A stretch of DNA of 61,177 bases from a virus (taxonomy: Duplodnaviria; Caudoviricetes), in the IMG/VR virus record IMGVR_UViG_3300025009_000108, positions 1 through 61,177 of that record. One strand, given 5' to 3'. The translations under genes and the position numbers were made by a program. Of this stretch, positions 1 to 61,177 are shown one piece after another. Positions within the stretch are counted from its first letter, which is position 1. Each line of letters begins with the position of its first letter. Below the pieces are notes generated by a model. That model did no database searches. It had not been told where the DNA came from and saw nothing but the letters and a program-made list of their open reading frames with translations.

Positions 1-180
1 TAACGGGGCCAAGATCGGTGACGGGGCCAAGATCGGTGACTGGGCCAAGATCGGTGACGGGGCCAAGATCGGTGACTGGGCCAAGATCGGTGACGGGGCC
101 AAGATCGGTGACGAGGCCAAGATCGGTGACGAGGCCAAGATCGGTAACGGGGCCGAGATCGGTGACGAGGCCGAGATCGG
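1..180 (+). repeat. 18-bp coding tandem repeat ATCGGT(G/A)AC(GGG/TGG/GAG)GCC(A/G)AG, continuing from the window end
   Basis: About 10 units read directly; encodes I-G-D/N-G/W/E-A-K/E in frame with ORF 185..388. Confidence 0.97.
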
Positions 181-388
181 AAAAATGCTAACCTACCTTG
201 TAGGATCGATGCATCAAGTCTATTTGTACGATCCAAAAAAACAAATGATCGGTATAGGGTGCAATGTCATGACAATATCCGAGTGGACCGAAAAATACGA
301 GCATATCGGTAGGGAATCAGGTTATACAAGCGATCAGATATCGGAATACAAGCGCTATATTGATCTTTTTGCAGAGTCGCTTAAATAA
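2..388 (+). CDS. C-terminal part of hexapeptide-repeat (left-handed beta-helix) protein; gene starts at 60881
   Basis: The frame is open from position 2 through the IGDGAK repeats into KMLTYLVGS...IGIGC...EW. Confidence 0.88.
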   Translation, partial: NGAKIGDGAKIGDWAKIGDGAKIGDWAKIGDGAKIGDEAKIGDEAKIGNGAEIGDEAEIGKMLTYLVGSMHQVYLYDPKKQMIGIGCNVMTISEWTEKYEHIGRESGYTSDQISEYKRYIDLFAESLK

Positions 389-417
389 CCCGACAACAAA
401 TCCCACCTACGAGCTGC

Positions 418-446
418 GCCCCTCTCATGAGGGGCTTTCCTTTCTT
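418..446 (+). terminator. Intrinsic terminator at a convergent junction
   Basis: GCCCCTC-tcat-GAGGGGC followed by TTTCCTTTCTT. Confidence 0.7.
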
Positions 447-464
447 GGGTCTGTTGCGGGGTCG

Positions 465-752
465 TTACGGACCTTGCTCTATTTCTCGGATAATTGGCCT
501 CAGCCCTTCAAGGACGGCGATGAAAGCGTCTATCGAGCTTTCTTTTTTAAAAACAATCCTAATGACAGTGTTTAGTTCGGTGTCCTTTTGGCCTTGGAAC
601 TTCTCAGGCATAGCCGAGTTTATTTCGAAACATTTGCCGCACGTATCGACAAGAGCCACGGCCACCGCTTCGCCCTTAATGGTACATGGGGTAATCATGA
701 TGTCTCCAGTTCCAAACTCTGCAACCATAATGTCGTTTTCTTCGTAAAACAT
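465..752 (-). CDS. Hypothetical protein (95 aa, MFYEEND...)
   Basis: AGGAGG RBS 6 nt upstream of ATG 752. Confidence 0.75.
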   Translation of the reverse strand: MFYEENDIMVAEFGTGDIMITPCTIKGEAVAVALVDTCGKCFEINSAMPEKFQGQKDTELNTVIRIVFKKESSIDAFIAVLEGLRPIIREIEQGP

Positions 753-1002
753 TTTTAACCTCCTTTTTAGGCTCGTAATCCCTATCTCCGCGCACTCGTC
801 GAACCATGGGCTTTGTTCCCCGCTGGCTTCTGCGACCAGCGGGGTGCTCAACCTGATTTCCTTTTTCCGTCGCTACATTCTTGTACCTACCCTCCACATT
901 TGAGTTTAAAGCACTTCACCTTAGAGCGTATTTTGGCGCAAGCTACACATTGCAACTTTCCACGGATATTTGGATAGTATTTTTTCCATTGCGCTCCCCC
1001 TT

Positions 1003-1383
1003 TCATATTCTGCCGTAAAGACGCTCGATCAATTCTATGGCCTGACCCGATCCGTGGCATATGTTTGTATCCCACCCATAATCACCAAGACGCTTAAGCC
1101 ATTTAATTTGAGATTCTTGAAGACTCCCACCATCTCGGCGCTTCAATTCTATTGCAGTACCAACGTAACCGTTATTTGGTGGATTGAATATCAAGATATC
1201 GGGTACTCCTGGCTTTACGCCTTGGGCCTTTAGTTTTCGGCCAACTACGATGTTTCTTGCCCCTCCGTTTGGAACGTGGCACCACAGAAGGTCTTTACGC
1301 ATATCGAGGTATTGAGCTACTGAGCGTTGCTCATCTTCTTCTGACCTTTGTGGAACCTTACCTGGTTTTAAAATGTGAGTCAT
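1003..1383 (-). CDS. VRR-NUC domain nuclease
   Basis: HVPNGG, GVKPGVPD, IELK and Q-x-x-W motifs. Confidence 0.9.
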   Translation of the reverse strand: MTHILKPGKVPQRSEEDEQRSVAQYLDMRKDLLWCHVPNGGARNIVVGRKLKAQGVKPGVPDILIFNPPNNGYVGTAIELKRRDGGSLQESQIKWLKRLGDYGWDTNICHGSGQAIELIERLYGRI

Positions 1384-1601
1384 TTTGATACCTCAGCAAT
1401 GGGTACGCATCGCACCTGGACAGGCGGGCACTGATTGTTTGAGCAACCCTCCTCTTCCGTGCAAACGTCAACCCGTCCTACATCAACCGTGTTCGGTTCG
1501 TGAGGATTTTTGTGGGGACAATCGCAACACAGCTTGGAGTGTCCAGACTTATTGCATTGTACAAGCATTTCGTTTTCCTTTCGACTTCGTAATAGGCTCA
1601 A
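1380..1601 (-). CDS. Small Cys-rich hypothetical protein
   Basis: ORF overlaps the VRR-NUC start (ATGA coupling); the start may be 1571. Confidence 0.55.
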   Translation of the reverse strand: MSLLRSRKENEMLVQCNKSGHSKLCCDCPHKNPHEPNTVDVGRVDVCTEEEGCSNNQCPPVQVRCVPIAEVSK

Positions 1602-1662
1602 GGCTGCACGATCTCGCCTTGGACCTTACCGTTGCCTTAATAACTCGTCGTTCCAGTCACTA

Positions 1663-3033
1663 TCACGCTCGTTTCATTCCTGTAAACGGGTCAACCTTCC
1701 TTGCGTCGTGCGTTGCTCGTATGTAATTTTCAAACGTGGTGCGGTGCTCTATCCAAGTCAAAAACAATGGTCCTGTTTTACCATTTCGATGCTTTCTTAC
1801 TATGAACTCAGCCACACCATGGTTTTCTTGTGTTGGATTGTAAACCTCATCACGATACAAAAAAGCTATTATATCTGCATCCTGTTCTATCTCTCCAGAA
1901 CCGCGAAGGTCTGATGCTATTGGACGCCTATCGGTCCTTTGTTCCAATTGTCTGCTTAGTTGGGCCAACAGCACAACGGGTATGTCGTGAGTCTTTGCAG
2001 ACGTTTTTAATCCTCTGGTTATTGTTCCAATCTCTATATCATGCCTTTCAGACTCAACCCCTTTAATGTATTGCAAATAATCAATAACAACAAGGCACCT
2101 ACCATGCGACTTATAAAACTGTCTGATCTTTGATTGGATTTCTTTTATTGTGGCAGATGGTGAATCGTCGATCCATATGGGAAGTTCTGATATTTCGCTT
2201 GCTGCTGTTGAAATCTTTTCCCAATGATATGAATCAAGATCTCCACACATGAGCCTTTCTCCGTCTATTCCTGAAAAACACGATGTTTCCCTGGCCACTA
2301 CTTGATCGCGGCTCATTTCGATGGACACAAACAGGCATGGAGTTTCAGTTTTTGCAGCTCCACGGCAAAACCTCATTCCCAAAGCGCTCTTTCCCATGGA
2401 CGGCCTGGCCCCAATAACGTACAGGTTTGACCCTTGAAGTCCTCCAAGCATTCTGTCAACGTCAGTCAGCCCTGTCAGTATTCCAGGAGGCCCGGGGTTT
2501 TTGCGCATTGATTCAAGCTTGTCTATCATTCCGGGTAGAAGATCTCCAATCTTAAAAAATCCACCCGAGTGAGTTTTTATCTTTGAAGTTTCTTTGTCCA
2601 TTTCTCCCATGATTTCATCGACTCCCTGTCCGTTGTAGCAAGATTGAATAGTTCTTGAGCATATTTCAATTATTTTACGCTTTTGTGATGCCTGTTTTAT
2701 AATTCCGGCGTGGTCTTTTATCGAAGCAGATGCAGGAATTACATCAATAATTCTCGATATGTATGAACTTCCACCAACTGATTCAAGAATATTTTTAGAT
2801 CTTAACAGTTCAGAAACAGTAATTATATCTACCTGTTTAGATTTATTGCACAACTCTGTTATGGCTTCGAATATATTTGAGTGAGCAGTAGCATAAAAAT
2901 CTTCAGAGCTTAACATCTCAACTATGTCTCTTGCAGCCCCCAACATGGCAGCGGAAAGGATTGATTCTTCTGCCTCTCTCGAATGTGGCGGTATTTTGTT
3001 TATCATATCAATCATCGGCATATCTCTTAACAT
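1663..3033 (-). CDS. dnaB: Replicative DNA helicase DnaB-like
   Basis: PPHSREAE N-domain, GARPSMGKS Walker A, IDYLQ, QLSR, DLRGSGEIEQDAD, KHRNG. Confidence 0.97.
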   Translation of the reverse strand: MLRDMPMIDMINKIPPHSREAEESILSAAMLGAARDIVEMLSSEDFYATAHSNIFEAITELCNKSKQVDIITVSELLRSKNILESVGGSSYISRIIDVIPASASIKDHAGIIKQASQKRKIIEICSRTIQSCYNGQGVDEIMGEMDKETSKIKTHSGGFFKIGDLLPGMIDKLESMRKNPGPPGILTGLTDVDRMLGGLQGSNLYVIGARPSMGKSALGMRFCRGAAKTETPCLFVSIEMSRDQVVARETSCFSGIDGERLMCGDLDSYHWEKISTAASEISELPIWIDDSPSATIKEIQSKIRQFYKSHGRCLVVIDYLQYIKGVESERHDIEIGTITRGLKTSAKTHDIPVVLLAQLSRQLEQRTDRRPIASDLRGSGEIEQDADIIAFLYRDEVYNPTQENHGVAEFIVRKHRNGKTGPLFLTWIEHRTTFENYIRATHDARKVDPFTGMKRA

Positions 3034-3790
3034 ACGGCTCTGGAATTACGACAGGAGCGTTTCCGCGTCCTTCCCGTTCATCCTCCCACCGTCGCCCGTT
3101 TAGGTACGTCGCCGGATGTGGTATAAACTGGCCGTTGTTTTTTAACCATTGCTCGCTGTTCTTTTGCCATATCAAGGCCGTCTGAATTAATGCAAGTGTC
3201 TCTTTCGGGCGCTTTATCTTTTTCCACGCCCTATAAGCCGAACCCTTCCCCTTCTTGTTCGGGTAATGTTTCCAAAATTCTAAAAAGTCATCAGTGAATG
3301 GCCTTTCCTGTTTTTCATCCAGTTCGACATGTACGTCGATAGACGTATTAGTTGTTTTTGTATCTGTATTTGTATCTGTATGGCGTGATTGTCCGTGACA
3401 ATCCGTGACAATGCGTGATTCTTCGTGACGAGCGCGTTGTTTTTGTTTTCTAATTTTGTTTTGGTGTCTTACGGTATCAGAATCTTGTAATGATTTGTAT
3501 TTTGAATGGTTTACAATTGACCAACCCCACGGCCGATGTTCGTCTAATCTAACAATTCTCTTGCCATTTTCGTCTGGTGTTCTTGAATATTCGTCTTCTT
3601 TTTCCAAAAAAGATATGCCATCTACAATGTGCTCAACAGGTATTCCCGTTCGTCTCGATATCGCCTGGGGCGTCATATCGATAATTCCATCTGCGTCGCA
3701 CAAAACTATCATTTGCTGGAATGTTATCAGTGCTTGCCAATTATCAGATAGGGTTCCGTCATAGATTGATTCAAATATTTTACCGTACAT
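3008..3790 (-). CDS. Phage replication initiator protein
   Basis: MYGKIFES N-domain; FLEFWKHYP...FIPHPATYLNGRRWEDE C-domain; lies directly upstream of dnaB. Confidence 0.85.
   Translation of the reverse strand: MYGKIFESIYDGTLSDNWQALITFQQMIVLCDADGIIDMTPQAISRRTGIPVEHIVDGISFLEKEDEYSRTPDENGKRIVRLDEHRPWGWSIVNHSKYKSLQDSDTVRHQNKIRKQKQRARHEESRIVTDCHGQSRHTDTNTDTKTTNTSIDVHVELDEKQERPFTDDFLEFWKHYPNKKGKGSAYRAWKKIKRPKETLALIQTALIWQKNSEQWLKNNGQFIPHPATYLNGRRWEDEREGRGNAPVVIPEPYVKRYADD
3350..3430. other. Probable replication origin (iterons) inside the initiator gene
   Basis: CGTGA at 3384, 3394, 3404, 3414 and 3424 (exact 10-bp period) next to AT-rich TGTAT(C/T) hexamer repeats; lambda-O-like arrangement. 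Confidence 0.7.
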
Positions 3791-3800
3791 TGTACCCTCT

Positions 3801-3938
3801 AAAAAAATCGCCCCAACCATGCGTGCGATGCCACATTTTTAGAGTGACCGCATGGAAGGGGCGAAAGTGAGAACCGAATTATGGTTATGGTTTGTAGCAT
3901 CGCAAATGATTTTTACCGCGTGAATTAGTTTGTGTCAA
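3801..3938 (-). promoter_or_regulatory. Sigma70 promoter plus structured leader/terminator upstream of the replication genes
   Basis: TTGACA-17-TAAAAA(T); 16-bp stem 3808-3823/3849-3864 followed by U7. Confidence 0.7.
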
Positions 3939-4188
3939 TATCTTTCCGCTCGTATTTATCTATACCCATCAACACCCGGACAGCCATGGCGCCGGCTTGG
4001 GCCGCTTCTCTTTCGATCTCATTGCGGGGTCCATCGGACCAATAAAATTCATTAATTGCTTTGATTGTATCCCCGGACGCTTCAGATAGTACGGACCCGA
4101 TATGAATTGGATCAGTGGACCACCCCGTAACAAGGTCTGAGTGGTCCAGGGCATCGATGATGCGCGCTATTGCCTGGTATCTATCCAT
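3925..4188 (-). CDS. MazG-like all-alpha phage protein (degenerate)
   Basis: GGAGG RBS; pattern VLSEASGD...REAAQAGAMAVR. Confidence 0.55.
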   Translation of the reverse strand: MDRYQAIARIIDALDHSDLVTGWSTDPIHIGSVLSEASGDTIKAINEFYWSDGPRNEIEREAAQAGAMAVRVLMGIDKYERKDIDTN

Positions 4189-5161
4189 TGGACACCTCCA
4201 TAAACGCTTTAATAAATTCAGCGGCAAGTTGAGGGACTATCGAGTTTCCAGCGCCTTTAAGCAGGCCCACTCTGCCGGGTAGCCCATAAGCCAAAGGGAA
4301 AAGAGCGGATTGAGTCGGTATCCTACGGGCTTTTCCGTCGGAGCATTGGATGGCTCCGGAGTCAGACCAGAAACCTGTTGGCTCAATGGGATTCCGGTAT
4401 CCTGCGGTCTTGGCGGGTTCACTCCTCGGCTGTGGTCCTGAGCTGTCGGACTCACCCACCCCGCCAGTTGCGCCGCACTCGGCAACCGATCCACTCCCTG
4501 CGATGGCCCCCCGTTCGGGCCGTCCTGTTGGCAGGGCGTCGGCCAGCCTACCATCTGTACAAAGTTCCGAAGTCGCTGGTCGCAAGTCTTCATTTTGTCT
4601 GTGCCTAATCTTCCCATGACCACTGGCCCGTCCGTTTTGTGGTCTTCGGTGGATGTTGTTGGCCACCCAGAACAACCTTTGTCGGATGTGCGGCGCCCCG
4701 ACGATCGCAGCGCACAAATCGGAGGCCCCGACTCCATATCCCATTGCTTCCAGGTCAGCGCGTACTCCGGCGAGCCATAAGCGGCCATCCTTTGACGCAA
4801 CCTGCTCGCCAAAGATCTCTGTAGGTCTTCGCTCGGAGATGAGGCGTCGAAAAGCGGGCCAAAGGTGTCTTTCGTCAGTCGTTCCCGCTCCTTTTCCTGC
4901 CACACTGAAGGGCTGGCAGGGGCAAGAGCCCGTCCAGACTTCTCGGTTTTCGGGCCATCCGGCGAGTTGCAGGGCATATGGCCACCCGAGTATTCCGCAA
5001 AAGAAGTGACATTGGATAAAGTCTTTGATTTCATTTGGTGCAACCTCCGCAATCGATCTGCTATCAACTTCACCATCTGGAACAAGGCCAGCGGCTATTA
5101 AATTCTTAACCCACTGACAAATAAATGGGTCAGTGTCATTATAGTAGTTCCATTTTTTCAT
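4181..5161 (-). CDS. DNA cytosine-C5 methyltransferase (alpha chain)
   Basis: FFCGILG (motif I), GSCPCQPFS (IV), EQV (VI), HIRQRLF (VIII), GAGNSIVP (X). Confidence 0.93.
   Translation of the reverse strand: MKKWNYYNDTDPFICQWVKNLIAAGLVPDGEVDSRSIAEVAPNEIKDFIQCHFFCGILGWPYALQLAGWPENREVWTGSCPCQPFSVAGKGAGTTDERHLWPAFRRLISERRPTEIFGEQVASKDGRLWLAGVRADLEAMGYGVGASDLCAAIVGAPHIRQRLFWVANNIHRRPQNGRASGHGKIRHRQNEDLRPATSELCTDGRLADALPTGRPERGAIAGSGSVAECGATGGVGESDSSGPQPRSEPAKTAGYRNPIEPTGFWSDSGAIQCSDGKARRIPTQSALFPLAYGLPGRVGLLKGAGNSIVPQLAAEFIKAFMEVSNG
4237..5085 (-). CDS. Overprinted alternate-frame methylase beta chain carrying motif IX
   Basis: 282-codon same-strand open frame with WPTP-type repeats and RLNPLFSLWLMGYPAEW; exact start uncertain. 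Confidence 0.75.
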   Translation of the reverse strand: MFQMVKLIADRLRRLHQMKSKTLSNVTSFAEYSGGHMPCNSPDGPKTEKSGRALAPASPSVWQEKERERLTKDTFGPLFDASSPSEDLQRSLASRLRQRMAAYGSPEYALTWKQWDMESGPPICALRSSGRRTSDKGCSGWPTTSTEDHKTDGPVVMGRLGTDKMKTCDQRLRNFVQMVGWPTPCQQDGPNGGPSQGVDRLPSAAQLAGWVSPTAQDHSRGVNPPRPQDTGIPLSQQVSGLTPEPSNAPTEKPVGYRLNPLFSLWLMGYPAEWACLKALETR

Positions 5162-5195
5162 TGCCTTACCCCATAATAAATGCTATTGTGCGTAT
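5161..5195 (+). promoter_or_regulatory. Sigma70 promoter giving a probable leaderless HNH mRNA
   Basis: TTGCCT-17-TATTGT, then ATG 5196 after 6 nt. Confidence 0.6.
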
Positions 5196-5732
5196 ATGAA
5201 AACACGCCAATGCAACCACTGTGGAAAAGACTATCAACACAATAGGAATGACAGCCAATTTTGTTCTCAAAAGTGCGGAGCAGCACACAGATGGAAGCTT
5301 TCTCCAAAAGATACCGATAGGCCCCGCAAATGCTTATTTTGCGGAAAAGAATTTTACGCAACGAAAGATGCGAACCAAAAACGTGTGTGTTCAGATGAGT
5401 GCCGCAAGGCGCGGGTGGCGCAGATAACTCGTGAATGGCACCTGAGAAACCCTGAGCGTGAATCTCTTTACAGGCAACGCACAAAAGCGAAGCAAATGCC
5501 AGACTCAAACTTAAAGCGATTTCGCAAAAACAATCCAAACGCCCCCGCAGCTTGCGAATCTTGTGGAGAAGATCGCGTGCTTGACTTGGCACATAAGCCA
5601 GGTCACGAAAGGAATGGTCAATGGCGTTCGGTTCGCAACTCAAAATGGCCAGAAATGGTTTGGGTGTTATGCCCAACATGCCACGCCCTTCTGGATCGGA
5701 TGCACTACGCGCCAGAAGACCTTGGTTTGTAA
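5196..5732 (+). CDS. HNH homing-endonuclease-like protein with N-terminal Zn fingers
   Basis: Two CxxCGK...CSxxC units; CESCG...LAH...VLCPTCH; oriented antisense to the surrounding operon. Confidence 0.85.
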   Translation: MKTRQCNHCGKDYQHNRNDSQFCSQKCGAAHRWKLSPKDTDRPRKCLFCGKEFYATKDANQKRVCSDECRKARVAQITREWHLRNPERESLYRQRTKAKQMPDSNLKRFRKNNPNAPAACESCGEDRVLDLAHKPGHERNGQWRSVRNSKWPEMVWVLCPTCHALLDRMHYAPEDLGL

Positions 5733-5839
5733 TTGTGAATTGATCGTTCATCGACTTCGCCTTTCGGTATGAGTCCGGCTTCAATCAGGTTTCGCAACCA
5801 TTGGGCCGCGAATTTGTCAATTTCGTTGTAATAGTTCAT
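5705..5839 (-). pseudogene. Remnant original 5' end of the methylase
   Basis: MNYYNEIDKFAAQWLRNLIEAGLIPKGEVDERSI aligns with WNYYNDTDPFICQWVKNLIAAGLVPDGEVDSRSI of 4181..5161. Confidence 0.85.
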
Positions 5840-6114
5840 TGCTCGTAGATTATCTCTTTGCCTGCGAGTTTTGCGTAGTTCAGCTCGTCGCGGGAACCGG
5901 CGGACTGCTCCCATCCTGGAATCATCACGATTACGTCGGACCTTTCGAGCATTTCAAGCCCGCCGACAAGAAAGACCTCATCCCTAACAGCCTTCAGGTT
6001 TTCAGGGCAGTTCTGGCCGTAAAGTCCGCGCCTGTATCTGCGAGCTTGCTTAGACAGGTTTCTGAGACGTGCGATTTTTTCAGGTTTTTGATTCATGGCG
6101 CCCATTAAATACAC
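5836..6114 (-). CDS. Protein with the C-terminal half of a DUF4406/nucleoside deoxyribosyltransferase-like domain
   Basis: LERSDVIVMIPGWEQSAGSRDELNYA; lacks the YIAGP N-terminal motif. Confidence 0.6.
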   Translation of the reverse strand: MYLMGAMNQKPEKIARLRNLSKQARRYRRGLYGQNCPENLKAVRDEVFLVGGLEMLERSDVIVMIPGWEQSAGSRDELNYAKLAGKEIIYEQ

Positions 6115-6118
6115 ATCA

Positions 6119-6273
6119 TAAAAGGAAATCGCCCGACTGTACGCGCTGCTATGGCACGATCCAAAGGATTAGGAGGGTGACACGCGCACAGCCGGACGAA
6201 AATTGACATTAGAGTTTCCTTCGTATCGTTACCATAGCATCGGCACAATACCAAACCGCTTGATATGGAGCAA
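6119..6273 (-). promoter_or_regulatory. Sigma70 promoter plus structured leader/terminator (second module)
   Basis: TTGCTC-17-TATTGT; 17-bp stem 6129-6145/6183-6199 followed by UUUCCUUUU. Confidence 0.65.
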
Positions 6274-6277
6274 TGGT

Positions 6278-6640
6278 TTAAAGCATTATTTTTGCAAGTT
6301 CTTTAAGCGTGATGTCGTCTTGGTAATAAACTGGAATTGAAAGCTCATCTGCCCGCTTTATCTCAGCCAAAGTTCCCTTGCTGGTTTCGTAACCGTTAAG
6401 GACATAGATTGCGTCCGAAGCCTCAAGCCAATCCATCGAAAACCTGTAATATTGCTCAACTGATAGTTTTTCATCTGCGATCAATGAAAGTTGGAAATGG
6501 TAATCGTGCCAAGGACAAAATGGCGAGAAACATTCAAGTAAAGCTTCAACTGCCACGCGCATACCTTTGCGCATATTGTCTAAAACATCTATTACATTGT
6601 TTGCTGAATACGGACCCGCGATGTAAAGTCGTCTACCCAT
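6278..6640 (-). CDS. DUF4406/DUF1937 nucleoside 2-deoxyribosyltransferase-like protein
   Basis: LYIAGPYS...PFCP...SDAIYVL.GYETSKGTLAE. Confidence 0.82.
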   Translation of the reverse strand: MGRRLYIAGPYSANNVIDVLDNMRKGMRVAVEALLECFSPFCPWHDYHFQLSLIADEKLSVEQYYRFSMDWLEASDAIYVLNGYETSKGTLAEIKRADELSIPVYYQDDITLKELAKIML

Positions 6641-6742
6641 AACACCTCATCCATCCCACCCACCCCCACACCTTCACCGGCCCCCTATTACTGGCACAAT
6701 GCCAGGCCGATTACTTTTGCCGTGGTGTGATCCGGCGTGGCT

Positions 6743-7126
6743 TTAATCGTCCTCTTCATGATCTTCCCAATAGGCCTCAATTACGCCACACACCACTGTA
6801 CGCGCCGATGGGGATAGATCGGCTATCTTGCTTTCCGAAACATCTCCGTATCCGCTTGATACATACTCCCTAAAATCTGTCATTACCTCTCCGTATAGCC
6901 ATCCGTCGCAAAAGAACTCGTTTCGGATCTCCAGGCACTCGGCACAGGTTTTGTATGTTTCCCACCGGCCTTCCCATAAGCCTTTTTCGTGCAGATACGT
7001 CTCGCCATGACTTATTACGCGGCGGCACTCAGTGCATTTGTGTGGTTTGCGGGCCTTTCTTTTTTCTGCTGTGTGGACAGTTGGCCCATCGCAATCCGTA
7101 TCTACGTAAACACATGCGCAATCCAT
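6743..7126 (-). CDS. Zn-binding phage protein
   Basis: RKARKPHKCTEC...GETY...KTCAEC; GGAG RBS. Confidence 0.75.
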   Translation of the reverse strand: MDCACVYVDTDCDGPTVHTAEKRKARKPHKCTECRRVISHGETYLHEKGLWEGRWETYKTCAECLEIRNEFFCDGWLYGEVMTDFREYVSSGYGDVSESKIADLSPSARTVVCGVIEAYWEDHEEDD

Positions 7127-7139
7127 AACTCCCTCCTGG

Positions 7140-7440
7140 GTTAAAAATCTCCACAGTAACCGGCCATCTTCATTTCGGATGCGACTTTGCTAATGCCTTG
7201 TTGATAAAACCAGTCACGAATATTGGGCAGTGGTCAGAATGTGCGCGGTAATGCGTCTTGACCTCGTAAAAACAATCGCATTCCAAATTTTCGAATGTTC
7301 GGAGGAGCCAATCCAATACTTCTTCATACTTTTTAACCTTGCGTTCTAACTCACGTATTTTGGCCTTGTCGGCGTCCATAAATTCCCTCCCAAAGTCGTA
7401 AAAAGCATTACCCACGTTAAAAAATCTCAACAGTAACCGG
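7140..7440. repeat. ~24-bp direct repeat flanking one gene
   Basis: GTTAAAAATCTCCACAGTAACCGG (7140-7163) and GTTAAAAAATCTCAACAGTAACCGG (7416-7440). Confidence 0.8.
7170..7379 (-). CDS. Hypothetical protein (MDADKAKI...)
   Basis: GGAGG RBS before the internal ATG. Confidence 0.7.
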   Translation of the reverse strand: MDADKAKIRELERKVKKYEEVLDWLLRTFENLECDCFYEVKTHYRAHSDHCPIFVTGFINKALAKSHPK

Positions 7441-7467
7441 ACCGTTACGCTTGTCGCCGGGAGATCT

Positions 7468-7668
7468 TTACCGCTCCAGATTGAATCCTATCTCTCGGTC
7501 AACATCACGAACCCCCTCAAAGATCACAAACGGCTTTCCTCGCCTGATCTCGACCTCGTAGCCGCAATCTTCGCACCTGTATACGCACGCAGCTCCTAAC
7601 CTTCCAGATGGCTTTGTGTAGGTGCATTGTTCGGATTGAAGGGTTGTTTCGCAGTTTGGGCAGTCCAT
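7468..7668 (-). CDS. Zn-ribbon hypothetical protein
   Basis: CPNC...CEDC; GAGG RBS. Confidence 0.7.
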   Translation of the reverse strand: MDCPNCETTLQSEQCTYTKPSGRLGAACVYRCEDCGYEVEIRRGKPFVIFEGVRDVDREIGFNLER

Positions 7669-7705
7669 TGGTAAATCCTCTATATATCTTTGGATGTCGA
7701 TACTC

Positions 7706-7903
7706 TCATTCTGACCTCATATTGCAAGCGTCTATAGCTGCTTGCTTGGTTGGGTAGTCTACCTGTGCTGAATCAGTCATTGGGCATCCTACACGGTGTA
7801 GGCCGTCAAGAGAATATACATCTTTATAGGCGTGGTTTACCCACGGCCTTGTGTGGAGCACTATCATTTCACACCCGCAATAGGCGCATTGTTTAAGTGA
7901 CAT
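7706..7903 (-). CDS. Lar/restriction-alleviation-like Zn protein
   Basis: LKQCAYCG...TKQAAIDACNMR resembles the LKPCPFCG...AIxAWNxR pattern. Confidence 0.55.
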   Translation of the reverse strand: MSLKQCAYCGCEMIVLHTRPWVNHAYKDVYSLDGLHRVGCPMTDSAQVDYPTKQAAIDACNMRSE

Positions 7904-7906
7904 TTG

Positions 7907-8128
7907 TCAATCCTCCACAAGTCTATGATTCCTGCGAATCTGCCTTTTGCAAGCCCCTATGAGTTTGTCGTACAGCTCGATCCTGATTGAAGCCGTTCCA
8001 AGCTCATAAGTAGCGATTGATGCCCCTGGGATGCCGGTCTTTTTCGCAAGTTCCCTTTGCGTCAGGCCGGCAGCCTTGCGCATCTCCCTTAGACGTTTTG
8101 AATATTTGGTTGGTTTTTTTGTTCTCAT
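7907..8128 (-). CDS. XRE/Cro-like HTH transcriptional regulator
   Basis: LREMRKAAGLTQRELAKKTGI...IATYELG. Confidence 0.9.
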   Translation of the reverse strand: MRTKKPTKYSKRLREMRKAAGLTQRELAKKTGIPGASIATYELGTASIRIELYDKLIGACKRQIRRNHRLVED

Positions 8129-8256
8129 GGTTTCCTTTTACGATAATGGAAATCTTGTGTCAACCAAAAAATATTACGAAACATGAAAAGTTTTGCTTGA
8201 CAGGCAAAAAACGGCTTGATAGATTGCGACCATCAAACTGAAAAACTTTAAGGAGG
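8129..8256. promoter_or_regulatory. Divergent early promoter region
   Basis: + strand TTGACA(8197)-17-TAGATT; - strand TTGACA(8163)-17-TAAAAG. Confidence 0.7.
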
Positions 8257-8263
8257 GAAACCA

Positions 8264-8500
8264 ATGCGAAAAGTTATTATCGAAAAAGAAAATGAACAAA
8301 CAGTTTTGCTAGAAAGTATTACCCCAGCGAAGCCCATTTTTGCTGTGCGCAACGGCGGAATTGTTGGTATGATAATTTGCGAAGAGAGGGGATATATTCT
8401 CAGATACCCAACCGGGATTGGCGCCAATGGGCACCATCCGAGCATTCTCAAATGTGTTGAGTCTGTTGGAAAGCTCGGATTTAGTTTTGTGACAGAATAG
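8264..8500 (+). CDS. Hypothetical protein
   Basis: AAGGAGG RBS; first gene of the rightward operon. Confidence 0.75.
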   Translation: MRKVIIEKENEQTVLLESITPAKPIFAVRNGGIVGMIICEERGYILRYPTGIGANGHHPSILKCVESVGKLGFSFVTE

Positions 8501-8503
8501 TCC

Positions 8504-8704
8504 TTGTGGCGGCGGTGCAACGGAAATGCGCCAGCGGGTGACGACTTACCGCAACCAATCTTTGAGTCGTGTGGGCCACGAGAACCAACCTTCGCCCTTT
8601 AATTCGTGTAAGTTGCGCGCGTTCCTGTGGAGTCTGCGGACGTTGAAACAGGTAGCCACTAAACAACTTACAAACCGTTCCGGCGAGAACCTGGCCCGCC
8701 ACAA
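8504..8704 (+). ncRNA. Putative tRNA-like structured ncRNA, copy A
   Basis: 9-bp closing stem TTGTGGCGG/CCGCCACAA; T-arm-like CCGG-CGAGAAC-CTGG; internal 8-9 bp stems. Confidence 0.6.
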
Positions 8705-8901
8705 ACAAATACAGAACGCTTTTGGCATTAAATTGGCCTCTATCGCGTGGACTCTGGTAGCCGGATAGCCTGACTCCGGCAAAACCCAACGGCTGGCGGT
8801 GAGCCAATATATCCGGTGGTCTAACAAAAGAAAGAGCAAGCGACTTCTCATATGCGTTACGGAGTGCCGGCGCAGAAGTAACAGTTGAACAGGAGTAAGC
8901 C

Positions 8902-9552
8902 ATGCAAGAAAGGCCCATATTGTTCAGTTCTGAAATGGTCCGCGCTATTTTGGACGGGCGAAAAACGCAAACTCGCAGGATAGTTAAGCCACAACCAACC
9001 GAGCATCACCAATTCAAAAGTGTTATGTATGGGCATGAAAAGTTGGGGGGAAAATTCTCCGAAAGTGTGTTCCCAAAATGTTTTGTAAAACTTGTTGAGT
9101 GCCCATACGGAGTCCCGGGAGACCGGCTCTATGTTAAAGAGGCTTGGCAGACGGGAGAAAAGCTTGATGATATGAACGCTACCGAAATGGAGTCAGCGGC
9201 CCAAGAAGCAGGATACGAAAACGGGCCGTATGGCCCATTGTGGTATCCTGCCGATGGATCATATCGTCAATGGGGAGAACGCGACGCAATTGATTTCGGC
9301 AATCCCGGCCGCAAACGCTCATCAAGATTCATGCCCAAATGGGCAAGCCGGATAACGCTTGAGATAACGGAAGTTCGAGTTGAGCGGTTACAGGAAATCG
9401 GCCAAGGGTCGGCATGCGCCGAAGGATGCCCGACGCTAAATGAGCCGATAGAGTGGTTCAGCGTTCTTTGGGATTCAATAAACGGAAATATATACCCATG
9501 GGATAGCAATTGCTGGGTTTGGGTAATCTCATTCAAAAGGATAAAGCCATGA
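8902..9552 (+). CDS. ASCH/PUA-like phage protein
   Basis: ERPILFSSEMVRAILDGRKTQTRR...CPYG..GDRLYVKE...FMPKWASRITLEI...WVWVISF. Confidence 0.8.
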   Translation: MQERPILFSSEMVRAILDGRKTQTRRIVKPQPTEHHQFKSVMYGHEKLGGKFSESVFPKCFVKLVECPYGVPGDRLYVKEAWQTGEKLDDMNATEMESAAQEAGYENGPYGPLWYPADGSYRQWGERDAIDFGNPGRKRSSRFMPKWASRITLEITEVRVERLQEIGQGSACAEGCPTLNEPIEWFSVLWDSINGNIYPWDSNCWVWVISFKRIKP

Positions 9553-9767
9553 ACGCCTACGAAGAATTGAAAGAATCCATCTCAAAAATAGAGGGCCTTT
9601 CAGTATCGGCCAGGGAGCTGACCTACTCGGTGATAGCCAACGCCGAACTTGACGAAGGCCACCTGGGGATTGACGCGCACGCAAAGCTGCAAACTGTCCG
9701 TAACCTAATGACCACGGCTAAGGAGTGCGCCGTATCGGCTATCGATATTTTAACTGAAGACGAATAG
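9549..9767 (+). CDS. Hypothetical protein
   Basis: ATGA-coupled to the previous gene. Confidence 0.65.
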   Translation: MNAYEELKESISKIEGLSVSARELTYSVIANAELDEGHLGIDAHAKLQTVRNLMTTAKECAVSAIDILTEDE

Positions 9768-9780
9768 GGGGAGAATTAAA

Positions 9781-10539
9781 ATGGAAGAATCAAAGCAGTG
9801 CGATGTTGTCAAGTCTGTGCCCATGTCACTTGTGGGCAAGTCTCCGGCCGCCATCGCCATGGATGCCATGGAGCGCGGATATGGGAAAGAGGCACTTGAA
9901 GTACTTGAACGGATGCTTGAACTCCAGATCAGGTATGACGCTGTAGAGGCTAAAAAAGCCTATGTGGCGGCCATGTCGGCGTTCAAGGCAGACCCCCCAG
10001 AGATCATCAAGGACAAATCCGTTGGCTATGAAGCGAAGGGATCTAAGGTCGGCTACATGCATGCCAGCCTTTCAAACGTTACCGACAAAATCAACAAGGC
10101 CCTAAGCAAGAACGGATTATCAGTTGCGTGGACCACCGCACAAACCGACAAGGGAGTATGTGTTACATGCACCATAACTCACATCATGGGGCATTCCGAA
10201 AGCACATCGCTGACTGCTGGACCGGATACGACCGGGAGCAAGAACTCTATTCAGGCAATAGGAAGCACCATTAGTTACCTTGAACGCTATACGGTGTTGG
10301 CCCTTACCGGGCTTGCCACGCGCGATATGGACAACGACGGAGCTGATGAAAAAGAAACCATTTCAACCGACCAGTCCACAGAGATAAACGACCTGATAAA
10401 CTCAATCTATGGTGCAAATGCCACCAAAGGCCTTGCATGGCTCAAGACGGCGTTCAAGGTAAACGCTGTAGAAGATCTGCAAGCTTCTAAATACAACGAT
10501 GTTATAACGGCCCTAAACAGTGCAAGGGGGAAAAAATGA
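9781..10539 (+). CDS. erf: ERF-family single-strand annealing protein
   Basis: QAIGSTISYLERYTVLALTGLAT.D.DNDG. Confidence 0.9.
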   Translation: MEESKQCDVVKSVPMSLVGKSPAAIAMDAMERGYGKEALEVLERMLELQIRYDAVEAKKAYVAAMSAFKADPPEIIKDKSVGYEAKGSKVGYMHASLSNVTDKINKALSKNGLSVAWTTAQTDKGVCVTCTITHIMGHSESTSLTAGPDTTGSKNSIQAIGSTISYLERYTVLALTGLATRDMDNDGADEKETISTDQSTEINDLINSIYGANATKGLAWLKTAFKVNAVEDLQASKYNDVITALNSARGKK

Positions 10540-11147
10540 TTGAGATATTTGATTCGTTCGAACAACGATCAGATGAATGGTTCGAAAAATGCCTTGGCTC
10601 AATAGGTGGTTCGAGCATCAGCAAGGTTGCAGCCAAGGGAGAGGGAAAGCAGCGCAAACAGTTGCTTTATGATATGGTTGGGGAGATCATATCCGGAAAG
10701 AAAAAAGAATCGTACACCAACCAATATATGCAGCTTGGCACTGAAAACGAGTCTGAGGCGCGAGACTATTACTCGTTGATAACCGGAAACGAAGTGCGCC
10801 AGGTTGCCTTGATTAAGGACTACCCACATAAGCATGTATCTCCTGACGGGCTTATCGGCGATGACGGAATGCTTGAAATCAAGAACGTGATACCATCTGT
10901 GTTTGTTGAGTACAAGATTACGGGCGCCATACCAACCGCCTATCGCAGACAAATGCAATGGGGCCTTTCTCGTTCTGGAAGAACATGGTGCGACTATTCT
11001 GTATATTGCCGCGACTTTGTTGGCAAGTGCGATCCGATATCAATCGTTCGCGTTGAGCGTGATGATAAGGAGATACGAGAACTTGAATTGGAGGCAGGTT
11101 ATTTTATCGAGGAAATGCTCTCACTCGTAAACAGGATAAGGGGGTAA
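10536..11147 (+). CDS. YqaJ/lambda-exonuclease-family protein
   Basis: EQRSDEWF, SPDGL, LEIK, QMQW. Confidence 0.92.
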   Translation: MIEIFDSFEQRSDEWFEKCLGSIGGSSISKVAAKGEGKQRKQLLYDMVGEIISGKKKESYTNQYMQLGTENESEARDYYSLITGNEVRQVALIKDYPHKHVSPDGLIGDDGMLEIKNVIPSVFVEYKITGAIPTAYRRQMQWGLSRSGRTWCDYSVYCRDFVGKCDPISIVRVERDDKEIRELELEAGYFIEEMLSLVNRIRG

Positions 11148-11148
11148 C

Positions 11149-11319
11149 ATGACAACAGCAAGGCAAGACCAAGACTTTGTCGGGCAGTTGATACCAAGCG
11201 ATCTTCTTGAGCAGTCCATTCAATGGATTCAAGACAACATGGAAATTGAAGACGTTTTCACATGGAAACAAATAGAATACTGGCTATCACAAAACGGTTA
11301 TCATCAGCATGAGGAGTAA
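11149..11319 (+). CDS. Hypothetical protein (56 aa, below the ORF track cut-off)
   Basis: MTTARQDQDF...; fills the gap exactly between neighbours. Confidence 0.65.
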   Translation: MTTARQDQDFVGQLIPSDLLEQSIQWIQDNMEIEDVFTWKQIEYWLSQNGYHQHEE

Positions 11320-11320
11320 C

Positions 11321-11593
11321 ATGAAACCAAAAACGAATTGGAACGGACTAACCGAAGAGTCTAAGGAGACTTTCTTCACTTTCTTTATGTGGTGCGAGTT
11401 TGGGCGTACTTCAGACGGTGGCAGACCCAAGACGTATTTAGAATGCCCTAACGGCACAATATGTAATTTTAGTTTATGTCACGTCCTATTCCCGTCAAAA
11501 ATGTCTTACTTATGTCCATGCCAAACTTACGGCAAGGATGCTTTTACAGCACTAAAGCAATGCCTAATCAAAAACGGATGGATTGAGGAATAA
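11321..11593 (+). CDS. Cys-rich hypothetical protein
   Basis: GAGGAG RBS. Confidence 0.65.
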   Translation: MKPKTNWNGLTEESKETFFTFFMWCEFGRTSDGGRPKTYLECPNGTICNFSLCHVLFPSKMSYLCPCQTYGKDAFTALKQCLIKNGWIEE

Positions 11594-12016
11594 ATGATCG
11601 AAGCCACCCTATACCGCAAACGAGATGTGTTCATCCCCATGACAGAGGACGACAGGCAGCTATGCCATGACATAGAAGAAGGCGTCCCGTTGCGCGGCAA
11701 GTTCACAAGGAAGAAGGTTGACCAAAGGACTGTAGATCAAAACAAAAAAATGTGGGCCATGCTATCAGATATTGCAAAACAAGTGAATTGGTACGGGAAT
11801 TACTTGACCAAAGAAGACTGGAAAGATATACTTTCGGCATCCCTCAAGAAACAAAAAGCGGTCCCAGGCATCAACGGAGGGTTTGTTGTACTTGGCGCCA
11901 GAACTTCTAAAATGTCCATAAAAGAAATGATTGATATGATAGAATTGATGTATGTGTTTGGGGTTGAACATAATATTGTTTGGACAAAAAAGAAATCTAT
12001 GGAGGATTACGAATGA
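11594..12016 (+). CDS. ninB: NinB-family recombination protein
   Basis: RTVDQNKKMWAMLSDIAKQV.W...EDWKD...VPGINGGFVVLG.RTSKM. Confidence 0.9.
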   Translation: MIEATLYRKRDVFIPMTEDDRQLCHDIEEGVPLRGKFTRKKVDQRTVDQNKKMWAMLSDIAKQVNWYGNYLTKEDWKDILSASLKKQKAVPGINGGFVVLGARTSKMSIKEMIDMIELMYVFGVEHNIVWTKKKSMEDYE

Positions 12017-12330
12017 AAAAGACAATCACCCTACTTATCACCATCGCACTTTTCACCGCCTGCACAACATTGCAGGCCCAGGAACCGCAACCGGCAAAGG
12101 CAACAGAGCAGGCGCCCTCACCTGACAAGATCCAGGCCCGCCTAAAGGTGCTCGAACCTATGGCCAAGGAAGCCTTGGAGGCAGTCAAGAAAACGCCGCA
12201 ATGGGCCGCATACGAAGTCCAGCGCAAAGAAGCGGACGATGCCGGGAAGGTTGTCGAGACAACGCCTGAATGGAAGAAATTCCGGGCCGTACAGGTGGAG
12301 CAAGAGTATCTTTTGAAACTCAGCAAATGA
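12013..12330 (+). CDS. Exported protein or lipoprotein, hypothetical
   Basis: MKKTITLLITIALFTAC signal/lipobox; GGAGG RBS. Confidence 0.7.
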   Translation: MKKTITLLITIALFTACTTLQAQEPQPAKATEQAPSPDKIQARLKVLEPMAKEALEAVKKTPQWAAYEVQRKEADDAGKVVETTPEWKKFRAVQVEQEYLLKLSK

Positions 12331-12341
12331 GGAGGCCGGTA

Positions 12342-12551
12342 ATGATTTGCGCAAAATGTGGCGAAGAAAAAGACCTCTGTCAATCTGTAAGAATAGACAA
12401 TATACAGCAACCAAGAATTTGTAAAGAGTGCTTAATGAAAACCCTGGATGGGGATAAAACAATAAGCGACTTGTTTTGGTTAATCCAACTTGGTCAAGCT
12501 GGTGATAGCGAAAGCATAGAAAATTTGAAAAGAATTTCTAACCCATCTTGA
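12342..12551 (+). CDS. Zn-finger hypothetical protein
   Basis: MICAKC...ICKEC; GGAGG RBS. Confidence 0.65.
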   Translation: MICAKCGEEKDLCQSVRIDNIQQPRICKECLMKTLDGDKTISDLFWLIQLGQAGDSESIENLKRISNPS

Positions 12552-12604
12552 AACTAAGCAAATAGAGCTACCGGCAAGGCAGGGGTAGCCATGGAGGAAA
12601 GCAG

Positions 12605-12817
12605 ATGACAACAATAGCTGATTTAGTCTTAGACAACGGAGAGTTGGTTAGACTGGAATGCAAGGATTCGGACCAAGACGAATTTTACGAGTCGATAGGA
12701 GACTGTCTGAAGCGCCGTGATTGGTGGAGTCCGGAGCGTTTTGTTGGATGCAAGGCCACATACCTAGGGCATTATCTGGATCGCGTAAACATGGCCCGCG
12801 TAATAGGCATGATGTAG
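12605..12817 (+). CDS. Hypothetical protein
   Basis: GGAGG RBS. Confidence 0.7.
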   Translation: MTTIADLVLDNGELVRLECKDSDQDEFYESIGDCLKRRDWWSPERFVGCKATYLGHYLDRVNMARVIGMM

Positions 12818-12844
12818 TGGCCATCGATCTTCCACAAAAACATA

Positions 12845-12879
12845 TTGACAAAGGTAAACTTACAAGGTAATATCGAGTC
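12845..12879 (+). promoter_or_regulatory. Sigma70 promoter with internal AAGGTAA direct repeats
   Basis: TTGACA-17-TAATAT, then ATG after 6 nt. Confidence 0.7.
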
Positions 12880-13029
12880 ATGAAAATAAAACTCAAAACA
12901 CAATTGAAATGCAGGCGCTGCGGTCACAAATGGAACCCTCGCAAGACAGAAGTGCGAATTTGCCCTCGATGTAAATCGGCTTGGTGGGATACAGCTAAAA
13001 CAGGTAGTAATACAAAGGCCGTGCAATGA
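12880..13029 (+). CDS. 49-aa Zn-finger protein (CRRCGHKW...CPRCKSAWWD)
   Basis: Translated by hand; ATGA-coupled to the next gene. Confidence 0.75.
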   Translation: MKIKLKTQLKCRRCGHKWNPRKTEVRICPRCKSAWWDTAKTGSNTKAVQ

Positions 13030-13325
13030 CCCCACGCCCAAAACAAAAAGTTACCCGTCTTCACGGCAAGGCCGAACGCGAACTTCGTCGCCAAGTCTAC
13101 GAACGCGCAATGGGCATATGCCAAGAGTGCGGAATATTCGCACCTCTTTATGACCAAGACGGTAACTTCAATTTATGGACCTGCGGACACCGTGCCCACA
13201 TCAAGAGCAAGGGTTCTGGAGGAGAAGACAGTCTGCAAAATTCTCGCTGGCTTTGTTATGGATGTCATATCAACAAAGAGCATGGCCCGAAGTGGTCAAA
13301 TAGCCCAACCAAGCGCGAAACCTAA
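13026..13325 (+). CDS. HNH endonuclease-family protein
   Basis: CQECG...HRAHIKSKGSGGED...N..WLCYGCH. Confidence 0.85.
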   Translation: MTPRPKQKVTRLHGKAERELRRQVYERAMGICQECGIFAPLYDQDGNFNLWTCGHRAHIKSKGSGGEDSLQNSRWLCYGCHINKEHGPKWSNSPTKRET

Positions 13326-13389
13326 CGCGCCCAACACGGGCCGTAATTGAGATGAACGCATGGCCCATGGAAACTTTAAAGGAGGAAGT

Positions 13390-13635
13390 ATGAAAGAGAT
13401 CAACAAATTAACACAGGTGCAGATGAAATTATTTATATGCACGGCATTAGACACACAAGGAAAGAGAATTCCACACACCGTCATAGTAAAAACTACTGGC
13501 CTTGGTTACGTTGAGGCGATGTTGGAACAAGAATTACTTAATTTAGATAATTATAAAATTGAGGAAATGCAGGATGAACGCGGTATTATGATTTTATTGT
13601 ATGAATCTGAGCCGTTTGTAGAATTAATATCTTAG
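13390..13635 (+). CDS. Hypothetical protein
   Basis: AAGGAGG RBS. Confidence 0.65.
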   Translation: MKEINKLTQVQMKLFICTALDTQGKRIPHTVIVKTTGLGYVEAMLEQELLNLDNYKIEEMQDERGIMILLYESEPFVELIS

Positions 13636-13652
13636 TGGAAAATAACCTTTTA

Positions 13653-13782
13653 GATGGCGGCACGGCGGAAATGCGCCTGCGATATGTAGGAATCGCACAA
13701 CACCGTACTACGATGCCGGGCCTGCGGGCGGGTAAGGAATTATAACCAGGCCAAGACCGTGGCGTTGAGAACACGCACCATC
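13653..13782 (+). ncRNA. Putative tRNA-like structured ncRNA, copy B
   Basis: GATGG/CCATC closing stem; CGGAAATGCGCC shared with copy A; GCGT-TGAGAAC-ACGC arm. Confidence 0.55.
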
Positions 13783-13801
13783 GAAACTTTAAAGGAGAGA
13801 T

Positions 13802-13999
13802 ATGCATACGCAGCCCATTCCAGAAAGCGAAGGAACTTTTCAGGAGCCAAAAACAATTACCGCCTACTGCCGAAAGTGCAAGAAACAACAACCAATCACT
13901 TTCGCGGTGTGGGAATCAAGTTGCGGCGGTTACGAGGATAACAAATTTACCTGTAGCGTTTGTGGCCATAGTTGGTGGGTGGACGGACCAGATTCTTAA
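13802..13999 (+). CDS. Zn-ribbon protein
   Basis: CRKC...CSVCGHSW; AAGGAG RBS. Confidence 0.75.
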   Translation: MHTQPIPESEGTFQEPKTITAYCRKCKKQQPITFAVWESSCGGYEDNKFTCSVCGHSWWVDGPDS

Positions 14000-14254
14000 T
14001 CAACCAAAATCCAGGCCTGCGAAGCGAGAAGCTATGAAGCAGAGGCGAAAGCCATCCTAGTGGCGGATAAGCCTGAATGCGCAAAGAAAGGTTGGTAATT
14101 ATGAATCTTTACTTGGAGGGGGTGGGTATGGAAGACTGGAATAACAGTAGTGAAGATATTGTATTATACTGTTTTTTCGTGTCAACCATACTTAACACTA
14201 GATCGCAATTTAATAATATTATTATTTATATGTTTACTTAAATAGGCTAATACT

Positions 14255-14446
14255 ATGCTATGCTGTGGCTGTAATAAGTTAATAAGCTCACATGAAACAT
14301 TTTTAGTTCTTAAAATACCCACGATAGCTAATGATGGTGTTAAAAACATTTTAAGATTTGTTTGCCACGATAGCTCTTTTTGTGAGGAAACTATAAGAAA
14401 TGAGGTCTCAAAGTTTGAGACTCCAAACGATACATCAACGCATTAA
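14255..14446 (+). CDS. Hypothetical protein in an AT-rich patch
   Basis: ORF only, no clear RBS. Confidence 0.4.
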   Translation: MLCCGCNKLISSHETFLVLKIPTIANDGVKNILRFVCHDSSFCEETIRNEVSKFETPNDTSTH

Positions 14447-14636
14447 GGTTTAGGAGGCAGCATGCCAGAGGAATTAATCCTGATAACAGAATTGGTATGC
14501 GGGCAAATAGCATTCCCGTACTCCAACGGATTAACCATCTACAAGTCTACTGAAACCGAGTATAAAGTATTTGTTTCAAACGGATGGTTTGAATACCTAC
14601 CGGAAACCTTGGGATGTTTTGATAGGAGGTAAAGCC

Positions 14637-14765
14637 ATGACCCAAGAAGACATTCTTGAAATTCTCTGGAACTCACTCCCAGAGTGGAGGAAGGAACAGC
14701 TCCGGCGACAAGACGATTACGAAGTCGTAAACGGTGAGATTGTGGAAAAGGAGGTAAATCCATGA
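14637..14765 (+). CDS. Small hypothetical protein (MTQEDILE...)
   Basis: AGGAGG RBS; part of a chain of coupled small ORFs from 14462 to 14881. Confidence 0.6.
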   Translation: MTQEDILEILWNSLPEWRKEQLRRQDDYEVVNGEIVEKEVNP

Positions 14766-14877
14766 CAGAATTCAAGCCAAAGCAAGACCAGCGTGTGATT
14801 TTGGGGGATTCGTTGGAGAATATGCAGCCGTATAGTTGCGATAAATACGGATACACAAGCGATTGGGAGGAAAGGAC

Positions 14878-15414
14878 ATGACCTTCAACCCATCAAGAGT
14901 ATCAGACATGCCAACAATAGACCTCGCAGACATGCCACTTTCTATATCAAGCCCATGCGATTACGGAATAATAAAAAGCCCATGCATGTGCCGGCCAGAT
15001 ACAGGCGTTCCATGCGGGCTACTACCAAAAGATAAGAACCAACCATTTTGTGCCGGATGCAAGTTCACTGGTAACGGGCGCATGGTTTATACCGGATCTG
15101 GCCACGACAACGAAATTATTCACGAATATTACATACGCCGCCAAAACCAGGCGAAACGCTACGGCCGCAGAGAGATTAAAGAGAGAAGGGTATGTATGTG
15201 GCCCGGATGTTCCCATATGATGCACCAGAGATGCAAACCTACAGATCGGTACTGCAAGGAGCACGGAGATAGGTACAGGCATCGGATAAGGCAGTGGGGA
15301 AGGCAGTTCCCTGGCCGGCCAGTTGATATGGATTGGGTATATCGTGACATAAAAGATTATGGTATTATGAAGAAAAAACTACAAAAAAGCTTTTCACCCG
15401 CAAATAAACCATAG
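14878..15414 (+). CDS. Cys-rich hypothetical protein
   Basis: ATGA coupling; CMWPGC...YCKEH. Confidence 0.65.
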   Translation: MTFNPSRVSDMPTIDLADMPLSISSPCDYGIIKSPCMCRPDTGVPCGLLPKDKNQPFCAGCKFTGNGRMVYTGSGHDNEIIHEYYIRRQNQAKRYGRREIKERRVCMWPGCSHMMHQRCKPTDRYCKEHGDRYRHRIRQWGRQFPGRPVDMDWVYRDIKDYGIMKKKLQKSFSPANKP

Positions 15415-15498
15415 ATAGGACTGTTCGGTGCAGAATAGCGAGTGCCCCATACATCCGGGTGAGTGTATGGGGCACACATAAAATGCGGAGAACTTCGA

Positions 15499-15696
15499 AT
15501 GGACATCATGACAAAAACAATCAAGCATTACATAGAGCGTTGCCACAAGGATGGAAAGCGTCCGAAGGTTTCTGATATAGCGAAAGCCTTTGGCATATCT
15601 TGTGATGATGTCAGGGATCACTTGGCCGAAATACGGTCGCAAAGAGGAGACGGCGTTAAGGACTTTTTCTCAAGCGTATTTGGTTGGAAAATATAA
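15499..15696 (+). CDS. Small HTH DNA-binding protein
   Basis: RPKVSDIAKAFGIS...VRDHL (LexA-like winged HTH pattern). Confidence 0.55.
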   Translation: MDIMTKTIKHYIERCHKDGKRPKVSDIAKAFGISCDDVRDHLAEIRSQRGDGVKDFFSSVFGWKI

Positions 15697-15703
15697 CCAG
15701 TCG

Positions 15704-15868
15704 TTATTCTATTTCCTGCTCACACCAAGTAGCCCCACACTCCGAACATTCAACTACAGCTCTTTTTGGCCCATCGTATATCCAAAGTTTTATTAGGGTG
15801 CATCCACACTCACATGTAAGCAAATAGGCTTCTGATGTTTCTTCGGATATATTAATTATCTTTGCCAT
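15704..15868 (-). CDS. 54-aa Zn-ribbon protein (MAKIINI...CECG...CSECG)
   Basis: Translated by hand; starts 2 nt after the previous stop. Confidence 0.65.
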   Translation of the reverse strand: MAKIINISEETSEAYLLTCECGCTLIKLWIYDGPKRAVVECSECGATWCEQEIE

Positions 15869-15870
15869 AC

Positions 15871-16761
15871 CTAGTCCAACATTATTTTGTCTATATCTTG
15901 TATCTGCTGATCTCTAACTTTTACCACAAAGTAGCCAAGCTCAACAGGATCGTACCCAGCCTTTTCGGCATACCCAACCATGCCATCATCTCCGTAAGTC
16001 TTAAGGAAAGAACCGCAGCATAGGTAATGCCTATGATCTGGATGTATAAAGTGGCCCACTCTGACAGACTGACCAGTATAGCCGCTTTTAAGTTTTCCAC
16101 TGTTTGATTGTAAATAAAACTCAACGGTAGGTTTGCAATAAATCATCTTGTGCCAATGGCCGCATGACATTAGAGCGCAGTCTCCCATTTTAGGCTTTAA
16201 TCTGTCCTTTAACCCCAATTCTATGTTGTTTTGGCGCTGTTTAGGGTCTTTAGCGGATGATGACGGAGCGCTCTTTCCTCCGGCATGGGCGGCGAACTGC
16301 TTTAATATTAGGTTGCCTTTAAAATCTACATAGTTGATAACACATGAAGCGGTTCCATATTTAACGCCTCCATCTCCTATGTCATTGCAAACAACCTCCG
16401 TTAGGCCTGGCTTTCCTGGTCCAAACCATTTCCATAATTTCCATGCGTGATTACCGTCAAGAACTGCTACAATATTTTTTTGGATTGGTTTTAGGTTGCG
16501 CTTGCATTGCTGCATTTGTTCATGAATAGCGGCTTGTGTTGTGATACCATCGTAACGTTTGTCATCAACCATTATGCCTTCAACTATATCTCCGTGGTGG
16601 ATGACATAGTTATTCCATGGCTGAATTTCATCGTACTTAGATCTGACCTGATTAACCATGAAGTCCCAACCTTCATGGTGTCTTAAAAAACTTCCTTCGT
16701 GATCGTCTGTTATTAGAAAAAGATTGAAACTGTCTGGAACCTCCTTGTTTATTATTATCAT
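15871..16761 (-). CDS. Calcineurin-like metallophosphoesterase
   Basis: DxH, GD, GNH, H and GHxH motifs in order. Confidence 0.85.
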   Translation of the reverse strand: MIIINKEVPDSFNLFLITDDHEGSFLRHHEGWDFMVNQVRSKYDEIQPWNNYVIHHGDIVEGIMVDDKRYDGITTQAAIHEQMQQCKRNLKPIQKNIVAVLDGNHAWKLWKWFGPGKPGLTEVVCNDIGDGGVKYGTASCVINYVDFKGNLILKQFAAHAGGKSAPSSSAKDPKQRQNNIELGLKDRLKPKMGDCALMSCGHWHKMIYCKPTVEFYLQSNSGKLKSGYTGQSVRVGHFIHPDHRHYLCCGSFLKTYGDDGMVGYAEKAGYDPVELGYFVVKVRDQQIQDIDKIMLD

Positions 16762-16775
16762 ACGCTTCCTTTTGG

Positions 16776-17090
16776 TTAGCGTTTAATCCGAGATCGGCAG
16801 TTTGAGCATTTTACATAACCGCCGTCCACATCAGGTATTAGAGGCGCACAACATGCTGTGCATCTTCCTTCTTTTTTCATTCTTTTTATTTGCTCTCTCC
16901 GATATTGCCTGCGGTGTTCCTTTTGATCCTCTGACATATTGCAATATCTTGATCTTCTTTTCATAAGATGATATTTGCATATAGTGTAAGGGAAAACAAC
17001 TGGTTCTGTGCATGTTGTGCAAATGCCTTTTTCTGTATGCCTCTTTCTATAGGCCTTTACGGCTCTTACGTGTGATTCGTAATAGGTCAT
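16776..17090 (-). CDS. Cys-rich basic protein
   Basis: Repeated KGICTTC / EGRCTAC. Confidence 0.7.
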   Translation of the reverse strand: MTYYESHVRAVKAYRKRHTEKGICTTCTEPVVFPYTICKYHLMKRRSRYCNMSEDQKEHRRQYRREQIKRMKKEGRCTACCAPLIPDVDGGYVKCSNCRSRIKR

Positions 17091-17129
17091 ATATTTTAAT
17101 GCCAGCTATAAAACAGCCGCAGTTGTTGG

Positions 17130-17834
17130 TCATCTAGACAATTCAATGCGCGGTGTGATCCTGGCGATCTCTTCGTCAGAAAGCAGGAAACCCATTTTTA
17201 CCATCCACTCACGCTTTTCGGCTTCTGATTTCCAATCCATACCGAGCTTTGCGTTATTCCGTTCTACTGACGATCTGATTTCATATTGTAAGCGCTCCTC
17301 TGTCAAGCCCGGCAAGATCTGAACTCCAGAGTCAACCTGCTTTTTTGCGGCCTCGATCCTCATTACAAGCAGGGGACGCACATCACCTTCCAGATACGAT
17401 ACCAAGATGGCGATGCTCGACTCATCGATCACATCGTAACCTGAAAACGCAGTATAAAACGGATCGACAAGAATGAAGAGTTCAGGGAATTTATCAATGT
17501 CCTTTGTGATCAGATCCCGGAACACAACGGCCGGCACACGCATTTTAAGCGTCGCTACCCACTTGTCCACTGCGGTCAAGGCCTGCTCGGCCGTGTAGAG
17601 CTTAGCAAGGCTGATGGCCATGCCGTTCGCCAAAATGAGGCCGTTACCTACGTCCTTGAGGCATAGGCTTTTCGAGTTTGCAGCCTTAACGAGTAAAGAG
17701 CCTTGATCCATCTTTACGTTGCAATCCGGCCACTTTTGGATCGTGGCGCAGCCCTGGGCCATGATAAGGCAAAAGCCTGTGATGACTCCAAGAGCTACCA
17801 TAACAGCGATATAGTGTTTGCGTGTTTTTTCCAT
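17130..17834 (-). CDS. Putative lipoprotein (lysis region)
   Basis: AGGAG RBS; hydrophobic stretch ending in AQGC. Confidence 0.65.
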   Translation of the reverse strand: MEKTRKHYIAVMVALGVITGFCLIMAQGCATIQKWPDCNVKMDQGSLLVKAANSKSLCLKDVGNGLILANGMAISLAKLYTAEQALTAVDKWVATLKMRVPAVVFRDLITKDIDKFPELFILVDPFYTAFSGYDVIDESSIAILVSYLEGDVRPLLVMRIEAAKKQVDSGVQILPGLTEERLQYEIRSSVERNNAKLGMDWKSEAEKREWMVKMGFLLSDEEIARITPRIELSR

Positions 17835-17850
17835 GTAGTTCTCCTTTTGT

Positions 17851-18060
17851 CTACTCGTTTTTAACACCAAGCATGTCAGCGACCTTTTGCAATAACTGAT
17901 CGTCAGACTTCCATGGTGTTTTCTTTACGATCTTGAAGGCAAACCACAACAGGGGAGCGCCAACAAGCGTTGAAATCACCTTGAAATCCCTTGCCATGAC
18001 GGCTACGCACTCATTTATTCGCCCATCACTAAACCAATAGATGATCTCTTTTAAGTCCAT
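17851..18060 (-). CDS. Small membrane protein, holin candidate
   Basis: One hydrophobic segment followed by KTPWKSDD; AGGAGG RBS. Confidence 0.55.
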   Translation of the reverse strand: MDLKEIIYWFSDGRINECVAVMARDFKVISTLVGAPLLWFAFKIVKKTPWKSDDQLLQKVADMLGVKNE

Positions 18061-18087
18061 AAATACCTCCTTACGGTTCGTTGTAAA

Positions 18088-18429
18088 TCACCTGTCTTTT
18101 GCCTCAAAATGGAAATTGGGGTGAGTTTTCAACGCTGTTTCTATGGCGCAAAAGTTGGTTAAATCAACCAACATTTCCATGTTTCCGGTTGCTTTGTATG
18201 CATCAAACTTATTTTGCATATACTTCATAAGTGCATCGTGTTTCCATGAGCTGCCATATCTTATTCCACCCATAATCAGTCGTGGCCGGCACAGCTCAAC
18301 AAGATCCGACAGGGCTTTTGTCATGTGGGCTATTTCAGCACTAACTTTTAATGAATCTTTAACTTCAACAGAGCTATCTATACATAGTCTTTTTTCTAAT
18401 GAGTTTCGGCACACGTCAAAGTTATTCAT
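18088..18429 (-). CDS. Hypothetical protein
   Basis: RLIMGGIRYG...TGNMEMLVDLTNF. Confidence 0.7.
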   Translation of the reverse strand: MNNFDVCRNSLEKRLCIDSSVEVKDSLKVSAEIAHMTKALSDLVELCRPRLIMGGIRYGSSWKHDALMKYMQNKFDAYKATGNMEMLVDLTNFCAIETALKTHPNFHFEAKDR

Positions 18430-18445
18430 TTTATATATATCCTAA

Positions 18446-18856
18446 TTACGGTGCGTTGTAAATCATAGGATCGTTTCGCGGGTCAGCAGCAAACCCGGCG
18501 AACTTGTTAAGGGCACGTTTCCATAGCCAAGCCCTCCACCGGTACATTCCATCTTGTATCCATATCGAATGGGCTATTTCGTCAGCTACTTCCCTAAGTC
18601 TGCGGTCGAGTTTTTCACGGCGCATAAGTTGGTACAATGCATCATGCACAAGGGCTCCGCGCATTGAACTTCTTGTATCAACGGTGCATCCACTTGGACC
18701 GTCCCAGGCATACCCCATCTGGATAGTCAGCAAGCCAAGCTTGGTTAACGATATAAACTCTGTGTGGATGTTTTGGGGTGGCTCGATGCCAATGCGGAGG
18801 GAGTAGGTTTCAGATAATTGGTACTTATATCCCTTGCGGTATCGGATAGCGTTCAT
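18446..18856 (-). CDS. DUF1353-like protein
   Basis: GYAWDGPS...GALVHDALYQ...AD. Confidence 0.75.
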   Translation of the reverse strand: MNAIRYRKGYKYQLSETYSLRIGIEPPQNIHTEFISLTKLGLLTIQMGYAWDGPSGCTVDTRSSMRGALVHDALYQLMRREKLDRRLREVADEIAHSIWIQDGMYRWRAWLWKRALNKFAGFAADPRNDPMIYNAP

Positions 18857-18857
18857 A

Positions 18858-19082
18858 TCAGTTCCTTGGGTGATTATAATCTGGCCAGGGGCATTCTGCC
18901 AGGTACGCTATTGCTTTTGGAAGGATTCCTTTGCGCCTTCGTGCGATAGTGCACAGAGCCAAGCAGTCCTTGCAAAGTGGTGCTCGCGATTTAATCCCAC
19001 AGCACTTACACACCCACCGATACCATCGGCGGCTTTTCTGCTGTGTCGGTTTTGGCTTCAGGAGCTTAGAGATCCACTTCAT
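18858..19082 (-). CDS. Hypothetical protein
   Basis: AGGAGG RBS. Confidence 0.6.
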   Translation of the reverse strand: MKWISKLLKPKPTQQKSRRWYRWVCKCCGIKSRAPLCKDCLALCTIARRRKGILPKAIAYLAECPWPDYNHPRN

Positions 19083-19091
19083 AATAGCCTC

Positions 19092-19298
19092 CTATCCGTC
19101 TATTTCACCACTTGCGATGGTGTCAAGATGGGCAACGCCAGCATAATACACATCGTCATAGCGAGGCGCCGTCAATGCCATGCACTTTTCCGGATGGCGC
19201 TCGATAAGCTCTCTAAGAGCGTATCGTAGCTTTATTAATCCATCGGTTCTCGACGTACTAATATAATAACGTTTGTCTGGAGTGGTTGCGTCTGTCAT
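19092..19298 (-). CDS. Hypothetical protein
   Basis: ATGA-coupled to the endolysin. Confidence 0.55.
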   Translation of the reverse strand: MTDATTPDKRYYISTSRTDGLIKLRYALRELIERHPEKCMALTAPRYDDVYYAGVAHLDTIASGEIDG

Positions 19299-19627
19299 TT
19301 GCGGCCTTTCCATTCAAAGCTGTAATGCCCGCCATCGCTGAATCTTCCACCCCATCGGCAAAGGGGGTGCCGCGTTTCCCACATTACTCCTGAAGTCGCG
19401 TGATCCTCTGTTCTTATCATCGGCTGGAAATTCTCATCATAGAACACAATATCCTGAGCAAGCCCTATGTCATGATTTGAGTTTTTCATGTGATCGCTGG
19501 TGGGGTCTTTTTCGGTAAGCCGGTCGATGCCTTCATCGAGGGCGTAATTTTGTCCGATAGAGGTCAGCCATACAAGATGATTTGCAAGTACTTTGGAGAA
19601 TAGACAGCGCGCCTCGCTAAGTTTCAT
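19295..19627 (-). CDS. M15-family peptidase endolysin
   Basis: SNH..GLAQD...WGGRF.DGGHYS. Confidence 0.88.
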   Translation of the reverse strand: MKLSEARCLFSKVLANHLVWLTSIGQNYALDEGIDRLTEKDPTSDHMKNSNHDIGLAQDIVFYDENFQPMIRTEDHATSGVMWETRHPLCRWGGRFSDGGHYSFEWKGRK

Positions 19628-19904
19628 TTGCCATCCTTATCCTCTTTTTTGAATATGGAAACAATGCTCAGTGCTGCCACGATAGCGTCAAGGATCAATT
19701 CAAACTTTGACGGCTTATAATATTTACCGTGGCGCAGTTCACGTCTTTCTTTTCTATTCATGGGTTTCCTCCCTTGCCAGCCTATCGCGCTCTGCCATAC
19801 GAACGCAATTGCCACACCGGTATAAGTAGTTTTCAGGATTACAATGTCTACCTATGCAATCGTGGCACTTTCCGCGCTTGTCGCTAATTTCTTGGACGTA
19901 GTTG

Positions 19905-20153
19905 TCAGCCATTGAAAGCTTCGCAAATCATTTTTGCTCTGTCCATGTACTCTTCTGTTATGCAACGAGTACAAGCCATTGGTTCGTTGGTACAATCTCC
20001 GCAATGGTCCGTTTCTGTTGATGGCCTGAAATGTTTTACCCACCTGTTCTTTATATCTGCAATATCGTCTTTGGTTGGGTTATCATAATCAAGATCATCA
20101 ATCCAAAATTGAGCAAAAAGAGCGAACGCTACAAGTTCTATTTTTTCATCCAT
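19905..20153 (-). CDS. Hypothetical protein
   Basis: HCGDCT...CTRC. Confidence 0.6.
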   Translation of the reverse strand: MDEKIELVAFALFAQFWIDDLDYDNPTKDDIADIKNRWVKHFRPSTETDHCGDCTNEPMACTRCITEEYMDRAKMICEAFNG

Positions 20154-20168
20154 TAAACGCCTCGCAAT

Positions 20169-20369
20169 CTAAGCATCCAACACCGGGCCCAGGAACCTGA
20201 AATTTAGGGCATAGTGCGCAAGCTGTTTTCGTTGTTCTTTCTCCTGGATCGATTGGACTTCCTTCCAGTCCAGAGGGCAGCTCTCTTTGGTCGTGTCCGG
20301 ATGGTCGCAAAACTTCTCCCTTCTTAGGTACGGGCAGTCTGGTATTTTGCAACCGTTTCCTTGACACAT
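20169..20369 (-). CDS. Cys-rich hypothetical protein
   Basis: GAGG RBS. Confidence 0.5.
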   Translation of the reverse strand: MCQGNGCKIPDCPYLRREKFCDHPDTTKESCPLDWKEVQSIQEKEQRKQLAHYALNFRFLGPVLDA

Positions 20370-20384
20370 CGATACCTCACAACA

Positions 20385-20777
20385 TTATTTGTCCTTTACG
20401 CATGATAGGCCACCCATATCCCTTGCGATCTCCAAATGGAGATCGTGATGGGCCTTAAACTCGGACTTTATGTCATCGATCATTTGGCGCTGGTCGTCTT
20501 TTAGGCTTATGAGGGTGGCGTTCATGATTCCCACTTGAAGCACCATAGGGCATGCGGCTTGAAGGTTTTCACAAGCAACTTTATCTTGCTTCCCTGATTC
20601 GAGCGCAGTGATTCGCTTGTCATGGTTCTTGTGTGCCCACTTTGAGATTCCGATTGCGGCGAGCAGGGGAGCGAAAATTGATCCTATTTTCCACCCTGTA
20701 TCAATATCTTCTGGCACTATAGTCATGTTATCACCACCGATTGTTTCAAGCAAGAATTTTTTAAAATCTTGGCCCAA
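20385..20777 (-). CDS. Single-TM coiled-coil protein (holin-like)
   Basis: IGSIFAPLLAAIGI followed by DKRITALE; start possibly at MTIVPE. Confidence 0.55.
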   Translation of the reverse strand: MGQDFKKFLLETIGGDNMTIVPEDIDTGWKIGSIFAPLLAAIGISKWAHKNHDKRITALESGKQDKVACENLQAACPMVLQVGIMNATLISLKDDQRQMIDDIKSEFKAHHDLHLEIARDMGGLSCVKDK

Positions 20778-20784
20778 TGCCAGA

Positions 20785-21141
20785 TCATTCCCCGAACTGA
20801 ATAGTCAACGTTTTAGGCGCCTTTGGATAAACTATCGTTTCGGACGGCTCCGGAATTGTGTACACGACGATGTTTGAGTCCGGCGATTCGATAGTTCCCT
20901 GATATGCTCGCGCCACGAATTTAAATGTCACGCCGGCCGGAAAGTCCGGCAATGTGCATGTCGTAGTGGTTCCCTGCCAGGCAGGGGTGGTATAAACGAA
21001 CGGTTGGCTTTCAGGAGCCCAATAGATCCGATACCCTTCAGGAGCCGGAACGCTGGCGTCCCATCGAAGGGTTACGTCATTGGCCTGAACTGCGCCGCAA
21101 AGCGCGAATACCGCCAATAATGCCAAGGTAATCTTTTTCAT
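20785..21141 (-). CDS. Exported fibronectin type III domain protein
   Basis: AGGAG RBS; signal MKKITLALLAVFALCGAVQA; VTLRWDAS...GYRIYW...FVARAY...ES.DSN. Confidence 0.85.
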   Translation of the reverse strand: MKKITLALLAVFALCGAVQANDVTLRWDASVPAPEGYRIYWAPESQPFVYTTPAWQGTTTTCTLPDFPAGVTFKFVARAYQGTIESPDSNIVVYTIPEPSETIVYPKAPKTLTIQFGE

Positions 21142-21184
21142 TTCGTAATCTCCTTTTTTTATTGTAAAGTAAACTCCATACCGC

Positions 21185-22525
21185 TTATCGGTAATTACCA
21201 GTCCCATAAAATATAGTCCCGGTGCCTCCAAAAGAGCGCGCTGGAACTGGAGTTGGTGTTGGCTCTCCGTCCACATACTCGATCGCCCCACGATCCCATT
21301 CTCCATCAGCACCCCTTTGCGTTCCTGCCCAATCCTGAGTGTAGGGGCTTGACAGCGTATAACCTGCATCCATGGCTGCAACTGCTGCTGGGGTAAGCGA
21401 GAAGTCCCCGGCTGCAATATTGACGAATGGGTTTCCAGTTCCAGTGTAGGCGCTGGTGCCAGAGGTAACATTCGAGCATGACCACCACCCGTTGTGTGTA
21501 TTTGTAGGGGTAGAATTTTGAAACCCCGCGTTAGAGTTGTAGCATACATTATTCCTAAACTCTCCAGTGACGCCAGTATCGCTTCCGAGGATTCGGTTGT
21601 TGCAACTAATAAATGCATTGTTGTATATGTACGCCTGGAGAGAATAATGCACACCAGCGATAATTCCATCTCCTACCGTTATATCGTAAAACACATTGCC
21701 ATAGATATAGTATGGACCTGATGGAGCATTAAGAGCAACTATACCGCCAGTTCCAGAATCGCGACCCTCAATCCAATTATACCGAATCGTCCACCAGCGG
21801 CAATTCCCATAGTTGTTGTTAAACTCTTCTCCATGCTGGGCGGCAGAACTATATCCATTTAAAATAACATTGTATTCACTTAACCAATAGTCGTTTTTGT
21901 TGTCCGCCGCTTCATACCCAGCTGTACCCCATTGGAAGTTTGACCATCCATTTGCGAGACAATGACTGATAGTCAGATAATGAACTCCTTCGCTGGAGTT
22001 ATCAGTAGAGAAAAAGAACTTTTCTACGTCTCCACCCGGAGCTGTGCCGGTGAAGTGTGAGAAAGTAATGTCAGTTATTACCGCATTAATATTGTAGGCG
22101 GAAAGCGCTCCATTGGAAGACGCCGTAACAAAACCATAATCGGATGCGGTCTTACTCATTGAACCTTTTGCGCCGTCGATCACCCAATAGGAAGACTGCA
22201 CCACAAGACCACCGGTAAAAGACGCCTGGCCATCCCCAAGGCCAGAACTCCAATTAGACAACCCACCGTAATCAGAATCAGTCGCCTTTTTTACTGTTAT
22301 TAATGTTGTTCCTGAAACCGCAGTGCTAAAGGTTTTTCCGGCGTATGTGCCATCTACTAAATAATATGAGTTTCCGCGTGTCAGCGTGCTCGACCACGCC
22401 AGAAGATTATTATAATCTGACCCACTACCGTTACCAGTGGCCGAAGGTCCGACTGCATAGTTCGCAGCAAAACAGTTGCCTAAAAGCATCAGCATGACAA
22501 CTGTTGCGCGAATTATCGTTTTCAA
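21185..22525 (-). CDS. Exported right-handed beta-helix (pectin-lyase-like) protein
   Basis: Signal peptide; Asn-rich beta-helix pattern; DFSL...DAG...DRGAIEY C-terminus. Confidence 0.75.
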   Translation of the reverse strand: MKTIIRATVVMLMLLGNCFAANYAVGPSATGNGSGSDYNNLLAWSSTLTRGNSYYLVDGTYAGKTFSTAVSGTTLITVKKATDSDYGGLSNWSSGLGDGQASFTGGLVVQSSYWVIDGAKGSMSKTASDYGFVTASSNGALSAYNINAVITDITFSHFTGTAPGGDVEKFFFSTDNSSEGVHYLTISHCLANGWSNFQWGTAGYEAADNKNDYWLSEYNVILNGYSSAAQHGEEFNNNYGNCRWWTIRYNWIEGRDSGTGGIVALNAPSGPYYIYGNVFYDITVGDGIIAGVHYSLQAYIYNNAFISCNNRILGSDTGVTGEFRNNVCYNSNAGFQNSTPTNTHNGWWSCSNVTSGTSAYTGTGNPFVNIAAGDFSLTPAAVAAMDAGYTLSSPYTQDWAGTQRGADGEWDRGAIEYVDGEPTPTPVPARSFGGTGTIFYGTGNYR

Positions 22526-22536
22526 GTTATGCTCCC

Positions 22537-23328
22537 CTATTGTGCCTTAAAGGCCATGAACCCTGATATATATTGGTCACTTGAGTCTACTGTTGCAAAG
22601 TTCCCAGCAGGATAAGATCCGGTTGAGCTTACAATCTTGTCAAACGCACCCCAATGGACACCACTTGCTGCGCTCCTTCGATTAAAGCTACCGGCAGCGG
22701 TGTAGGTATGATCGTTATTCCAAGATAGTTCAAAAGCAACCAGCAAATCGTTGGCGTTCGTGGTAGTAATATTTTGTGCCGTTCGATTCGTTGACGAAGC
22801 CGCAATATCGTTGCAGCTCGCGCTATTGCAAGAAAATCCATCGAGCGCAGAACTGGTTGCAACTCCGCTATAGTTCATGCACTGGATGCCGTTATAAGTA
22901 CTTGCGTATCCCGGATTTGCAGCAGCGCATGTTGTCGAGCCGGCCGTAGCGCCTTCTTTATACCAATAGCTGACTATGTAATGAGCCGCTGTAACCGTAG
23001 TCACTCCAGCCTTTGTAAGCGAGTTTGCGCCACAATCTACGGTAGACCAATCTTGATTGTCGAACTCATACCGTCCTGCTTGGCATACCAAAAGATCATT
23101 TGTGGCAACATCTAAATTGGTAGATGTGGTAATGGTATTGACAGAGGTATCTACCACGTTTAAAGCGATGTTCTTGTAAGCTGGTGTTGGAGACGGAGTC
23201 GGCGTAGGCGTGCCGCCAGACACCCTAAGCATAGCAGGCTGCGAGGAAGACCACCACGCATTTGCCGTAAACGGTATAATAACCGCGCAAACCAGCAAGA
23301 AGCAAATAAGGTCTACGTATCTCTTCAT
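22537..23328 (-). CDS. Exported beta-sandwich virion-type protein
   Basis: Signal ending ANA; PTPTP linker; two NDLLV-type repeats. Confidence 0.7.
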   Translation of the reverse strand: MKRYVDLICFLLVCAVIIPFTANAWWSSSQPAMLRVSGGTPTPTPSPTPAYKNIALNVVDTSVNTITTSTNLDVATNDLLVCQAGRYEFDNQDWSTVDCGANSLTKAGVTTVTAAHYIVSYWYKEGATAGSTTCAAANPGYASTYNGIQCMNYSGVATSSALDGFSCNSASCNDIAASSTNRTAQNITTTNANDLLVAFELSWNNDHTYTAAGSFNRRSAASGVHWGAFDKIVSSTGSYPAGNFATVDSSDQYISGFMAFKAQ

Positions 23329-26300
23329 TAGTCTGCCGCCCCTCCATCAGCGCAAGCCGCAGTTTCGGAAAATACCCGCCACTCGTTTTCAGCGGTACAC
23401 ATCAAGGTAACTTTTGTTCCAGCCGTAGCGGCCATATCCAATTCATCATTTGCGCCGATACCGGTTCCGTCGAATAGATAGAATTGATCGCCAGAAGCAG
23501 GAACAACTTCAATTTTTTCTGCGTCACGCGCCCACAACGTAACGAAGTTGCCAATCGTTGCTGCGGTGCAATCCCACATGGTGACTTCATCGGCAGTCGT
23601 CATCTGAATAATACCGCCGCCATTATCAGCCTGGGTTGCTGTTCTGGCCGCAACGTAAGAATTAAACTTGGCCCCTGCTTGGAGTGCGATGTTAGCAAAA
23701 TCAATCGCCGTAACGCCGGTGCCGGTGCCCACCACTACCTTGTTGGCCGTTCCATCTGTGTCTATTGTGAGATTTTCGTTGTTCGCCCCATTGACAGAAG
23801 TAATTGTCAATACTCCGTCTGTTGCGCTCAAACGAACGTCCGCGTCATTGGGATCGGCAGCAGATTCATCAAAAGTAAGCGTTTGACTATCCGCAAAGGT
23901 AGCCCCACCGTTCAGGGCAACGGCTGGGGTGAATGCGAATGTTGCACTGGTGCCGCTGGCAAATGTCCAAAGGTTGGTTCCAGCGGTGGCGGTCATGTCT
24001 TCGCTATTCGCGAACCATGAAAAAGCGTTTGAGATATAACCCGCTTCCCCGTCAGCATTGGCAGCCGAGTTTCCCACAAAAGCCGGGGCTGTCTGGTTGC
24101 CGGTGTAGGTGTTCGCGGCGGTCGTTGACAGTGTGGCGGTTGCTGCTGGGAATGTAATTGTGGCGTCTGCTGCCTGCGAAGCGTTCGGAACAAGGGTGGT
24201 GCTATAGTCGGTGGCACCAAGTTCGTTATAAAGCACCAGAGAGCCGTCTTGTGCGTCTGCTCCGAGGGTCATGGCGTTTGTGGTCTTGTTGAACACAAAT
24301 CCAGTGTCACCGCCCAGGGCCGACCCGCCATCATTGAACTGAACCTGAGTATCAGATCCAGCAGCGGCAGCAGTAGGAGACGCCCATGTGAGCGTTCCGC
24401 TTCCATTGGTCTGAAGGTATTGGCTGGCATCACCATCGTTGGCCGGAAGGGTCAGAGTGTAGCTTGCAGCCATGGCCTGGGTTGTAATCGTTGCCGTGTT
24501 ACTACCATCATCGCTGTCTTCTGCGATGGTGAGTTGCCCCGCACCTGTCGCCCCGCGATTGATCGTGAGCGCAGCAGAAAGTGTTTTAGCTCCGCTGATG
24601 GTCTGTGCGTCCTGGACATTTACAACCGCTTTTTCGGAGCCATTGACAGAGTACTTCAGTTGATCAGATGAGTCTGTTTCAAACCATATGGCATACTCAG
24701 AAGCGCCAGGAGATCTTCCACCTGCATTGTTCGCCAAAGATATATAGGAGTCTCCTGAACCTGTAACTTGAAAAGACGTGGCATAAATAGTTGACCCTGA
24801 CTCTATTGGGCCTTCAGTGTACAAAGAGTTGGTCGTTGTTGCGTATGTCGGGGCAACGGTTGTATCGTCATCGATCCATATCGCGTGCGAATTTGCCCCG
24901 CGTAGTACGGATTGCACAGCGAGGGTATCTGTGTCGGCATTTCCAAAAGTAAGCGACCCGGTAAAGGTCTGATCGCTACCAAGGTTGGCCAAGGTTTGCG
25001 CAACGTCAACCAACGTAATAGCCCTGGCAGTGGACAAGCCCGTAATCGTAGCGTAACCGGTGCCATCAGAATCGTAGACGCGGTTGACGTGCCCAGAGGC
25101 GTCGACATCGGCAGCGGCTACCCGCTGGTGCGTTGTTCCGTCAGAGATGTCATCAATACTTCGGCTGGTGATCTGTGTAATGTTGGTCAATGTAATATCG
25201 TCAGCGACGTAAGCGTTCGCAACCGCCGTGCCCTGCCACGTCCCGGCCGAGATTGTTCCAGCGTTGGCTATGCCCCCACTGAAGGTTGTAGCCGGCGTGA
25301 TCGTCACTCCAGAGGCCCCCGAAGCACCGATTGCAACCACTTCGGCAGAAGTCACCCCGATTACCGATATGTCAGTTCCGGCAATATCCGCTTCTGACAT
25401 GATATACCCAGCGTTTGGAAGCCTGATCGACCCGGCATCGGAGGGATCGGCCCCCAAGGCTATGTGCGATGAAGCAGCAAGCGATGCCGCCCCGGTGATG
25501 TTATTCGACGCGTCAACCGATATGCCCGTTACCTGTGTCAGGTTGCCGGTACCGTTGGTCTTGATAAGTCTCAAATCAGTACCAAAACCGGCGGGGCCAA
25601 GAACGATGGAGCCCGTTTCGGCTGGGATCGTAACCGTAACATCTGATCCAGCGTTTGCGCCAGCCAAGGCGATTTCAAAATCGTTTACCGTGGCGCCTTC
25701 AAAGTAAAGCGTGTTGGCTACGTTGCCGTCAGAAGCCCCATTTGTAAAAGCAACACCGCTTGAAGCATCGCCTACCGCTGTAATGTCACCAGAACCAGCC
25801 GGATCGCCCCACTGAGGATTGGCGCCTGCGCCTTGGGTTTGAAGGAACTGCCCGTTTACACCAGGACCAAGATTTGCGATATTGGTTCCATCAAAATACA
25901 GGATGTCTCCCTGGGCCAAAGTCTCATCGGCGATGTCAGTCAAATACGCATCAAGGGGCTGATAGGTTGTCGCCGGGAGGGTGCTTAACACGCCGGCATC
26001 AGAAGACACCACCAATGCATTCGCAGCTCCAGGATAAGCCGTTGGGAATGTCCATGTCAGGTTGGCGATGGAGTTTCCGGGGGAGAGCTGTGTGTAATGG
26101 CTGTCACCGTCATAAAATCTAATGTAGGTCCCGCCGTCGCTCGAACCATCTCCGCATGCTCCGTCTACACAATCACCAACTGAAAGAACGTCACCAGAAG
26201 ACGAAGCCGCCAGAGCTGCTATAGCCTGGGCAACCCGCAAAGGAGACATTGATCGAAGAGCTGCTTCGGTTCCTGCTTCCATTTCGGCTTGGCTCGCTGC

Positions 26301-26897
26301 GGATAGGGCAGGTTCGAATGTGGCCGGGTTGGTCCAGCCACCAGTGCCATCAGCATCAACATTGAACAGGTAGTTGGCCCCGCCCGGGTACGCCGTTGGT
26401 ACTCTAATCCCCCACGATTCGGTGAAATTCGCCCCGTAAAGATCGAAGCTGAAGTTATTGGCTGGGGTATTAGAGTAGATTTTAAGGGTACCGAGAGTGG
26501 TTCCAGCAACGCCAAGCTCAAGACCGCCAGCCCCGCTGATCGTGAGACCAGCAATAGACAGGGTAGAATCCGCTATGGACCCGTCTCCGTCAGCGTCGAT
26601 GGTTGCCATCAAATAATCAATCAACGCATTTTGAGAGGCCCCATGAGATGTATCCCCGTTCATGTTCGCTGCTGTTACTGCTTCATCAACGACTTCGGCG
26701 GTAGCCCCAGAAAACTGCGTAGCGAGGATCGATGGCGACCAAACCCTTGTCCTTGTCTCGGTCCCTGCGGTCAGTTCTGCCGCAGATCCGGCAGGCGGAG
26801 GCGGTATGGCAGGAACGCCACCGGTCCTTTCGAGACGAGAGGTAACACCACAACCAAACATCAAAAAGGCAATGCCGATCAAAAACAGCTTTTTCAT
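23328..26897 (-). CDS. Long tail-fibre-like protein with lipoprotein signal
   Basis: MFGC lipobox; Gly/Thr-rich fibre repeats (YTLTLPANDGDASQYLQTNGSGTLTW, GSDTQVQFNDGG). Confidence 0.8.
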   Translation of the reverse strand: MKKLFLIGIAFLMFGCGVTSRLERTGGVPAIPPPPAGSAAELTAGTETRTRVWSPSILATQFSGATAEVVDEAVTAANMNGDTSHGASQNALIDYLMATIDADGDGSIADSTLSIAGLTISGAGGLELGVAGTTLGTLKIYSNTPANNFSFDLYGANFTESWGIRVPTAYPGGANYLFNVDADGTGGWTNPATFEPALSAASQAEMEAGTEAALRSMSPLRVAQAIAALAASSSGDVLSVGDCVDGACGDGSSDGGTYIRFYDGDSHYTQLSPGNSIANLTWTFPTAYPGAANALVVSSDAGVLSTLPATTYQPLDAYLTDIADETLAQGDILYFDGTNIANLGPGVNGQFLQTQGAGANPQWGDPAGSGDITAVGDASSGVAFTNGASDGNVANTLYFEGATVNDFEIALAGANAGSDVTVTIPAETGSIVLGPAGFGTDLRLIKTNGTGNLTQVTGISVDASNNITGAASLAASSHIALGADPSDAGSIRLPNAGYIMSEADIAGTDISVIGVTSAEVVAIGASGASGVTITPATTFSGGIANAGTISAGTWQGTAVANAYVADDITLTNITQITSRSIDDISDGTTHQRVAAADVDASGHVNRVYDSDGTGYATITGLSTARAITLVDVAQTLANLGSDQTFTGSLTFGNADTDTLAVQSVLRGANSHAIWIDDDTTVAPTYATTTNSLYTEGPIESGSTIYATSFQVTGSGDSYISLANNAGGRSPGASEYAIWFETDSSDQLKYSVNGSEKAVVNVQDAQTISGAKTLSAALTINRGATGAGQLTIAEDSDDGSNTATITTQAMAASYTLTLPANDGDASQYLQTNGSGTLTWASPTAAAAGSDTQVQFNDGGSALGGDTGFVFNKTTNAMTLGADAQDGSLVLYNELGATDYSTTLVPNASQAADATITFPAATATLSTTAANTYTGNQTAPAFVGNSAANADGEAGYISNAFSWFANSEDMTATAGTNLWTFASGTSATFAFTPAVALNGGATFADSQTLTFDESAADPNDADVRLSATDGVLTITSVNGANNENLTIDTDGTANKVVVGTGTGVTAIDFANIALQAGAKFNSYVAARTATQADNGGGIIQMTTADEVTMWDCTAATIGNFVTLWARDAEKIEVVPASGDQFYLFDGTGIGANDELDMAATAGTKVTLMCTAENEWRVFSETAACADGGAAD

Positions 26898-26905
26898 TTT
26901 GTCTC

Positions 26906-29494
26906 CTATTGGCCAGTAATGGAGCCTGCGCCATCACCATTGATTGTGGCGGAACCTCCACCGCTAATAATCCCCAAGCCTGTTACTACTGGTAGTATAT
27001 CAAATTTATAAACATCCGTCACCATGGCATTTCCGTCCGTATCTGAAGCATCAATTGACACATTGACCTCTTGCCCATCGCTGTAATCGGAAGGGTTTAA
27101 GGTTACGGTATAGCTTGCGGTTGTTCCGCTGGTGGCAAGGTCTGCCGTTCCTCCTGAGCATGTCTCGCTGGTCGGGCAATGTTTATTGCCTTCCTCGTAA
27201 AGCACGATTGATGATCTATTGACTCCACCGCTATCCGACACAACAAAGCTTATATTGGTGCTTTTTGAAACACCCGTTGCGTTCTTAGCAGGGGACCATC
27301 CGGAAACAACCGGTGGAGATACATCTCCATCCGCCGTGCCTACAAAAAAGTCGTCTATCCATATTACTTGATCAGCGGAAAGATCATTCTGTCCGCTCAG
27401 ATACGGACCAAGCACCACTTGGTTAAAAAACTGGGAAGTGTACCAGCCCTTTTTGATAACGACATTGGTTGCAGTGAAAACCGGTGAATCAAAATCGTCT
27501 ATCCACATCTGCAATATACCATCTTGATTGATGGTAGATCCGGTAAGCGTGTTCATTTTTACACGGTACATGACCTCATGCCACTGGCCGTCAGCAAAGG
27601 ATGATATAGATTGCTCCCACCATCTTACGTTTAGGTTTCCTATACTGCTGCTGCCAGAAAAATAGCACGAAACTCCCGTGCCGGCATTGGTGAAGTTCCC
27701 ATGACCTCCGTGAGCAGCTCCCTGGCTAAAGTTGGCTGTAAGGTCAGTGCCTATTTGGTCGTCGTTTTGCCCATCACCGTCCAGGTCCAGGTTTTTTGCG
27801 TCCTGAAAACTCATGGTTAGAATATTGTTATATTCATGTTCCATGTAGGCGGTAAGGTGCGTGTTGGCCAGTCCAGCCCATGCGCTATCTGCGTCAGTTT
27901 CCAGATAAACCCAATGATCCGCATATGTACCAAGACCATTGCCAACATAGTTCGTTGAGGATTTAAATTTGTACTTTACATAGATCTCAGGCGTCTGACT
28001 GAACTGCGCTCTGAGACTTCCAAGAGCACTCGCCGTTCCACTACCGTTGGTCGGCCTGTAAGCCCCTGGGGTGAAGCGGTACTCAAAGACATACCCGTTA
28101 TCGGCAACAAAGTTTGCAGCGTTCCAGGAGCCTGCGGCGTGCCCCACCACGCACTTGTAGAGCTGCCCAGAGTAAATGACATCATCCCCGATATTATAGG
28201 CGGTACTCGATGAAAATGTTGAAGCCGAACGTGTAGCCCGGTCCGTATCGATCACAAATCTCTGATTGATATCGTCATAGCATCCGGCTGCGGTCAATCC
28301 GGCTGATCCCGTTTCGGCGTGAAGGTAAAGAAGCGTGACCGGAGGAGGAGGGGCCTGGTCATTATCGGTCAATACGATGGTAGCGGTATTCGGCGTTCCA
28401 AGGTCATATGTAGCCCCGTCCGTGATGGTCAATATGGCCGCCTCATCGCCTTCGGAAAGCGAATCATCGACCGGCGTTATTGTAACCGTCGCCGTGTATT
28501 GCCCAGAAGCGATAGAGGCCGAACCGCTCACGGCTGAGTAGTCCGTCCCGCTGGTAGCCGTCCCGCTCATCGAGTAAGCAACCGTCAAAGGGCCGGCCGT
28601 GTCGCTCGTGATTGTAAATGTTCCGGTAGTCGTCCCTTCTTCCGTTGCTGAAGAATCTGTAGCGGTCACGGTAATCAATGGATCTGTGCTTGCCGACAGA
28701 GGGCCTATCCTTCCAGTTGTGCTTATCGCTATGTCGTCATAGTAAACCGTGAAGGTTTGTCCGTTATCCGCTCCGGTGAAATCTGTTTTGACGTTGGAGG
28801 GGAAAATCAAATACCTTAGATTGCCATAAGTTACTAATCCATTCTCATCTATAACCGGTGTCGGATTGTCTACACCGTCTACGTACTCCCACATTCTGAA
28901 AACACCAGAAGAGGAGATATAAACCTCCATAGCGTGCCAAGATCCACCGCCACGGCCTGCATTATCATAGAAGTCATCCCAATTATTCGTGCTTTGCCTG
29001 CCAGACGTACCATCCCTGTCATACAGCCTAAAGTCTGTAGTGTTCTGATCGAAATACCATGAATCCGTGGCAAAATAGATATAAAGAAGCTTATGGCTGC
29101 TGAACCCGAGTGAATGCGACAGGGGCATTCCGCTTGGATGGTAAAAGTACCATCTAAGATATATTTGAGGGGTTGAATCAGGTACGTCTATGAAAAACCC
29201 GGAACCTGTCGGACCTGTGCTTCCAGTTGTGTTCCCATCACCAACCTGCCAGTAAAGCCCGTTACCACCGTCTCCACCTGAATAATTCGATCCGGCAGAG
29301 ATCCCGCTATTAAGACTTGAGCATGTTCCGATCTCCCATCCGTCACAAATATCATCTCCAGAGTTCGCGGAACAATAAGCATTTGTGACATCCAGGGTCG
29401 AGCAATCGAACGTTGTTGACCATGGCAACGAGGTTATATCGGCGCTCGCCGGGACAACCATCAAAAGAAAGAATAAGCACGCAAGACGCTTCAT
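26906..29494 (-). CDS. Exported multidomain carbohydrate-binding/adhesin protein
   Basis: Signal ending ASA; two lectin/lyase-like jelly rolls, Calx-beta-like segment, CBM5/12-like YNIGDDVIYSGQLYKC, Ig-like SPAKNATGV. Confidence 0.75.
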   Translation of the reverse strand: MKRLACLFFLLMVVPASADITSLPWSTTFDCSTLDVTNAYCSANSGDDICDGWEIGTCSSLNSGISAGSNYSGGDGGNGLYWQVGDGNTTGSTGPTGSGFFIDVPDSTPQIYLRWYFYHPSGMPLSHSLGFSSHKLLYIYFATDSWYFDQNTTDFRLYDRDGTSGRQSTNNWDDFYDNAGRGGGSWHAMEVYISSSGVFRMWEYVDGVDNPTPVIDENGLVTYGNLRYLIFPSNVKTDFTGADNGQTFTVYYDDIAISTTGRIGPLSASTDPLITVTATDSSATEEGTTTGTFTITSDTAGPLTVAYSMSGTATSGTDYSAVSGSASIASGQYTATVTITPVDDSLSEGDEAAILTITDGATYDLGTPNTATIVLTDNDQAPPPPVTLLYLHAETGSAGLTAAGCYDDINQRFVIDTDRATRSASTFSSSTAYNIGDDVIYSGQLYKCVVGHAAGSWNAANFVADNGYVFEYRFTPGAYRPTNGSGTASALGSLRAQFSQTPEIYVKYKFKSSTNYVGNGLGTYADHWVYLETDADSAWAGLANTHLTAYMEHEYNNILTMSFQDAKNLDLDGDGQNDDQIGTDLTANFSQGAAHGGHGNFTNAGTGVSCYFSGSSSIGNLNVRWWEQSISSFADGQWHEVMYRVKMNTLTGSTINQDGILQMWIDDFDSPVFTATNVVIKKGWYTSQFFNQVVLGPYLSGQNDLSADQVIWIDDFFVGTADGDVSPPVVSGWSPAKNATGVSKSTNISFVVSDSGGVNRSSIVLYEEGNKHCPTSETCSGGTADLATSGTTASYTVTLNPSDYSDGQEVNVSIDASDTDGNAMVTDVYKFDILPVVTGLGIISGGGSATINGDGAGSITGQ

Positions 29495-29502
29495 TTTATC
29501 TC

Positions 29503-30561
29503 CTATGGAGCAGGGCTAACTTCGACAACTACTATGTTGGAATTACTGGATTCAGTCCAGCTAAAGCCTGTACTATAAGCCCCAACTGTAGTCGTCAAAA
29601 GTGTGGAAGTCAAAAGGTTACTTACCAGATAAGTTGTGGAAGTCTCTTTGTTGTAATTATCCTGTGATCCATTCGTAACCGCATCATTGGTAATGGCGTC
29701 CGTGTTTACGGTCGCGGCGGTTATCAACTGGCTATCGGCAACAGTGCTCGTTACCGATCTCGTAATAGAAGTTCCTCCAATTACATAGTTGTTGCTTGTG
29801 ACCCCTATGGTGGAAGACGCACCAGACCATACATGCCACGTCATACTTGCGGAAGTTGAAGATGTAGGAGTAACCCGGATTACTCCGCTTGCGGCGGAAG
29901 GAACGATGGTGTAAACATAGGTGAAAATATTTGAGGCGAACGCAGCGGAAGCCGACAATGTGAATGTTTCAGTTCCAGCGTAAGTACAGGTCGGGGCCGC
30001 GTTAACCCCGTTCGTAACCGAAAGCGTTATCAGCCTGTCGTTCCCAGATGGCGTAACGGTTCCGGATTCAAGATAGGCTGTTTGGGCCGTGGTGTGGGCT
30101 GAATCCGTAGCTACCAGAGCAAGTCCGCCAGTCGCGCTTTGAGTCGAATCATTCGTTACCTCAAAAGACGGAATCGAGGCAAGATCATATTCGGAATCGT
30201 TTTCTAATCCATCTCCCGGCTGAATATAGCTGACGGTTCCAGCTTCGGTATCATATATGGTCCTTCCGGTGATAGAATATACCAGTGTGGTAGTTCCATC
30301 GCCTGAAGAATACGAAAGACTCTCTCCGGTGTCTCCGTCCATATCGATAGACCACCCGGCGTTACCCCCCGCTCCGATTGAAACCGCTTCATCAAAAACA
30401 AATGATATCGATGTTCCAGCCGAAGGTATTGTGGCACTCAAAAGATTAGGAGGGGTCGTATCTCCTCCGGCCGCCGCGATCACCAATCCATCAGCCATTG
30501 ATCCGGAAGAAACCGAAAGCAATAGGCATACTAGCAACGATATGATTCTTAAGCTTTTCAT
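29503..30561 (-). CDS. Exported Ig-like/beta-sandwich protein
   Basis: TGATG-coupled start MKSLRIISLLVCLLL; DTTPP...FDEAV Ig-like domain. Confidence 0.75.
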   Translation of the reverse strand: MKSLRIISLLVCLLLSVSSGSMADGLVIAAAGGDTTPPNLLSATIPSAGTSISFVFDEAVSIGAGGNAGWSIDMDGDTGESLSYSSGDGTTTLVYSITGRTIYDTEAGTVSYIQPGDGLENDSEYDLASIPSFEVTNDSTQSATGGLALVATDSAHTTAQTAYLESGTVTPSGNDRLITLSVTNGVNAAPTCTYAGTETFTLSASAAFASNIFTYVYTIVPSAASGVIRVTPTSSTSASMTWHVWSGASSTIGVTSNNYVIGGTSITRSVTSTVADSQLITAATVNTDAITNDAVTNGSQDNYNKETSTTYLVSNLLTSTLLTTTVGAYSTGFSWTESSNSNIVVVEVSPAP

Positions 30562-31862
30562 CAATTCACCGTGTAATAAAGGCAAACCATGCAGTCCGTG
30601 TTTGTTCCGCTGACCGAAGTGGTGTGCCATTGAATAACATCATCAGCGTCAATGGAAGAATTGCTCAAAGTTCCATCGTCGGTCGCAGTGGTAGTCGCGG
30701 TAATATCGGTTGCCCCATCGACCCCTACGCAAGACGCCCCGGCCGAATCGCACTCATCCAAATGGCCTACAACATTGGTTGCACCGCGCTGGGTTACCCT
30801 CACCTGCCGCACCGTAATCGCATATGGGAATTGGTGGAACATATGATCGGACGCGGCGGCTATCCCCGCCCAGGTCTGGCAACGGGATTGCCAAATCGGA
30901 ATGAAAGAAGACCCTGGGCTTACGTTGCCGTATAACTGAATTCCTGAAGCCTCATCCGCACCAGTCCTGATAGCTATTTCTCCGGCTGAGTCGGTAGTGG
31001 GGCTGGCTCCGTTTGTTATCTCTACAGTAACGGCTCCCAAGTCCACCGCCCCAACACCAGCGATGCTCGAACCAGACCCGAGGGTAAGAGCAACGTTTGT
31101 CAATAAAAGCGTTCTGCCATATCCTTTGACTATGCTGGCTGGAGTTCCGTCAGCGTCTTCGACCACATCCAACCATATAGAGTTATCATCGGCCGCATCG
31201 TTGAACTTCAATGAAAGCAGTGTGGTATTGCTTGAATTGTCAGCAGCGGTATTGGTGAGTAAAAGACCGCCCCAACCGTCAGTCGAACTCGTAAAAGTCA
31301 ATGTGTAGGCCGCCATGGAAAACGACTTACTTGCAGAAGGATTTCCAAGATCGTTTAGTGCGCTCACACTCGAACAGGTATAGCAATCCCAATCTGCTGC
31401 CCCGTCTGTGGCGTCCTGGAGGGTATAAAAATTGTGATTCGTGGTATCGTACCAACGAGACCCTATGGCATATCCAAAGTCAGCATCATCATCCACGGTC
31501 GGCGCTGCTACCTGGGCGAAGGAGTCCTTGATGCATGTCGCCGTTCCAGATGACCAGTCAATATGACCAGTGCAGGCTGAAACGTCCAGGCCAAACCCGC
31601 CGATGGCAGGATCGACAAGGTTGTTGTCAACCACATCGCCGGCCATACGATCGGGGTCGAAATCGTTCGAGTTATGGTCTTCTTTGGAATTGACAGCCGT
31701 CTTTATCTCGTTCGCGTCGTCAGATGAAAACTGACCTGTAACCCCCGATGCTCCAGTGACCTTATCGGAATATGTTATATCGGTTCCGCTTCTTTCAAGG
31801 CTCCGTTGTGCCGCGCATCCTGAAAGTACGATAGTCAATATGATCAAGATAATCTTTTTCAT
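30561..31862 (-). CDS. Tail-fibre-like protein with lipoprotein signal
   Basis: LSGC lipobox; APTVDDD...GYAIGSRWYDT...DATDGAADW fibre motif. Confidence 0.78.
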   Translation of the reverse strand: MKKIILIILTIVLSGCAAQRSLERSGTDITYSDKVTGASGVTGQFSSDDANEIKTAVNSKEDHNSNDFDPDRMAGDVVDNNLVDPAIGGFGLDVSACTGHIDWSSGTATCIKDSFAQVAAPTVDDDADFGYAIGSRWYDTTNHNFYTLQDATDGAADWDCYTCSSVSALNDLGNPSASKSFSMAAYTLTFTSSTDGWGGLLLTNTAADNSSNTTLLSLKFNDAADDNSIWLDVVEDADGTPASIVKGYGRTLLLTNVALTLGSGSSIAGVGAVDLGAVTVEITNGASPTTDSAGEIAIRTGADEASGIQLYGNVSPGSSFIPIWQSRCQTWAGIAAASDHMFHQFPYAITVRQVRVTQRGATNVVGHLDECDSAGASCVGVDGATDITATTTATDDGTLSNSSIDADDVIQWHTTSVSGTNTDCMVCLYYTVN

Positions 31863-32335
31863 TATCCCACCTGCAAAAGTTTTGGTATCTTAGAAACGAT
31901 CTCACCGGTTATAAATTCAACCATCCTCCAACCATCAGTTGTTAGGCATAGGGCCTGCGAATGATCTATATCGTCTCTTGCTGCCGGCCAAATAGCAAGC
32001 TCCTGGGAGTCATTATCACCGGACTCTCTGCAATCTGCGTCAAACTCGCGTTTCATGATTGAGCATCCGTCAATAGCGAAATTATCGCAATCGAGTCGTC
32101 CGTTGTCTTTACCATCGGCGTTGCTCATGATGCTTGAAAGTGATTCTATCGGCACCCTTGATATTTTTGCCATCCAGTGGCGTGCCATTATAACGCGCCT
32201 TCGAAGGTCTTCTGGATCGGTGATAAAATATCCCGTATCTCTCAAGAGGGCTCCTGAGCTGATTTTTCGTCCGAAAAACCCGCCTTCGAACTCTTCAAGG
32301 CGTTTTCTGACTTGCGCCGATGAAATGTTCATCAC
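31862..32335 (-). CDS. Papain/transglutaminase-like cysteine protease candidate (MOA/Agglutinin C-terminal-like)
   Basis: DCDNFA...H.QAL....GWRMVE gives a possible Cys-His-Glu triad. Confidence 0.6.
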   Translation of the reverse strand: MMNISSAQVRKRLEEFEGGFFGRKISSGALLRDTGYFITDPEDLRRRVIMARHWMAKISRVPIESLSSIMSNADGKDNGRLDCDNFAIDGCSIMKREFDADCRESGDNDSQELAIWPAARDDIDHSQALCLTTDGWRMVEFITGEIVSKIPKLLQVG

Positions 32336-32796
32336 TTATCCCTTTTGGTGAACCGCAGCTTGACAGTAACGATCTTCTCATTGCCCACGTCTGCGGCTGC
32401 CTCCGTGTCTCCATCGTCGGCCAGGAATTTAACGGTCAGCGTGTTATCAACCGAAGGGAAATACCCGAGATCCTCGTGGGCGCTTTGAGCCTGTGAGACT
32501 CCAGCCGCAGAGCGCGCGCTGCCCCTGAATAACCTCCGGCTGGTAGCCTTTTCGATCACCTTAACGCGGTATGCGGTCGTAGGATAGGCGGTTGCGTCCG
32601 GGTCTGTAATGATTTCTGTCAGAGTGTACGCCTTGAGCCCCGCAAGGTTTTGCGTCGCGCCAAGGTCTTGGTCGGGAATCGAACCGTCAGTATCATCGGA
32701 AAGACACGCCAGGGAAATCAAAACTTCTCCAACCCCTCCGTGTCCAACCATTTGAATGTGGGGGCTCACGGTTACTGTTACTGAAGATCCAGCCAT
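32332..32796 (-). CDS. Putative virion structural protein
   Basis: AGGAG RBS; beta-rich, acidic; located in the tail module. Confidence 0.65.
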   Translation of the reverse strand: MAGSSVTVTVSPHIQMVGHGGVGEVLISLACLSDDTDGSIPDQDLGATQNLAGLKAYTLTEIITDPDATAYPTTAYRVKVIEKATSRRLFRGSARSAAGVSQAQSAHEDLGYFPSVDNTLTVKFLADDGDTEAAADVGNEKIVTVKLRFTKRDK

Positions 32797-32810
32797 CTGG
32801 TGCTCCTTTC

Positions 32811-35800
32811 TTAGTTCACTGTCTTATCGTACATTGAGTTGAATGTTTTGTATTGTTCGTCAATGATCTTTTCTATGTTTTTAACTTGTTCCTTATTCCC
32901 AGATGCTTCAAGGGCTTTCTTAACTCTTCTCAACCTGCGAAGATTTTTCTCTGTCTGAACAGCTGCACCAAACATGGCTTGCTGCGGCTTGGTCTGTGAG
33001 CTCAAATTTCTAAAATAATCAGACCCGGCATAGGCTTCAAGCTGCTCTTTGACAGTCAATATTTCTTGAATGTTTTCAAAATATGTTCTTGAATCAGACC
33101 ACTCTGCCTTTTCCCCAAAAACTCTTCGCACAAAAGGAATTTTAGATATTTGGACCTCTTCCCCCCTTAACTTTTTAAGTGGTACGGCACCCATATCTGC
33201 AAAAAACCTAGCCATGGAACCGCCCACCGTGTCCAAGATAAGATCAAGAGTAGCCGGGGAAACATCGATAGCACCCTTTTTTATATTGTCGCCCCCCGTC
33301 AGAGTGTTTAGTTGCGAGGCTACCCACACAGACGGCTTCCTGGATGACTTCCAATACCTTTGCGAATCTGGATCTGGAACCTTATCGAAAGGATTATCAC
33401 CAGGCATCAACGGGCCACCGAACCAATTCTTGTTTTCTGCTACTTGAGCGAATGGATCGGCAATAGTTGGAGCCAATGTTTGAAGGAGAGTCCCGGATTG
33501 AATTGGATTAAATGCGTTTGCAAAATTTACGGCAAGCCTGGCAGCGCCATCGATAGGTTTATAATTTTTTCTAGTGAACGCAAGCGCCGCTTCGGTTCCA
33601 ATATTCCAAAACAGGTTATATCCCCATGGAAGAGGGATTTTTAAGTATTTTCCTTTCGACCCGGGTATCATGAATATGGCATTCCGTTCTCTTACATAAT
33701 CCTCTATTTTGCTGTAATAGTCTTCATTGTCATCGTCATCTCCTCCCACCATGGCATTTAGTATGCCGAACGTGAAACCAGTCCCTACGATGCCGGCGAG
33801 CGTTTTCCTAACTCCTGAGCTTCTGCGTGCTGCCCTGATTATTCTATAAGAACCCTGTATCCCTGCATTGGCAAAAAGATACAGAGAATTTATTACAGGC
33901 CCAGCAGCTCCCTTTTTTGTGAAATCTACCGTTATGTCTGAAGCTATTTTAGCTGCCTTAATATCGGTCATCCCTTTTCCGGCGGCCAATTTGAAAACAT
34001 GCAATCTTATCCCGTTCTCAATCGCTGTGTTTGCCGCGCCAACTGTTTCGGCAAACTTTCTTGCTGTAGCCAAAATGGGTCTTTTACCTTGTAAAACCTC
34101 AACATCTTTTGATATAGATTTTTCAAGATTTGCAACACTCCCATGAATGTCGGACCAGCCTATTTTCCCACCTGCTTTTTTAAATCTATCGTATAACTTT
34201 TCGAGTTCATCGCCTTTTTGTTTTCCTTTTTCAACTCTCCATATAGCATTTACTGCTTTCCCGGCGCCAGAAAGCATGTTTTTGCCCTTAACTCCGGTAT
34301 CCTGGATATTTATATTGGCTGTCTGAAAGTCTCTTGCAAAGTTTGAAATGATAAATTCAGGGCTCCAGGTTGTATTTATTTTTGCAAGCCATTGATTAAC
34401 TTTTGCCAGGCTATTCATTATAGGCCCATAGGAAGTATCCGCAGCTTTCAATGTCCTTAACATCAACATCAAATCTCTGTTGTCGCGGTTAACTTCAAGG
34501 ATATATTGCTTACCATCCGACATGAACCTAAACTCATTATCAGAAACGTTGAAAATGTCCGGGTACATTCTAACGTTTCCGTATTGGTCTAACCTCGGTG
34601 CCTTTTTCTCTGTCTTCAATGTCCATAGCGTCGGATCTGGGTTATTCTTTACTAGGTCCCTCAACACCCTGGTTGAAGCAGCTTTTTCGGCAAGATTAAT
34701 AGCCTTTTCGTAGGATGCAACCGAATTCCCAATGATGTTGACTACGTTTCTTTTTGACCCACCGCGTACCTTGATTGGCTTTCCGGTAGGATTAAGCCCC
34801 CTTGATGCTCCGAACACAGAATCATCAAAACCTTCTCTTTGAAGAGGGACATAATACTCAAACTTTGATTTTATGGCATCATATTCCTCTTGTGGTATTA
34901 AGCCTGCGTCCATAAGCAACTCAAGGCGATTATTGTTTATGGATGCGAGATTTTTCCTAAGCCTCTCCATAACGGTGTCGCTATGGTATTTGTCAAGAAT
35001 ATCTTTAGCTTCGGCATTTGACATTCCTGATAGCTTACCGACACTATCCTGAGTTTCGTCTATACCGGTGAAAGATTCCCAATTTTTCTTTATTTGCTTT
35101 GTGGCATTTTCATCGGCAAACTGCTCAAATGATTTTTCTAGATATTTATAATTATCTTCTCCAGTTAACCCGACGCCTTCAAAAACACCTTTTGTTTTAG
35201 CAGATTTACGCTTATTTTCTGTTGCTACAGCCATTTCATCACGCAATGGTTTTGTGATTTTTGCCGGCAACGCTTCAATTAAAGCGTCAAGAAATCTCTT
35301 TGCATTTTTATCCCTTGCGTCAATATTGGCTTCTTGAGCATGTTTTGCGTGAGCATATTCCTCAAGATAGGAAACGTTCTTACCAGACTTAGCGATAGCT
35401 TCAATCAATGGCTTAACTTCATTCGCCCATAGCTCCTTTACCCTATTTGCGGTAACTTTCGGGCGTTGCGTTTCTTTTAGGAATACGTCTATGCTTTCAG
35501 TAACTTTTGATAGTTTTGCCTGAACCTCTTGAATCGGATGGTTTTTATCTACAATCCAATACATGAAATCATTGAGAGGCCGGTTTATCGCTGATCTAAT
35601 TTCTTCAAACCTACCATTTAACCGTTTTGATTCAGTTCGCTCTTTTTTATCTAAACCGAACTCCTTATCTGCCTTCTCCTTCCCAAAATACTTAACCGCG
35701 AAGTCGTAGGCTTCTTGGTCGAACTCCGTATTATCGCTGTCTTCCTTTCTTCTGCTGAAGGATGGTTCAGTTCCAGCCTTACCAGGTTGGCTTGTGTGTG

Positions 35801-38800
35801 TAGGGATTGGATCGTCGTTTTGATCGACATTCCAGTATTTTACCTCAAAATTCCCGACATAAGTTTCTTCTGGGTCTCCAAGCAATTTTGTTAATTTTGA
35901 TGGCAATATCTTGTCGTAAAGATTGGATAGGTTTCCTGTTTCCCACCCCATACTTACCTGTAAAGCATCGGCATCGGGCAACATGATAGAGTTGATTTCA
36001 TTTTTGGCGGCGTAGGACACAAGATGCCTGATGGCTATATCATACATCCTGTTCCTGACTTTCGCAGGCATTTTAGCTTGCTCTTGTTTAGAAGGCGGCT
36101 GTATCTCCTCAACAAGTAAGTCGCTTCCGTCTTCTCGCCTGTGGGTCAATCTTATTCTGGCAACTGGATTTTTTATGTGTGCGTATTCTTTGTGTCCGTC
36201 AACCCAGGATGATCCTTCGGTACCATCGTAGGCGATATGAAGCTCTTTGTATGAGTTAATATCGCCCCAATCATCGCCGAACACGCTATCGCCATGTTCT
36301 GATGTACCGTCATCAATGAGGATGGTGTCTTTGTACCGTTGCCCGCCTTCTGGCTTCTCGGGTTGATTCTCCCTCCTCGAAAACTGCGCCCCCTCTCTCA
36401 TGGCGTCCAGCTTTTCACCGTTGCGCTCAAGGAGGGCTATGCGGTCGAGAACTTTTTGATCCCATATTACAAAGTTCGAAGTTCTTGATGCCGCTTTTTC
36501 AGCTTCCGCTTTCGTTACGAACTCGGCAAGCAAATTGCCTTTTCCGTCAACAACGTCCCATGTGTTCGATTCTTTGGAAAACTCTACCTTGTTGTTGCCC
36601 TTATCGCGGCTCATCTGGTCGAGGTACTTATTTCCGGGGATGCCTATTGAGGCGAGGTATTCGGAGGCGGCTTTCTGGTTTGCTACTCTGTCATTGAGCG
36701 TCTGCCTAAACCCCGTCCAACCATTGCCGGCCGGTTCGTCTTTTTCAGACAAAAATTCAGACAGGTCTGCATACAAGGCTTCGCCGCTGTCGGCGCTATC
36801 CCACGAATGGTTCAAAACCTTTTTAAGATCGCCCGATGAACTATCGTAAGCCCTGCGCAAAGCCTTCTTCACATACTCGCTCTGCTCCGACAACGGCTTA
36901 TCCCAATCCAAGAGCTTCGGGATTACGTCGTCGGGGATATCAAGTGTGTATAGCTGAGACTCACCCTTATTAAATTTAACGCTATTGTCACCTTCATTCA
37001 GTTTTTTAAGGATGGCCTTTAGGTGCGGAACGGCCTTCGGGTTGTCGTCGTTGGCCATTTCTATTCTGTCGTTTATGACTTCTCGCGCCATATCGACAAC
37101 GCCGATGACTCCTTTTTTATCAAAAGCCTCTCTTAACTTCCATTCGTTTATCAATAAATCTTCTTGTATCTGAGCCCTGACGTAATCGCGCTCAGTGGGG
37201 TTTTTGGTGAACTGGTAAGGAGAGTAATCTACCGGGTCGCCATTGTGGTATAGTGGAACTCCACCAACTGTTAGACTCCTAACTTCCGTCAGTGGCCTAA
37301 GAACTTCGGCGTATCTTCCTGCTACCGTTTTTTCCTCAGCGGAATACCACCCCCACCCATACGAAGCCGCCCCTTCCCCCGTCCCGATCTTATCCAACCG
37401 TGGCCGACCATGAGGAAAGCCTTTCTCTGGCGGCCAGATGTGCGGGGTGCCGTGATAAGCTTTGGCAAATGCCGGGGCACTCTCATCAACCAAAGATTTA
37501 GCACCGCCCTCAACCACACTCGCCCGCGCAGCATCAAGAAGGCTACGAATCTCTGCATCGGAAAACTTCAGACTGGGAGCAACCCTTCGCACAAATGAAC
37601 GGATTGCAGCAACAACCTTGTCTATCCATGTCGATTGCTCATTCTCCGAAACGTGCCTTGCAAGCCACTCATCAGCGGCTTGAATGCGCCCGTTTTGGTT
37701 GGACATATCGAAACCGTACTCTTTGCCTATTGCATCGGCTTCAGCCTTCTTGGCCGCATATACCTGCCTTAAAACCATCTTGAACTGAGGCCCCAATAGT
37801 TCCCTAAGCCCGTAATGACCGAAGGATTCGTGGAGCATGGTATTGACTGCGGACTTTTCCGAAGCAAGGTTGTCAGCTACGAGATAAACTGTTCCGTGGT
37901 AGAAGGTGCCGTCAACGATGTCATTTTCAGCGCCAATGGATTTAAGATGGTCGAGTATGTCTCCGGGCAGTTCGGATTGGGATTGAACCACTTCAACGGC
38001 CGGTGAATTTGCCCATGCTGATGTTATGCGGACTATTTTTATGGACAGGTCTTTGGCTTTTTGAGTGCCATGTTCTTGTGGATTTCGCCTGGAAAAAATA
38101 GGCTTATCAGAACTGCTCTTCAGAGACTTAGCGTCAACCACAATCCGCTTTCCACCAGGAAGCGTCACGCGGATCATGCCCTTCTTCTTGCCGCGCTTTA
38201 TCTCCTGGGTTTCAACGTATGGGCGCCATTGGTTACCGGTCCATACGCGGCCAAGTGCTTTGGGCTTTTGGGGGGCCTCTTCTGGGTTCTGTTTGACAGT
38301 GCGACCCACAGCCCTTCTCTCTCCAATATCACGCCGTTCAGGAGTTCCCCTATCCTGTGACCGCCTCTCAACCATACCGACTTCACCTGGGGCCGCTGCT
38401 TGCTCTCTTCGGCCTGATTTTTGGACGCCGTTTATTGGCTTTCTGGATTGTTCAACTTCGGGGAGTGTTCGCTTTTCCTGAACGGATGCCGGTTGCTGAA
38501 CGGGGCTTTCCCATTTGATGCCGCGTTTTTCTAATACCCTGCGGGCGGACATGGTCGCTTCATTGTCTTCGTGGCCTTGAGCGGTTCTGATAAGCTGCTC
38601 AGTTCTGGTGGGCGCTCTTAGTTCGCCAGATGCTATCTTGTCGGCGTAGTCCTTTCGGGCCGCATCTCGTTTTGTAATAAGTTCACGGTCTTTAGCAGCT
38701 TGTGCGTCTACGGTTTTAGCCCATTGCTTATCTGACTTGCCGCCTCTGTTTTTGTGTAGGGCAGATTCACCGATGTCTTGCCGCGAAAGCCCGACGCTGG

Positions 38801-41183
38801 AAAGGTATTCTTCCTCTGTCATGGCTTGCGGGGCTTCCTGCCTTTCCTTACCGCTCGGATCGGTTAAGGTTGGGGGCGTTGCCTTAACTTGGAGGTCTGG
38901 ATATGCCGATAGCACCGAAGCGGGAACGGGCTTTCCATCAGACACCGCTGTCTTCACGGCCTCTCGGTGAGATTGCCTTAAATACCCGTCTAGGGTATCA
39001 TCACTTCTTGCTGCCATCTGCTCGGCTGAAATTGCCCATACAGGAACAGCATTAGGGGCAACCTGCCTGCCTTCAATAAAGGCTTTTTCTGTAACGTCGT
39101 ACCACTCGTCTTCGAGCCTTTTCCGCACCGAGTCCCTGTGTTTTCTGACGTACTCTCGGGGGGCTTGCCTTCCTATCCCTTTCTCCGCTTCTGTTTCAAA
39201 CCTGCTTTCGACGTATTCCTGTTGGCTTTGTTCCCACGGTTCTTTAGTGGCTGGAGCCGCCATCTCTGACGGCTCCATTGCTGTAACTTTCCTTCCTACC
39301 TTAGCACCATATTCTGTCATCTGTTCGGGAGTACGCTTATCCCTAACCAATGGATGCGTTCCAGCCGCAGCCTCCAAGGCCTCACGGTAAAGCTGCCCAC
39401 GATAGGCGTTCTGTGTCCGTTCGTCGCTGAAGTCTTTGGCGGCTTTCAATTCTGCTTCGCGGGCCTGAGTTTCTGATCTAAGCCGTTCAATCTCCTTAAT
39501 CTGTTCATGTGTCGCGTTCTTTCCGAAATCAACGGCTTCGTTGGTGTTTTTAAAGTCCGGGATTCTTTCCGTTACTGTTTCTGCGGGTGGCAGATTAAAT
39601 TTTTGGATGCCTTCCCCAGCGGCAACCAAGGGGGAGTCAAGTTGCGCCGGGGAAGGTTGCTGCGCTTCCTGTGGGGAGGAGGGCACAGGGGCGGCAGCAA
39701 TATTTTTACCCCGGCCAGCGCCAGACGGTTTCTCGGCTTCTGGGCGCGGGGTCTCTTGGGCACGTTTCTTGATTTCGTTGGCTATGGCTTGCCTGGCCGA
39801 TGGATCTTCTGAACTCGCCAGAACATCAACTAAAATAGAAACCTCTTGAGCCCTTGCTTTTCGTTGAGCGGCCTCATCAGCCAACTGCTTGCGGGCCATC
39901 TCATTACGTGAAATCTCGTTTTCAGCATCGATGTTTGTGCGGTCAATGGCTTGCTGGTTCTGTTTCTGACGTTGAACAATAGGCTCTTCGGTCAATCCCT
40001 CTCTCTCAAAAACTTCATACGATTGCTCGGCAGGTGCCATTGGCGCTTGGCTTAATATATCGGCAGATTCTTTGGCTGTTGAAGGCCGCCCGGTTTTTCC
40101 AAAGCTTCCTTGCTGATACTCTTCTTCAATCTCGTCAAAAACTGTCTTTGGTTGATACTGCGCTATCGCCTCGTCAATTCCTGATCGCATAGCGGGAGGA
40201 ACACGATCCCGCATGGCCTTTAGCTGGTCTGCGGTTACGGCTCCGGATTGGAGATCGGCAATGAATGGATTTGGTTGGGCGTCTTGCTTTTCGTCTTGAA
40301 CAACCTCCCCACGCCCTGAAATGGCACCGGCTGCACCAGGGATTAACGCCATGGGAGCGGCTATAGACGCTTCGTACAATCCTTCCTTGGCGGTTTGCGG
40401 AAGCTGCTTTATGTACTGTGCGCTTTTTTCGAGGAGGGTCTTATCAGGGTTCGGCGCAAAGATGTTTACAAATTCATCGGGAAACTTCTGAAAAAATTCT
40501 GTAAACGCTTCTGCACCTGCCGCCTTTAATGCCGTAAATATGGGCTTGCCAAACGACGATAGCGCCTTGCTTATACCAATTTGTTCAAGCGGTGCTTGCA
40601 TTGAAGCGTTGGCAAGACCCCATATAGCAGCTTCTTTTTCAGGAACGCCCTTTTCGATTAGATCGTTATACGTTCCGCCTGCAATCTGTAACCCCATTCC
40701 GGTAACACCGGCCACAGGCGATGCCATAGAGGTAACGATTTGACCGCCGAACTGAGGTACGGCGCGAGCAAAAGATTCGCCCCAATTCTTGGGCTGCATG
40801 GATTTATCGGGAGCTATAGACGGACTCTTGGCTACCGTCGAGGCGGCTTGCGCCATCTGATCGTTATATTCTGGACCGAACGTATCGATGCCTGGTTGAA
40901 TTTGAGGCTTTAGAAAACCTGATTTGTAACCAGCCGCAATGCCGCCCATAGTGCTTCTGGCAACGTCTTTTGCACCTTCAATAAACTGTTTAGGTCTGAT
41001 GATAGGTTCGCCGGATGGCTCAAACGGTTCTCCGCCGTGCATGTCGCCCGGTGTTAAATAGTCCATTTTTGGTTGTTTCAACTGTGCCTGAAATTCAGAC
41101 TCAAGGTCATCTAAAACAGAAACTCCCCTGCGAGGATTCAACGATTGCTGAAATTCATTTTCAAGATCTTCAATAACACCCAT
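32811..41183 (-). CDS. Large polyvalent internal virion/ejection protein (LPD38 C-terminus, zincin-like and ART-like domains)
   Basis: HESFGHYGL; AYHGTPH...IGTGEGAASYGWGWY; YVRERNAIF...KIPLPWGY. Confidence 0.85.
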   Translation of the reverse strand: MGVIEDLENEFQQSLNPRRGVSVLDDLESEFQAQLKQPKMDYLTPGDMHGGEPFEPSGEPIIRPKQFIEGAKDVARSTMGGIAAGYKSGFLKPQIQPGIDTFGPEYNDQMAQAASTVAKSPSIAPDKSMQPKNWGESFARAVPQFGGQIVTSMASPVAGVTGMGLQIAGGTYNDLIEKGVPEKEAAIWGLANASMQAPLEQIGISKALSSFGKPIFTALKAAGAEAFTEFFQKFPDEFVNIFAPNPDKTLLEKSAQYIKQLPQTAKEGLYEASIAAPMALIPGAAGAISGRGEVVQDEKQDAQPNPFIADLQSGAVTADQLKAMRDRVPPAMRSGIDEAIAQYQPKTVFDEIEEEYQQGSFGKTGRPSTAKESADILSQAPMAPAEQSYEVFEREGLTEEPIVQRQKQNQQAIDRTNIDAENEISRNEMARKQLADEAAQRKARAQEVSILVDVLASSEDPSARQAIANEIKKRAQETPRPEAEKPSGAGRGKNIAAAPVPSSPQEAQQPSPAQLDSPLVAAGEGIQKFNLPPAETVTERIPDFKNTNEAVDFGKNATHEQIKEIERLRSETQAREAELKAAKDFSDERTQNAYRGQLYREALEAAAGTHPLVRDKRTPEQMTEYGAKVGRKVTAMEPSEMAAPATKEPWEQSQQEYVESRFETEAEKGIGRQAPREYVRKHRDSVRKRLEDEWYDVTEKAFIEGRQVAPNAVPVWAISAEQMAARSDDTLDGYLRQSHREAVKTAVSDGKPVPASVLSAYPDLQVKATPPTLTDPSGKERQEAPQAMTEEEYLSSVGLSRQDIGESALHKNRGGKSDKQWAKTVDAQAAKDRELITKRDAARKDYADKIASGELRAPTRTEQLIRTAQGHEDNEATMSARRVLEKRGIKWESPVQQPASVQEKRTLPEVEQSRKPINGVQKSGRREQAAAPGEVGMVERRSQDRGTPERRDIGERRAVGRTVKQNPEEAPQKPKALGRVWTGNQWRPYVETQEIKRGKKKGMIRVTLPGGKRIVVDAKSLKSSSDKPIFSRRNPQEHGTQKAKDLSIKIVRITSAWANSPAVEVVQSQSELPGDILDHLKSIGAENDIVDGTFYHGTVYLVADNLASEKSAVNTMLHESFGHYGLRELLGPQFKMVLRQVYAAKKAEADAIGKEYGFDMSNQNGRIQAADEWLARHVSENEQSTWIDKVVAAIRSFVRRVAPSLKFSDAEIRSLLDAARASVVEGGAKSLVDESAPAFAKAYHGTPHIWPPEKGFPHGRPRLDKIGTGEGAASYGWGWYSAEEKTVAGRYAEVLRPLTEVRSLTVGGVPLYHNGDPVDYSPYQFTKNPTERDYVRAQIQEDLLINEWKLREAFDKKGVIGVVDMAREVINDRIEMANDDNPKAVPHLKAILKKLNEGDNSVKFNKGESQLYTLDIPDDVIPKLLDWDKPLSEQSEYVKKALRRAYDSSSGDLKKVLNHSWDSADSGEALYADLSEFLSEKDEPAGNGWTGFRQTLNDRVANQKAASEYLASIGIPGNKYLDQMSRDKGNNKVEFSKESNTWDVVDGKGNLLAEFVTKAEAEKAASRTSNFVIWDQKVLDRIALLERNGEKLDAMREGAQFSRRENQPEKPEGGQRYKDTILIDDGTSEHGDSVFGDDWGDINSYKELHIAYDGTEGSSWVDGHKEYAHIKNPVARIRLTHRREDGSDLLVEEIQPPSKQEQAKMPAKVRNRMYDIAIRHLVSYAAKNEINSIMLPDADALQVSMGWETGNLSNLYDKILPSKLTKLLGDPEETYVGNFEVKYWNVDQNDDPIPTHTSQPGKAGTEPSFSRRKEDSDNTEFDQEAYDFAVKYFGKEKADKEFGLDKKERTESKRLNGRFEEIRSAINRPLNDFMYWIVDKNHPIQEVQAKLSKVTESIDVFLKETQRPKVTANRVKELWANEVKPLIEAIAKSGKNVSYLEEYAHAKHAQEANIDARDKNAKRFLDALIEALPAKITKPLRDEMAVATENKRKSAKTKGVFEGVGLTGEDNYKYLEKSFEQFADENATKQIKKNWESFTGIDETQDSVGKLSGMSNAEAKDILDKYHSDTVMERLRKNLASINNNRLELLMDAGLIPQEEYDAIKSKFEYYVPLQREGFDDSVFGASRGLNPTGKPIKVRGGSKRNVVNIIGNSVASYEKAINLAEKAASTRVLRDLVKNNPDPTLWTLKTEKKAPRLDQYGNVRMYPDIFNVSDNEFRFMSDGKQYILEVNRDNRDLMLMLRTLKAADTSYGPIMNSLAKVNQWLAKINTTWSPEFIISNFARDFQTANINIQDTGVKGKNMLSGAGKAVNAIWRVEKGKQKGDELEKLYDRFKKAGGKIGWSDIHGSVANLEKSISKDVEVLQGKRPILATARKFAETVGAANTAIENGIRLHVFKLAAGKGMTDIKAAKIASDITVDFTKKGAAGPVINSLYLFANAGIQGSYRIIRAARRSSGVRKTLAGIVGTGFTFGILNAMVGGDDDDNEDYYSKIEDYVRERNAIFMIPGSKGKYLKIPLPWGYNLFWNIGTEAALAFTRKNYKPIDGAARLAVNFANAFNPIQSGTLLQTLAPTIADPFAQVAENKNWFGGPLMPGDNPFDKVPDPDSQRYWKSSRKPSVWVASQLNTLTGGDNIKKGAIDVSPATLDLILDTVGGSMARFFADMGAVPLKKLRGEEVQISKIPFVRRVFGEKAEWSDSRTYFENIQEILTVKEQLEAYAGSDYFRNLSSQTKPQQAMFGAAVQTEKNLRRLRRVKKALEASGNKEQVKNIEKIIDEQYKTFNSMYDKTVN

Positions 41184-42017
41184 TTACTGAATCCCCGCTT
41201 GTTTGGCGGCATCTTCTTTGCTCAAGCCCTCTTGTCTAAGTTTGAAATATTGGGCTTTTTGTTCTGGAGTTACGGAACCTTGTTGTGTAGGCGCTCCACC
41301 CGGTTGACCCTGCGTTTCAGTCCCAGCCTTATTGCCCTGTGAGCTTTGCTGACGAAGATATTTTGCAAGCTGTTGGGCTTTGGTTGCCATCTCCTCGCTG
41401 GATTTTCCAAACATCGTAACATCGTTCTGAAGCATCTGAGCCGCCGGCCTCAAGAACGGATCTACATCCACACCGATAAGGCGTTCCTGTTCAGGAGTAG
41501 CCTTGCCCTGCATGAATGCATTCCAGGATTCAAGTTTCATCTGCTTAAGTCCGTCGCCTTGTGAACCTGCTCGCATTCCGGCGATCTTCTCGGCAGAGAC
41601 CCTGTTAAGACCCGCAACCTTTTCTCGTGATGTCCGGTCGAGAGATTTTTCCTTTGAGTCCTGGGACTGCTTCCTCATGGTCTGATAGGCTTCGAAAGCT
41701 TTTCTGCGAGTTGTCGGAACGTTCAGAATGTCTTCAGGTACAGTTGACATCAACTTCTTTTTGGCCGCGTCGTCAAGCTTTGACGTGCTGATTGCAATTC
41801 CGAAGGTAACCGGCTCGTCCAAATGTTGCTCGCGTTTTTCCTTAGCGAGAGCTGCCTCTTGTTGGCTTGCGCGGCTCTGAAGTTCTAGGTCGGTTCGAGC
41901 ACCTGCCAGACTAAGCCCCTGCATGGCTTCTTCATGGCGCTGCTTATCCAGAGACAAACCTCTAACCCTGTCCGAAAGTGAATTGATTGCGTTTGGAACC
42001 AGAGCGTAATCAGGCAT
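41184..42017 (-). CDS. Putative ejection/internal virion protein
   Basis: GGAGG RBS before MPDYAL; Gln/Ala-rich helical sequence; synteny. Confidence 0.65.
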   Translation of the reverse strand: MPDYALVPNAINSLSDRVRGLSLDKQRHEEAMQGLSLAGARTDLELQSRASQQEAALAKEKREQHLDEPVTFGIAISTSKLDDAAKKKLMSTVPEDILNVPTTRRKAFEAYQTMRKQSQDSKEKSLDRTSREKVAGLNRVSAEKIAGMRAGSQGDGLKQMKLESWNAFMQGKATPEQERLIGVDVDPFLRPAAQMLQNDVTMFGKSSEEMATKAQQLAKYLRQQSSQGNKAGTETQGQPGGAPTQQGSVTPEQKAQYFKLRQEGLSKEDAAKQAGIQ

Positions 42018-43320
42018 TTTGTACCTCCGGCGTTTCGGTCCTACTATAACACGGATATAATTCCGGCGCATACTGTTTTATAAGCGCCAGGTATTTTTCT
42101 TCATAAATCTTGTGCGCTTCCTCAAAGTCTCCAGACTCCATGTGCTCCATTATCGGGGCGATGGTGTTCTGCTTAAAGTCATTGTAGAAGTTGACAAGAT
42201 CAACGTTTAAACGCTCTTTTATCGCCTTGACCAATTTAGGAGCGTTCACAAAATAATGCATAGCTATTCTATGGTGATTCTTTTTCGAATAGTGCTTCAA
42301 GGCTTCAAGTTTTTCCATTATCAGGTCTTCGATGCCTACGATTTTTCCGGTTTCGGTGCAAAGCCAAGAAACGTCATCTATCACATCACTAAAAAGGTTT
42401 GCCCCGGCACTGATCGGGTCTATCAAACCGCCAATGACATCGGCGGTTCTGTCATCTGCTCCGGTAAAGTCCTTTATGCCTTCATGTAGAAAATCGTATC
42501 CGGCAACCCCAATTGGATTAGCCCATTGATTAACCATGGCCGGCCCCTCTGCGGTCATATCTCCCCAATCTCCGCGAAGTACGGCAGAGTCAAAGCGCTC
42601 TCCAGCGGTCGGACGATCAAAGCTTTGTTCTGCCCAACCCATCCACGGTTCCGTAAAGAAGCGCGGCTCCCAATTGCCCTCATCGTTTGTGCTGAAAACA
42701 TCACCAGTCTTGATCCCTTTATATTCCCTATCCGTATCTTTTGATAGGGCGTGCTGTCCTGCGATTATAGCTCCAATAGCCGCCGTTGTGCCCAGGGCGC
42801 CACCAGCTCCAGCGGTGGCCCCGGCTTCGGCGCCACCTGTCGCGCCAACAGAGGAAGCCGCACCTGCCCCACCAGTTCCAACAAGGGCCGATTCTGCCGC
42901 CGCTGGCGCCACTGTGGTTGCGGCGGGAGCAGCGGAAGCAGCAGCCCCTTCAGAAAAAAGTCCAGCCACAGAACCTACCCCGGACTTAATATAAGGTGCC
43001 GACTGAATGGCCAAGCCAGCCGATGAAACACCTGTCGCAAGGGCTGCTTGCTTTTGAGCCTCTGCGCCCTGCTCTTGCTGGAGTTTAAGCGTTTCTCCAT
43101 ATTGCTGCTTTTGAGTATCCAGGTTCTCTTGGAACTGTGATTGATTTTGGGTAAGTTCTTTTTCGTACAGCTCTTTTTGCTGGTCCATCCGCTTTTGCTC
43201 AAGATCCCGAGAAAGCTTACTGTAATAAGCCTCTCTTGCAGTGGGAGCTTCGGCGCGGATAATATCGCTGTATCTGGGAGATCCTACCTTGCGACCGGTC
43301 AACGAATAGAAGGGGTCCAT
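42010..43320 (-). CDS. Putative ejection/internal virion protein
   Basis: Coiled coil plus Gly/Ala-rich hydrophobic tract; C-terminal WLCTE domain. Confidence 0.65.
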   Translation of the reverse strand: MDPFYSLTGRKVGSPRYSDIIRAEAPTAREAYYSKLSRDLEQKRMDQQKELYEKELTQNQSQFQENLDTQKQQYGETLKLQQEQGAEAQKQAALATGVSSAGLAIQSAPYIKSGVGSVAGLFSEGAAASAAPAATTVAPAAAESALVGTGGAGAASSVGATGGAEAGATAGAGGALGTTAAIGAIIAGQHALSKDTDREYKGIKTGDVFSTNDEGNWEPRFFTEPWMGWAEQSFDRPTAGERFDSAVLRGDWGDMTAEGPAMVNQWANPIGVAGYDFLHEGIKDFTGADDRTADVIGGLIDPISAGANLFSDVIDDVSWLCTETGKIVGIEDLIMEKLEALKHYSKKNHHRIAMHYFVNAPKLVKAIKERLNVDLVNFYNDFKQNTIAPIMEHMESGDFEEAHKIYEEKYLALIKQYAPELYPCYSRTETPEVQNA

Positions 43321-43323
43321 TTT

Positions 43324-43827
43324 TTACTCCACTCTTAGAAGTTTAACCCATTCGGCCCAGCGCTGTTCTTCAGCGGTTCCGGCGTCCTGGTATTTTTTTA
43401 TAATCTGATCCATCGCCGCCTTGCGGTCATCTAAGCGATTCATTTCTTTGTAGGTTCCGAGTCCTTGCAGTCCTAACCCGGCCACGGAAAGACCGGTAGC
43501 CCAATTGCCAGCGCGTTTGTTGTGCGCCATCTCTTCGCCGGCCATATCCATGCTGTCAGAAAAGCGCTGCTTGTCGAAATCCAGGCTCTTTTGGAATCGA
43601 TCAGATTGAGCCGATAATGATTTTTCGGCCATCTCCTTGTTTTGGGCGAGTCCCTTTTCAGCCAGGCCAAGACGGCCTTGTGCATTTTCAGCTCTTTTTT
43701 GCACGGCGTAATCTCGCGCAGATGATTCGGTGATGGCATCTTGGGCAGAAGTGTCAACGGCCGGTCCTGCCTGTCTTCCAAGGCCCATTAAAAGCCTATC
43801 AGTTAATTGTGGCGTCCATCTAATCAT
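43324..43827 (-). CDS. Putative ejection/internal virion protein
   Basis: Helical with GLSVAGLGLQGLG segment; synteny. Confidence 0.65.
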   Translation of the reverse strand: MIRWTPQLTDRLLMGLGRQAGPAVDTSAQDAITESSARDYAVQKRAENAQGRLGLAEKGLAQNKEMAEKSLSAQSDRFQKSLDFDKQRFSDSMDMAGEEMAHNKRAGNWATGLSVAGLGLQGLGTYKEMNRLDDRKAAMDQIIKKYQDAGTAEEQRWAEWVKLLRVE

Positions 43828-43829
43828 GC

Positions 43830-46800
43830 TTAATCCTCTCTGATCATGCGGGCTTTATACCCCCATACCAGCGGCTCCCATTTTTCCGATGACGTGGAAG
43901 CCGCAAAATCTACCTGATACAGATACCCCATAATGCCCATGGACTTTTCACCGGCCTCATTCCTGGAAACTGCTCCTGAAGCTGCGTTAAGCGGTATCGT
44001 CAGGGTCTTGCTCGATAAAGTACCATCGACATAAGCCGATACAGTCACATCTCTGTCTTCAGTGATTTTAGAAGACATGAGTTTAATGTCCCTAAGTTCT
44101 GCCTGAGTCCAAAAACCGATTTCATCCGCAACAGGTGGAGAAAATAGCCCGGTCTTAATTTCCTGGGATATGGCCGTTCCGTTCCATGTAGCGCCGTAGT
44201 CAAGGCGCATCAGATGCCCTGAAGCAAGATGCCCGTAATTGTAGCGAACACCGTCAGAATCCTTAACCGGAACAGTGTAAACCGGATATTCAGAAGGAGC
44301 CTTGCGATACCAGCGCCGGCCTTTCAAATCACACACCAACCATGTGTTATTAGCTGCCGCCGCTGCTCCTGAAGGAATCAAAAGATTGTATTCATGATGG
44401 ATATGGTCGTAATAGGCCGTAGCAAGGCTGATATTGGAAGTATTTATGTATTCTGTCTTGGTGGTGTCAAAATAGTTCTCAATGCCAGGCATCGGTGTTA
44501 AAATCGCGCCGTCGAATAACACAGGTCCGGAAGAGTCGAGCCAAATAAGGGCATTTCTTTTCGCTTCTTCAGCTACTTCGAAGCCAATTTCTGCTGAAAC
44601 CATCGTCATGGGAGCCGGGCACCCGATATTGGTTGAGATAGTCCTCTTTACGAACGGCTCGTTAAAGTCAAAATAGGGTTGCGCACCGGTCAAAAGGTAT
44701 GTTTCGCCGGTTTTGCACACTATCCAAGATTCAATAATGTTGGAGCCGTATCGGTTGAATAGGCTGGAAGTCGCCGTGATCTTGTTTTCGTCACCGAAGA
44801 ATAGAGAAAGGCGCCCGCCGTCCGATGTATTGACCCCATTATAGACCCAAGGGGCATCCGGCAGGCTGTAGTCAACTCGGTTATCTTTTATAAGCATGGC
44901 GCGGCCGGAGTAGAAGCCCACCTTATCATATCCCGTCATCTTCAGGGGCGCGGCGATACCGGTAAGTAAATCTATACTTGTGCCATCGTGGGCGGTGCCA
45001 TCCGTCAACGTGCCGCTGAGGTTTATTCGGTAAACATATCCAAGCTTGCCGAACTTTTCAACGGGCTGCTCAAGGTTGAGTGGCAGCGGAGACCAACTGA
45101 TAGACCCTGTTTGCGCAAACGAAGTAACGAAGGCCGGGGCAGTCTTGTCTTGCAACGTGCCGACAGTCGTATAATCCGAGCCATCCCAATAGTCGATTGA
45201 GGAAATTGCCGCAGCAGCGGCATTGACCTTGGCGCCCAGCATGGTTACAAAGATACCCATAACTGGATCATCGAACATAATGAAGATTTTGTCCGTGGCC
45301 GTCAGCCCTCCGATAGTAGCCGCAAAGGGTGCGTCAACGGTGGATTTCTCATTTACCTGGTAGGTATAATCCTCATATTTTGAAGATCGTAACGCCTGAA
45401 ATGCCGTGCATGTGCGTTCGGATGCGTTCCATACATCCTTGACAGTTTGCAACGGCGCACCGCATGTAACCTTGTATATGTTGGCTGTCCCGGTAGATAG
45501 ATGAAATCTGTACCAATATAGTACAACTCCGTTTAAATATCTTAGCTTTGCCAGATTGGCGGCATCTGTGAATGAAATAGTGCCGGTCTGGTTTAGCGGG
45601 ACAGCGCCCACCCTGGTTCCGTCCGTAAACGTCATGTCGCTCCATGACCCACCAGACCAAACCGATCCAGATAAAGTCGCAGAAACAGTATTCGGGTTAG
45701 AAATATAAAGCTTGATGGCGTTCAGTTGCAGAGGAGAACCGACATAGAAATACTGCTGTTGAGCAACGACCGTAAGGGAGTAAGGAGCTACCGGCGGAGT
45801 GAAATCCGAAACAAAACGTGCCAACCCTTTAGTGACGCGGTATTCGTCCAGATAGGTCGGGTTTACCGTCAACCCTACTGTGTTCTGTCCAGCTATAATC
45901 AATGGGGTAGAAAGATTTGGCATCGTGATGTTGGCCGTAGCTATAGCGATCGCCACTCCATCGGATACAAGGGCGAAGTCGTTTGCGTTTCCGCCCCACC
46001 CTCTCACCACCGCGAAATGATGCCATGCATCGGCGCCCAAAACTGAGGCCGAAGGAGAAGTCAGGCTCACCAGTTCGACTCCGCCAGACACTACCCTGAA
46101 GGAAACTTCGATAGAATCAGAAGAAAATCTATACGCGGTAAAACTTATTGTGTTGTCACCGTCTACATATTGGCGATAGATGAAACGCGCTCGGGCGGCG
46201 ACGAAACTTGGGAACCTGCACCATGTCTCTATGGTAAACGGACTGGTCCCGAAGTCCCAATCGCTTGAATCCGGCGTTGTCAAATAATCCTGGTCTGGAT
46301 CGAAGTATCCGCTTTTACCAAAAACACCATCGTCAGCCTCAACATGCGCACCCCCAACAGCCGTTACCGTGTGTAAGCCAGCCGTGTCCGTAAAAGTGGT
46401 AGAGCCATCAACCCCATTCATGTGCAGCAACAGCTTCGTATAGGTGTCCGTCGTACCTCCGGCCAACGTAATGTATTCGGAGGATAAATCGTTATCTACC
46501 AGATTTGTTCCATCAACGATATCTCCCTCGTCAGGTGGCACAAAAGCGTTGGATGAAGTGAAAAACGATGCAACTCGTAACTCATCTCCGCCATAAATCA
46601 ACGTGGCGTTATCATCGGCATATAACATCGTGCCGGCAGGCCCGGCAGAAAATGACCCCTGACCGCTGGCCATGAAAACGTTATTCAGCGTGTTGCTGCT
46701 CAGTGCGGTTGTAGAAAAATTGCCCTGCTGAGGTACTGCGGACGTGTTTTCATAAAGGAGATACGAGGAGCCGTTATAGGCCTTGGTGATGAAATGGGTT

Positions 46801-47084
46801 TCATCGTCCTTGCGAAACTGGAACCCATTAATGATGGTGCCAGAGATCGGGGTAGTGGTAATAGCCGAATATCCCTCGACGGTTTCAAGTCCCGTATCGT
46901 TGTATCTCAAGTTGTTTAGAACGGTATAGTTTTTTGCTCCAACATGAACAGGATTGATGGCAGGAAGCCATTGACCCATGAAAGGTAATTGGAATATCTT
47001 ATCGGCGGTATCCCAGGATATCGATAAAAGGGCAACGGTCACCAAGATTACCGCTACCGCAAATTTTTTGCCGTGTTTGCGCAT
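43830..47084 (-). CDS. Tail nozzle/DNA-stabilisation-type protein with LamG insertion and N-terminal signal
   Basis: TKLLLHMNG...FTIETW...WHHFAVVR...YLDEYRVTKG LamG; beta-propeller-like C-half; position after the adaptors. Confidence 0.75.
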   Translation of the reverse strand: MRKHGKKFAVAVILVTVALLSISWDTADKIFQLPFMGQWLPAINPVHVGAKNYTVLNNLRYNDTGLETVEGYSAITTTPISGTIINGFQFRKDDETHFITKAYNGSSYLLYENTSAVPQQGNFSTTALSSNTLNNVFMASGQGSFSAGPAGTMLYADDNATLIYGGDELRVASFFTSSNAFVPPDEGDIVDGTNLVDNDLSSEYITLAGGTTDTYTKLLLHMNGVDGSTTFTDTAGLHTVTAVGGAHVEADDGVFGKSGYFDPDQDYLTTPDSSDWDFGTSPFTIETWCRFPSFVAARARFIYRQYVDGDNTISFTAYRFSSDSIEVSFRVVSGGVELVSLTSPSASVLGADAWHHFAVVRGWGGNANDFALVSDGVAIAIATANITMPNLSTPLIIAGQNTVGLTVNPTYLDEYRVTKGLARFVSDFTPPVAPYSLTVVAQQQYFYVGSPLQLNAIKLYISNPNTVSATLSGSVWSGGSWSDMTFTDGTRVGAVPLNQTGTISFTDAANLAKLRYLNGVVLYWYRFHLSTGTANIYKVTCGAPLQTVKDVWNASERTCTAFQALRSSKYEDYTYQVNEKSTVDAPFAATIGGLTATDKIFIMFDDPVMGIFVTMLGAKVNAAAAAISSIDYWDGSDYTTVGTLQDKTAPAFVTSFAQTGSISWSPLPLNLEQPVEKFGKLGYVYRINLSGTLTDGTAHDGTSIDLLTGIAAPLKMTGYDKVGFYSGRAMLIKDNRVDYSLPDAPWVYNGVNTSDGGRLSLFFGDENKITATSSLFNRYGSNIIESWIVCKTGETYLLTGAQPYFDFNEPFVKRTISTNIGCPAPMTMVSAEIGFEVAEEAKRNALIWLDSSGPVLFDGAILTPMPGIENYFDTTKTEYINTSNISLATAYYDHIHHEYNLLIPSGAAAAANNTWLVCDLKGRRWYRKAPSEYPVYTVPVKDSDGVRYNYGHLASGHLMRLDYGATWNGTAISQEIKTGLFSPPVADEIGFWTQAELRDIKLMSSKITEDRDVTVSAYVDGTLSSKTLTIPLNAASGAVSRNEAGEKSMGIMGYLYQVDFAASTSSEKWEPLVWGYKARMIRED

Positions 47085-47758
47085 TATTTCTGCTGGTCCT
47101 TTACCTGAAGGTCTTGTCGGTAAAAGCCTATTTCCTGGTTATACTTTCCCATCATGGATTCGTGCATGGCCGTGTTCTTGTCCTTTAGAGCCATGCGCGA
47201 TAAAATGTAGTACTTTAGAGCCACGTCATATATTGCCGGAGTTGAAATAGTTCCTGAAGACACTATCGGTACGGGCCATTTCACAAGATAAAGCGTGACC
47301 GTCTGAGTCGTAACAGAAGAAAGAGATGGATAAATGCCTATTTTCCCTGCAAATTCGTACCAAAACGCCGGGGCGTCCGTGTCTGATTCTTCCGTGTTTA
47401 ATCCGATCTCCGCAGGGCTTCCTTTTTTAAGGGCAAATTTGTTTGTGCCGTTATAGTACTGCACGGCTACAACTTCGACATAGTTTGAAGTAATCGAGTA
47501 TTCTACCGTGTTGGCTACAAGAGATATGCTTTCGGTTGCTTCGTAGCAATGCGATTTGTTTACCAGGTCGACAATGCCGTCATTGAGGAACTGGAGCATT
47601 TCCGCATCGGTGAAATAGACTGAAGTAGTATCGTTGTAATCGGCTCGTACTTGGGCGATCATGGACGAACCGGTTGTACTAGAAACCTGCTGAGAGCCGG
47701 CCATGCAAACCGAAAATAACGAAAAAACCGCCACGATAGCCCAACATATCGATTTCAT
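47084..47758 (-). CDS. Head-tail adaptor-like protein with signal peptide
   Basis: TGATG-coupled start MKSICWAIVAVFSLFSVCMA; FTDAEMLQFLNDG...IGIYP...P..YDVALKYY..RMALKD. Confidence 0.75.
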   Translation of the reverse strand: MKSICWAIVAVFSLFSVCMAGSQQVSSTTGSSMIAQVRADYNDTTSVYFTDAEMLQFLNDGIVDLVNKSHCYEATESISLVANTVEYSITSNYVEVVAVQYYNGTNKFALKKGSPAEIGLNTEESDTDAPAFWYEFAGKIGIYPSLSSVTTQTVTLYLVKWPVPIVSSGTISTPAIYDVALKYYILSRMALKDKNTAMHESMMGKYNQEIGFYRQDLQVKDQQK

Positions 47759-48624
47759 CAATCTGAGTCTCCCCATGCGTTCCGAATATATTGTGGCTCC
47801 GAAGACGCTTTTAACGAAAGCCCTATTTGAGCCGTGATCATATTGAGCATGCCCTCGTGGAAGCGCTTGCTTTCGATGATATCCCCAAAAGTGGGATCGT
47901 CCGACTTTGGGATTCTGATAAGGTCAAGAACGGCGAAAGATACCAGCCCTTCATGGTATTCAGCCGGAATATCGGTTATGGCTGATGGGGCCTTCTCGTA
48001 ATCGATCATCACGTCATTGGTAAAATCGCGATCATCGACTATGATCTCATTGCCCCTTGGATACCATTTACGATCATTGTCCTGGCTTGCGTCGGGAAGG
48101 ATAATCCGCTTGATCTCATCCGGCCACAAAGGTATTTTGAAGGCGTACCCTCCAGATGTCCAGGCTGAACTATAACCGGTTCCCTGAAGGGCGTAGGAGT
48201 CGGCGCTGATGTAGCTTATACGGAAGGTTCCATTAGCCTCTGTCGCCCCGCCAACATCGTGTTGCATAATCACATCTCCGTCAGCGAAGCCGTGGTCTGT
48301 TACGCTCATGATGACCAAACCACCGCCGCCGAACGTGATGGGCAGAACATATGGGAATGTGCCGGCTGTAATACCGCTTACCGCTTTGGCTGTTGTGCCA
48401 AGATCCCACAGCTTTTCAACCCGAATGCAATCCGAAGGCTTTGTGAAGGCATGAGTTTCGGATTGCAACGATTTTCTAACGAGAAAATAGCTCGGGTCGG
48501 TCTGCTTGATCTTGATTCCCATGACAGTGACACCCCTGAGCAAAACCGCAGAGATGTCACTGCTGGAAAGGCGCGGGTTTCTACAACCGCGTTGCACGCT
48601 CGCTATCATTTCGGCCTCAAGCAT
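47758..48624 (-). CDS. Head-tail adaptor-like protein with inserted beta domain
   Basis: KPSDCIRV...IPAEYHEGLV; insert HGFADGD...VGGATEANGTF. Confidence 0.7.
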   Translation of the reverse strand: MLEAEMIASVQRGCRNPRLSSSDISAVLLRGVTVMGIKIKQTDPSYFLVRKSLQSETHAFTKPSDCIRVEKLWDLGTTAKAVSGITAGTFPYVLPITFGGGGLVIMSVTDHGFADGDVIMQHDVGGATEANGTFRISYISADSYALQGTGYSSAWTSGGYAFKIPLWPDEIKRIILPDASQDNDRKWYPRGNEIIVDDRDFTNDVMIDYEKAPSAITDIPAEYHEGLVSFAVLDLIRIPKSDDPTFGDIIESKRFHEGMLNMITAQIGLSLKASSEPQYIRNAWGDSD

Positions 48625-48633
48625 TGGGGCCTC

Positions 48634-49881
48634 CTAATATCCGATGATGCGCACCTTAACGCTTGTCATGTTTGAAAGATTGCTCGCGTTCGCGGCCTCA
48701 AGCTGTACAATGCCGGGGATTTCGTAGGGCTGGCCGGCAATATAGCTCAATTTGACATGATCACTATCGGCGTGGTTACTTCCGAAAGTCAATGTGTTGG
48801 CCGTGTTGTTGATCGTCGTTGGCTGCGCAAGAGTAGCTGTAGTGCCTACCGCTCCAGCCGAGCGTATAAGGTTGGCGAACTTGGTAGTTGGCCCGGCAAG
48901 ATCACCGCAGGTCCCGTAAAGCAGCATGTTCGATCCTGCCGCAATACCAGAGGAGGCCGTCACAATATCAGATGACGGCGTAAGGTCATCCTCTTCGATG
49001 AAGCGGTAATTCAGGAATCCGGACCCTGGGTTTTTGATGTAGCTGATATAGACGCTATCGGTTGCCGCATCCAGGGTATCAGTCTGAAGCACGCTTAGGC
49101 TGGTGGTAGAACTTCCAGAATCGGTAAAATCGATGGTGGCTTCAGCCGTGGCGGCAGTCTCGGACTTATAAAGCGCCTTCATGGGTTTGTAGGTGCCGTT
49201 ATCATTCCAAAGCACGGATTGAATCGCAACGGCATACTCGCCAAGGCTAATTACGTCCGGGGTTCCTGCGGTAAAAGCCAGAGATGCGTGCCCCTGGACC
49301 CTTGCACCCGCAGTGACGATGGCAAGAACGTAGTTATCAAAAACTTCTTTCCATGCCTGAGTCACATAGGTCACGTTGCAGGCCGTAACAGAATCGCCGG
49401 CAAGGAAGGTCAGTGTGTTGCGGGTGCCCCAAACAGGCTCAGACACGGAGACCGACCCTGTAACAGGAGTAAGCCCTCCAGGAATGACCTTATACGATGC
49501 ATTTCCTGCGCTGACATACATGATATAGGCAGCCGGGTATTTGAGTGTGCCAACGTTCGTAGACACCGTTACGGGCTCTTCAAACACGATGGGCGGAGCG
49601 TCAGTGAACGCCTTTAGCTTTTTGTTGGTGTAATCGTACTCGAAATTGACCCCGCCAGTTGATTGGGCATCCACCGTATCGATGTTGGTGAATCCCAGAG
49701 TCGCATAATCCAGGCTCTCACCGCCATAGGCATACGATGAATCCCAGGCGATAGTGCATGTGAGCATGCGGCGTGCGCCGAGGTTAGTGAATTTTTTGTT
49801 GCTTACCGTCAATGCGGCGGAGGCCGGGATAGACCAGGCCACAATCATGATGAGGGCAAGCATAAAGCGAATATGCTTCAT
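48634..49881 (-). CDS. Capsid decoration/minor capsid-type protein with signal peptide
   Basis: Signal ending ASA; DSSYAYGGE...YDYTNKKLK and C-terminal EAANASNLS...VRIIG enclosing a large insert. Confidence 0.65.
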   Translation of the reverse strand: MKHIRFMLALIMIVAWSIPASAALTVSNKKFTNLGARRMLTCTIAWDSSYAYGGESLDYATLGFTNIDTVDAQSTGGVNFEYDYTNKKLKAFTDAPPIVFEEPVTVSTNVGTLKYPAAYIMYVSAGNASYKVIPGGLTPVTGSVSVSEPVWGTRNTLTFLAGDSVTACNVTYVTQAWKEVFDNYVLAIVTAGARVQGHASLAFTAGTPDVISLGEYAVAIQSVLWNDNGTYKPMKALYKSETAATAEATIDFTDSGSSTTSLSVLQTDTLDAATDSVYISYIKNPGSGFLNYRFIEEDDLTPSSDIVTASSGIAAGSNMLLYGTCGDLAGPTTKFANLIRSAGAVGTTATLAQPTTINNTANTLTFGSNHADSDHVKLSYIAGQPYEIPGIVQLEAANASNLSNMTSVKVRIIGY

Positions 49882-49897
49882 TTCTCAATCTCCTTGG

Positions 49898-49925
49898 TGA
49901 AAAGGCCCGGTATTCCCGGGCCTTA
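49898..49925 (-). terminator. Terminator after the capsid genes
   Basis: AAGGCCCGG-gaata-CCGGGCCTT followed by TT. Confidence 0.65.
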
Positions 49926-49929
49926 CGTG

Positions 49930-50271
49930 TTAGGATGCTCCGAACAGGTCATCGACAACGAAAGTAATGGTCATCTTGCCGTTACCGGCGCCCGCCATAG
50001 CTGCAACAATGGGAGCTGTTGGACCGACCAGAACCTTTCCGAGTGTCGTTGCGTTAACCACCAGATTATCGATATCACCCTCAACGGCATCGACGGCGAC
50101 CGTAATGGTGCCAATCGTGCTGGTGCCATTGGTCAGGGTGATAACCTTTTCAGCCGTCGCAACGTCCTGAAGGTCCACTACGCAATTGGCATGCGTCACG
50201 CGACCGGGAATCGGGACGGGGATTCTGTATGTATCGGCTGCGCCCCCGATATGATAAGTCAGTGTATACAT
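49930..50271 (-). CDS. Putative capsid decoration protein
   Basis: AAGGAG RBS; small beta-rich gene right after the capsid gene. Confidence 0.6.
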   Translation of the reverse strand: MYTLTYHIGGAADTYRIPVPIPGRVTHANCVVDLQDVATAEKVITLTNGTSTIGTITVAVDAVEGDIDNLVVNATTLGKVLVGPTAPIVAAMAGAGNGKMTITFVVDDLFGAS

Positions 50272-50308
50272 TGGTATCTCCTTGCTGCCCGTACCGGGCA
50301 CTTAAAAG

Positions 50309-51298
50309 TTATACAGTTACGTTGGTCATCTGGCCGCAAGATCTTCGCTCACCGGTACCGATGGCCCCGCCCCACATAACACTACAGGTTTTCACCTGTG
50401 GCTGGTTGTGCGGGCTGACCCACTCCGGCTTGGTGAAATTGTACTCTTTGTGGGGATGCATCTTGAAGTGCTTCAAGTTGAAGCCGTTGACATAGTTCGC
50501 GGTGCATTTATCTTCGGCAACAACTGGGCAGTTCTCACGGAAGTTGACGTGCTCGAAACCAGCCTTGGCCAGTTTAGCGTCATAGTGTCTCTGCTGGGGC
50601 TGAATCTGGGCCTCGAAGGCGTCCTTGAGCTTCGGAGTAGTGACAATCAGATCGATGATCTGTTTGCCGTTGTCCGATCCAACGCGGGTTGCGCGAGAAA
50701 GCAACTGAAGAGTAGAAAAGCCCATCGTCAAAGCGTCTGAACTGGTGAAAGGAGCCCAAATGTTCTGGGAAGCCTCGGTGCCGGCATTCGTGAAGGTGCC
50801 GAGATCAGCGGCGGCAATACGGCCATAAGACGATGAGGCCGCGAACATATCAGGGATTCCATAGAACGGGATTGATCCGGCCGTATTGAGAACGTAGGTA
50901 GCGTAGGCGGTCCACAGAGAATCGCCCATGTAGTCCTTGATCGAAGACTGCATGTTGTCCAGCTTGGTCATCAGCAGATTGACCGCGTTCTCACCGCCGG
51001 AAACCTTCACGTCATCGGTGATGTCCCATGTGGTATTGCCATAGAAATACGCCCAATCGAACTGAGCGGCGTTTGCGATGGCCTTTTTGGTGGTGTTGAA
51101 GATCGTGGTAGGCCCGAATGACCCGCCGTTGGATCTTGCGTAGATCAGGGGATAGCGGACATATTCACCGCTTCCAACGGGCTCCGCGCCTTCAATGAGT
51201 TTGTAATAAAGGATGTTGCCCATAATCCAGTTATTGGCGACGCTGGGAATCCAGACATCATCCGTGAGCGCTTGCTGCTCGCTAAGTGCCAGTGTCAT
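50309..51298 (-). CDS. Major capsid protein
   Basis: 329 aa, follows the scaffold; AQFDW.YFYG, LIVTT, AGFEHVNF pattern; AGGAG RBS. Confidence 0.85.
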   Translation of the reverse strand: MTLALSEQQALTDDVWIPSVANNWIMGNILYYKLIEGAEPVGSGEYVRYPLIYARSNGGSFGPTTIFNTTKKAIANAAQFDWAYFYGNTTWDITDDVKVSGGENAVNLLMTKLDNMQSSIKDYMGDSLWTAYATYVLNTAGSIPFYGIPDMFAASSSYGRIAAADLGTFTNAGTEASQNIWAPFTSSDALTMGFSTLQLLSRATRVGSDNGKQIIDLIVTTPKLKDAFEAQIQPQQRHYDAKLAKAGFEHVNFRENCPVVAEDKCTANYVNGFNLKHFKMHPHKEYNFTKPEWVSPHNQPQVKTCSVMWGGAIGTGERRSCGQMTNVTV

Positions 51299-51310
51299 GA
51301 TTATCTCCTA

Positions 51311-52174
51311 CTAGCCGCCTGTCGTTCTGATCTTTTGCAGGTATTCCGAAGCGGCCTGCCGGCGTTGAGAGGGATTGGTCAAATCGAAGTTCCCCTTCGT
51401 CTGAGTAAATTGACCTCCACCGCCAACCAGAACCTTCGAGGCAGCCGATGTTGATTTTGATAGTTGTAGGCCTTTGTCAAGGCCCGCCTTTTCCGCTGCG
51501 GCGACCTTATCGGCCGCCTCCTTTTTGATCCGTTCGTTCTCTGCCCTGGTCGTTTCGAGCTGGTACATTGTCCAGGCGTGTTCTCCGCCCGTTCTGCTGC
51601 CATCGGCATTGATTGTCAGCCATTTGTCCAGCTTTCCAGAATCATGGGCCTCCTTGTAGCCAGGATTTTCAGACATGAACTTTGCGACGTATCTTTCCGT
51701 CTCTGTCTGCTGCCGAATCTTTCCTACTTCCTGGTTCAGGAGTTGATTGAACTCGTTGCGCATCTTTGCGGATATCTGCTGTTGATTGAGACGTGAAACC
51801 ATTGAAAGGGCTTCTGCCTCATCGATCTTGCCTTCTCTCAGAGAGGTTTGGATTTGTTCCATGGATGGACCCTGCGGTTCGGCTGGTCGTGCCGAACGGA
51901 ATCCTTCCATTTGACCAGAGAGATGGGCGATCTTTTCGTTCAACTGCGATATCAGGCCTGAATTGGTACTTTTGATCCGCTCAAGGTCCGTCACCTGCTT
52001 TTGCAGCGAACCGAGCTGATTGGTAGCCTGCTGATGGGCTGTAACGAGTTCCTCAGGGGTTTTGTAGCCAGCATAATCAGAGGGTGGCGCGCCCTCTTGC
52101 CCGCTGGTACTTTGGTTTGTGGTTTGCGCGCCTTCCGATGCTCCTGTATTAAGGTCGGCTCCGGTGTTTTCCAT
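51311..52174 (-). CDS. Capsid scaffolding protein
   Basis: YAGYKTPEEL motif; coiled coil; upstream of the capsid gene. Confidence 0.75.
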   Translation of the reverse strand: MENTGADLNTGASEGAQTTNQSTSGQEGAPPSDYAGYKTPEELVTAHQQATNQLGSLQKQVTDLERIKSTNSGLISQLNEKIAHLSGQMEGFRSARPAEPQGPSMEQIQTSLREGKIDEAEALSMVSRLNQQQISAKMRNEFNQLLNQEVGKIRQQTETERYVAKFMSENPGYKEAHDSGKLDKWLTINADGSRTGGEHAWTMYQLETTRAENERIKKEAADKVAAAEKAGLDKGLQLSKSTSAASKVLVGGGGQFTQTKGNFDLTNPSQRRQAASEYLQKIRTTGG

Positions 52175-52200
52175 GACTGTTTCCTTTCTTCCAGTTCCGC

Positions 52201-52629
52201 TTATGCGGCTCGGCTGGATACCTCAATTCTCCGCAGTTTGCGGAGGTATTCGTTACCAGCTCGATTCCGTTTTTCTTTCAAAACGGTCGGATCGGGCTTG
52301 GCATAAAGAGCGTCGCCATAGCTTGAAGGCAACGCGGGGTGACTTTCTTTCGGTCTAACATTCGGGTGCGCTTCATAATAGGAGCGAAGATCCTGGACGG
52401 TATGAAGTTTATCGTTTGGTCTATCGGTATTAGTTAGGAATTTTGCTGCATCCCTGACCCAAGGAACACTATCTCCGGTTCGAACTATACCGCCATGCCC
52501 TAAAACGATAACCTTTTTGGACTCATGACCGCATTCAGGGCAATCATGGGCTTTATCACAGTCCTCGACCGTGTTGACGGCATCGAATACATTCCCGCAA
52601 CCAAGGCATTCATAGTCGTAAAGCGGCAT
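52201..52629 (-). CDS. FmdB-family zinc-ribbon protein
   Basis: MPLYDYECLGCG...CPECG. Confidence 0.85.
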   Translation of the reverse strand: MPLYDYECLGCGNVFDAVNTVEDCDKAHDCPECGHESKKVIVLGHGGIVRTGDSVPWVRDAAKFLTNTDRPNDKLHTVQDLRSYYEAHPNVRPKESHPALPSSYGDALYAKPDPTVLKEKRNRAGNEYLRKLRRIEVSSRAA

Positions 52630-52642
52630 ATCGTTCTCCAAA

Positions 52643-52677
52643 TAAAAAAACCCGGCAGGCTATTACCTGTCGGGTTT
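52643..52677 (-). terminator. Intrinsic terminator between the portal and capsid blocks
   Basis: AAACCCGACAGG-taatag-CCTGCCGGGTTT followed by a T-run. Confidence 0.75.
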
Positions 52678-52728
52678 CCAAGACCCTTTTAAGGGTTGGG
52701 TTAAGGCCCTAAAATATGGTCTATGAAG

Positions 52729-52863
52729 CTACATTACCTTCTCCTTGAACAAAACGGACGTTATCCCGCCCTGAGAAATATTGATTTCTAAGCACCCTGT
52801 TCTCTTACATAACATTAGTTGCTTTATGAAATCAATCAATTTCTGCAATTTTTCTAAAACCAT
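52729..52863 (-). CDS. 44-aa DUF2292/YezD-like small protein
   Basis: Translated by hand: ...RTGCLEINISQGGITSV... Confidence 0.55.
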   Translation of the reverse strand: MVLEKLQKLIDFIKQLMLCKRTGCLEINISQGGITSVLFKEKVM

Positions 52864-53079
52864 TTAGTTCCTGCCAACCTTAGGAAGCGTTATGATCCGT
52901 TTCTGGCTCTCTTCCTTATGCTTTGACTTGAGCCTTCCAAGCATCGTACTCATGGCCTGAGTCATGATGTCAGTAAACAACATTGGATTGTCAAGAGGTC
53001 CATTGACCTTCAATTTGCCGTCTTCAAGAACCTCGATGACTATTCTGGCAACAACCTTTTCTTCCTGCAAATTTGACAT
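52864..53079 (-). CDS. Hypothetical protein
   Basis: GGAGG RBS; abuts the portal gene. Confidence 0.7.
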   Translation of the reverse strand: MSNLQEEKVVARIVIEVLEDGKLKVNGPLDNPMLFTDIMTQAMSTMLGRLKSKHKEESQKRIITLPKVGRN

Positions 53080-53080
53080 A

Positions 53081-55228
53081 TTATCCCTCCCCTATTTCAG
53101 ACATACCCTGTTTTGCCGCGTTTATCCCCTCCGAATACCCGCCGGCCTTGTCTTCCGCTGTTTTCATGGTGGTCCCGCCAACATTCTTGACACCATACTG
53201 TTGCTGCATGGCGACCTGGTAGAGTTGTGCAAGGATCTCTGGAGGTACTCCGGCCTGTGCCAGGATCTTAAGCGCTCCAGGCAGTGAATTTTGCTCTGTA
53301 ATCCTCTCAACAATCAGCTTGCTGTTCGGGATTTCAAGGAACGTGAGCAGGCTTTCAAGGTCCATCGCCCCAAGTTTGAACAATTCAACGTATTGCTGGC
53401 GCCTTCCAGCCTTTGTGATCGGCGCCGAACTTCCGCTCTCCACGATGTAGTTGAAATTCGTGAATAGATCAGTTCCACGGAATAGTACCGGTTGGCCCTC
53501 GACCATGACTTGGCGGGAATCAAAATCGAAATTCATATGGAAATGCATCATGGCCTTACCCCGCCACCCTATCAGAGCGTCTATTTGCTGTATTTGAGGA
53601 GTTGTAAGGGTTGATGCTTTATCCTGCAAAGCAACGATGGCTGCTGCTGCGGATATGCCTGTAGGGCGTTGCCCCTGCATAACCGCTGGAGTCTGAGAAA
53701 TATCCTCTATTGAATTAGAAATATACATCATGGCTTCAAGATATTCAGATGGAGGAGAAGGCGGATCAACGTATCTGATAAGATTAGATGTCGCAACAGT
53801 CGGATTGATAACAAGGCCGGCGTCGTTGCTGAACTCTGAATTTTGTACTCCAGACCCTTCAGTGTTGACCAGAATAGGGAACATCTGCCGCTCAAGGGCT
53901 ATCAGATACTTTGTAAGCATCATCTCATGCTTGCCCTGAAGCTCCTCGATCTGCTCTTTTGTGGAAAAACCCCACCATTGAGAAGTGTCAATTCGTGATG
54001 GATTTGCGCTATACGGGAACTGCCCCCACAGTGGGAATGACAGCCTGGCCCTGGCCATAACGAGGGCTTGGGCCTGCTCCTGAGTTACCGGAACAAGCTG
54101 CATAGCTGGCTTTCCAGTTATCGGGTCAACAACCGGATTACCGGACGGATCGACGGCCGGTTGCGGCAAGCCCTGCTCTACAAGGGATTGAATCCTCATC
54201 TCAAGCAGTTTCCAGTTGATATTCGGGTTGATCGAGTCGTCTAGGACTCCCTTGATTTTTTCGTCATTGAGCAGTGCCGGGCATATCGTGATCTTTCGAA
54301 TACCATCTGGGTAGGCGGCGTATTCGTTTACCTCTCCGGTCTGGTATTCCTCCTGCTGCTGAAGTCCGTCTTCTCCCATGATTGGTCTGCCCATGGGGTC
54401 TATTGCTGGCCGGCTCGCCATTACGGGCTCTTTGACTATAGTGTTATCCCGAATCCATATCTCAACCACCATGGTCTTTTGTTTAAGGTTTTCATCACTC
54501 TGCGGACCCGCCACGGCAGAATAGTTGGTTGGGTAATTTCTGAGAGTATCGGAATCCTGCTTTCCTCCACGGGTTGTCTGTCTGATGGTGCCGGCAAGCT
54601 GCTCATCGGCGTCCGGTGGGATGTGGGTCTCTTCTGGAAGTCCGAACATCTGCTTGATCTGCCATGGATGCATGAAATCTACGTCGCACACGTATGGAAT
54701 ATCAAGGTCGCATAGCGTATAACCTGGAGCTGGGAAAAAGTTGAACACGTCCCTGACAATAATCCGGCATCGCTTAGAAAGCTCAGACCATGCGGCCTTT
54801 TCGATTGTCGTTCCGTAAATCTGCATATTCTGAGTGCTGGCCCGAAGCAGGAATTGCTGTTTCGAGTTTTTCCACCAAGTTTTCGCGTCAGAATCAAAAG
54901 CCTGCGTCATGATAGGATCGTCGGCATTGTCGGCAGTCAGTTCCGCAATGGGTATCTTCTCCGTCATCATCGCGCAATATATCTCTACCTGCTTGAAGAT
55001 GTAATTGACGCCTATCCTTGGATAGGTCCTGCGCTTCCTTCGTCCCCTATATTGGGCGTGAAGGTCTATCCAGCGCTGGTGAAGCCCGAGCTTTTCGATC
55101 TTTTCCTTACGGGCCGGTTCCCAAATCTTTTCATTGAAGAATTTACCAATATGCGGAGATCCAGCCGGAGGAAGATTTGATTCGTTGAACTGGCTGATTG
55201 ACTCGTTATCTATGGTGGTCTCAATCAT
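53081..55228 (-). CDS. Portal protein
   Basis: 715 aa between terminase and scaffold; IEDISQTPAVMQG...SAAAAI..LQ; Gln-rich tail (P22-like). Confidence 0.85.
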   Translation of the reverse strand: MIETTIDNESISQFNESNLPPAGSPHIGKFFNEKIWEPARKEKIEKLGLHQRWIDLHAQYRGRRKRRTYPRIGVNYIFKQVEIYCAMMTEKIPIAELTADNADDPIMTQAFDSDAKTWWKNSKQQFLLRASTQNMQIYGTTIEKAAWSELSKRCRIIVRDVFNFFPAPGYTLCDLDIPYVCDVDFMHPWQIKQMFGLPEETHIPPDADEQLAGTIRQTTRGGKQDSDTLRNYPTNYSAVAGPQSDENLKQKTMVVEIWIRDNTIVKEPVMASRPAIDPMGRPIMGEDGLQQQEEYQTGEVNEYAAYPDGIRKITICPALLNDEKIKGVLDDSINPNINWKLLEMRIQSLVEQGLPQPAVDPSGNPVVDPITGKPAMQLVPVTQEQAQALVMARARLSFPLWGQFPYSANPSRIDTSQWWGFSTKEQIEELQGKHEMMLTKYLIALERQMFPILVNTEGSGVQNSEFSNDAGLVINPTVATSNLIRYVDPPSPPSEYLEAMMYISNSIEDISQTPAVMQGQRPTGISAAAAIVALQDKASTLTTPQIQQIDALIGWRGKAMMHFHMNFDFDSRQVMVEGQPVLFRGTDLFTNFNYIVESGSSAPITKAGRRQQYVELFKLGAMDLESLLTFLEIPNSKLIVERITEQNSLPGALKILAQAGVPPEILAQLYQVAMQQQYGVKNVGGTTMKTAEDKAGGYSEGINAAKQGMSEIGEG

Positions 55229-55488
55229 AGGGCCTCTACATTTGAAGTCATTCGATCAACTTCAATCATTTCGATGATCGTAAATGGAACGAAAACGTGC
55301 TCTATGCCCTCTTTTACTATTTTTGCTGAATAAAAACTAAGCAGCGGCCTAAGTAAATATTCTATATACTCAAAAAACTCAACGCTTGCAGACTTTATTT
55401 TTTTGAACTCATTATCCCCAATAGGCCTAACATCACCACAGTAAAAAATAAACCATCGGCTTGGATTTATAGAAGCTTCAAACCCCAT
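55225..55488 (-). CDS. Hypothetical protein, paralog 1
   Basis: Aligns with 55589..55906 (SINP..WFIFYCGDVRP). Confidence 0.75.
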   Translation of the reverse strand: MGFEASINPSRWFIFYCGDVRPIGDNEFKKIKSASVEFFEYIEYLLRPLLSFYSAKIVKEGIEHVFVPFTIIEMIEVDRMTSNVEAL

Positions 55489-55588
55489 ATAGGTTACCCC
55501 TTTTTAGAGCAATTCCGAACATGCTTTTCGTACCACGGTGCTCCGGACTCGCTATGGTAGTCTCTATCATAGAGCCTCTACGATTCGT

Positions 55589-55906
55589 TTAATTGTTGTC
55601 ATATCTATCTTCATAGAGATCCTCGAATGAATTATCAATCTCCGTGTGCTCTCTGGATTCTCGATTTGAATTGGCCAGATCCGCATCAATCATGTCTACA
55701 ATCGTGAATGGAACAAAAACGTGATCTACCCCTTCTCTCAATATTTCTGCTGAATGAAATCTGAGCATTGGAGTAAGTAAGTATTGTATATAATCAAAAA
55801 ATTCATCACTTGCAGCCCTTATTTTTGAAAACTCATTATCCTCCACAGGCCTCACATCGCCACAATAAAAAATAAACCATGATTTTGGATTGATCGATTG
55901 TACCAT
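55589..55906 (-). CDS. Hypothetical protein, paralog 2
   Basis: See paralog 1. Confidence 0.75.
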   Translation of the reverse strand: MVQSINPKSWFIFYCGDVRPVEDNEFSKIRAASDEFFDYIQYLLTPMLRFHSAEILREGVDHVFVPFTIVDMIDADLANSNRESREHTEIDNSFEDLYEDRYDNN

Positions 55907-55911
55907 ATAGG

Positions 55912-56595
55912 TTACCCCTTTTTAGAGCAATTCCGAACATGCTTTTCGTACCACGGCATGCCGGACTCGCTATTTACGTAGCGCTTGCCGCACTTTTCAC
56001 ACACCAGCCATGCCGATGCGTCCGTATCGTTCTTTGCAGGCTCATAATCTGGAGGATCTTCGGGACGGCCTGAACCTTGCTCATCTGAAATGGGCGCATT
56101 GTCTGGAAATGTCGACTTAGCCATTACGTCTATCCATGAATCTATGATCATTTTATTTTTCTTGGCGATCAAATCCATAAACTTTTCATCTGGTCCGTCT
56201 TGCTGATCAAATTCATCTATAATCGATTGACGCTCTTTCCGTGCAATCTCAACGCGGTCAATTATGACCTCTTTGGAATCCACAATGCGCATCACACTAC
56301 CAGGCATGATATGGCCAGGGGGCGCGATGATAGAGATCGACTTGTCAATGGTTTTCTGGCCGGGCACCACAACGCCATGCTCTGTCAACAACCTGCCTGC
56401 CTGAATGAATTGTCCCTCGCATCGTGGGCACATCAAATTGGCGTCCTTGATTCCTGACTGTTGGCGCCATATCGATGCGCGCCAGGCGTCCTTGTGGACC
56501 GGTGAGAACATCGCTCCGGTATAAGGCCCACCCATCACGAATGCATCGGCCGTGTTGAGGATATGATCTTTGCAACTAAGGCAATATATTCTCAT
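55912..56595 (-). CDS. Zn-binding hypothetical protein
   Basis: CLSC, CPRC and C-terminal CEKCGK...H...C. Confidence 0.7.
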   Translation of the reverse strand: MRIYCLSCKDHILNTADAFVMGGPYTGAMFSPVHKDAWRASIWRQQSGIKDANLMCPRCEGQFIQAGRLLTEHGVVVPGQKTIDKSISIIAPPGHIMPGSVMRIVDSKEVIIDRVEIARKERQSIIDEFDQQDGPDEKFMDLIAKKNKMIIDSWIDVMAKSTFPDNAPISDEQGSGRPEDPPDYEPAKNDTDASAWLVCEKCGKRYVNSESGMPWYEKHVRNCSKKG

Positions 56596-56936
56596 TTCTT
56601 ACCTCCTGTGATCCCCTTAAGTATCGATATAGCTTCTTCGGGTTCTTTTGCAAGCCCACCAAGGATACTGCCATCCAATTTCTGGCCTCGAAGTCTTGCC
56701 GCTGCCGGGCTTAGTTCCTCTTCAAACCCATCATCTGAAAACTCGCTTAGGCTGTCCGGAAGGTATCGGGCTGGTTTGCCGCTGCTCTTTTCCCGATTCC
56801 TTACAGGGCTGAAAAACTGACTCGGCATGGTGATCGTCCTTGCCCTGAACACCAGCCACCCGCCCAACAGTGTAGCCAGCAAAACACCAGACATTCCCAC
56901 GCCTACCGCTATTAAGATTTGCCACCACATAATCAT
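56592..56936 (-). CDS. N-terminally membrane-anchored protein
   Basis: WWQILIAVGVGMSGVLLATLLGGWLVF; AGGAGG RBS. Confidence 0.7.
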   Translation of the reverse strand: MIMWWQILIAVGVGMSGVLLATLLGGWLVFRARTITMPSQFFSPVRNREKSSGKPARYLPDSLSEFSDDGFEEELSPAAARLRGQKLDGSILGGLAKEPEEAISILKGITGGKK

Positions 56937-56969
56937 TTCCTCCTATTAGCTAACTGTGTCTATATCATA

Positions 56970-58466
56970 TTATGACTCAAAATCCATGTACGTTTTTCCG
57001 TCCGTCTTTAGTTTCGCCCATGGCGGGCGTTTGGTCTTGCCGCTGACGTATTGTACTATCCTATCGGCCTCAGAATGGAATGTGCTCGGTAGAATATTGA
57101 TTTTAACGGGCCGCGCCATGACAATATGACAGGCCTCATCATAAATGTGGTCTTCCTGGTCAGTGTCTATATCCTCGGGGTTCATCTCATCCATGCACAG
57201 CGCCGGAATAGTCCGGATAAACGATTTGCACGTGCTGTAAACCTGAAGCATCGGGCGATCAGCTATTTTGCCTGTAATCTCATCACGCTTGTAGGCCATA
57301 CGTTCTCTGAACTGTCTGATTTTTAATGAGCGCGACGGGTCTCCTGGAGACAGATAGATGTCATGGGCGGAAAATACCTCTGCTGTACTCTTGCCCTGAC
57401 CTCCGCCCTTGTAATCCGGTTTTTTAGCGAAACAATCTGGACCGGCCAGCCTCAATTTGAGCTGTCCCTTGAAAAGATGGAGTTTTTCCTCTCGCTCCTT
57501 GATTCCCTCTGCTATTTCGTGGTCAGTGATCCTGATGCCGGTATCCGGTATGTCGGTGCAGCCGTACCACTCCATGCACCGAATTATGCGGCCGTCATTG
57601 TCAACCCACCACCAACCAATGGAAAATGGCTTACCAAACCCCCAATCAAAGGTCATGTAGACAGGTGCTTCCTGCGGTATTGGGACTGGATCGATAATGT
57701 GAGCGTCCGGCGAGAATGTGAAAGCCTGGCCTATGAATGTGTCCCAATCTCCGTCTATCCAGGCCTTTTTGAGGAGTGGATCTTGTATGGAAAGGAGCCT
57801 GGCCACATAGGCCGGATCGGCATCGCACAGTATTTTATTGTCAGAAAGAAAAGAAGGGATAAAAACGCGGCTTTCCCTCATTCCGTTGGCAAGCGACTTG
57901 AAAATAACTGTTTTTGGCCTTACTCCTCCAGTGCCAAGTCCAAAATAGTCCTTTACGGCCTGGTGCCCTGGCCCTCCAGGGTTGCCGGTGCCGAACATTC
58001 TGCACGCTACGCCGGCCGGAGATCGAAGGGAGCCCTTGAGCTTATCCACCATCTGAGAAAAAAATGGGAATGTGGTGCATTCATCGATGGAAATTTCCGT
58101 GTATTGCTGGCCAACCTCATCATTGAGCTGTTCGACGCGCTCATAGGCCGCCATTTTGATCTGTGCGCCAGCGAAATCACCCTTGAATCGGATATAATTG
58201 GTCTGCTGATCACCGCCAATGCGTTCTGCGGGAAGGCCTGCCCTGATCATTCCGTCAATGCGCCTTCGGGCCTCTGCGAAGTCCTTGTATTTCCTGCGGC
58301 ATATTAACCCGTTCCAGCTTCTACCATGAGCCTGAACGCCGGCCAGATGGCGACCTATTAGGCAATCCGTCTTGCCACCGCCGCGTGAGCCCCCAAAAAA
58401 AGGAAAATCAGCCGGGCAGGTTGCTGCCTCAAGCTGGGGGCCGATTTGTGGTGTCCAGAACGGCAT
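56970..58466 (-). CDS. terL: Terminase large subunit
   Basis: GGSRGGGKT, ISIDE, TGNPGG, FDWG, EDHIYDE. Confidence 0.95.
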   Translation of the reverse strand: MPFWTPQIGPQLEAATCPADFPFFGGSRGGGKTDCLIGRHLAGVQAHGRSWNGLICRRKYKDFAEARRRIDGMIRAGLPAERIGGDQQTNYIRFKGDFAGAQIKMAAYERVEQLNDEVGQQYTEISIDECTTFPFFSQMVDKLKGSLRSPAGVACRMFGTGNPGGPGHQAVKDYFGLGTGGVRPKTVIFKSLANGMRESRVFIPSFLSDNKILCDADPAYVARLLSIQDPLLKKAWIDGDWDTFIGQAFTFSPDAHIIDPVPIPQEAPVYMTFDWGFGKPFSIGWWWVDNDGRIIRCMEWYGCTDIPDTGIRITDHEIAEGIKEREEKLHLFKGQLKLRLAGPDCFAKKPDYKGGGQGKSTAEVFSAHDIYLSPGDPSRSLKIRQFRERMAYKRDEITGKIADRPMLQVYSTCKSFIRTIPALCMDEMNPEDIDTDQEDHIYDEACHIVMARPVKINILPSTFHSEADRIVQYVSGKTKRPPWAKLKTDGKTYMDFES

Positions 58467-59110
58467 TATACCTCACCTCTGGATTTATTGCGCTGCTGCC
58501 AGGCTATCCAATCGTCAATGGACGCAAAGACAGGCGGGAAGCTTACAATCTCATGCTTGATCGGGCCTCCGTCTTTACCGGTGATCTCTACTGGTCTGTC
58601 TTCTATATGGAAGGCTTGCCGCTCCAGCTGAATCCGCTTGTGCTGAACAGCGGCCAGGGCTTGCAGGGCCGACGCTCTCTCGGTGACAGCTATTCCGACC
58701 TTGTGTTCAATGACTTGGCCTTGGTACTGGCCTACCCATAACTTGGTCGGGCTATCTCCGAGTTCGGCAAGCAGGCGCTGCTCCTCTTCTCTTAGAGCTT
58801 TGATGTCTGAGCGGTGGAGCAAGACAACATCAAGCCGAACCTCAGCAGCCCTATCTACCTCAGACTCATCGGATTTTGCGTTATCATCTGCGACTTTTCT
58901 TGCTACCCTGGCATCTTCTGCGACCATCTTAGCGGTAAAGGTCTGCCTTACCGCTCCTGCCAGGTCTCGGGTCCACCCTTCTTTTTCTACTCTCTTTTGG
59001 ATTGCCCTGCGACTGCAACCATGACGCCGAGCCAATTCTGCGTCTGAGTACGTGGCTGTGCGGTACTCTTTTTTTATGGCTACCCAATCATACCTTGGTT
59101 TTTGCGGCAT
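58466..59110 (-). CDS. terS: Terminase small subunit
   Basis: DWVAIKKEY...LARRHG...IQKR..KEGW.R HTH; EITGKDGGPI tail; upstream of terL. Confidence 0.82.
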   Translation of the reverse strand: MPQKPRYDWVAIKKEYRTATYSDAELARRHGCSRRAIQKRVEKEGWTRDLAGAVRQTFTAKMVAEDARVARKVADDNAKSDESEVDRAAEVRLDVVLLHRSDIKALREEEQRLLAELGDSPTKLWVGQYQGQVIEHKVGIAVTERASALQALAAVQHKRIQLERQAFHIEDRPVEITGKDGGPIKHEIVSFPPVFASIDDWIAWQQRNKSRGEV

Positions 59111-59256
59111 ATTAGCTCTCAGGCTCGGAGGGCCGGCATGTTTCACACGTTTTGATGGCTGGACCATTTGGAGGACTCATCAATATAGGCTCGTTCATGT
59201 CATACCTCCAGCCTCGCTATGATTCTATAGATACGATCAGCTATCCCTTTGTTCAG

Positions 59257-59383
59257 TTTGCGCCTGCTCCGCCCCCTCGATCCAGTTGTGGGAGTGGTCG
59301 GGCCACCTGTCGATAGTGGCCCGACCGTGGGAGAAGGAGGAGATGCGCAAATGATATATATCAGTGTGTTAAGTTATAGTCAA
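59257..59383 (-). promoter_or_regulatory. Late promoter with structured 5' leader
   Basis: TTGACT-17-TATATA; perfect 11-bp hairpin 59296-59326 inside an outer stem. Confidence 0.6.
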
Positions 59384-59575
59384 CAGCAACTTTGAAGTAT
59401 TAAATAATTTCGATGCTATTTGCAAAAACGTGACAATTTGCGCACATTGAGTAAATACAGCAATTTATATATCATTGTGCACGAAAGTATGCAAAATAAA
59501 TTAATGGTGACGGTTTTTGTCATTCCAAAGACATTTTTAAATGCTCGTATTTGTTGATAATTTTATTTTGCGTCA

Positions 59576-59591
59576 TGGCACGATAGATGCT
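59576..59591 (+). promoter_or_regulatory. Sigma54 (-24/-12) promoter candidate
   Basis: TGGCACGATAGATGCT fits GG-N10-GC; AT-rich upstream region. Confidence 0.6.
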
Positions 59592-59641
59592 CTACCATAG
59601 TCAGGATTTAACCACCGGCCGAGAGGCCAGAAAGGAACACC

Positions 59642-59767
59642 ATGAAACGAATCACAGAACTCATCCGCTCATTTTGGCGCCGACACATATGCGCAGAGTT
59701 TCCGGGACCGGCCAGGTGCTTCGAATGCAACCAGGGATCATGCGCAGGATGCCCGGAGAGGATGTAA
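59642..59767 (+). CDS. 41-aa Cys-rich peptide
   Basis: AAGGA RBS; MKRITELIRSFWRRHIC...CFEC...CAGC. Confidence 0.55.
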   Translation: MKRITELIRSFWRRHICAEFPGPARCFECNQGSCAGCPERM

Positions 59768-59769
59768 TC

Positions 59770-59952
59770 GTGAGAAAAATCAAAAGCACAACTACGCTAT
59801 GCATTGGCTCTTTGCGGTGCTTCATGTGCGCAGAAACGGCCATTCTGCGCGTAACAATACAGGACGGGCCGTGCGAAGTAAAGGCCTGCCTGTGCTGCAT
59901 GTGCGCTCGCAAGCCAGCTGATGATATCCTTAAAAATATCTACACCAAATAG
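59770..59952 (+). CDS. Small Zn-binding protein
   Basis: GAGG RBS, GTG start; CFMC...CCMC. Confidence 0.5.
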   Translation: MRKIKSTTTLCIGSLRCFMCAETAILRVTIQDGPCEVKACLCCMCARKPADDILKNIYTK

Positions 59953-59958
59953 GGGATT

Positions 59959-60066
59959 ATGGCAATGGGAATCGAACTCGCTGACATATTGGCATACGGG
60001 GCTGGACTGGTGTATGGTGGGGCATGCGTGCTTGTCGGCATGGTGCTCTTGTGGATTGAATTTTAA
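59959..60066 (+). CDS. 35-aa membrane peptide
   Basis: AGGGG RBS; MAMGIELADILAYGAGLVYGGACVLVGMVLLWIEF. Confidence 0.5.
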   Translation: MAMGIELADILAYGAGLVYGGACVLVGMVLLWIEF

Positions 60067-60088
60067 CCGCCCTATGGGGAGGTACACA

Positions 60089-60259
60089 ATGTCAGAGCGC
60101 GAACAAGATCCAGAAGTCACCGATGATGTAATTGACCTCATCACGATCATGGGCCTTGCAATGCACCACGGTTGCGAGGGTCAATGCGGGGGTCAATTTT
60201 CAACAGAACCGTGCAAGAGCTGCCCGTTCGCTGAACGGTCAAGAAGGGGGGGAATGTGA
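60089..60259 (+). CDS. Small Cys-rich protein
   Basis: GGAGG RBS; MSEREQ...CKSCPF. Confidence 0.6.
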   Translation: MSEREQDPEVTDDVIDLITIMGLAMHHGCEGQCGGQFSTEPCKSCPFAERSRRGGM

Positions 60260-60855
60260 TGAAAACCACCTGGCGAGAACTAAGCAGCAAAACCCACAGG
60301 CAATTCGAGCACAATCCATCGACGACACCTCTTGAATACGTGCTCATGCTGATAATTATCGTAGTGCTCATGATGGCCCTATGCGTTTTTAACGGGTGCT
60401 CTGGATGGACCTACAACGGAATTCGGGGAGATGACCTGCGCATGGCGACCGGCAAGGATATCGTGGCCATGTGCGCGGGTGGGGCCACCACCTTTGCGAT
60501 ACATACCTTGGGCCACATAGCGGCTGCCGAGGCCATGGACAAACCTTGGCACTTTTCGGGCCTATCCGAGATCGTAGATGGAACCATGAGCAACGATCAG
60601 GCTGCTTGGTTTGGGAGGTCTGGGTTCCTGGCCCAACTCGCCGTAGGTTACGGATTGAAAGCTTGTGGTATCGATGGATATTTTGCGAAGGGGTACACCG
60701 CCGGGACAGTGATTGAGATCGCCACTTACCCAGCCCGCCATGACGTGTATAATAGCGGCGGTGGTGATGATTTCGCAATGATAGAACGGTCCGGCGACAA
60801 GGATCTTGAGTATGTAACCTATACCGCATTGGCTTTGGGACTAAATTTCAAATAA
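60256..60855 (+). CDS. Membrane protein or lipoprotein with HxxxH motif
   Basis: Hydrophobic segment ending FNGC; AIHTLGHIAAA. Confidence 0.65.
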   Translation: MMKTTWRELSSKTHRQFEHNPSTTPLEYVLMLIIIVVLMMALCVFNGCSGWTYNGIRGDDLRMATGKDIVAMCAGGATTFAIHTLGHIAAAEAMDKPWHFSGLSEIVDGTMSNDQAAWFGRSGFLAQLAVGYGLKACGIDGYFAKGYTAGTVIEIATYPARHDVYNSGGGDDFAMIERSGDKDLEYVTYTALALGLNFK

Positions 60856-60880
60856 CTAAAAAAAATGGGGGGGGAAGAGT

Positions 60881-61177
60881 ATGTTGTGGGAAAACATTAA
60901 AAACGAGTACAAAAATTGGCCCGTTGACGATTATGGTTACAATGTTTCTGAAAGTGGTTTCCGTATAAATATCGGTAACGGGGCCAAGATCGGTGACGGG
61001 GCCAAGATCGGTGACTGGGCCAAGATCGGTGACGGGGCCAAGATCGGTGACGGGGCCGAGATCGGTGACGAGGCCAAGATCGGTAACTGGGCCAAGATCG
61101 GTAACGGGGCCAAGATCGGTGACGGGGCCAAGATCGGTGACTGGGCCAAGATCGGTGACGGGGCCAAGATCGGTGAC
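60881..61177 (+). CDS. N-terminal part of hexapeptide-repeat protein (continues across the junction to 388)
   Basis: MLWENIKNEY...RINIGNGAKIGDGAK...; frame is open to the window end. Confidence 0.88.
   Translation, partial: MLWENIKNEYKNWPVDDYGYNVSESGFRINIGNGAKIGDGAKIGDWAKIGDGAKIGDGAEIGDEAKIGNWAKIGNGAKIGDGAKIGDWAKIGDGAKIGD
60971..61177 (+). repeat. 18-bp tandem repeat; 61102-61177 duplicates 1-76
   Basis: About 11.5 units read directly. Confidence 0.97.

Follow-up and report, generated by a model that had tools for sequence, protein, structure and literature searches.

A candidate structured RNA domain occurring twice in the early operon of an uncultured groundwater phage

We have analysed two stretches on the + strand of one phage genome, copy A (8504-8704) and copy B (13653-13782), and have found that the base pairs defined on copy B are all kept in copy A, several of them with changes on both sides. 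In our judgement, there is about an even chance that A and B are diverged versions of one maintained, functional RNA fold. Overall, they probably represent a phage-specific structured RNA motif, which belongs to no known family and has so far a single genome to its name. The comparison comprises only two sequences, both from this one genome, and we infer transcription, junction formation and all function from their letters.

Genomic setting and layout of the two copies

The window, i.e., the whole stretch of DNA that was analysed, is a complete virus record of 61177 bases with direct terminal repeats, coming from an uncultured phage. The sequencing runs holding this phage DNA are labelled as groundwater metagenome. 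The genes for terminase, portal and major head protein are on the - strand together with a 2790-aa ORF (32811-41183, -, among the structural genes), and the same strand carries a DnaB-like helicase, a replication initiator and a methyltransferase at the left end. The two ends of the record (47-122 and 61018-61125) are highly similar and internally repetitive, with scores of 88-95 over 100-nt windows, which fits the label "direct terminal repeats". Outside the termini, the strongest internal repeat is a direct repeat of ~150 nt with a spacing of ~420 nt (55406-55560 and 55830-55965, scoring up to 69 over 100-nt windows), found between the portal gene and the ORF that follows.

The early recombination operon is on the + strand and spans about 8264 to 15414. 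It encodes a 78-aa ORFan, a 216-aa protein (ORF 8902-9552, +; PHROG 874, with a weak ASCH match), Erf, a YqaJ-type exonuclease, NinB, an HNH nuclease and many small ORFs. A promoter-like site on the + strand at 8197-8225 (TTGACA, 17 nt, TAGATT, with TG), which comes from a consensus scan only and has 10 of 12 matches, faces away from a Cro/CI-type HTH gene on the opposite strand. Transcription of the + strand operon would begin from this site, ~270 nt upstream of copy A. Further inside the operon, the small ORFs 12880-13029 (49 aa) and 13802-13999 (65 aa) show zinc-ribbon-like CxxC...CxxC patterns, and another promoter-like site (12845-12873) precedes the former. The stretch 14100-14460 is AT-rich, and the best promoter-like site of the region is there on the - strand (14185-14158, 11/12 matches). 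A snoRNA-model match in the same stretch was taken as chance (E 0.017, 29 bits vs a gathering score of 43).

Copies A and B occupy the two largest untranslated gaps of the operon, of 401 nt and 166 nt, respectively. The remaining genes overlap or sit at most ~80 nt apart, except for short stretches with small ORFs. Both copies are on the same strand (+) of the same operon, the distance between the two gaps is ~5 kb, and the neighbouring genes are also on the + strand.

Copy A (8504-8704, +) begins 4 nt past the stop of ORF 8264-8500 (78 aa) and lies inside the 401-nt gap before the 216-aa ORF. Its closing helix P1 pairs the 5' strand TTGTGGCGG (8504-8512) with CCGCCACAA (8696-8704) at a probability of 0.44-1.0, and is present in the minimum free energy (MFE) fold. 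The core of this helix is GTGGCGG (8506-8512) with CCGCCAC (8696-8702), and it can be extended to nine pairs (8504-8512/8696-8704). The junction strand J1/2 (CGGTGCA) follows, and then come the 5' strand of P2 and a 12-mer shared with copy B, the three together making up 8513-8532 (+). P2 pairs ACGG (8520-8523) with CCGT (8675-8678), where the 12-mer is at 8521-8532 and the word ACCGT is at 8674-8678. The hairpin P3 (GCGG/CCGC, 8534-8552, +) has a pair probability of 0.13-0.20, and a rival hairpin of seven pairs (8541-8547/8564-8570) is seen in the MFE fold of A. A variable insert of 122 nt (8553-8674, +) separates P3 from the 3' end of the domain, where the hairpin P4 (8680-8694, +) pairs CCGG (8680-8683) with CTGG (8691-8694) around the loop CGAGAAC (8684-8690).

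The insert of copy A holds a third CGAGAAC word (8579-8585), which is outside any P4-like hairpin. For this reason, we rejected the idea that copy A consists of two tandem units (8505-8597 and 8623-8704). Genome-wide, the word GAGAAC is found only 12 times on the + strand, and three of these are within copies A and B. In the same untranslated leader, 92 nt behind copy A, there is a near-copy of the P1 5' strand, TGGCGGTG (8794-8801); speculatively, TGGCGGTG could pair with the P1 3' strand of A as an alternative. No gene or terminator-like site is close behind copy A in the region examined.

Copy B, counted from the P1 5' strand to the P1 3' strand (13653-13782, +), sits in the 166-nt gap 13636-13801 between ORF 13360/13390-13635 and ORF 13802-13999. 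In its P1, GATGG (13653-13657, +) pairs with CCATC (13778-13782) at a probability of 0.98-1.0 in the predicted ensemble. The 7-nt J1/2 (CGGCACG, 13658-13664, +) can pair alternatively with 13672-13677, and this alternative helix is called Px. The P2 5' strand GCGG (13665-13668, +) pairs with CCGT (13757-13760), which is part of the word ACCGT at 13756-13760; the probability of P2 is ~0 in the predicted ensemble. The shared 12-mer CGGAAATGCGCC (13666-13677, +) is followed by N and GCG, and its last 9 nt form the unpaired strand from P2 to P3. The P3 hairpin TGCGAT/ATCGCA (13678-13683/13692-13697, +) has an 8-nt loop and a probability of 0.42-0.55. Then there are a variable insert of 59 nt (13698-13756, +), containing the hairpin GGCCTG (13719-13724)/CAGGCC (13747-13752), and the P4 hairpin (13762-13776, +), in which GCGT (13762-13765) and ACGC (13773-13776) close the 7-nt loop TGAGAAC (13766-13772) with a probability of no more than 0.07. 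All the strings and stems which a first-pass annotation of this DNA had listed for A and B were found in their places when the sequence was read.

For copy B, an outer helix is predicted in addition. In the MFE and centroid folds of 13630-13815, the P0 5' strand CCTTT (13646-13650, +), which starts 11 nt past the upstream stop codon (13633-13635), pairs with AAAGG (13791-13795). P0 is a helix of only five A/U-rich pairs. In both folds, it is predicted to mask AAAGG in the ribosome-binding site of the gene that follows, the 65-aa zinc-ribbon-like ORF, whose site AAAGGAG (13791-13797) and ATG (13802-13804) make up 13791-13804 (+). A 20-nt module, CCAT-N-GAAACTTTAAAGGAG, is present at 13365-13384 and 13778-13797 with 19/20 identical positions, each time just before an ATG (13390 and 13802, respectively). 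Since the module precedes the ATG at 13390, translation of the ORF listed as 13360-13635 probably begins there. The second occurrence includes the P1 3' strand of B and the ribosome-binding site behind it, so P1 of copy B may be partly a by-product of this module.

Shared pairs and the question of chance

To compare the copies, the register was taken from MAFFT alignments of the two ends separately, both of which are ungapped. Full-length MAFFT had misplaced the 3' end of B onto the inner CGAGAAC of A, and therefore the ends were aligned as separate blocks. In this register, all of the 13 pairs defined on B alone (five in P1, four in P2 and four in P4) also pair in A: four of them carry two-sided changes, two carry one-sided changes and seven are invariant, the last being uninformative on structure. 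Going from B to A, P1 keeps 5/5 pairs, two with two-sided changes (A-U to G-C and U-A to C-G). P2 keeps 4/4, with a G-U in B becoming A-U in A. P4 keeps 4/4, two with two-sided changes (G-C to C-G and U-A to G-C) and one with a one-sided change (G-C to G-U). When the 3' partner is slid by 1-4 columns, just 2-7 of the 13 pairs remain. At 20000 random places, the same geometry gives a mean of 4.9 pairs; a value of 11 or more was reached 17 times, and 13 was reached once. By a rough reckoning, in which 0.375 is allowed per two-sided change and one third per one-sided change, the chance that all six changed pairs would stay paired is ~0.002.

The geometry around these helices is shared as well. 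J1/2 (7 nt), J2/4 (1 nt), J4/1 (1 nt) and the P4 loop (7 nt) are of equal length in both copies, and the strand from P2 to P3 is 10 nt long in both with nine identical letters. The first three pairs of P3 are common to A and B, and the fourth is A-U in B and G-C in A, which is a further two-sided change. On the other hand, the variable inserts (59 nt in B and 122 nt in A) show no mutual similarity. Overall, the 13 of 13 pairs with their changes, the additional change in P3 and the insert of free length suggest a maintained RNA fold of the + strand.

The first-pass annotation had stated that the stems differ and still pair. Actually, this holds for P1, P2 and P4 in the objective register, but not for its example of CACGG/CCGTG in B as compensatory to AACGG/CCGTT in A, which is 3 nt out of register; in register, GCGG/CCGT with a G-U in B stands against ACGG/CCGT in A. 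From a conserved core with variable inserts, the annotation had argued for a selected RNA structure. The kept pairs and the insert lengths agree with that argument, although it extends over two sequences of one genome.

Each copy has one G-U pair that would mismatch on the - strand, where 12 of the 13 pairs are possible. This bears on a reading at the DNA level, according to which A and B are sites of a DNA-binding protein (e.g., an elongation-blocking repressor) or a recombination signal, and the stems are incidental. Such sites would go with the asymmetric 12-mer, which points the same way in both intergenic gaps of the operon, and with an operon encoding recombination proteins and an HNH nuclease. 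However, the G-U pairs speak for an RNA of the + strand, and neither compensating changes in three helices nor a free insert closed by P1 is expected from a DNA site. In addition, there are two copies only, which are neither palindromic nor iterated. We regard this reading as very unlikely.

The RNA fold would have a second form. In Px, J1/2 pairs with the conserved UGCGCC (6/6 pairs in A and 5/6 in B), and Px is part of the MFE fold of A. As the P2 5' strand lies in the loop of Px, P2 and Px are mutually exclusive.

We have also asked how far the similarity between A and B exceeds chance. Exact copies of the 12-mer are found at two places only in the window, namely 8521-8532 and 13666-13677, and the word ACCGT-N5-YGAGAAC likewise has exactly two occurrences. 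Scans with these two patterns thus give no third copy in the window. In the two-block test, only the two 35-nt ends of B were used, in order, 50-260 nt apart and on both strands. Copy A scores 25.5, while the best other place of the genome on either strand scores 21.5; the maxima in 40 dinucleotide-shuffled genomes range from 19.5 to 24.0, and none of the 40 reaches A. Within this score, the 5' block (16) has the top value of the genome, and the 3' block alone (9.5) is ordinary, as 105 windows match or beat it.

Single parts of the similarity are much less striking. The 12-mer alone is at chance level (blastn-short E 0.46-1.2), and equally good matches elsewhere exist for three other 12-mers of B. 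With lenient gapped local alignment, the score of the 5' block is 19.5, the 48th from the top among 2108 genome pairs sharing a 10-mer, and ~18 pairs per dinucleotide-shuffled genome reach this score; the 5' block alone is at chance level in such an alignment. With a free chain-of-words statistic, A ranks no higher than about 20th to 75th among 6062 windows.

The folding energies give no additional signal. The z-scores of the MFE are -1.1 for B, -0.4 for A and +0.1 for B with flanks, i.e., no better than shuffles. In the predicted ensemble, P1 is near 1 in both copies, P2 is ~0, P4 is at most 0.07, and P3 has a moderate probability in B and a low one in A. A fold forced to contain P1, P2 and P4 together is less stable than the MFE fold, by 8.6 kcal/mol in B and by 6.2 kcal/mol in A. 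A covariance model, R1, was built from B alone and is weak as a single-sequence model. In the window, it recovers A as two halves only, with 8.8 and 7.9 bits (E 1.4 and 2.4); the insert, which is 63 nt longer in A, weighs heavily against a single-sequence model. According to the first-pass annotation, a structural alignment of the two copies scoring no better than shuffled controls would refute the motif; here the outcome went against the motif, as this single-sequence model scores A no better than background. Another R1 match in the window (12868-12975) was dismissed, being inside the 49-aa zinc-ribbon ORF.

These results leave room for the explanation that there is no function at all, and that the few GC-rich words common to A and B are accidental or are left over from an old duplication, with stems of the kind that GGCG/CGCC-rich sequence gives. 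The E value of the 12-mer, the frequency of the 5' block score in shuffles, the 105 windows at or above the 3' block, the unremarkable folding energies and the lack of relatives in the collections searched all agree with this explanation. On the other hand, the combined two-block score is above every other place of the genome and above 40 of 40 shuffles, and the 13 kept pairs, six of them changed, compare with 2-7 in the slid controls. The equal junction and loop lengths and the position of both copies in the operon's only two long gaps, on the same strand, also speak against this explanation. Overall, we consider an absence of function somewhat unlikely.

Relatives, known families and coding potential

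We have compared the window with the 4227 models of Rfam 15, which include riboswitches, hammerhead, twister, pistol, hatchet, HDV-like, c4 and pRNA, and no match at gathering score was obtained in the whole window. With E up to 10, nothing was found on either element in 8000-14500, nor in 8495-8905. For 13636-13801 at the same threshold, the sole match covers an unstructured stretch of 17 nt in a fly lncRNA model (E 1.5).

A further reading is that of a ligand-binding riboswitch or a small self-cleaving ribozyme from an undescribed class. A closed junction, conserved junction strands, a peripheral insert of free length and the exclusive helices P2 and Px are typical for aptamers and small ribozymes. 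The closing helices of B are moreover predicted to reach the ribosome-binding site. However, the short stretches give no match to any riboswitch or ribozyme model of Rfam with a threshold as lenient as E 10, no expression platform was found for A, and the genes downstream, for an ASCH-like protein and small zinc-ribbon ORFs, do not point to a metabolite. Known classes are seen in many genomes, whereas the motif here was found in one. A new riboswitch or ribozyme is distinctly unlikely in our view.

ARAGORN predicts 0 tRNA or tmRNA genes in the window. This concerns a hint of the first-pass annotation that the element might be processed to a stable small RNA acting in trans, e.g., a tRNA-like substrate of RNase P. 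P4 is one nucleotide from the P1 3' strand, loosely like a T arm beside an acceptor stem, and P1 is very stable in the predicted ensemble. Against this are the ARAGORN result and the lack of an Rfam family; P4 has four pairs, J1/2 has 7 nt, and no terminator follows. The chance of such a processed RNA seems slim to us.

Relatives were then sought by words and by sequence. In IMG/VR, the 12-mer with NGCG is found in at least 118 stretches, with the 3' block in none of those examined among the matches listed; GGCGGY plus a gap plus the 12-mer gives 30 stretches, 0 of which have GAGAAC behind. In the JGI/ENA metagenomes, 15 stretches were found, 0 with the 3' block and all resembling GC-rich coding DNA. 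A scan with one genome per prokaryote species yields at least 120 stretches, and the composite is in none of the matches listed. Throughout these scans, the matches examined have the look of GC-rich coding DNA. A "distant" blastn search of both elements against phage records gives no match.

R1 has also been run on other genomes. There is no match in five genomes, nor in the whole HK022 record with E up to 10. In 151 genomes of one order, R1 has one match of 28.7 bits, which we read as false, as it relies on B-specific letters and not on the shared core; it lies antisense within a 304-aa ORF.

Neighbouring genes were used to reach related loci. The search with the 216-aa ORF gives one locus, and the nearest homologue is 61% identical. 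No locus is obtained with the 91-aa ORF, nor with the capsid in IMG/VR, and ORF 8264-8500 (78 aa) has no homologue except itself. By aligning 20 homologues of the 216-aa protein, we reached 80 loci. In searches with R1 and with words, the element is absent from 81 loci around 216-aa homologues. On such sequence comparisons, the phage has no close kin in the collections searched.

Among the sequencing runs listed as holding phage sequence, there is no RNA run. We have compared the contigs of four runs with 8200-14100: only pieces identical to the window are found over B, and over A there is none except the likely source. Elsewhere, groundwater-run contigs are only 80-90% alike to 9310-9786 and 12124-12317, and one of them is at ~7x the phage depth. 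This indicates that related phages or shared modules exist in those samples.

A coding reading of the shared block was rejected, because its + strand frames differ between A and B. Long - strand ORFs are present at 8481-8918 and 13586-13891, and neither has a Pfam or PHROG match.

Possible role and comparison with known systems

If the fold is maintained, we can suggest how it might work. Both copies would be transcribed within the + strand early operon, and each would form a three-way junction of the closing helix P1, the 7-nt J1/2, P2 and P4. P2 would enclose the conserved 9-nt strand, the P3 hairpin and an insert free in length and sequence, while P4, a 4-bp hairpin with a conserved 7-nt loop, would be placed one nucleotide from P2 and one from P1. 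In B, P1 together with P0 would bury the ribosome-binding site of the next gene. Since the 5' strand of the outermost helix lies 11 nt (B) or 4 nt (A) past the upstream stop, a terminating ribosome would open this helix, and the downstream expression would thus be coupled to upstream translation. The choice between P2 and Px would give the domain two states. In A, the domain may act on the 401-nt untranslated leader, that is, on transcript elongation or stability. A and B cannot work quite alike, as A has no nearby downstream gene. A cis-regulatory switch of this fold-or-unfold type, setting the expression downstream, is the reading we prefer, and we would place its probability a little under even.

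The position of copy A suggests one more possibility, namely an RNA which acts on the polymerase without a dedicated protein, in the manner of antitermination or anti-polarity by HK022 put; A would load near the promoter and B would reload for the distal genes. A is ~270 nt past the promoter-like site and just behind the first small ORF, and putR is at a similar distance from its promoter according to PMC9378689. The 401-nt untranslated leader stands before an operon of 6.5 kb, and the two copies have common unpaired strands, as this possibility would have it. However, put is described in PMC9378689 as an RNA of ~70 nt with two stem-loops and no closing helix, which differs from a closed junction of 130-201 nt, and R1 has no match in the HK022 record. 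Furthermore, no convincing + strand intrinsic terminators are predicted behind A or B, and both copies are in one operon, with none in the divergent early operon of the - strand. Antitermination of this kind is quite unlikely.

A wider claim would be that a closed junction with two states (P2 or Px), used twice in one early operon, represents a new class of phage regulatory RNA. One option is direct action on the elongating polymerase, which would add a third kind of RNA-only processive antitermination to put and EAR; the other is that it senses a ligand or a phage protein and so times the distal early genes. We hold this claim to be unlikely at present. For the control of phage early operons by RNA, there are very few models (nut and put), almost all of them from coliphages. 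If the element is real, an uncultured groundwater phage would use an unrelated fold for the control of its early operon, and a small two-state RNA would be at hand. For now, the value is limited by the single genome and by a function that is inferred.

If it works at all, the element would do so in the manner of the few RNA signals known from phage early operons. Among these systems, the lambda-type nut site has a boxA and a boxB hairpin with a five-letter GNRA-like loop on 5 pairs, and is bound by the arginine-rich N protein. Like nut, the domain combines a conserved single strand with a small hairpin behind it, whose loop is rich in purines, and recurs in early transcripts. Unlike nut, P4 in both copies is a 7-nt loop on 4 pairs. 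The first ORF (8264-8500) is not arginine-rich, and no N-like family was found in Pfam or PHROGs for 27 ORFs.

Long-range RNA helices are also known to couple the translation of neighbouring phage genes by masking a ribosome-binding site. Similarly, the sequence of B just past the upstream stop is predicted to cover the next ribosome-binding site. For such coupling one helix suffices, whereas here a conserved junction domain is inside, and A has no gene directly behind. As to a riboswitch-like platform, the occlusion of the ribosome-binding site is predicted for B and none is predicted for A.

The put RNA makes the RNA polymerase resistant to terminators through the zinc-binding domain of the beta' subunit. 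According to PMC9378689, putL and putR of the lambdoid phage HK022 are cis-acting antiterminators, one in each of the divergent operons, and their ~70 nt form two stem-loops in a V shape with no closing helix. The present element is similar in having two related copies in phage early transcripts, one of them a few hundred nucleotides behind the early promoter and after the first small gene, and in having no dedicated protein partner evident. It differs from put by the closed three-way junction of 130-201 nt and by the location of both copies in one operon. Judged by this architecture and by the HK022 record without an R1 match, the element is not a member of the put family.

It is in the location of copy B that the domain comes near to another RNA-only system. 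The EAR/epsC RNA of Bacillales is an intergenic RNA for processive antitermination in an exopolysaccharide operon, and its family is in Rfam. EAR has a different fold, its operon is bacterial, and the phage element has no Rfam match; like EAR, however, copy B would be a structured RNA placed not in the leader but between genes within a long operon.

Follow-up and report, generated by a model that had tools for sequence, protein, structure and literature searches.

Our main finding is that a complete, short-tailed phage genome, in common with most of its uncultured relatives, carries export signals on core parts of its tail (second adaptor ring, nozzle and fibre-like proteins) and none on its head. 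This suggests a site of production for the outer tail other than the cytoplasm, the compartment in which the head is filled. To our knowledge, tailed-phage assembly is described as wholly cytoplasmic, podophages adding the tail step by step to a head that is already filled. Signals that are conserved in a clade, paired between partner proteins and absent from the head are hard to square with this picture when they lie on a ring adaptor and a nozzle. A search of the literature yielded no description of export signals on podophage core tail parts.

The window, that is, the whole stretch of DNA analyzed, is 61,177 nt long, and its gene order is portal, head genes, adaptor, adaptor, nozzle and internal proteins. 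Open reading frames (ORFs) were our own picks, and signals were called with a hand-written rule combined with comparison to relatives. The rule asks for a net charge of at least +1 in an n-region of at most 12 residues, then for at least 9 uncharged residues with a mean Kyte-Doolittle value of at least 1.7, and finally for a small-residue site at -3/-1 or a lipobox. The features concerned are the following, a slash marking the predicted cut:

50309-55228, minus strand: head module without signals, comprising the portal (715 aa), small proteins, a scaffold-like protein (287 aa) and the major head protein (329 aa)
48634-49881, minus strand: conserved all-beta late protein, 415 aa, Sec-type signal by the rule, AAGGA 14 nt upstream
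47758-48624, minus strand: portal-proximal adaptor-like protein, 288 aa, no signal, not flagged
47084-47758, minus strand: SU10-type adaptor, 224 aa, Sec-type signal by the rule, PF24175
43830-47084, minus strand: tail nozzle by fold match, 1084 aa, LamG-type insert, signal-like N-terminus by the rule
32811-43827, minus strand: four internal or ejection-type proteins (167, 436, 295 and 2790 aa), not flagged by the rule
30561-31862, minus strand: lipobox protein by the rule, 433 aa, LSG/C with Cys16 (31862-31815)
29503-30561, minus strand: 352-aa protein, Sec-type signal by the rule, cut SMA/D, start abutting the upstream stop
26906-29494, minus strand: 862-aa protein, Sec-type signal by the rule, cut ASA/D, AGGAG 10 nt upstream
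23328-26897, minus strand: lipobox protein by the rule, 1189 aa, MFG/C with Cys16
22537-23328, minus strand: 263-aa protein, Sec-type signal by the rule, cut ANA/W
21185-22525, minus strand: 446-aa protein, Sec-type signal by the rule, cut CFA/A, TTG start
20785-21141, minus strand: 118-aa protein with an fn3 domain, Sec-type signal by the rule, cut VQA/N, AAGGA 14 nt upstream

Between 20785 and 49881, 10 of 17 ORFs were flagged, versus a single one of 51 outside (17130-17834; Fisher p 6.6e-7). As controls, internal Met-started segments of the same proteins were flagged in 4 of 201 cases, and shuffled versions of residues 2-40 of the flagged proteins in 229 of 2200. The ten signal-like N-termini listed by the first-pass annotation are all present at their minus-strand starts and are all flagged, eight as Sec type (starts at 49881, 47758, 47084, 30561, 29494, 23328, 22525 and 21141) and two as lipobox type (31862, LSGC; 26897, MFGC). 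Each of the eight combines a positive n-region, an uncharged hydrophobic core of 9-21 residues and small residues at -3/-1. The PROSITE-type lipoprotein rule places a Cys at about 15-35 after a hydrophobic core, with K or R near the N-terminus; the other two fit it, reading MKK...LSGC and MKK...MFGC with Cys16 in both, the M and F at -3 and -2 being less usual. A Shine-Dalgarno-like motif lies 9-17 nt upstream of nine of the ten starts, and the remaining one (30561) directly adjoins the preceding gene's stop codon; such a motif was found at none of the in-frame ATG, GTG or TTG codons close to where cleavage is predicted. Since the twin-arginine (RR) motif is absent from all ten n-regions, export would proceed through Sec, the chains being unfolded. 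The ten N-termini are very probably real Sec and lipoprotein signals, and we expect with good confidence that eight address their proteins to Sec and signal peptidase I and two to the lipoprotein pathway.

The rule flagged neither the portal (phrog_156), the scaffold, the capsid (the major head protein, phrog_9953) and the first adaptor, nor the 167-, 436-, 295- and 2790-aa proteins, the last of which contains an LPD38 domain, nor the 154- and 157-aa proteins and the terminase. The earlier observation that capsid, scaffold, portal, first adaptor and ejection proteins are devoid of signals is thus confirmed and, for the first adaptor, extends to its relatives (signal in 0 of 20 sources). This 288-aa protein gave just a sub-threshold match to E1_FCCH in Pfam, and we infer that it is an adaptor from its position and from the likeness of its N-terminus to that of the next gene.

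The next gene encodes an adaptor, as the first-pass annotation had proposed. Its 224-aa product matches PF24175 at 73.6 bits (cut-off 27; E 3.8e-20), residues 29-211 falling on profile positions 2-179 of 194, and a profile of 22 relatives matches PDB entry 8jov_2 (E 2.1e-7), 12 chains of the GP4 portal-tail complex, the alignment placing profile position 30 on chain residue 5. The domain is preceded by a signal-like extension of 20-28 residues (signal in codons 1-20, 47758-47699; predicted cut CMA/GSQQ or AGS/QQ). Because the domain starts at residue 29 and the GP4 match at chain residue 5, the extension is an add-on to a solved ring protein. It is present in 18 of the 22 relatives and, counted by distinct sources, a signal is found in 23 of 28. 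Its sequence varies, and what is kept is charge, a hydrophobic core and a site of the form V/A/S-aromatic-A, followed by the conserved GSQQTSS; leaderless relatives have their Met exactly at the predicted cut. The window's adaptor also has an in-frame ATG two codons ahead of that cut, with no Shine-Dalgarno-like motif, a position at which two of the 18 signal-bearing relatives, judged by eye, also have Met.

The 1084-aa product that follows had been called nozzle-like, and its fold agrees: an AF2 model (pLDDT 84.5, from 21 sequences) retrieves with Foldseek, at probability 1.00, cyanophage A4 9k09_U (1.6e-16), SU10 7z4f_G (1.4e-15), 8eap_D (3.5e-10) and 9jyz_P (2.8e-8), and the matches include the crAss001 muzzle, P22 gp10 and a T7 tail chain. 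TM values by query are 0.24-0.34, because the model has several domains, among which is a LamG-type insert (PF13385, about residues 218-435). The place of its gene agrees with a nozzle hexamer that would lie beneath the adaptor in the virion. The signal covers codons 1-23 (47084-47016), with four positive charges, a 15-residue core and a cut site, SIS/W, that is the weakest of the eight Sec-type proteins; the N-terminus could be an uncleaved anchor. In 11 of 15 nozzle relatives, Gln is exposed at the predicted cut (by eye).

When homologous phages are surveyed, the adaptor and nozzle signals prove to be conserved in kind and not in sequence, and they go together. The nozzle bears a signal in all 15 sources whose adaptor bears one, and in none of the three sources (one phage) whose adaptor is leaderless. 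Where the adaptor is doubled (L020 and L033), both copies have a signal, and no leaderless second copy of the second adaptor or of the nozzle was found in the window or in the loci read. As the signals pair (15/15, 0/3) and the first adaptor has none (0/20), the second adaptor and the nozzle would share a compartment, with a constant border between the two adaptors. The phage of L033, the one relative read at full length, has signals on its adaptors and nozzle and, after the ejection proteins, two fibre-like genes of 556 and 580 aa without signals; the split is therefore not always one of the 'whole outer tail'.

The 415-aa protein behaves differently. Its signal spans codons 1-22 (49881-49816; predicted cut ASA/ALTV). 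Among 100 relatives, a signal was flagged in 15, plus one by eye, and about 84 have none; most leaderless relatives begin M-[AS]-L-T, at the predicted cut, and one of them, P0025, is 77% identical to the window's protein. On a 65-row tree, signal state changes at least 7 times, 6 of the changes being forced by well-supported branches, so the protein can do without its signal. The label of capsid-decoration-like given to it in the first pass found no backing: neither Pfam nor PHROG yielded a family, Foldseek gave no PDB match at E 0.001 or better for a model of pLDDT 92.1, and the best VIA Z, 7.8, with rows that are mostly tail or neck beta-sandwich domains, lies within the tool's stated noise.

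No family or solved relative was found that marks any of the consecutive, distal signal-bearing genes (20785-31862) as a tail fibre. The 433-aa protein, for which there are 1859 representatives at E 0.001 or better, has fibrous repeats over residues 100-165; its widespread C-terminal domain, at 260-432, ends proteins of 123-2001 aa and resides mostly on exported ones, since 70 of 88 sharers have signal-like N-termini. Cys pairs, put forward earlier as a sign of folding after export, do not separate its signal-bearing from its leaderless relatives. Weak leads present the 1189-aa protein as fibre-like: as for the 433-aa protein, the nearest Atlas clusters are 100% viral, a lead only, and some of those of the 1189-aa protein hold tail-fibre families (scores 0.89-0.91, likewise a lead only). 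Its proline-rich N-terminal region is common to P0219, a lipobox protein, and P0217, of Sec type. Both lipobox proteins, described as fibre-like in the first pass, would be lipid-anchored in a membrane, which suits free virion fibres poorly. The 352-aa protein belongs to phrog_30287, whose function is not annotated; the 862-aa protein has Calx-beta, CBM5/12 and Big_5 domains; the 446-aa protein gave only a sub-threshold match to DUF5123, and a search of Pfam and PHROG found no family for the 263-aa protein. A tail-fibre-chaperone-like gene (phrog_1158) lies downstream. Exclusion lipoproteins of the Cor/Llp type are small, of some tens of residues; this identity was considered for the lipobox proteins and rejected, the match to phrog_1119 covering residues 1-28 only and the proteins measuring 433 and 1189 aa.

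We tentatively propose, with a probability of about 0.4, that the exported pool is the one from which virions are built upon lysis. The second adaptor, the nozzle and most fibre-like proteins would be threaded unfolded across the host inner membrane, trimmed to the same mature N-terminus as their leaderless relatives and folded in the periplasm, the two lipobox proteins remaining lipid-anchored. Capsid, portal, first adaptor and internal proteins would be made in the cytoplasm, the site of DNA packaging. The two halves would stay apart until lysis opens the inner membrane, and would then be joined where the first adaptor, leaderless, faces the second, exported one. A further reading, somewhat less probable, extends this to a large group of uncultured podophages: heads filled with DNA and closed by the leaderless first adaptor would stay in the cytoplasm, and the second adaptor, the nozzle and the receptor-binding gear would be exported by Sec, trimmed and pre-assembled in the periplasm, to be joined to the heads when the holin opens the membrane. 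Such podophages would have an independent tail pathway outside the cytoplasm, infectivity being gated by lysis. The first-pass annotation had already suggested an assembly split between cytoplasm and envelope; this holds in that the signals look real, are conserved in the clade and lie on true core tail parts, but it is weakened by the loss of the decoration label, by the absence of the signal from most relatives of the 415-aa protein, by Cys pairs that do not follow the presence of signals, by the leaderless fibres of L033 and by the lipid anchoring of supposed fibres. Against the model, release of lipid-anchored proteins into a particle would be difficult; by reasoning, a head that lacks distal adaptor and nozzle has to keep its DNA inside up to the moment of lysis, and dilution works against any joining after that.

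Several other readings have to be weighed. It is very improbable that the signals are an artefact of wrong starts or chance hydrophobic stretches: gene calls were ours and some database relatives are called with other starts, but the enrichment in the block, the Shine-Dalgarno-like motifs at 9/10 starts and the conservation of the in-frame extensions in dozens of divergent relatives all speak against it. The hydrophobic N-termini might instead remain uncleaved, as tethers or insertion helices kept in the virion for membrane-held assembly or for piercing the envelope of the next host. The charges, core and weak site of the nozzle N-terminus, modelled by AF2 as a low-confidence helix at residues 5-20, would suit such a role, and podophage tails rearrange upon binding, as the available part of the SU10 report describes (PMC9509320). 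We nonetheless find it quite unlikely, because nearly all adaptor relatives keep the -3/-1 pattern while the rest of the extension drifts, because Cys16 completes a lipobox in two of the proteins, and because leaderless relatives begin at the predicted cut; moreover, a positive n-region would place the mature part outside the membrane anyway.

The two remaining readings accept export. In one, the molecules that enter the virion have stayed in the cytoplasm, where assembly takes place, for instance owing to Sec being saturated or shut down late in infection or to rare internal initiation. The exported copies would serve elsewhere: they might mask receptors, which would prevent superinfection or the loss of progeny to debris, or they might remodel the envelope or assist in lysis. 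In favour of this, the 415-aa family often gains or loses its signal and has leaderless and signal-bearing members that are closely related, so that the protein seems to be tolerated in either place. The ATG ahead of the adaptor's cut might serve internal initiation, but it has no Shine-Dalgarno-like motif and is rarely kept. Phage lipoproteins beside receptor-binding genes (Cor, Llp) act in exclusion, and the N-terminus of the 433-aa protein weakly matches the signal region of the Cor family (phrog_1119, E 0.009); exclusion gives no reason, however, for exporting a ring adaptor and a nozzle, nor for the 15/15 pairing, and uncleaved precursors with hydrophobic N-termini would have to fit a 12-fold ring. 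We consider this reading somewhat unlikely. In the other, which appears unlikely, only adaptor and nozzle, possibly together with the 415-aa protein, belong to the virion, and the 20785-31862 genes, which close the late operon, encode accessory enzymes and adhesins, exported or surface-anchored; lambda carries lom and bor in a parallel manner. Calx-beta, CBM5/12, Big_5 and fn3 domains are indeed typical of secreted bacterial proteins, two of the set are lipoproteins, the C-terminal domain of the 433-aa protein sits mostly on exported proteins, and fibre families are wanting. Yet the genome would then be without a receptor-binding protein, just the leaderless 154- and 157-aa genes being left after the 2790-aa protein, and the viral Atlas clusters of both lipoproteins (leads only), the fibre-like architecture of the 433-aa protein (repeats plus C-terminal domain) and the chaperone-like gene point to fibres.

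If the exported pool does build the virion, lysis gates head-tail joining in these phages, the periplasm becomes available for the folding of tail parts, and heads must hold DNA with a half-built neck. Annotation would be affected, because signal peptides are commonly used to exclude structural roles, and so would host prediction, because cut-site rules, including Gln at +1, follow the host signal peptidase.

Among known systems, phages of Porphyromonas gingivalis have SignalP-positive genes, some obeying the Bacteroidetes Q-rule, and the Gln of the nozzle relatives recalls them; the available part of that study names spanins, functionally unassigned genes and capsid proteins (explained by a prohead protease) rather than tail parts (PMC10367356). 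Tailed phages also export non-virion proteins, namely the exclusion lipoproteins Cor and Llp, Lom and Bor of lambda, spanins and the T4 antiholin RI (PMC8385771, in the part available). The likeness lies in Sec or lipoprotein signals on late-region genes and in lipoproteins beside receptor-binding genes, but those are small accessory or lysis proteins, whereas the window has orthologues of adaptor and nozzle, and proteins of 433-1189 aa. In Inoviridae, coat proteins have signal peptides and assembly takes place at the membrane (PMC4823517, in the part available). Virion proteins there cross the host Sec before joining the particle, as they would in the window's phage; unlike Inoviridae, the latter has a tailed-phage terminase, portal, head protein and nozzle, and a DNA-filled head cannot be extruded through a membrane.

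The nearest system is the SU10/GP4-type podophage tail (7z47, 7z4f, 8jov), of which the window's adaptor is a member by sequence and its nozzle a match by fold, other solved nozzles for comparison being those of cyanophage A4 (9k09) and crAss001 (7qok), P22 gp10 and the T7 tail. Characterised tails of this type are, as far as is known, assembled in the cytoplasm. The gene order is alike, from portal through head, two adaptors and nozzle to internal proteins, and what the window adds is a LamG insert in the nozzle and 20-28 signal-like residues before the adaptor's point of match. Solved PF24175 members start at the domain without a leader; the window's adaptor departs from them in this respect, the leader not being a fold-defining feature.

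The record is a single contig of 61,177 bases, all of which lies in the window. Both ends carry the same 18-base tandem repeat (3-180, 9.9 copies; 60971-61177, 11.5 copies), probably one array divided by the contig break, so that the genome is probably complete, either circular or terminally redundant. Cultured phages are distant: terminase identity stays below 36%, and in the phage collection searched the adaptor has one weak match, to an Arthrobacter phage. A long late operon begins on the minus strand with the terminase (58466) and extends to 20785, in the following order.

Gene order of the late operon (minus strand)
First part: terminase, portal (phrog_156), scaffold-like protein, major head protein (phrog_9953), 415-aa protein (48634-49881)
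Second part: two adaptor-like proteins (47758-48624, 288 aa; 47084-47758, 224 aa), 1084-aa protein (43830-47084), four leaderless internal proteins, one of them a polyvalent protein of 2790 aa that has an LPD38 domain
Third part: two small leaderless proteins, then eight further genes (20785-31862)
Signal-bearing genes, by start: 49881, 47758, 47084, 31862, 30561, 29494, 26897, 23328, 22525, 21141

A first-pass annotation had credited these ten genes with export signals, and all ten N-termini are indeed present in the sequence, each with signal features, a confirmed observation that goes far beyond chance. Their n-regions hold one to four Lys/Arg and are followed by 9 to 21 uncharged hydrophobic residues, after which comes the cut region: eight proteins have small residues at -3/-1, and the other two a lipobox (LSGC, MFGC) whose Cys is residue 16. 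As twin arginine (RR) is absent from all n-regions, the Tat route is ruled out. The calls are rule-based candidates, made with an explicit rule rather than a trained predictor; this rule flags 10 of 17 ORFs within 20785-49881 versus 1 of 51 outside (Fisher p 6.6e-7). Control segments were flagged in 4 of 201 cases when they were internal, Met-started parts of the same proteins, and shuffling the N-termini of the flagged set gave 229 flagged of 2200. Neither the head proteins nor the first adaptor nor the internal proteins, which had been described earlier as signal-free, are flagged. A Shine-Dalgarno-like motif lies 9-17 nt upstream of nine of the starts, the tenth abutting the upstream stop, and no such motif precedes an in-frame start codon near the predicted cut in any of the ten proteins. 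Chance or wrong starts are ruled out by the enrichment together with the start-site motifs, and an artefact of the calling is accordingly a most improbable reading. Internal leaderless initiation is also ruled out as a general device, since the motif is missing and the Met is not conserved.

The sole signal-like N-terminus outside the late block belongs to a 234-aa protein (17130-17834, minus strand) whose hydrophobic core ends in AQG-C and which may be a lipoprotein; no family matched it, and by eye it lacks a C-terminal membrane segment. The two lipobox proteins of the late block (23328-26897, 1189 aa; 30561-31862, 433 aa) have in common a LER[ST]G motif a few residues past the lipid-bearing Cys. 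Next in the 1189-aa protein comes a proline-rich region, which two database proteins also have, P0219 (lipobox) and P0217 (Sec type).

Relatives' loci were drawn from three collections.

Signal-like N-termini among the relatives
SU10-type (second) adaptor: extension in 27 of 35 sources, the other eight including one truncated at the edge of its contig; with identical N-termini counted once, 23 of 28
Nozzle, in sources that include its start and have a signal-bearing adaptor: signal in 15 of 15 sources
Nozzle, where the adaptor has no signal: signal in 0 of 3 sources (loci L001-L003, which are one phage)
Portal-proximal adaptor: signal in 0 of 20 sources

Database relatives behave similarly, with extensions on 18 of 22 adaptors and, by eye, on 11 of 15 nozzle orthologues, the remaining 68 of the 83 nozzle matches sharing only a LamG insert. 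The adaptor extensions have no sequence in common; what they retain is their charge, a hydrophobic core and, directly before a conserved GSQQTSS, a V/A/S-aromatic-Ala site. Where an adaptor has no leader, its M-GSQ start falls on the predicted cut. Extensions that keep their physicochemical character though not their sequence, a maintained -3/-1 site, and leaderless orthologues whose starts coincide with the cut argue for functional signal peptides, and the ten N-termini are probably real Sec and lipoprotein signals. As judged from these relatives, the signals are a clade-wide conserved trait, with a constant border at the junction of the first and second adaptors. The expectation that homologous phages would keep them thus held for adaptor and nozzle. 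It failed for the 415-aa family, and for the fibres of L033 (62 kb, the sole relative read at full length), in which both adaptor copies and the nozzle have signals and the 556- and 580-aa fibre-like genes have none.

Several features of these loci deserve mention in their own right. Tandem SU10-type adaptor paralogues, both with signal-like N-termini, occur at L020:2954-4689, where one of the copies is extended to 348 aa, and at L033:9983-11371. A signal-bearing gene lies between the portal and a scaffold-like gene at L001:2772-3827, although the L001-L003 clade has a signal-free adaptor and nozzle, and another occupies the same place at L034:4710-5351. In L001-L003 (5329-7789) the capsid-like gene is apparently in pieces (5329-5622, 7331-7789), with two ORFs between them that look LAGLIDADG-like by eye; its counterpart at L034:6593-7615 is in one piece of 340 aa, and the split may reflect an intein or intron-type insertion. 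Finally, a second, different nozzle-like N-terminal motif, which we take to be T7 gp12-like, is found with a leader (P0172, P0179) and without (P0153, P0159, P0166), so that the trait may have had more than one origin among podophage lineages.

Two of the ten can be identified securely as core parts of the tail. The 224-aa protein matches PF24175 at 73.6 bits (cut-off 27), the domain starting at residue 29, and a profile of 22 adaptor relatives aligns, from chain residue 5 on, with a protein present as 12 chains in the solved portal-tail complex of GP4 (E 2.1e-7). By these matches it is an SU10-type adaptor, whose first 20-28 residues are an add-on to a known ring protein. As for the 1084-aa protein, sequence search against solved structures gave no useful match, but its model (21 sequences, pLDDT 84.5) matches by Foldseek the solved nozzles of cyanophage A4, SU10, Pa223, GP4, P22 (gp10) and T7 and the crAss001 muzzle (E 1.6e-16 to 2.8e-8), with a TM by query of 0.24-0.34, as low as expected of a multi-domain model. 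Both proteins are members of known podophage tail families, and the leader is the departure. Residues ~218-435 of the nozzle form a LamG/concanavalin-type insert (PF13385; phrog_24074, phrog_13163) common to hundreds of unrelated large proteins; its Foldseek partners are lectin-like domains, among them the binding domains of clostridial toxins, and it could equip the nozzle itself for receptor binding.

The folds proposed at first pass were thus recovered for adaptor and nozzle; the "decoration-like" label of the 415-aa protein found no support. Its model (pLDDT 92.1) is all-beta and multi-domain, has no PDB match by Foldseek at E up to 0.001, and in VIA reaches at best Z 7.8, to tail and neck beta-sandwiches, within that tool's own noise range. 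In its family 15 of 100 members are flagged, plus one by eye, and most others start with M-[AS]-L-T at the point that reads ASA|ALT in the window. On a FastTree of 65 rows, built with the N-terminal columns left out and dropping rows under 350 aa and 12 rows that have no anchor motif, the signal state changes at least seven times, six of these changes being forced by well-supported branches. The predicted signal is dispensable in this family.

We consider that split assembly, in which the distal tail would be made outside the cytoplasm and would meet the filled head once lysis opens the inner membrane, is the best single explanation, with a probability of about 40%. It is suggested by the second adaptor and the nozzle: these are orthologues of virion parts, their signals go together, they are single-copy in the window, both copies bear a signal in the relatives' loci where the adaptor is doubled, and the portal-side adaptor never bears one. 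Holin lesions are large enough to let heads pass, and head-tail joining works in lysates. Against it stand the dispensable signal of the 415-aa family, the weak cut site of the nozzle and the leaderless fibres of L033; lipid-anchored proteins, moreover, fit poorly into a free particle. A rival reading, which we regard as unlikely, is an exported pool that has another job, the virions using molecules that escape export. Less likely again are uncleaved tethers or membrane-insertion helices: the weak nozzle cut site would suit them, and the maintained -3/-1 site and the leaderless orthologues that begin at the cut would not.

A further reading, only slightly more probable than such tethers, concerns the eight downstream genes, which would encode non-virion accessory proteins; it could hold true alongside export of the adaptor and nozzle. 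Their domains (Calx-beta, CBM5/12, Big_5, fn3) are common on secreted proteins. Searches of the 1189-, 433- and 446-aa proteins against solved structures gave no useful match, and the 862-aa protein matched Calx-beta domains only. On the other side, the 433-aa protein is fibre-like in architecture, with a repeat (residues 100-165) present in up to 21 copies in relatives and a C-terminal domain that always forms the last part of its protein, whatever the length (123-2001 aa); for both lipobox proteins, the closest Atlas clusters are viral throughout, some of them with fibre families, which we take as leads only. Among representatives with similarity to the 433-aa protein, 75 of 150 have signal-like N-termini, as do 70 of the 88 that share its C-terminal domain. 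Mature signal-bearing proteins contain 0.93% Cys versus 0.50% in other late proteins; the disulfide argument put forward earlier nevertheless proved neutral, Cys content and the conserved pair being alike in the 70 signal-bearing and 18 leaderless members of that domain family, and Cys content gives split assembly no support. A signal-free 136-aa protein (18446-18856, minus strand) hits a family of tail (fibre) assembly chaperones (phrog_1158, E 4.6e-16); a chaperone in the cytoplasm would be odd if fibres fold in the periplasm.

No spanin was recognised in a search of the window, so that a two-membrane host is an assumption. The bins of L033 and L034 are labelled Deltaproteobacteria and Woesearchaeota, and a portal search in these two genomes found nothing; we draw no host from them, because phage contigs are easily mis-binned. 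Gln is exposed at the predicted cut in 11 of 15 nozzle relatives (by eye), a hint that those relatives infect Bacteroidota; the sites of the window itself break the Q-rule.

Filamentous phages export their coat proteins, but the phage studied here is tailed, with a terminase, a portal and a head. To our knowledge, the proteins that tailed phages export are small and serve accessory or lytic functions: exclusion lipoproteins, Lom/Bor, spanins and T4 RI. A search of the open full-text literature yielded no description of signal peptides on a tailed-phage adaptor, nozzle or fibre. A specialist would find signal-bearing core tail parts surprising, and the trait is directly testable. The nearest published text we found concerns Porphyromonas phages and describes, besides the Bacteroidetes Q-rule, signal peptides on genes for capsid proteins, spanins and products of unknown function (PMC10367356).

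Follow-up and report, generated by a model that had tools for sequence, protein, structure and literature searches.

A predicted MOA/PSL-type cysteine peptidase encoded next to fibre-like lipoprotein precursors that share a short N-terminal tag in a 61-kb phage

The window (the whole stretch of DNA analysed, 61,177 bases) represents a complete phage of 61 kb that has terminal repeats. One of its genes (31862..32332, minus strand, 156 aa) is predicted, from the alignment of its relatives and a modelled fold, to encode a stand-alone cysteine peptidase of the MOA/PSL family, and is translationally coupled to the gene of a 433-aa tail-fibre-like protein (30561..31862, minus strand). This protein and a second, 1189-aa fibre-like protein (23328..26897, minus strand) match lipoprotein precursors of the signal peptidase II type, which would be lipidated, and carry the same tag at the same distance from the lipobox Cys. 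The pairing of peptidase and tagged fibres suggests, without proving, cleavage from the anchor. We tentatively propose that the peptidase severs the fibres from their lipid anchor by a cut at or beside LE[RK][ST]G, and give this reading somewhat less than an even chance.

Particles of tailed phages are thought to be assembled wholly in the cytoplasm. Here, tail-fibre-like proteins bear export and lipid-anchor signals, with an adjoining protease and a conserved tag that sits exactly where a release cut would be required. If true, the proposal would provide a first concrete, testable mechanism for the maturation of exported fibre cassettes, and a role for one subfamily of the small MOA/BTLCP-like cysteine proteases common in phage genomes. 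It would also make the MOA protease fold, proposed as a fungal-specific subfamily (PMC4764322) and phage-encoded here, widespread in phages.

The peptidase gene and its predicted fold

The peptidase gene overlaps both neighbouring genes by a single base. Its start overlaps the stop of a 154-aa gene (32332..32796, minus strand; TGATG), which has relatives in two other loci, L003 (142 aa) and L002 (partial); its stop overlaps the start of the 433-aa gene (TAATG). The first-pass annotation had described this coupling for a gene reaching to 32335; the overlap stands, and the start is corrected from the GTG at 32335 to the ATG at 32332, because all relatives begin with Met-Asn-(Ile/Leu). As that annotation had read, the protein contains DCDNFA, then a His and, further on, a Glu, and lacks a signal peptide: its first 30 residues hold no hydrophobic stretch, and residues 1-15 lie within the fold in the AF2 model.

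Ten relatives were obtained from a search of 1.84 billion representatives. D81 and C82 are invariant in their alignment, at least 90% of the 10 rows keep D83, N84 and H124, and all nine rows that extend to position 138 have E or D there. A profile built on these relatives retrieved 20 proteins, 10 of them with PF18021 and/or PF18022 (E 1e-6 to 7e-4), and gave MOA an E of 0.57 when run against PDB sequences; two of the ten relatives touch PF18021 themselves (best E 0.00099). Pfam's own models miss the window protein: direct Pfam and PHROG searches gave no match, nor did tblastn against cultured phages, and a word-index search returned the protein itself alone. The PF18021-bearing relatives P0017 and P0025 had no match in cultured phages either. 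Atlas feature neighbours of the protease include PF06035 clusters at 0.88-0.89, under the lead level of 0.9.

Members of the MOA/PSL family have a papain fold, distantly LapG-like, with Ca2+/Mn2+ activation via a binuclear site and an active site formed across a dimer. The AF2 model computed from the alignment of relatives had a pLDDT of 90.7 (single-sequence prediction, at 36.1, was useless). All 10 of the best Foldseek matches of this model in the PDB were MOA or PSL chains, and VIA-align superimposed it on PSL 3phz (Z 14.4, rmsd 2.4 Å, 128 aligned residues) and MOA 2iho (Z 13.9, rmsd 2.4 Å, 127 aligned), the next best fold being at Z 6.0. Over its full 156 aa, the protein can be superimposed on the C-terminal domain of MOA/PSL1a (2iho, 5mu9, 3phz, 5mua; PF18021 Agglutinin_C/PF18022 Lectin_C_term), and it aligns over MOA residues 156-292, whereas the N-terminal ricin-B lectin domain of these chimerolectins is absent from it. 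In the HMM alignment, the nucleophile motif DC(D)(D/N)FA is shared (phage DCDNFA on MOA DCDDFA), Cys82, His124 and Glu138 fall on MOA Cys215, His257 and Glu274, and the Cys stands between D81 and D83-N84 in the phage protein, and between D214 and D216-D217 in MOA. The likeness to the MOA C-terminal domain claimed in the first-pass annotation is thus upheld by both the modelled fold and the conserved, aligned triad.

MOA is Ca2+/Mn2+-dependent and cuts a synthetic peptide after Arg (PMC8244254), with a P1 preference for Arg/Lys (PMC4764322). MOA Trp208 and Glu210 are not conserved in the phage protease; since the S1 acid Glu210 aligns with Asn77, this preference is not transferable to it. A complex predicted from the protease in two copies, Ca and a fragment of the 433-aa protein (residues 16-60) scored 0.02 against a mark of 0.32, which speaks neither for nor against binding.

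The tagged fibre-like proteins and their cassette

Both fibre-like proteins have a basic Met-Lys-Lys end, 11-12 hydrophobic residues, and LSGC or MFGC with the Cys at residue 16, the lipobox being assigned by eye and by regular expression. Retranslation of 31785-31817 gave CAAQRSLERSG and that of 26820-26852 gave CGVTSRLERTG (both on the minus strand). The Cys codons are thus at 31815-31817 and 26850-26852, and after five residues the tags LERSG (31785..31799) and LERTG (26820..26834) occupy residues 22-26 of both proteins (Cys+6 to Cys+10), in agreement with the equal spacing noticed in the first-pass annotation. The two fibres had also been called otherwise dissimilar, and BLASTP between them aligned residues 1-26 (E 2e-4) with nothing significant beyond (next best E 0.32).

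Across the 61,177 bases, translated in six frames, LER[ST]G occurs twice, both times at the fibre sites (chance per position 2.3e-6, from the amino-acid composition of the window). The window has four ORFs of lipobox type; two have the tag, and the other two, at 11980-12330 (plus strand) and 17130-17870 (minus strand), lack it. Among ORFs of at least 100 aa in the window and loci L001-L010, LE[KRD][ST]G was found in lipoprotein tethers only. A 40-residue leader-plus-tag alignment searched against IMG/VR gave 594 pattern matches, none of which was confirmed.

In the 433-aa protein, residues 108-195 were matched by 13 virion or tail-fibre records from cultured phages (E 1e-4 to 1e-2), mostly with Pseudomonas and roseobacter-group hosts. 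The 1189-aa protein was matched over short stretches by 11 records of fibre-type proteins from Pelagibacter and Synechococcus phages. From a poly-Pro stretch onwards, the N-terminal module of the 1189-aa protein is 60-68% identical, over its first ~170 residues, to fibres of otherwise unrelated phages, whose giant proteins are 15-18% identical at their C-termini and therefore too diverged to be of use in finding relatives. Among homologues of the 1189-aa fibre, some bear a lipobox and others a leader of the signal-peptidase-I type, and the conserved part of the family starts at the poly-Pro just past the tag, where the signal-peptidase-I leaders end. Of the 3 distinct lipobox N-termini of this family, 2 have the tag, against none of the 4 signal-peptidase-I forms.

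The remainder of the exported cassette (20785..30561, minus strand) includes the 1189-aa gene and five further genes with Sec-type signal peptides, all on the minus strand: 29503-30561, 26906-29494 (with Calx-beta, CBM5/12 and Big_5 domains), 22537-23328, 21185-22525 and 20785-21141 (fn3). Mature Cys counts of the exported proteins are often odd, and their Cys densities (0.5-3.0%) overlap those of other proteins and give no clear signal.

Searches of IMG/VR with the 433-aa protein, the capsid protein and the protease profile each gave no match, and P0033 retrieved its own record alone. For the host, the protease profile and the fibre module were searched against genome contigs, with no match.

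Linkage across loci and competing explanations

A lipobox gene directly follows the protease gene in all four loci that hold this protease subfamily (the window, L002, L003 and L005/G002), a small sample of loci related to one another. L002 is the sole relative whose downstream gene is readable through the tag, and its lipobox protein shows C-x5-LEKTG, with Lys in place of Arg at the same position; in L003, the contig ends five residues past the lipobox Cys, before the tag position. L005/G002 has a divergent pair of protease and lipoprotein fibre (for the enzyme, hhalign 83.7%, E 8e-6; A6 profile E 7.9e-4) in which the tag is absent. L004 and L006 have the variant LEDTG after a six-residue spacer, acidic where Arg/Lys stands; neither the 10 kb upstream nor the remainder of these 12.6- and 13.8-kb fragments (23-25% complete) yielded a protease gene. 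The first-pass annotation had expected the tag in related phages and in company with the protease: this holds for the LEKTG of L002 and for the gene order of the four loci, and is limited by the untagged L005 and by the LEDTG fragments L004 and L006.

In two complete phages with signal-peptidase-I fibres only (G005 and G007), three profiles detected no MOA-like ORF (best E at least 0.7), and the A1 profile found none in G006. Distant MOA-like genes were located at 21 IMG/VR loci, none adjoined by a tag-carrying fibre-like lipoprotein, so that the fold has other uses in phages.

The same observations bear on a somewhat unlikely alternative, in which the tag serves the lipoprotein as a signal for sorting, retention or docking and the peptidase has another substrate; such a signal might act in surface exposure, or in binding of a phage partner or of a host envelope component. 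Restriction of the tag to lipobox forms would also be explained in this way, as would an enzyme without a tag in L005, a variant tag without an enzyme in the fragments L004 and L006, and the other contexts of the distant MOA-like phage genes. However, known sorting rules of Gram-negative lipoproteins use positions +2 to +6, and the tag lies past these, at +7 to +11 (with the Cys as +1). Neither the two other lipobox ORFs of the window nor the small lipoproteins of G005 have the tag, and the tight linkage of protease and lipoprotein in four of four loci is a further point against a signal unconnected with the enzyme.

It is unlikely that the peptidase is instead a virion- or lysis-associated envelope hydrolase, or a host-directed effector delivered alongside the giant polyvalent protein encoded just upstream, with no action on the fibres. 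Its gene lies two genes past that of the 2790-aa LPD38 polyvalent protein, the absence of a signal peptide would suit such a role, several distant homologues adjoin small membrane proteins, and BTLCP-type genes are described as frequent in environmental phages, with no role assigned to them in the account given (PMC11283719). Against this, an exported fn3-like gene separates the peptidase from the upstream gene in L002 and L003 while its adjacency to the lipoprotein is kept, and the fold search puts MOA and PSL closest, the top recognised wall-peptide hydrolase among the matches listed being PeiW at Z 3.8.

Very unlikely, finally, is a leader-plus-tether cassette copied by recombination with the tag as a functionless passenger: the two window fibres are alike in residues 1-26 only and fibre N-terminal modules do move between unrelated phages, as the identities above indicate, but between the window and L002 the leader and the five spacer residues have diverged while LE[RK][ST]G was kept, and the tag is common to two unrelated fibre families.

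Proposed release from the lipid anchor and known systems

In the release that we favour, the 433-aa and 1189-aa fibres would be exported as lipoproteins, with the tag between the lipidated Cys and the start of the conserved mature protein, and a cut by the peptidase at or next to the tag would take them off the anchor. An extra assumption is needed, namely mixing at lysis, because the peptidase has no signal peptide and its substrates are exported: the cytoplasmic enzyme would meet the fibres only when the membrane is breached, and would then see Ca2+. The interpretation of the first-pass annotation is partly supported by the results above on the fold and triad, the position of the tag and the gene order; cleavage at LER|S/T-G and the lysis-coupled access of a cytoplasmic protease to lipid-tethered fibres are its hypothetical parts. 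A sortase-like reading of LExTG was rejected, since the anchor is N-terminal and the acyl-enzyme would hold the lipopeptide rather than the fibre.

The cleavage site of LapG is a di-alanine, which differs from LE[RK][ST]G. The proposed step would resemble the action of LapG, a periplasmic, Ca-dependent, transglutaminase-like cysteine protease that frees surface adhesins, LapA or CdrA (PMC3032545, PMC4694147, PMC4359373): in both cases, a small Cys protease would act near the N-terminus of a large surface-tethered protein. The LapG Ca site superimposes on site A of MOA (PMC8244254), and LapG 4fgo aligns with the phage protease at Z 5.5 (rmsd 3.5, 94 aligned), which may place both in the same broad fold class; the phage protein has no match to PF06035 (Peptidase_C93), the LapG/BTLCP family. 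LapG is described as having a signal peptide and being controlled by LapD and c-di-GMP, unlike the phage protease with no signal peptide, and its substrates as RTX adhesins that are secreted by the type-1 route and retained in an outer-membrane pore, unlike the putative lipoproteins considered here.

Fibres outside the cytoplasm are known from the Bdellovibrio MAT fibres, phage-tail-fibre-like trimers with a signal peptide, a conserved N-terminal domain and variable tips (PMC10769870). These are cellular, are processed by C-terminal S74 self-cleavage and are not known to have a partner protease for N-terminal release; the main text of that paper mentions no lipoprotein or lipobox. No description of lipoprotein or exported tail fibres paired with such a protease, and no report of Agglutinin_C in phages, was found in the literature, of which supplements may hold more.

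A more elaborate version, protease-timed assembly in two compartments, is in our judgement improbable. The fibres, as host-recognition proteins of the phage, would be exported and fold in the envelope, held by lipid, until the holin opens the inner membrane; the Ca2+-switched cytoplasmic peptidase would then cut at the tag, and the freed fibres would join particles or coat debris in the last seconds before the burst.

A candidate endolysin with no signal peptide (19295..19627, minus strand) was noted from a weak Peptidase_M15_4 match (E 0.0017; 19.3 bits, under the cut-off of 25), and is relevant only to the idea that cytoplasmic enzymes gain the envelope at lysis. Outside the cassette, the adaptor gene (47084-47776) has an apparent leader; since its match to SU10_adaptor begins at residue 35, this leader probably results from an extended ORF.

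Identity of the protein encoded upstream of the 433-aa fibre-like gene

The 156-aa gene (31862-32332, minus strand) overlaps its neighbour by one base at either end. The GTG start of the first-pass annotation was replaced by an ATG, since that is where every relative begins. Used alone, the 156-aa protein had no match in Pfam, in PHROG, by tblastn against cultured phages or, beyond itself, in a word-index search; HMMER, run exhaustively against 1.84 billion representatives, recovered 10 relatives. Their alignment shows no variation at D81 and C82, almost none at D83, N84 and H124, and either Glu or Asp at position 138. The profile of these relatives retrieves proteins of ~140 aa, and 10 of 20 matches carry the Pfam domains Agglutinin_C and/or Lectin_C_term.

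The AF2 model produced with the relatives' alignment is confident (pLDDT 90.7), and its ten best Foldseek matches in the PDB are all Marasmius oreades agglutinin (MOA) or the related lectin PSL, the nearest structural family. A second, independent structure aligner gave Z 14.4 and 13.9 (PSL and MOA, respectively; 127-128 residues, 2.4 A), the next fold reaching Z 6.0 and LapG, a periplasmic Cys protease that cuts adhesins off the cell surface, Z 5.5. By HMM alignment to MOA, the nucleophile motif, His and Glu fall on Cys215, His257 and Glu274. The resemblance to the papain-like C-terminal domain of MOA seen in the first-pass annotation was thus right, and the protein is very probably an MOA-type peptidase. 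MOA combines a protease with a lectin domain, whereas the 156-aa protein is the protease domain alone.

In PMC8244254 and PMC4764322, MOA is described as requiring Ca2+ or Mn2+, acting as a dimer and cutting its synthetic peptide after Arg, and the calcium site of LapG as superimposing on site A of MOA. Glu210, the S1 acid of MOA, is not kept in the HMM alignment, and the P1 preference of MOA was therefore not carried over to the phage protease. The ESM Atlas contains several clusters of small proteins resembling this one, most of them from tailed phages, and BTLCP-type genes are reported in PMC11283719 to be common among the phages of rivers but are assigned no role there. Small MOA-like genes with DCDNF ... 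HAIN ... IEPQT also occur in diverse IMG/VR phages (21 loci, L011-L031).

Probable fibre-like lipoproteins and their N-terminal tag

The 433-aa ORF (30561-31862, minus strand) and the 1189-aa ORF (23328-26897, minus strand) start alike: a basic end is followed by 11-12 hydrophobic residues, the lipobox Cys16, five further residues and, at residues 22-26, a tag that reads LERSG in the former and LERTG in the latter. The two proteins are otherwise unrelated. Translation and a six-frame scan of the whole genome confirmed this previously noted arrangement, LER[ST]G being found at two sites only, both in these ORFs (chance per position ~2e-6). Two more lipobox ORFs of the window lack an LE tag: one (11980-12330, plus strand) lies in the early region after NinB, and the other (17130-17870, minus strand) lies near small membrane proteins and a candidate endolysin, and may therefore be a spanin-type or exclusion lipoprotein.

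Downstream of the protease, seven genes in a row (20785-31862, minus strand) all begin with Sec-type leaders, two of lipobox and five of signal-peptidase-I (SPase-I) type; their domains include Calx-beta, CBM5/12, Big_5 and fn3. Similar runs of Sec-leader genes occur in five other phage or metagenome loci (L005, L007, L008, L009, L010). At the end of the exported fibre cassette of L008, a 108-kb phage, lies a lipobox ORF (12795-13398, plus strand) whose body resembles a ClpP/SppA-type serine peptidase by eye only.

The conserved module of the 1189-aa fibre family begins at a poly-Pro stretch, preceded by either a lipobox or an SPase-I leader. Among the lipobox forms, that of the window carries LERTG, those of P0028/P0029/L004/L006 have a six-residue spacer followed by LEDTG, and P0030/L005 has no tag. 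The tag is absent from the SPase-I forms (P0031/L007, P0032, L009, L010), whose cleavage point coincides exactly with its position; it is thus found only on forms where the lipid anchor would otherwise stay. That the export signal is kept in function while varying in type is an argument for genuine export, and the fibre-like proteins are probably exported lipoprotein precursors. The nearest exported fibres are the tail-fibre-like MAT proteins of Bdellovibrio (PMC10769870). The N-terminal fibre module (residues ~30-125 of the 1189-aa ORF; L004-L007) is 60-68% identical between phages whose giant proteins share only 15-18% identity. This suggests an attachment module that is strongly conserved, moves between phages and bears variable tips.

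Linkage of protease and lipoprotein, and possible cleavage of the tether

The gene context of the protease was read at four loci: the window, L002, L003 and L005/G002. In L002 (metagenome; protease 48% identical), the next gene begins nine bases on and encodes a lipobox protein reading C-x5-LEKTG; in L003 a lipobox protein directly follows the protease, and the contig stops five residues past the Cys. Both loci have an additional gene, exported and fn3-like, upstream of the protease, which still adjoins the lipoprotein. L005/G002, a complete 56-kb phage, encodes a divergent relative (hhalign 83.7%, E 8e-6; alignment-derived A6 profile, E 7.9e-4) that keeps Cys and His with Asn in place of Glu, immediately before a lipobox fibre without an LE tag. 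The expected co-occurrence of motif and protease in relatives holds in L002 but not in L005.

An MOA-type enzyme would cut the lipid tether of the fibres at or near the tag, the nearest working analogue being the release of LapA or CdrA by LapG. Such cleavage is a tentative reading. Several observations count against it: LEDTG has Asp at the position of Arg/Lys in other tags, L005 has the enzyme and no tag, and a leaderless protease is set against exported substrates. The main rival, in which the enzyme acts on another substrate and the tag directs sorting or docking, appears rather unlikely.

Complete phages with SPase-I fibres only contained no MOA-like ORF by three profiles (G005, G007), nor did G006 by the alignment-derived A1 profile. 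Two further points also speak against cleavage at the tag. The protease gene is absent from the LEDTG fragments L004 and L006, though these are just 23-25% complete, and none of the 21 IMG/VR loci, whose MOA-like genes are distant, has a tagged fibre lipoprotein in the neighbourhood, where small membrane proteins are frequent.

Under tether cleavage, the leaderless protease and its presumed substrates would be kept apart in separate compartments, and only a breach of the membrane would bring them together. The lysis-timed maturation switch as a whole is improbable. The candidate endolysin (no leader, weak M15 match) is only weakly compatible with a holin-dependent route. A literature search covering abstracts and main-text passages found no description of the coupled protease and shared tag.

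Genome of the phage

The window, 61,177 bases long with terminal repeats in direct orientation, is a complete virus record. The phage is tailed and encodes a portal, a major head protein and a head-to-tail adaptor of SU10 type (PF24175, E 4.2e-20), a feature of short-tailed phages. A 2790-aa polyvalent protein (32811-41183, minus strand) has an LPD38 domain near its C-terminus (E 6.1e-41), a zincin-like HExxH stretch and not a single cysteine. The terminase is at most ~35% identical to that of any cultured phage, and searches of representative genomes with the protease profile and the fibre module found no prophage relatives. In the head-tail module, the N-terminus of a 415-aa ORF (48634-49881, minus strand) resembles a cleavable signal peptide, and a 1084-aa tail protein (43830-47084, minus strand) has an N-terminal hydrophobic segment, the start codon being uncertain in both. 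Downstream of the fibre cassette, the lysis-proximal ORF 18446-18856 (minus strand) matches the PHROG 'tail assembly chaperone' family phrog_1158 (E 4.6e-16).
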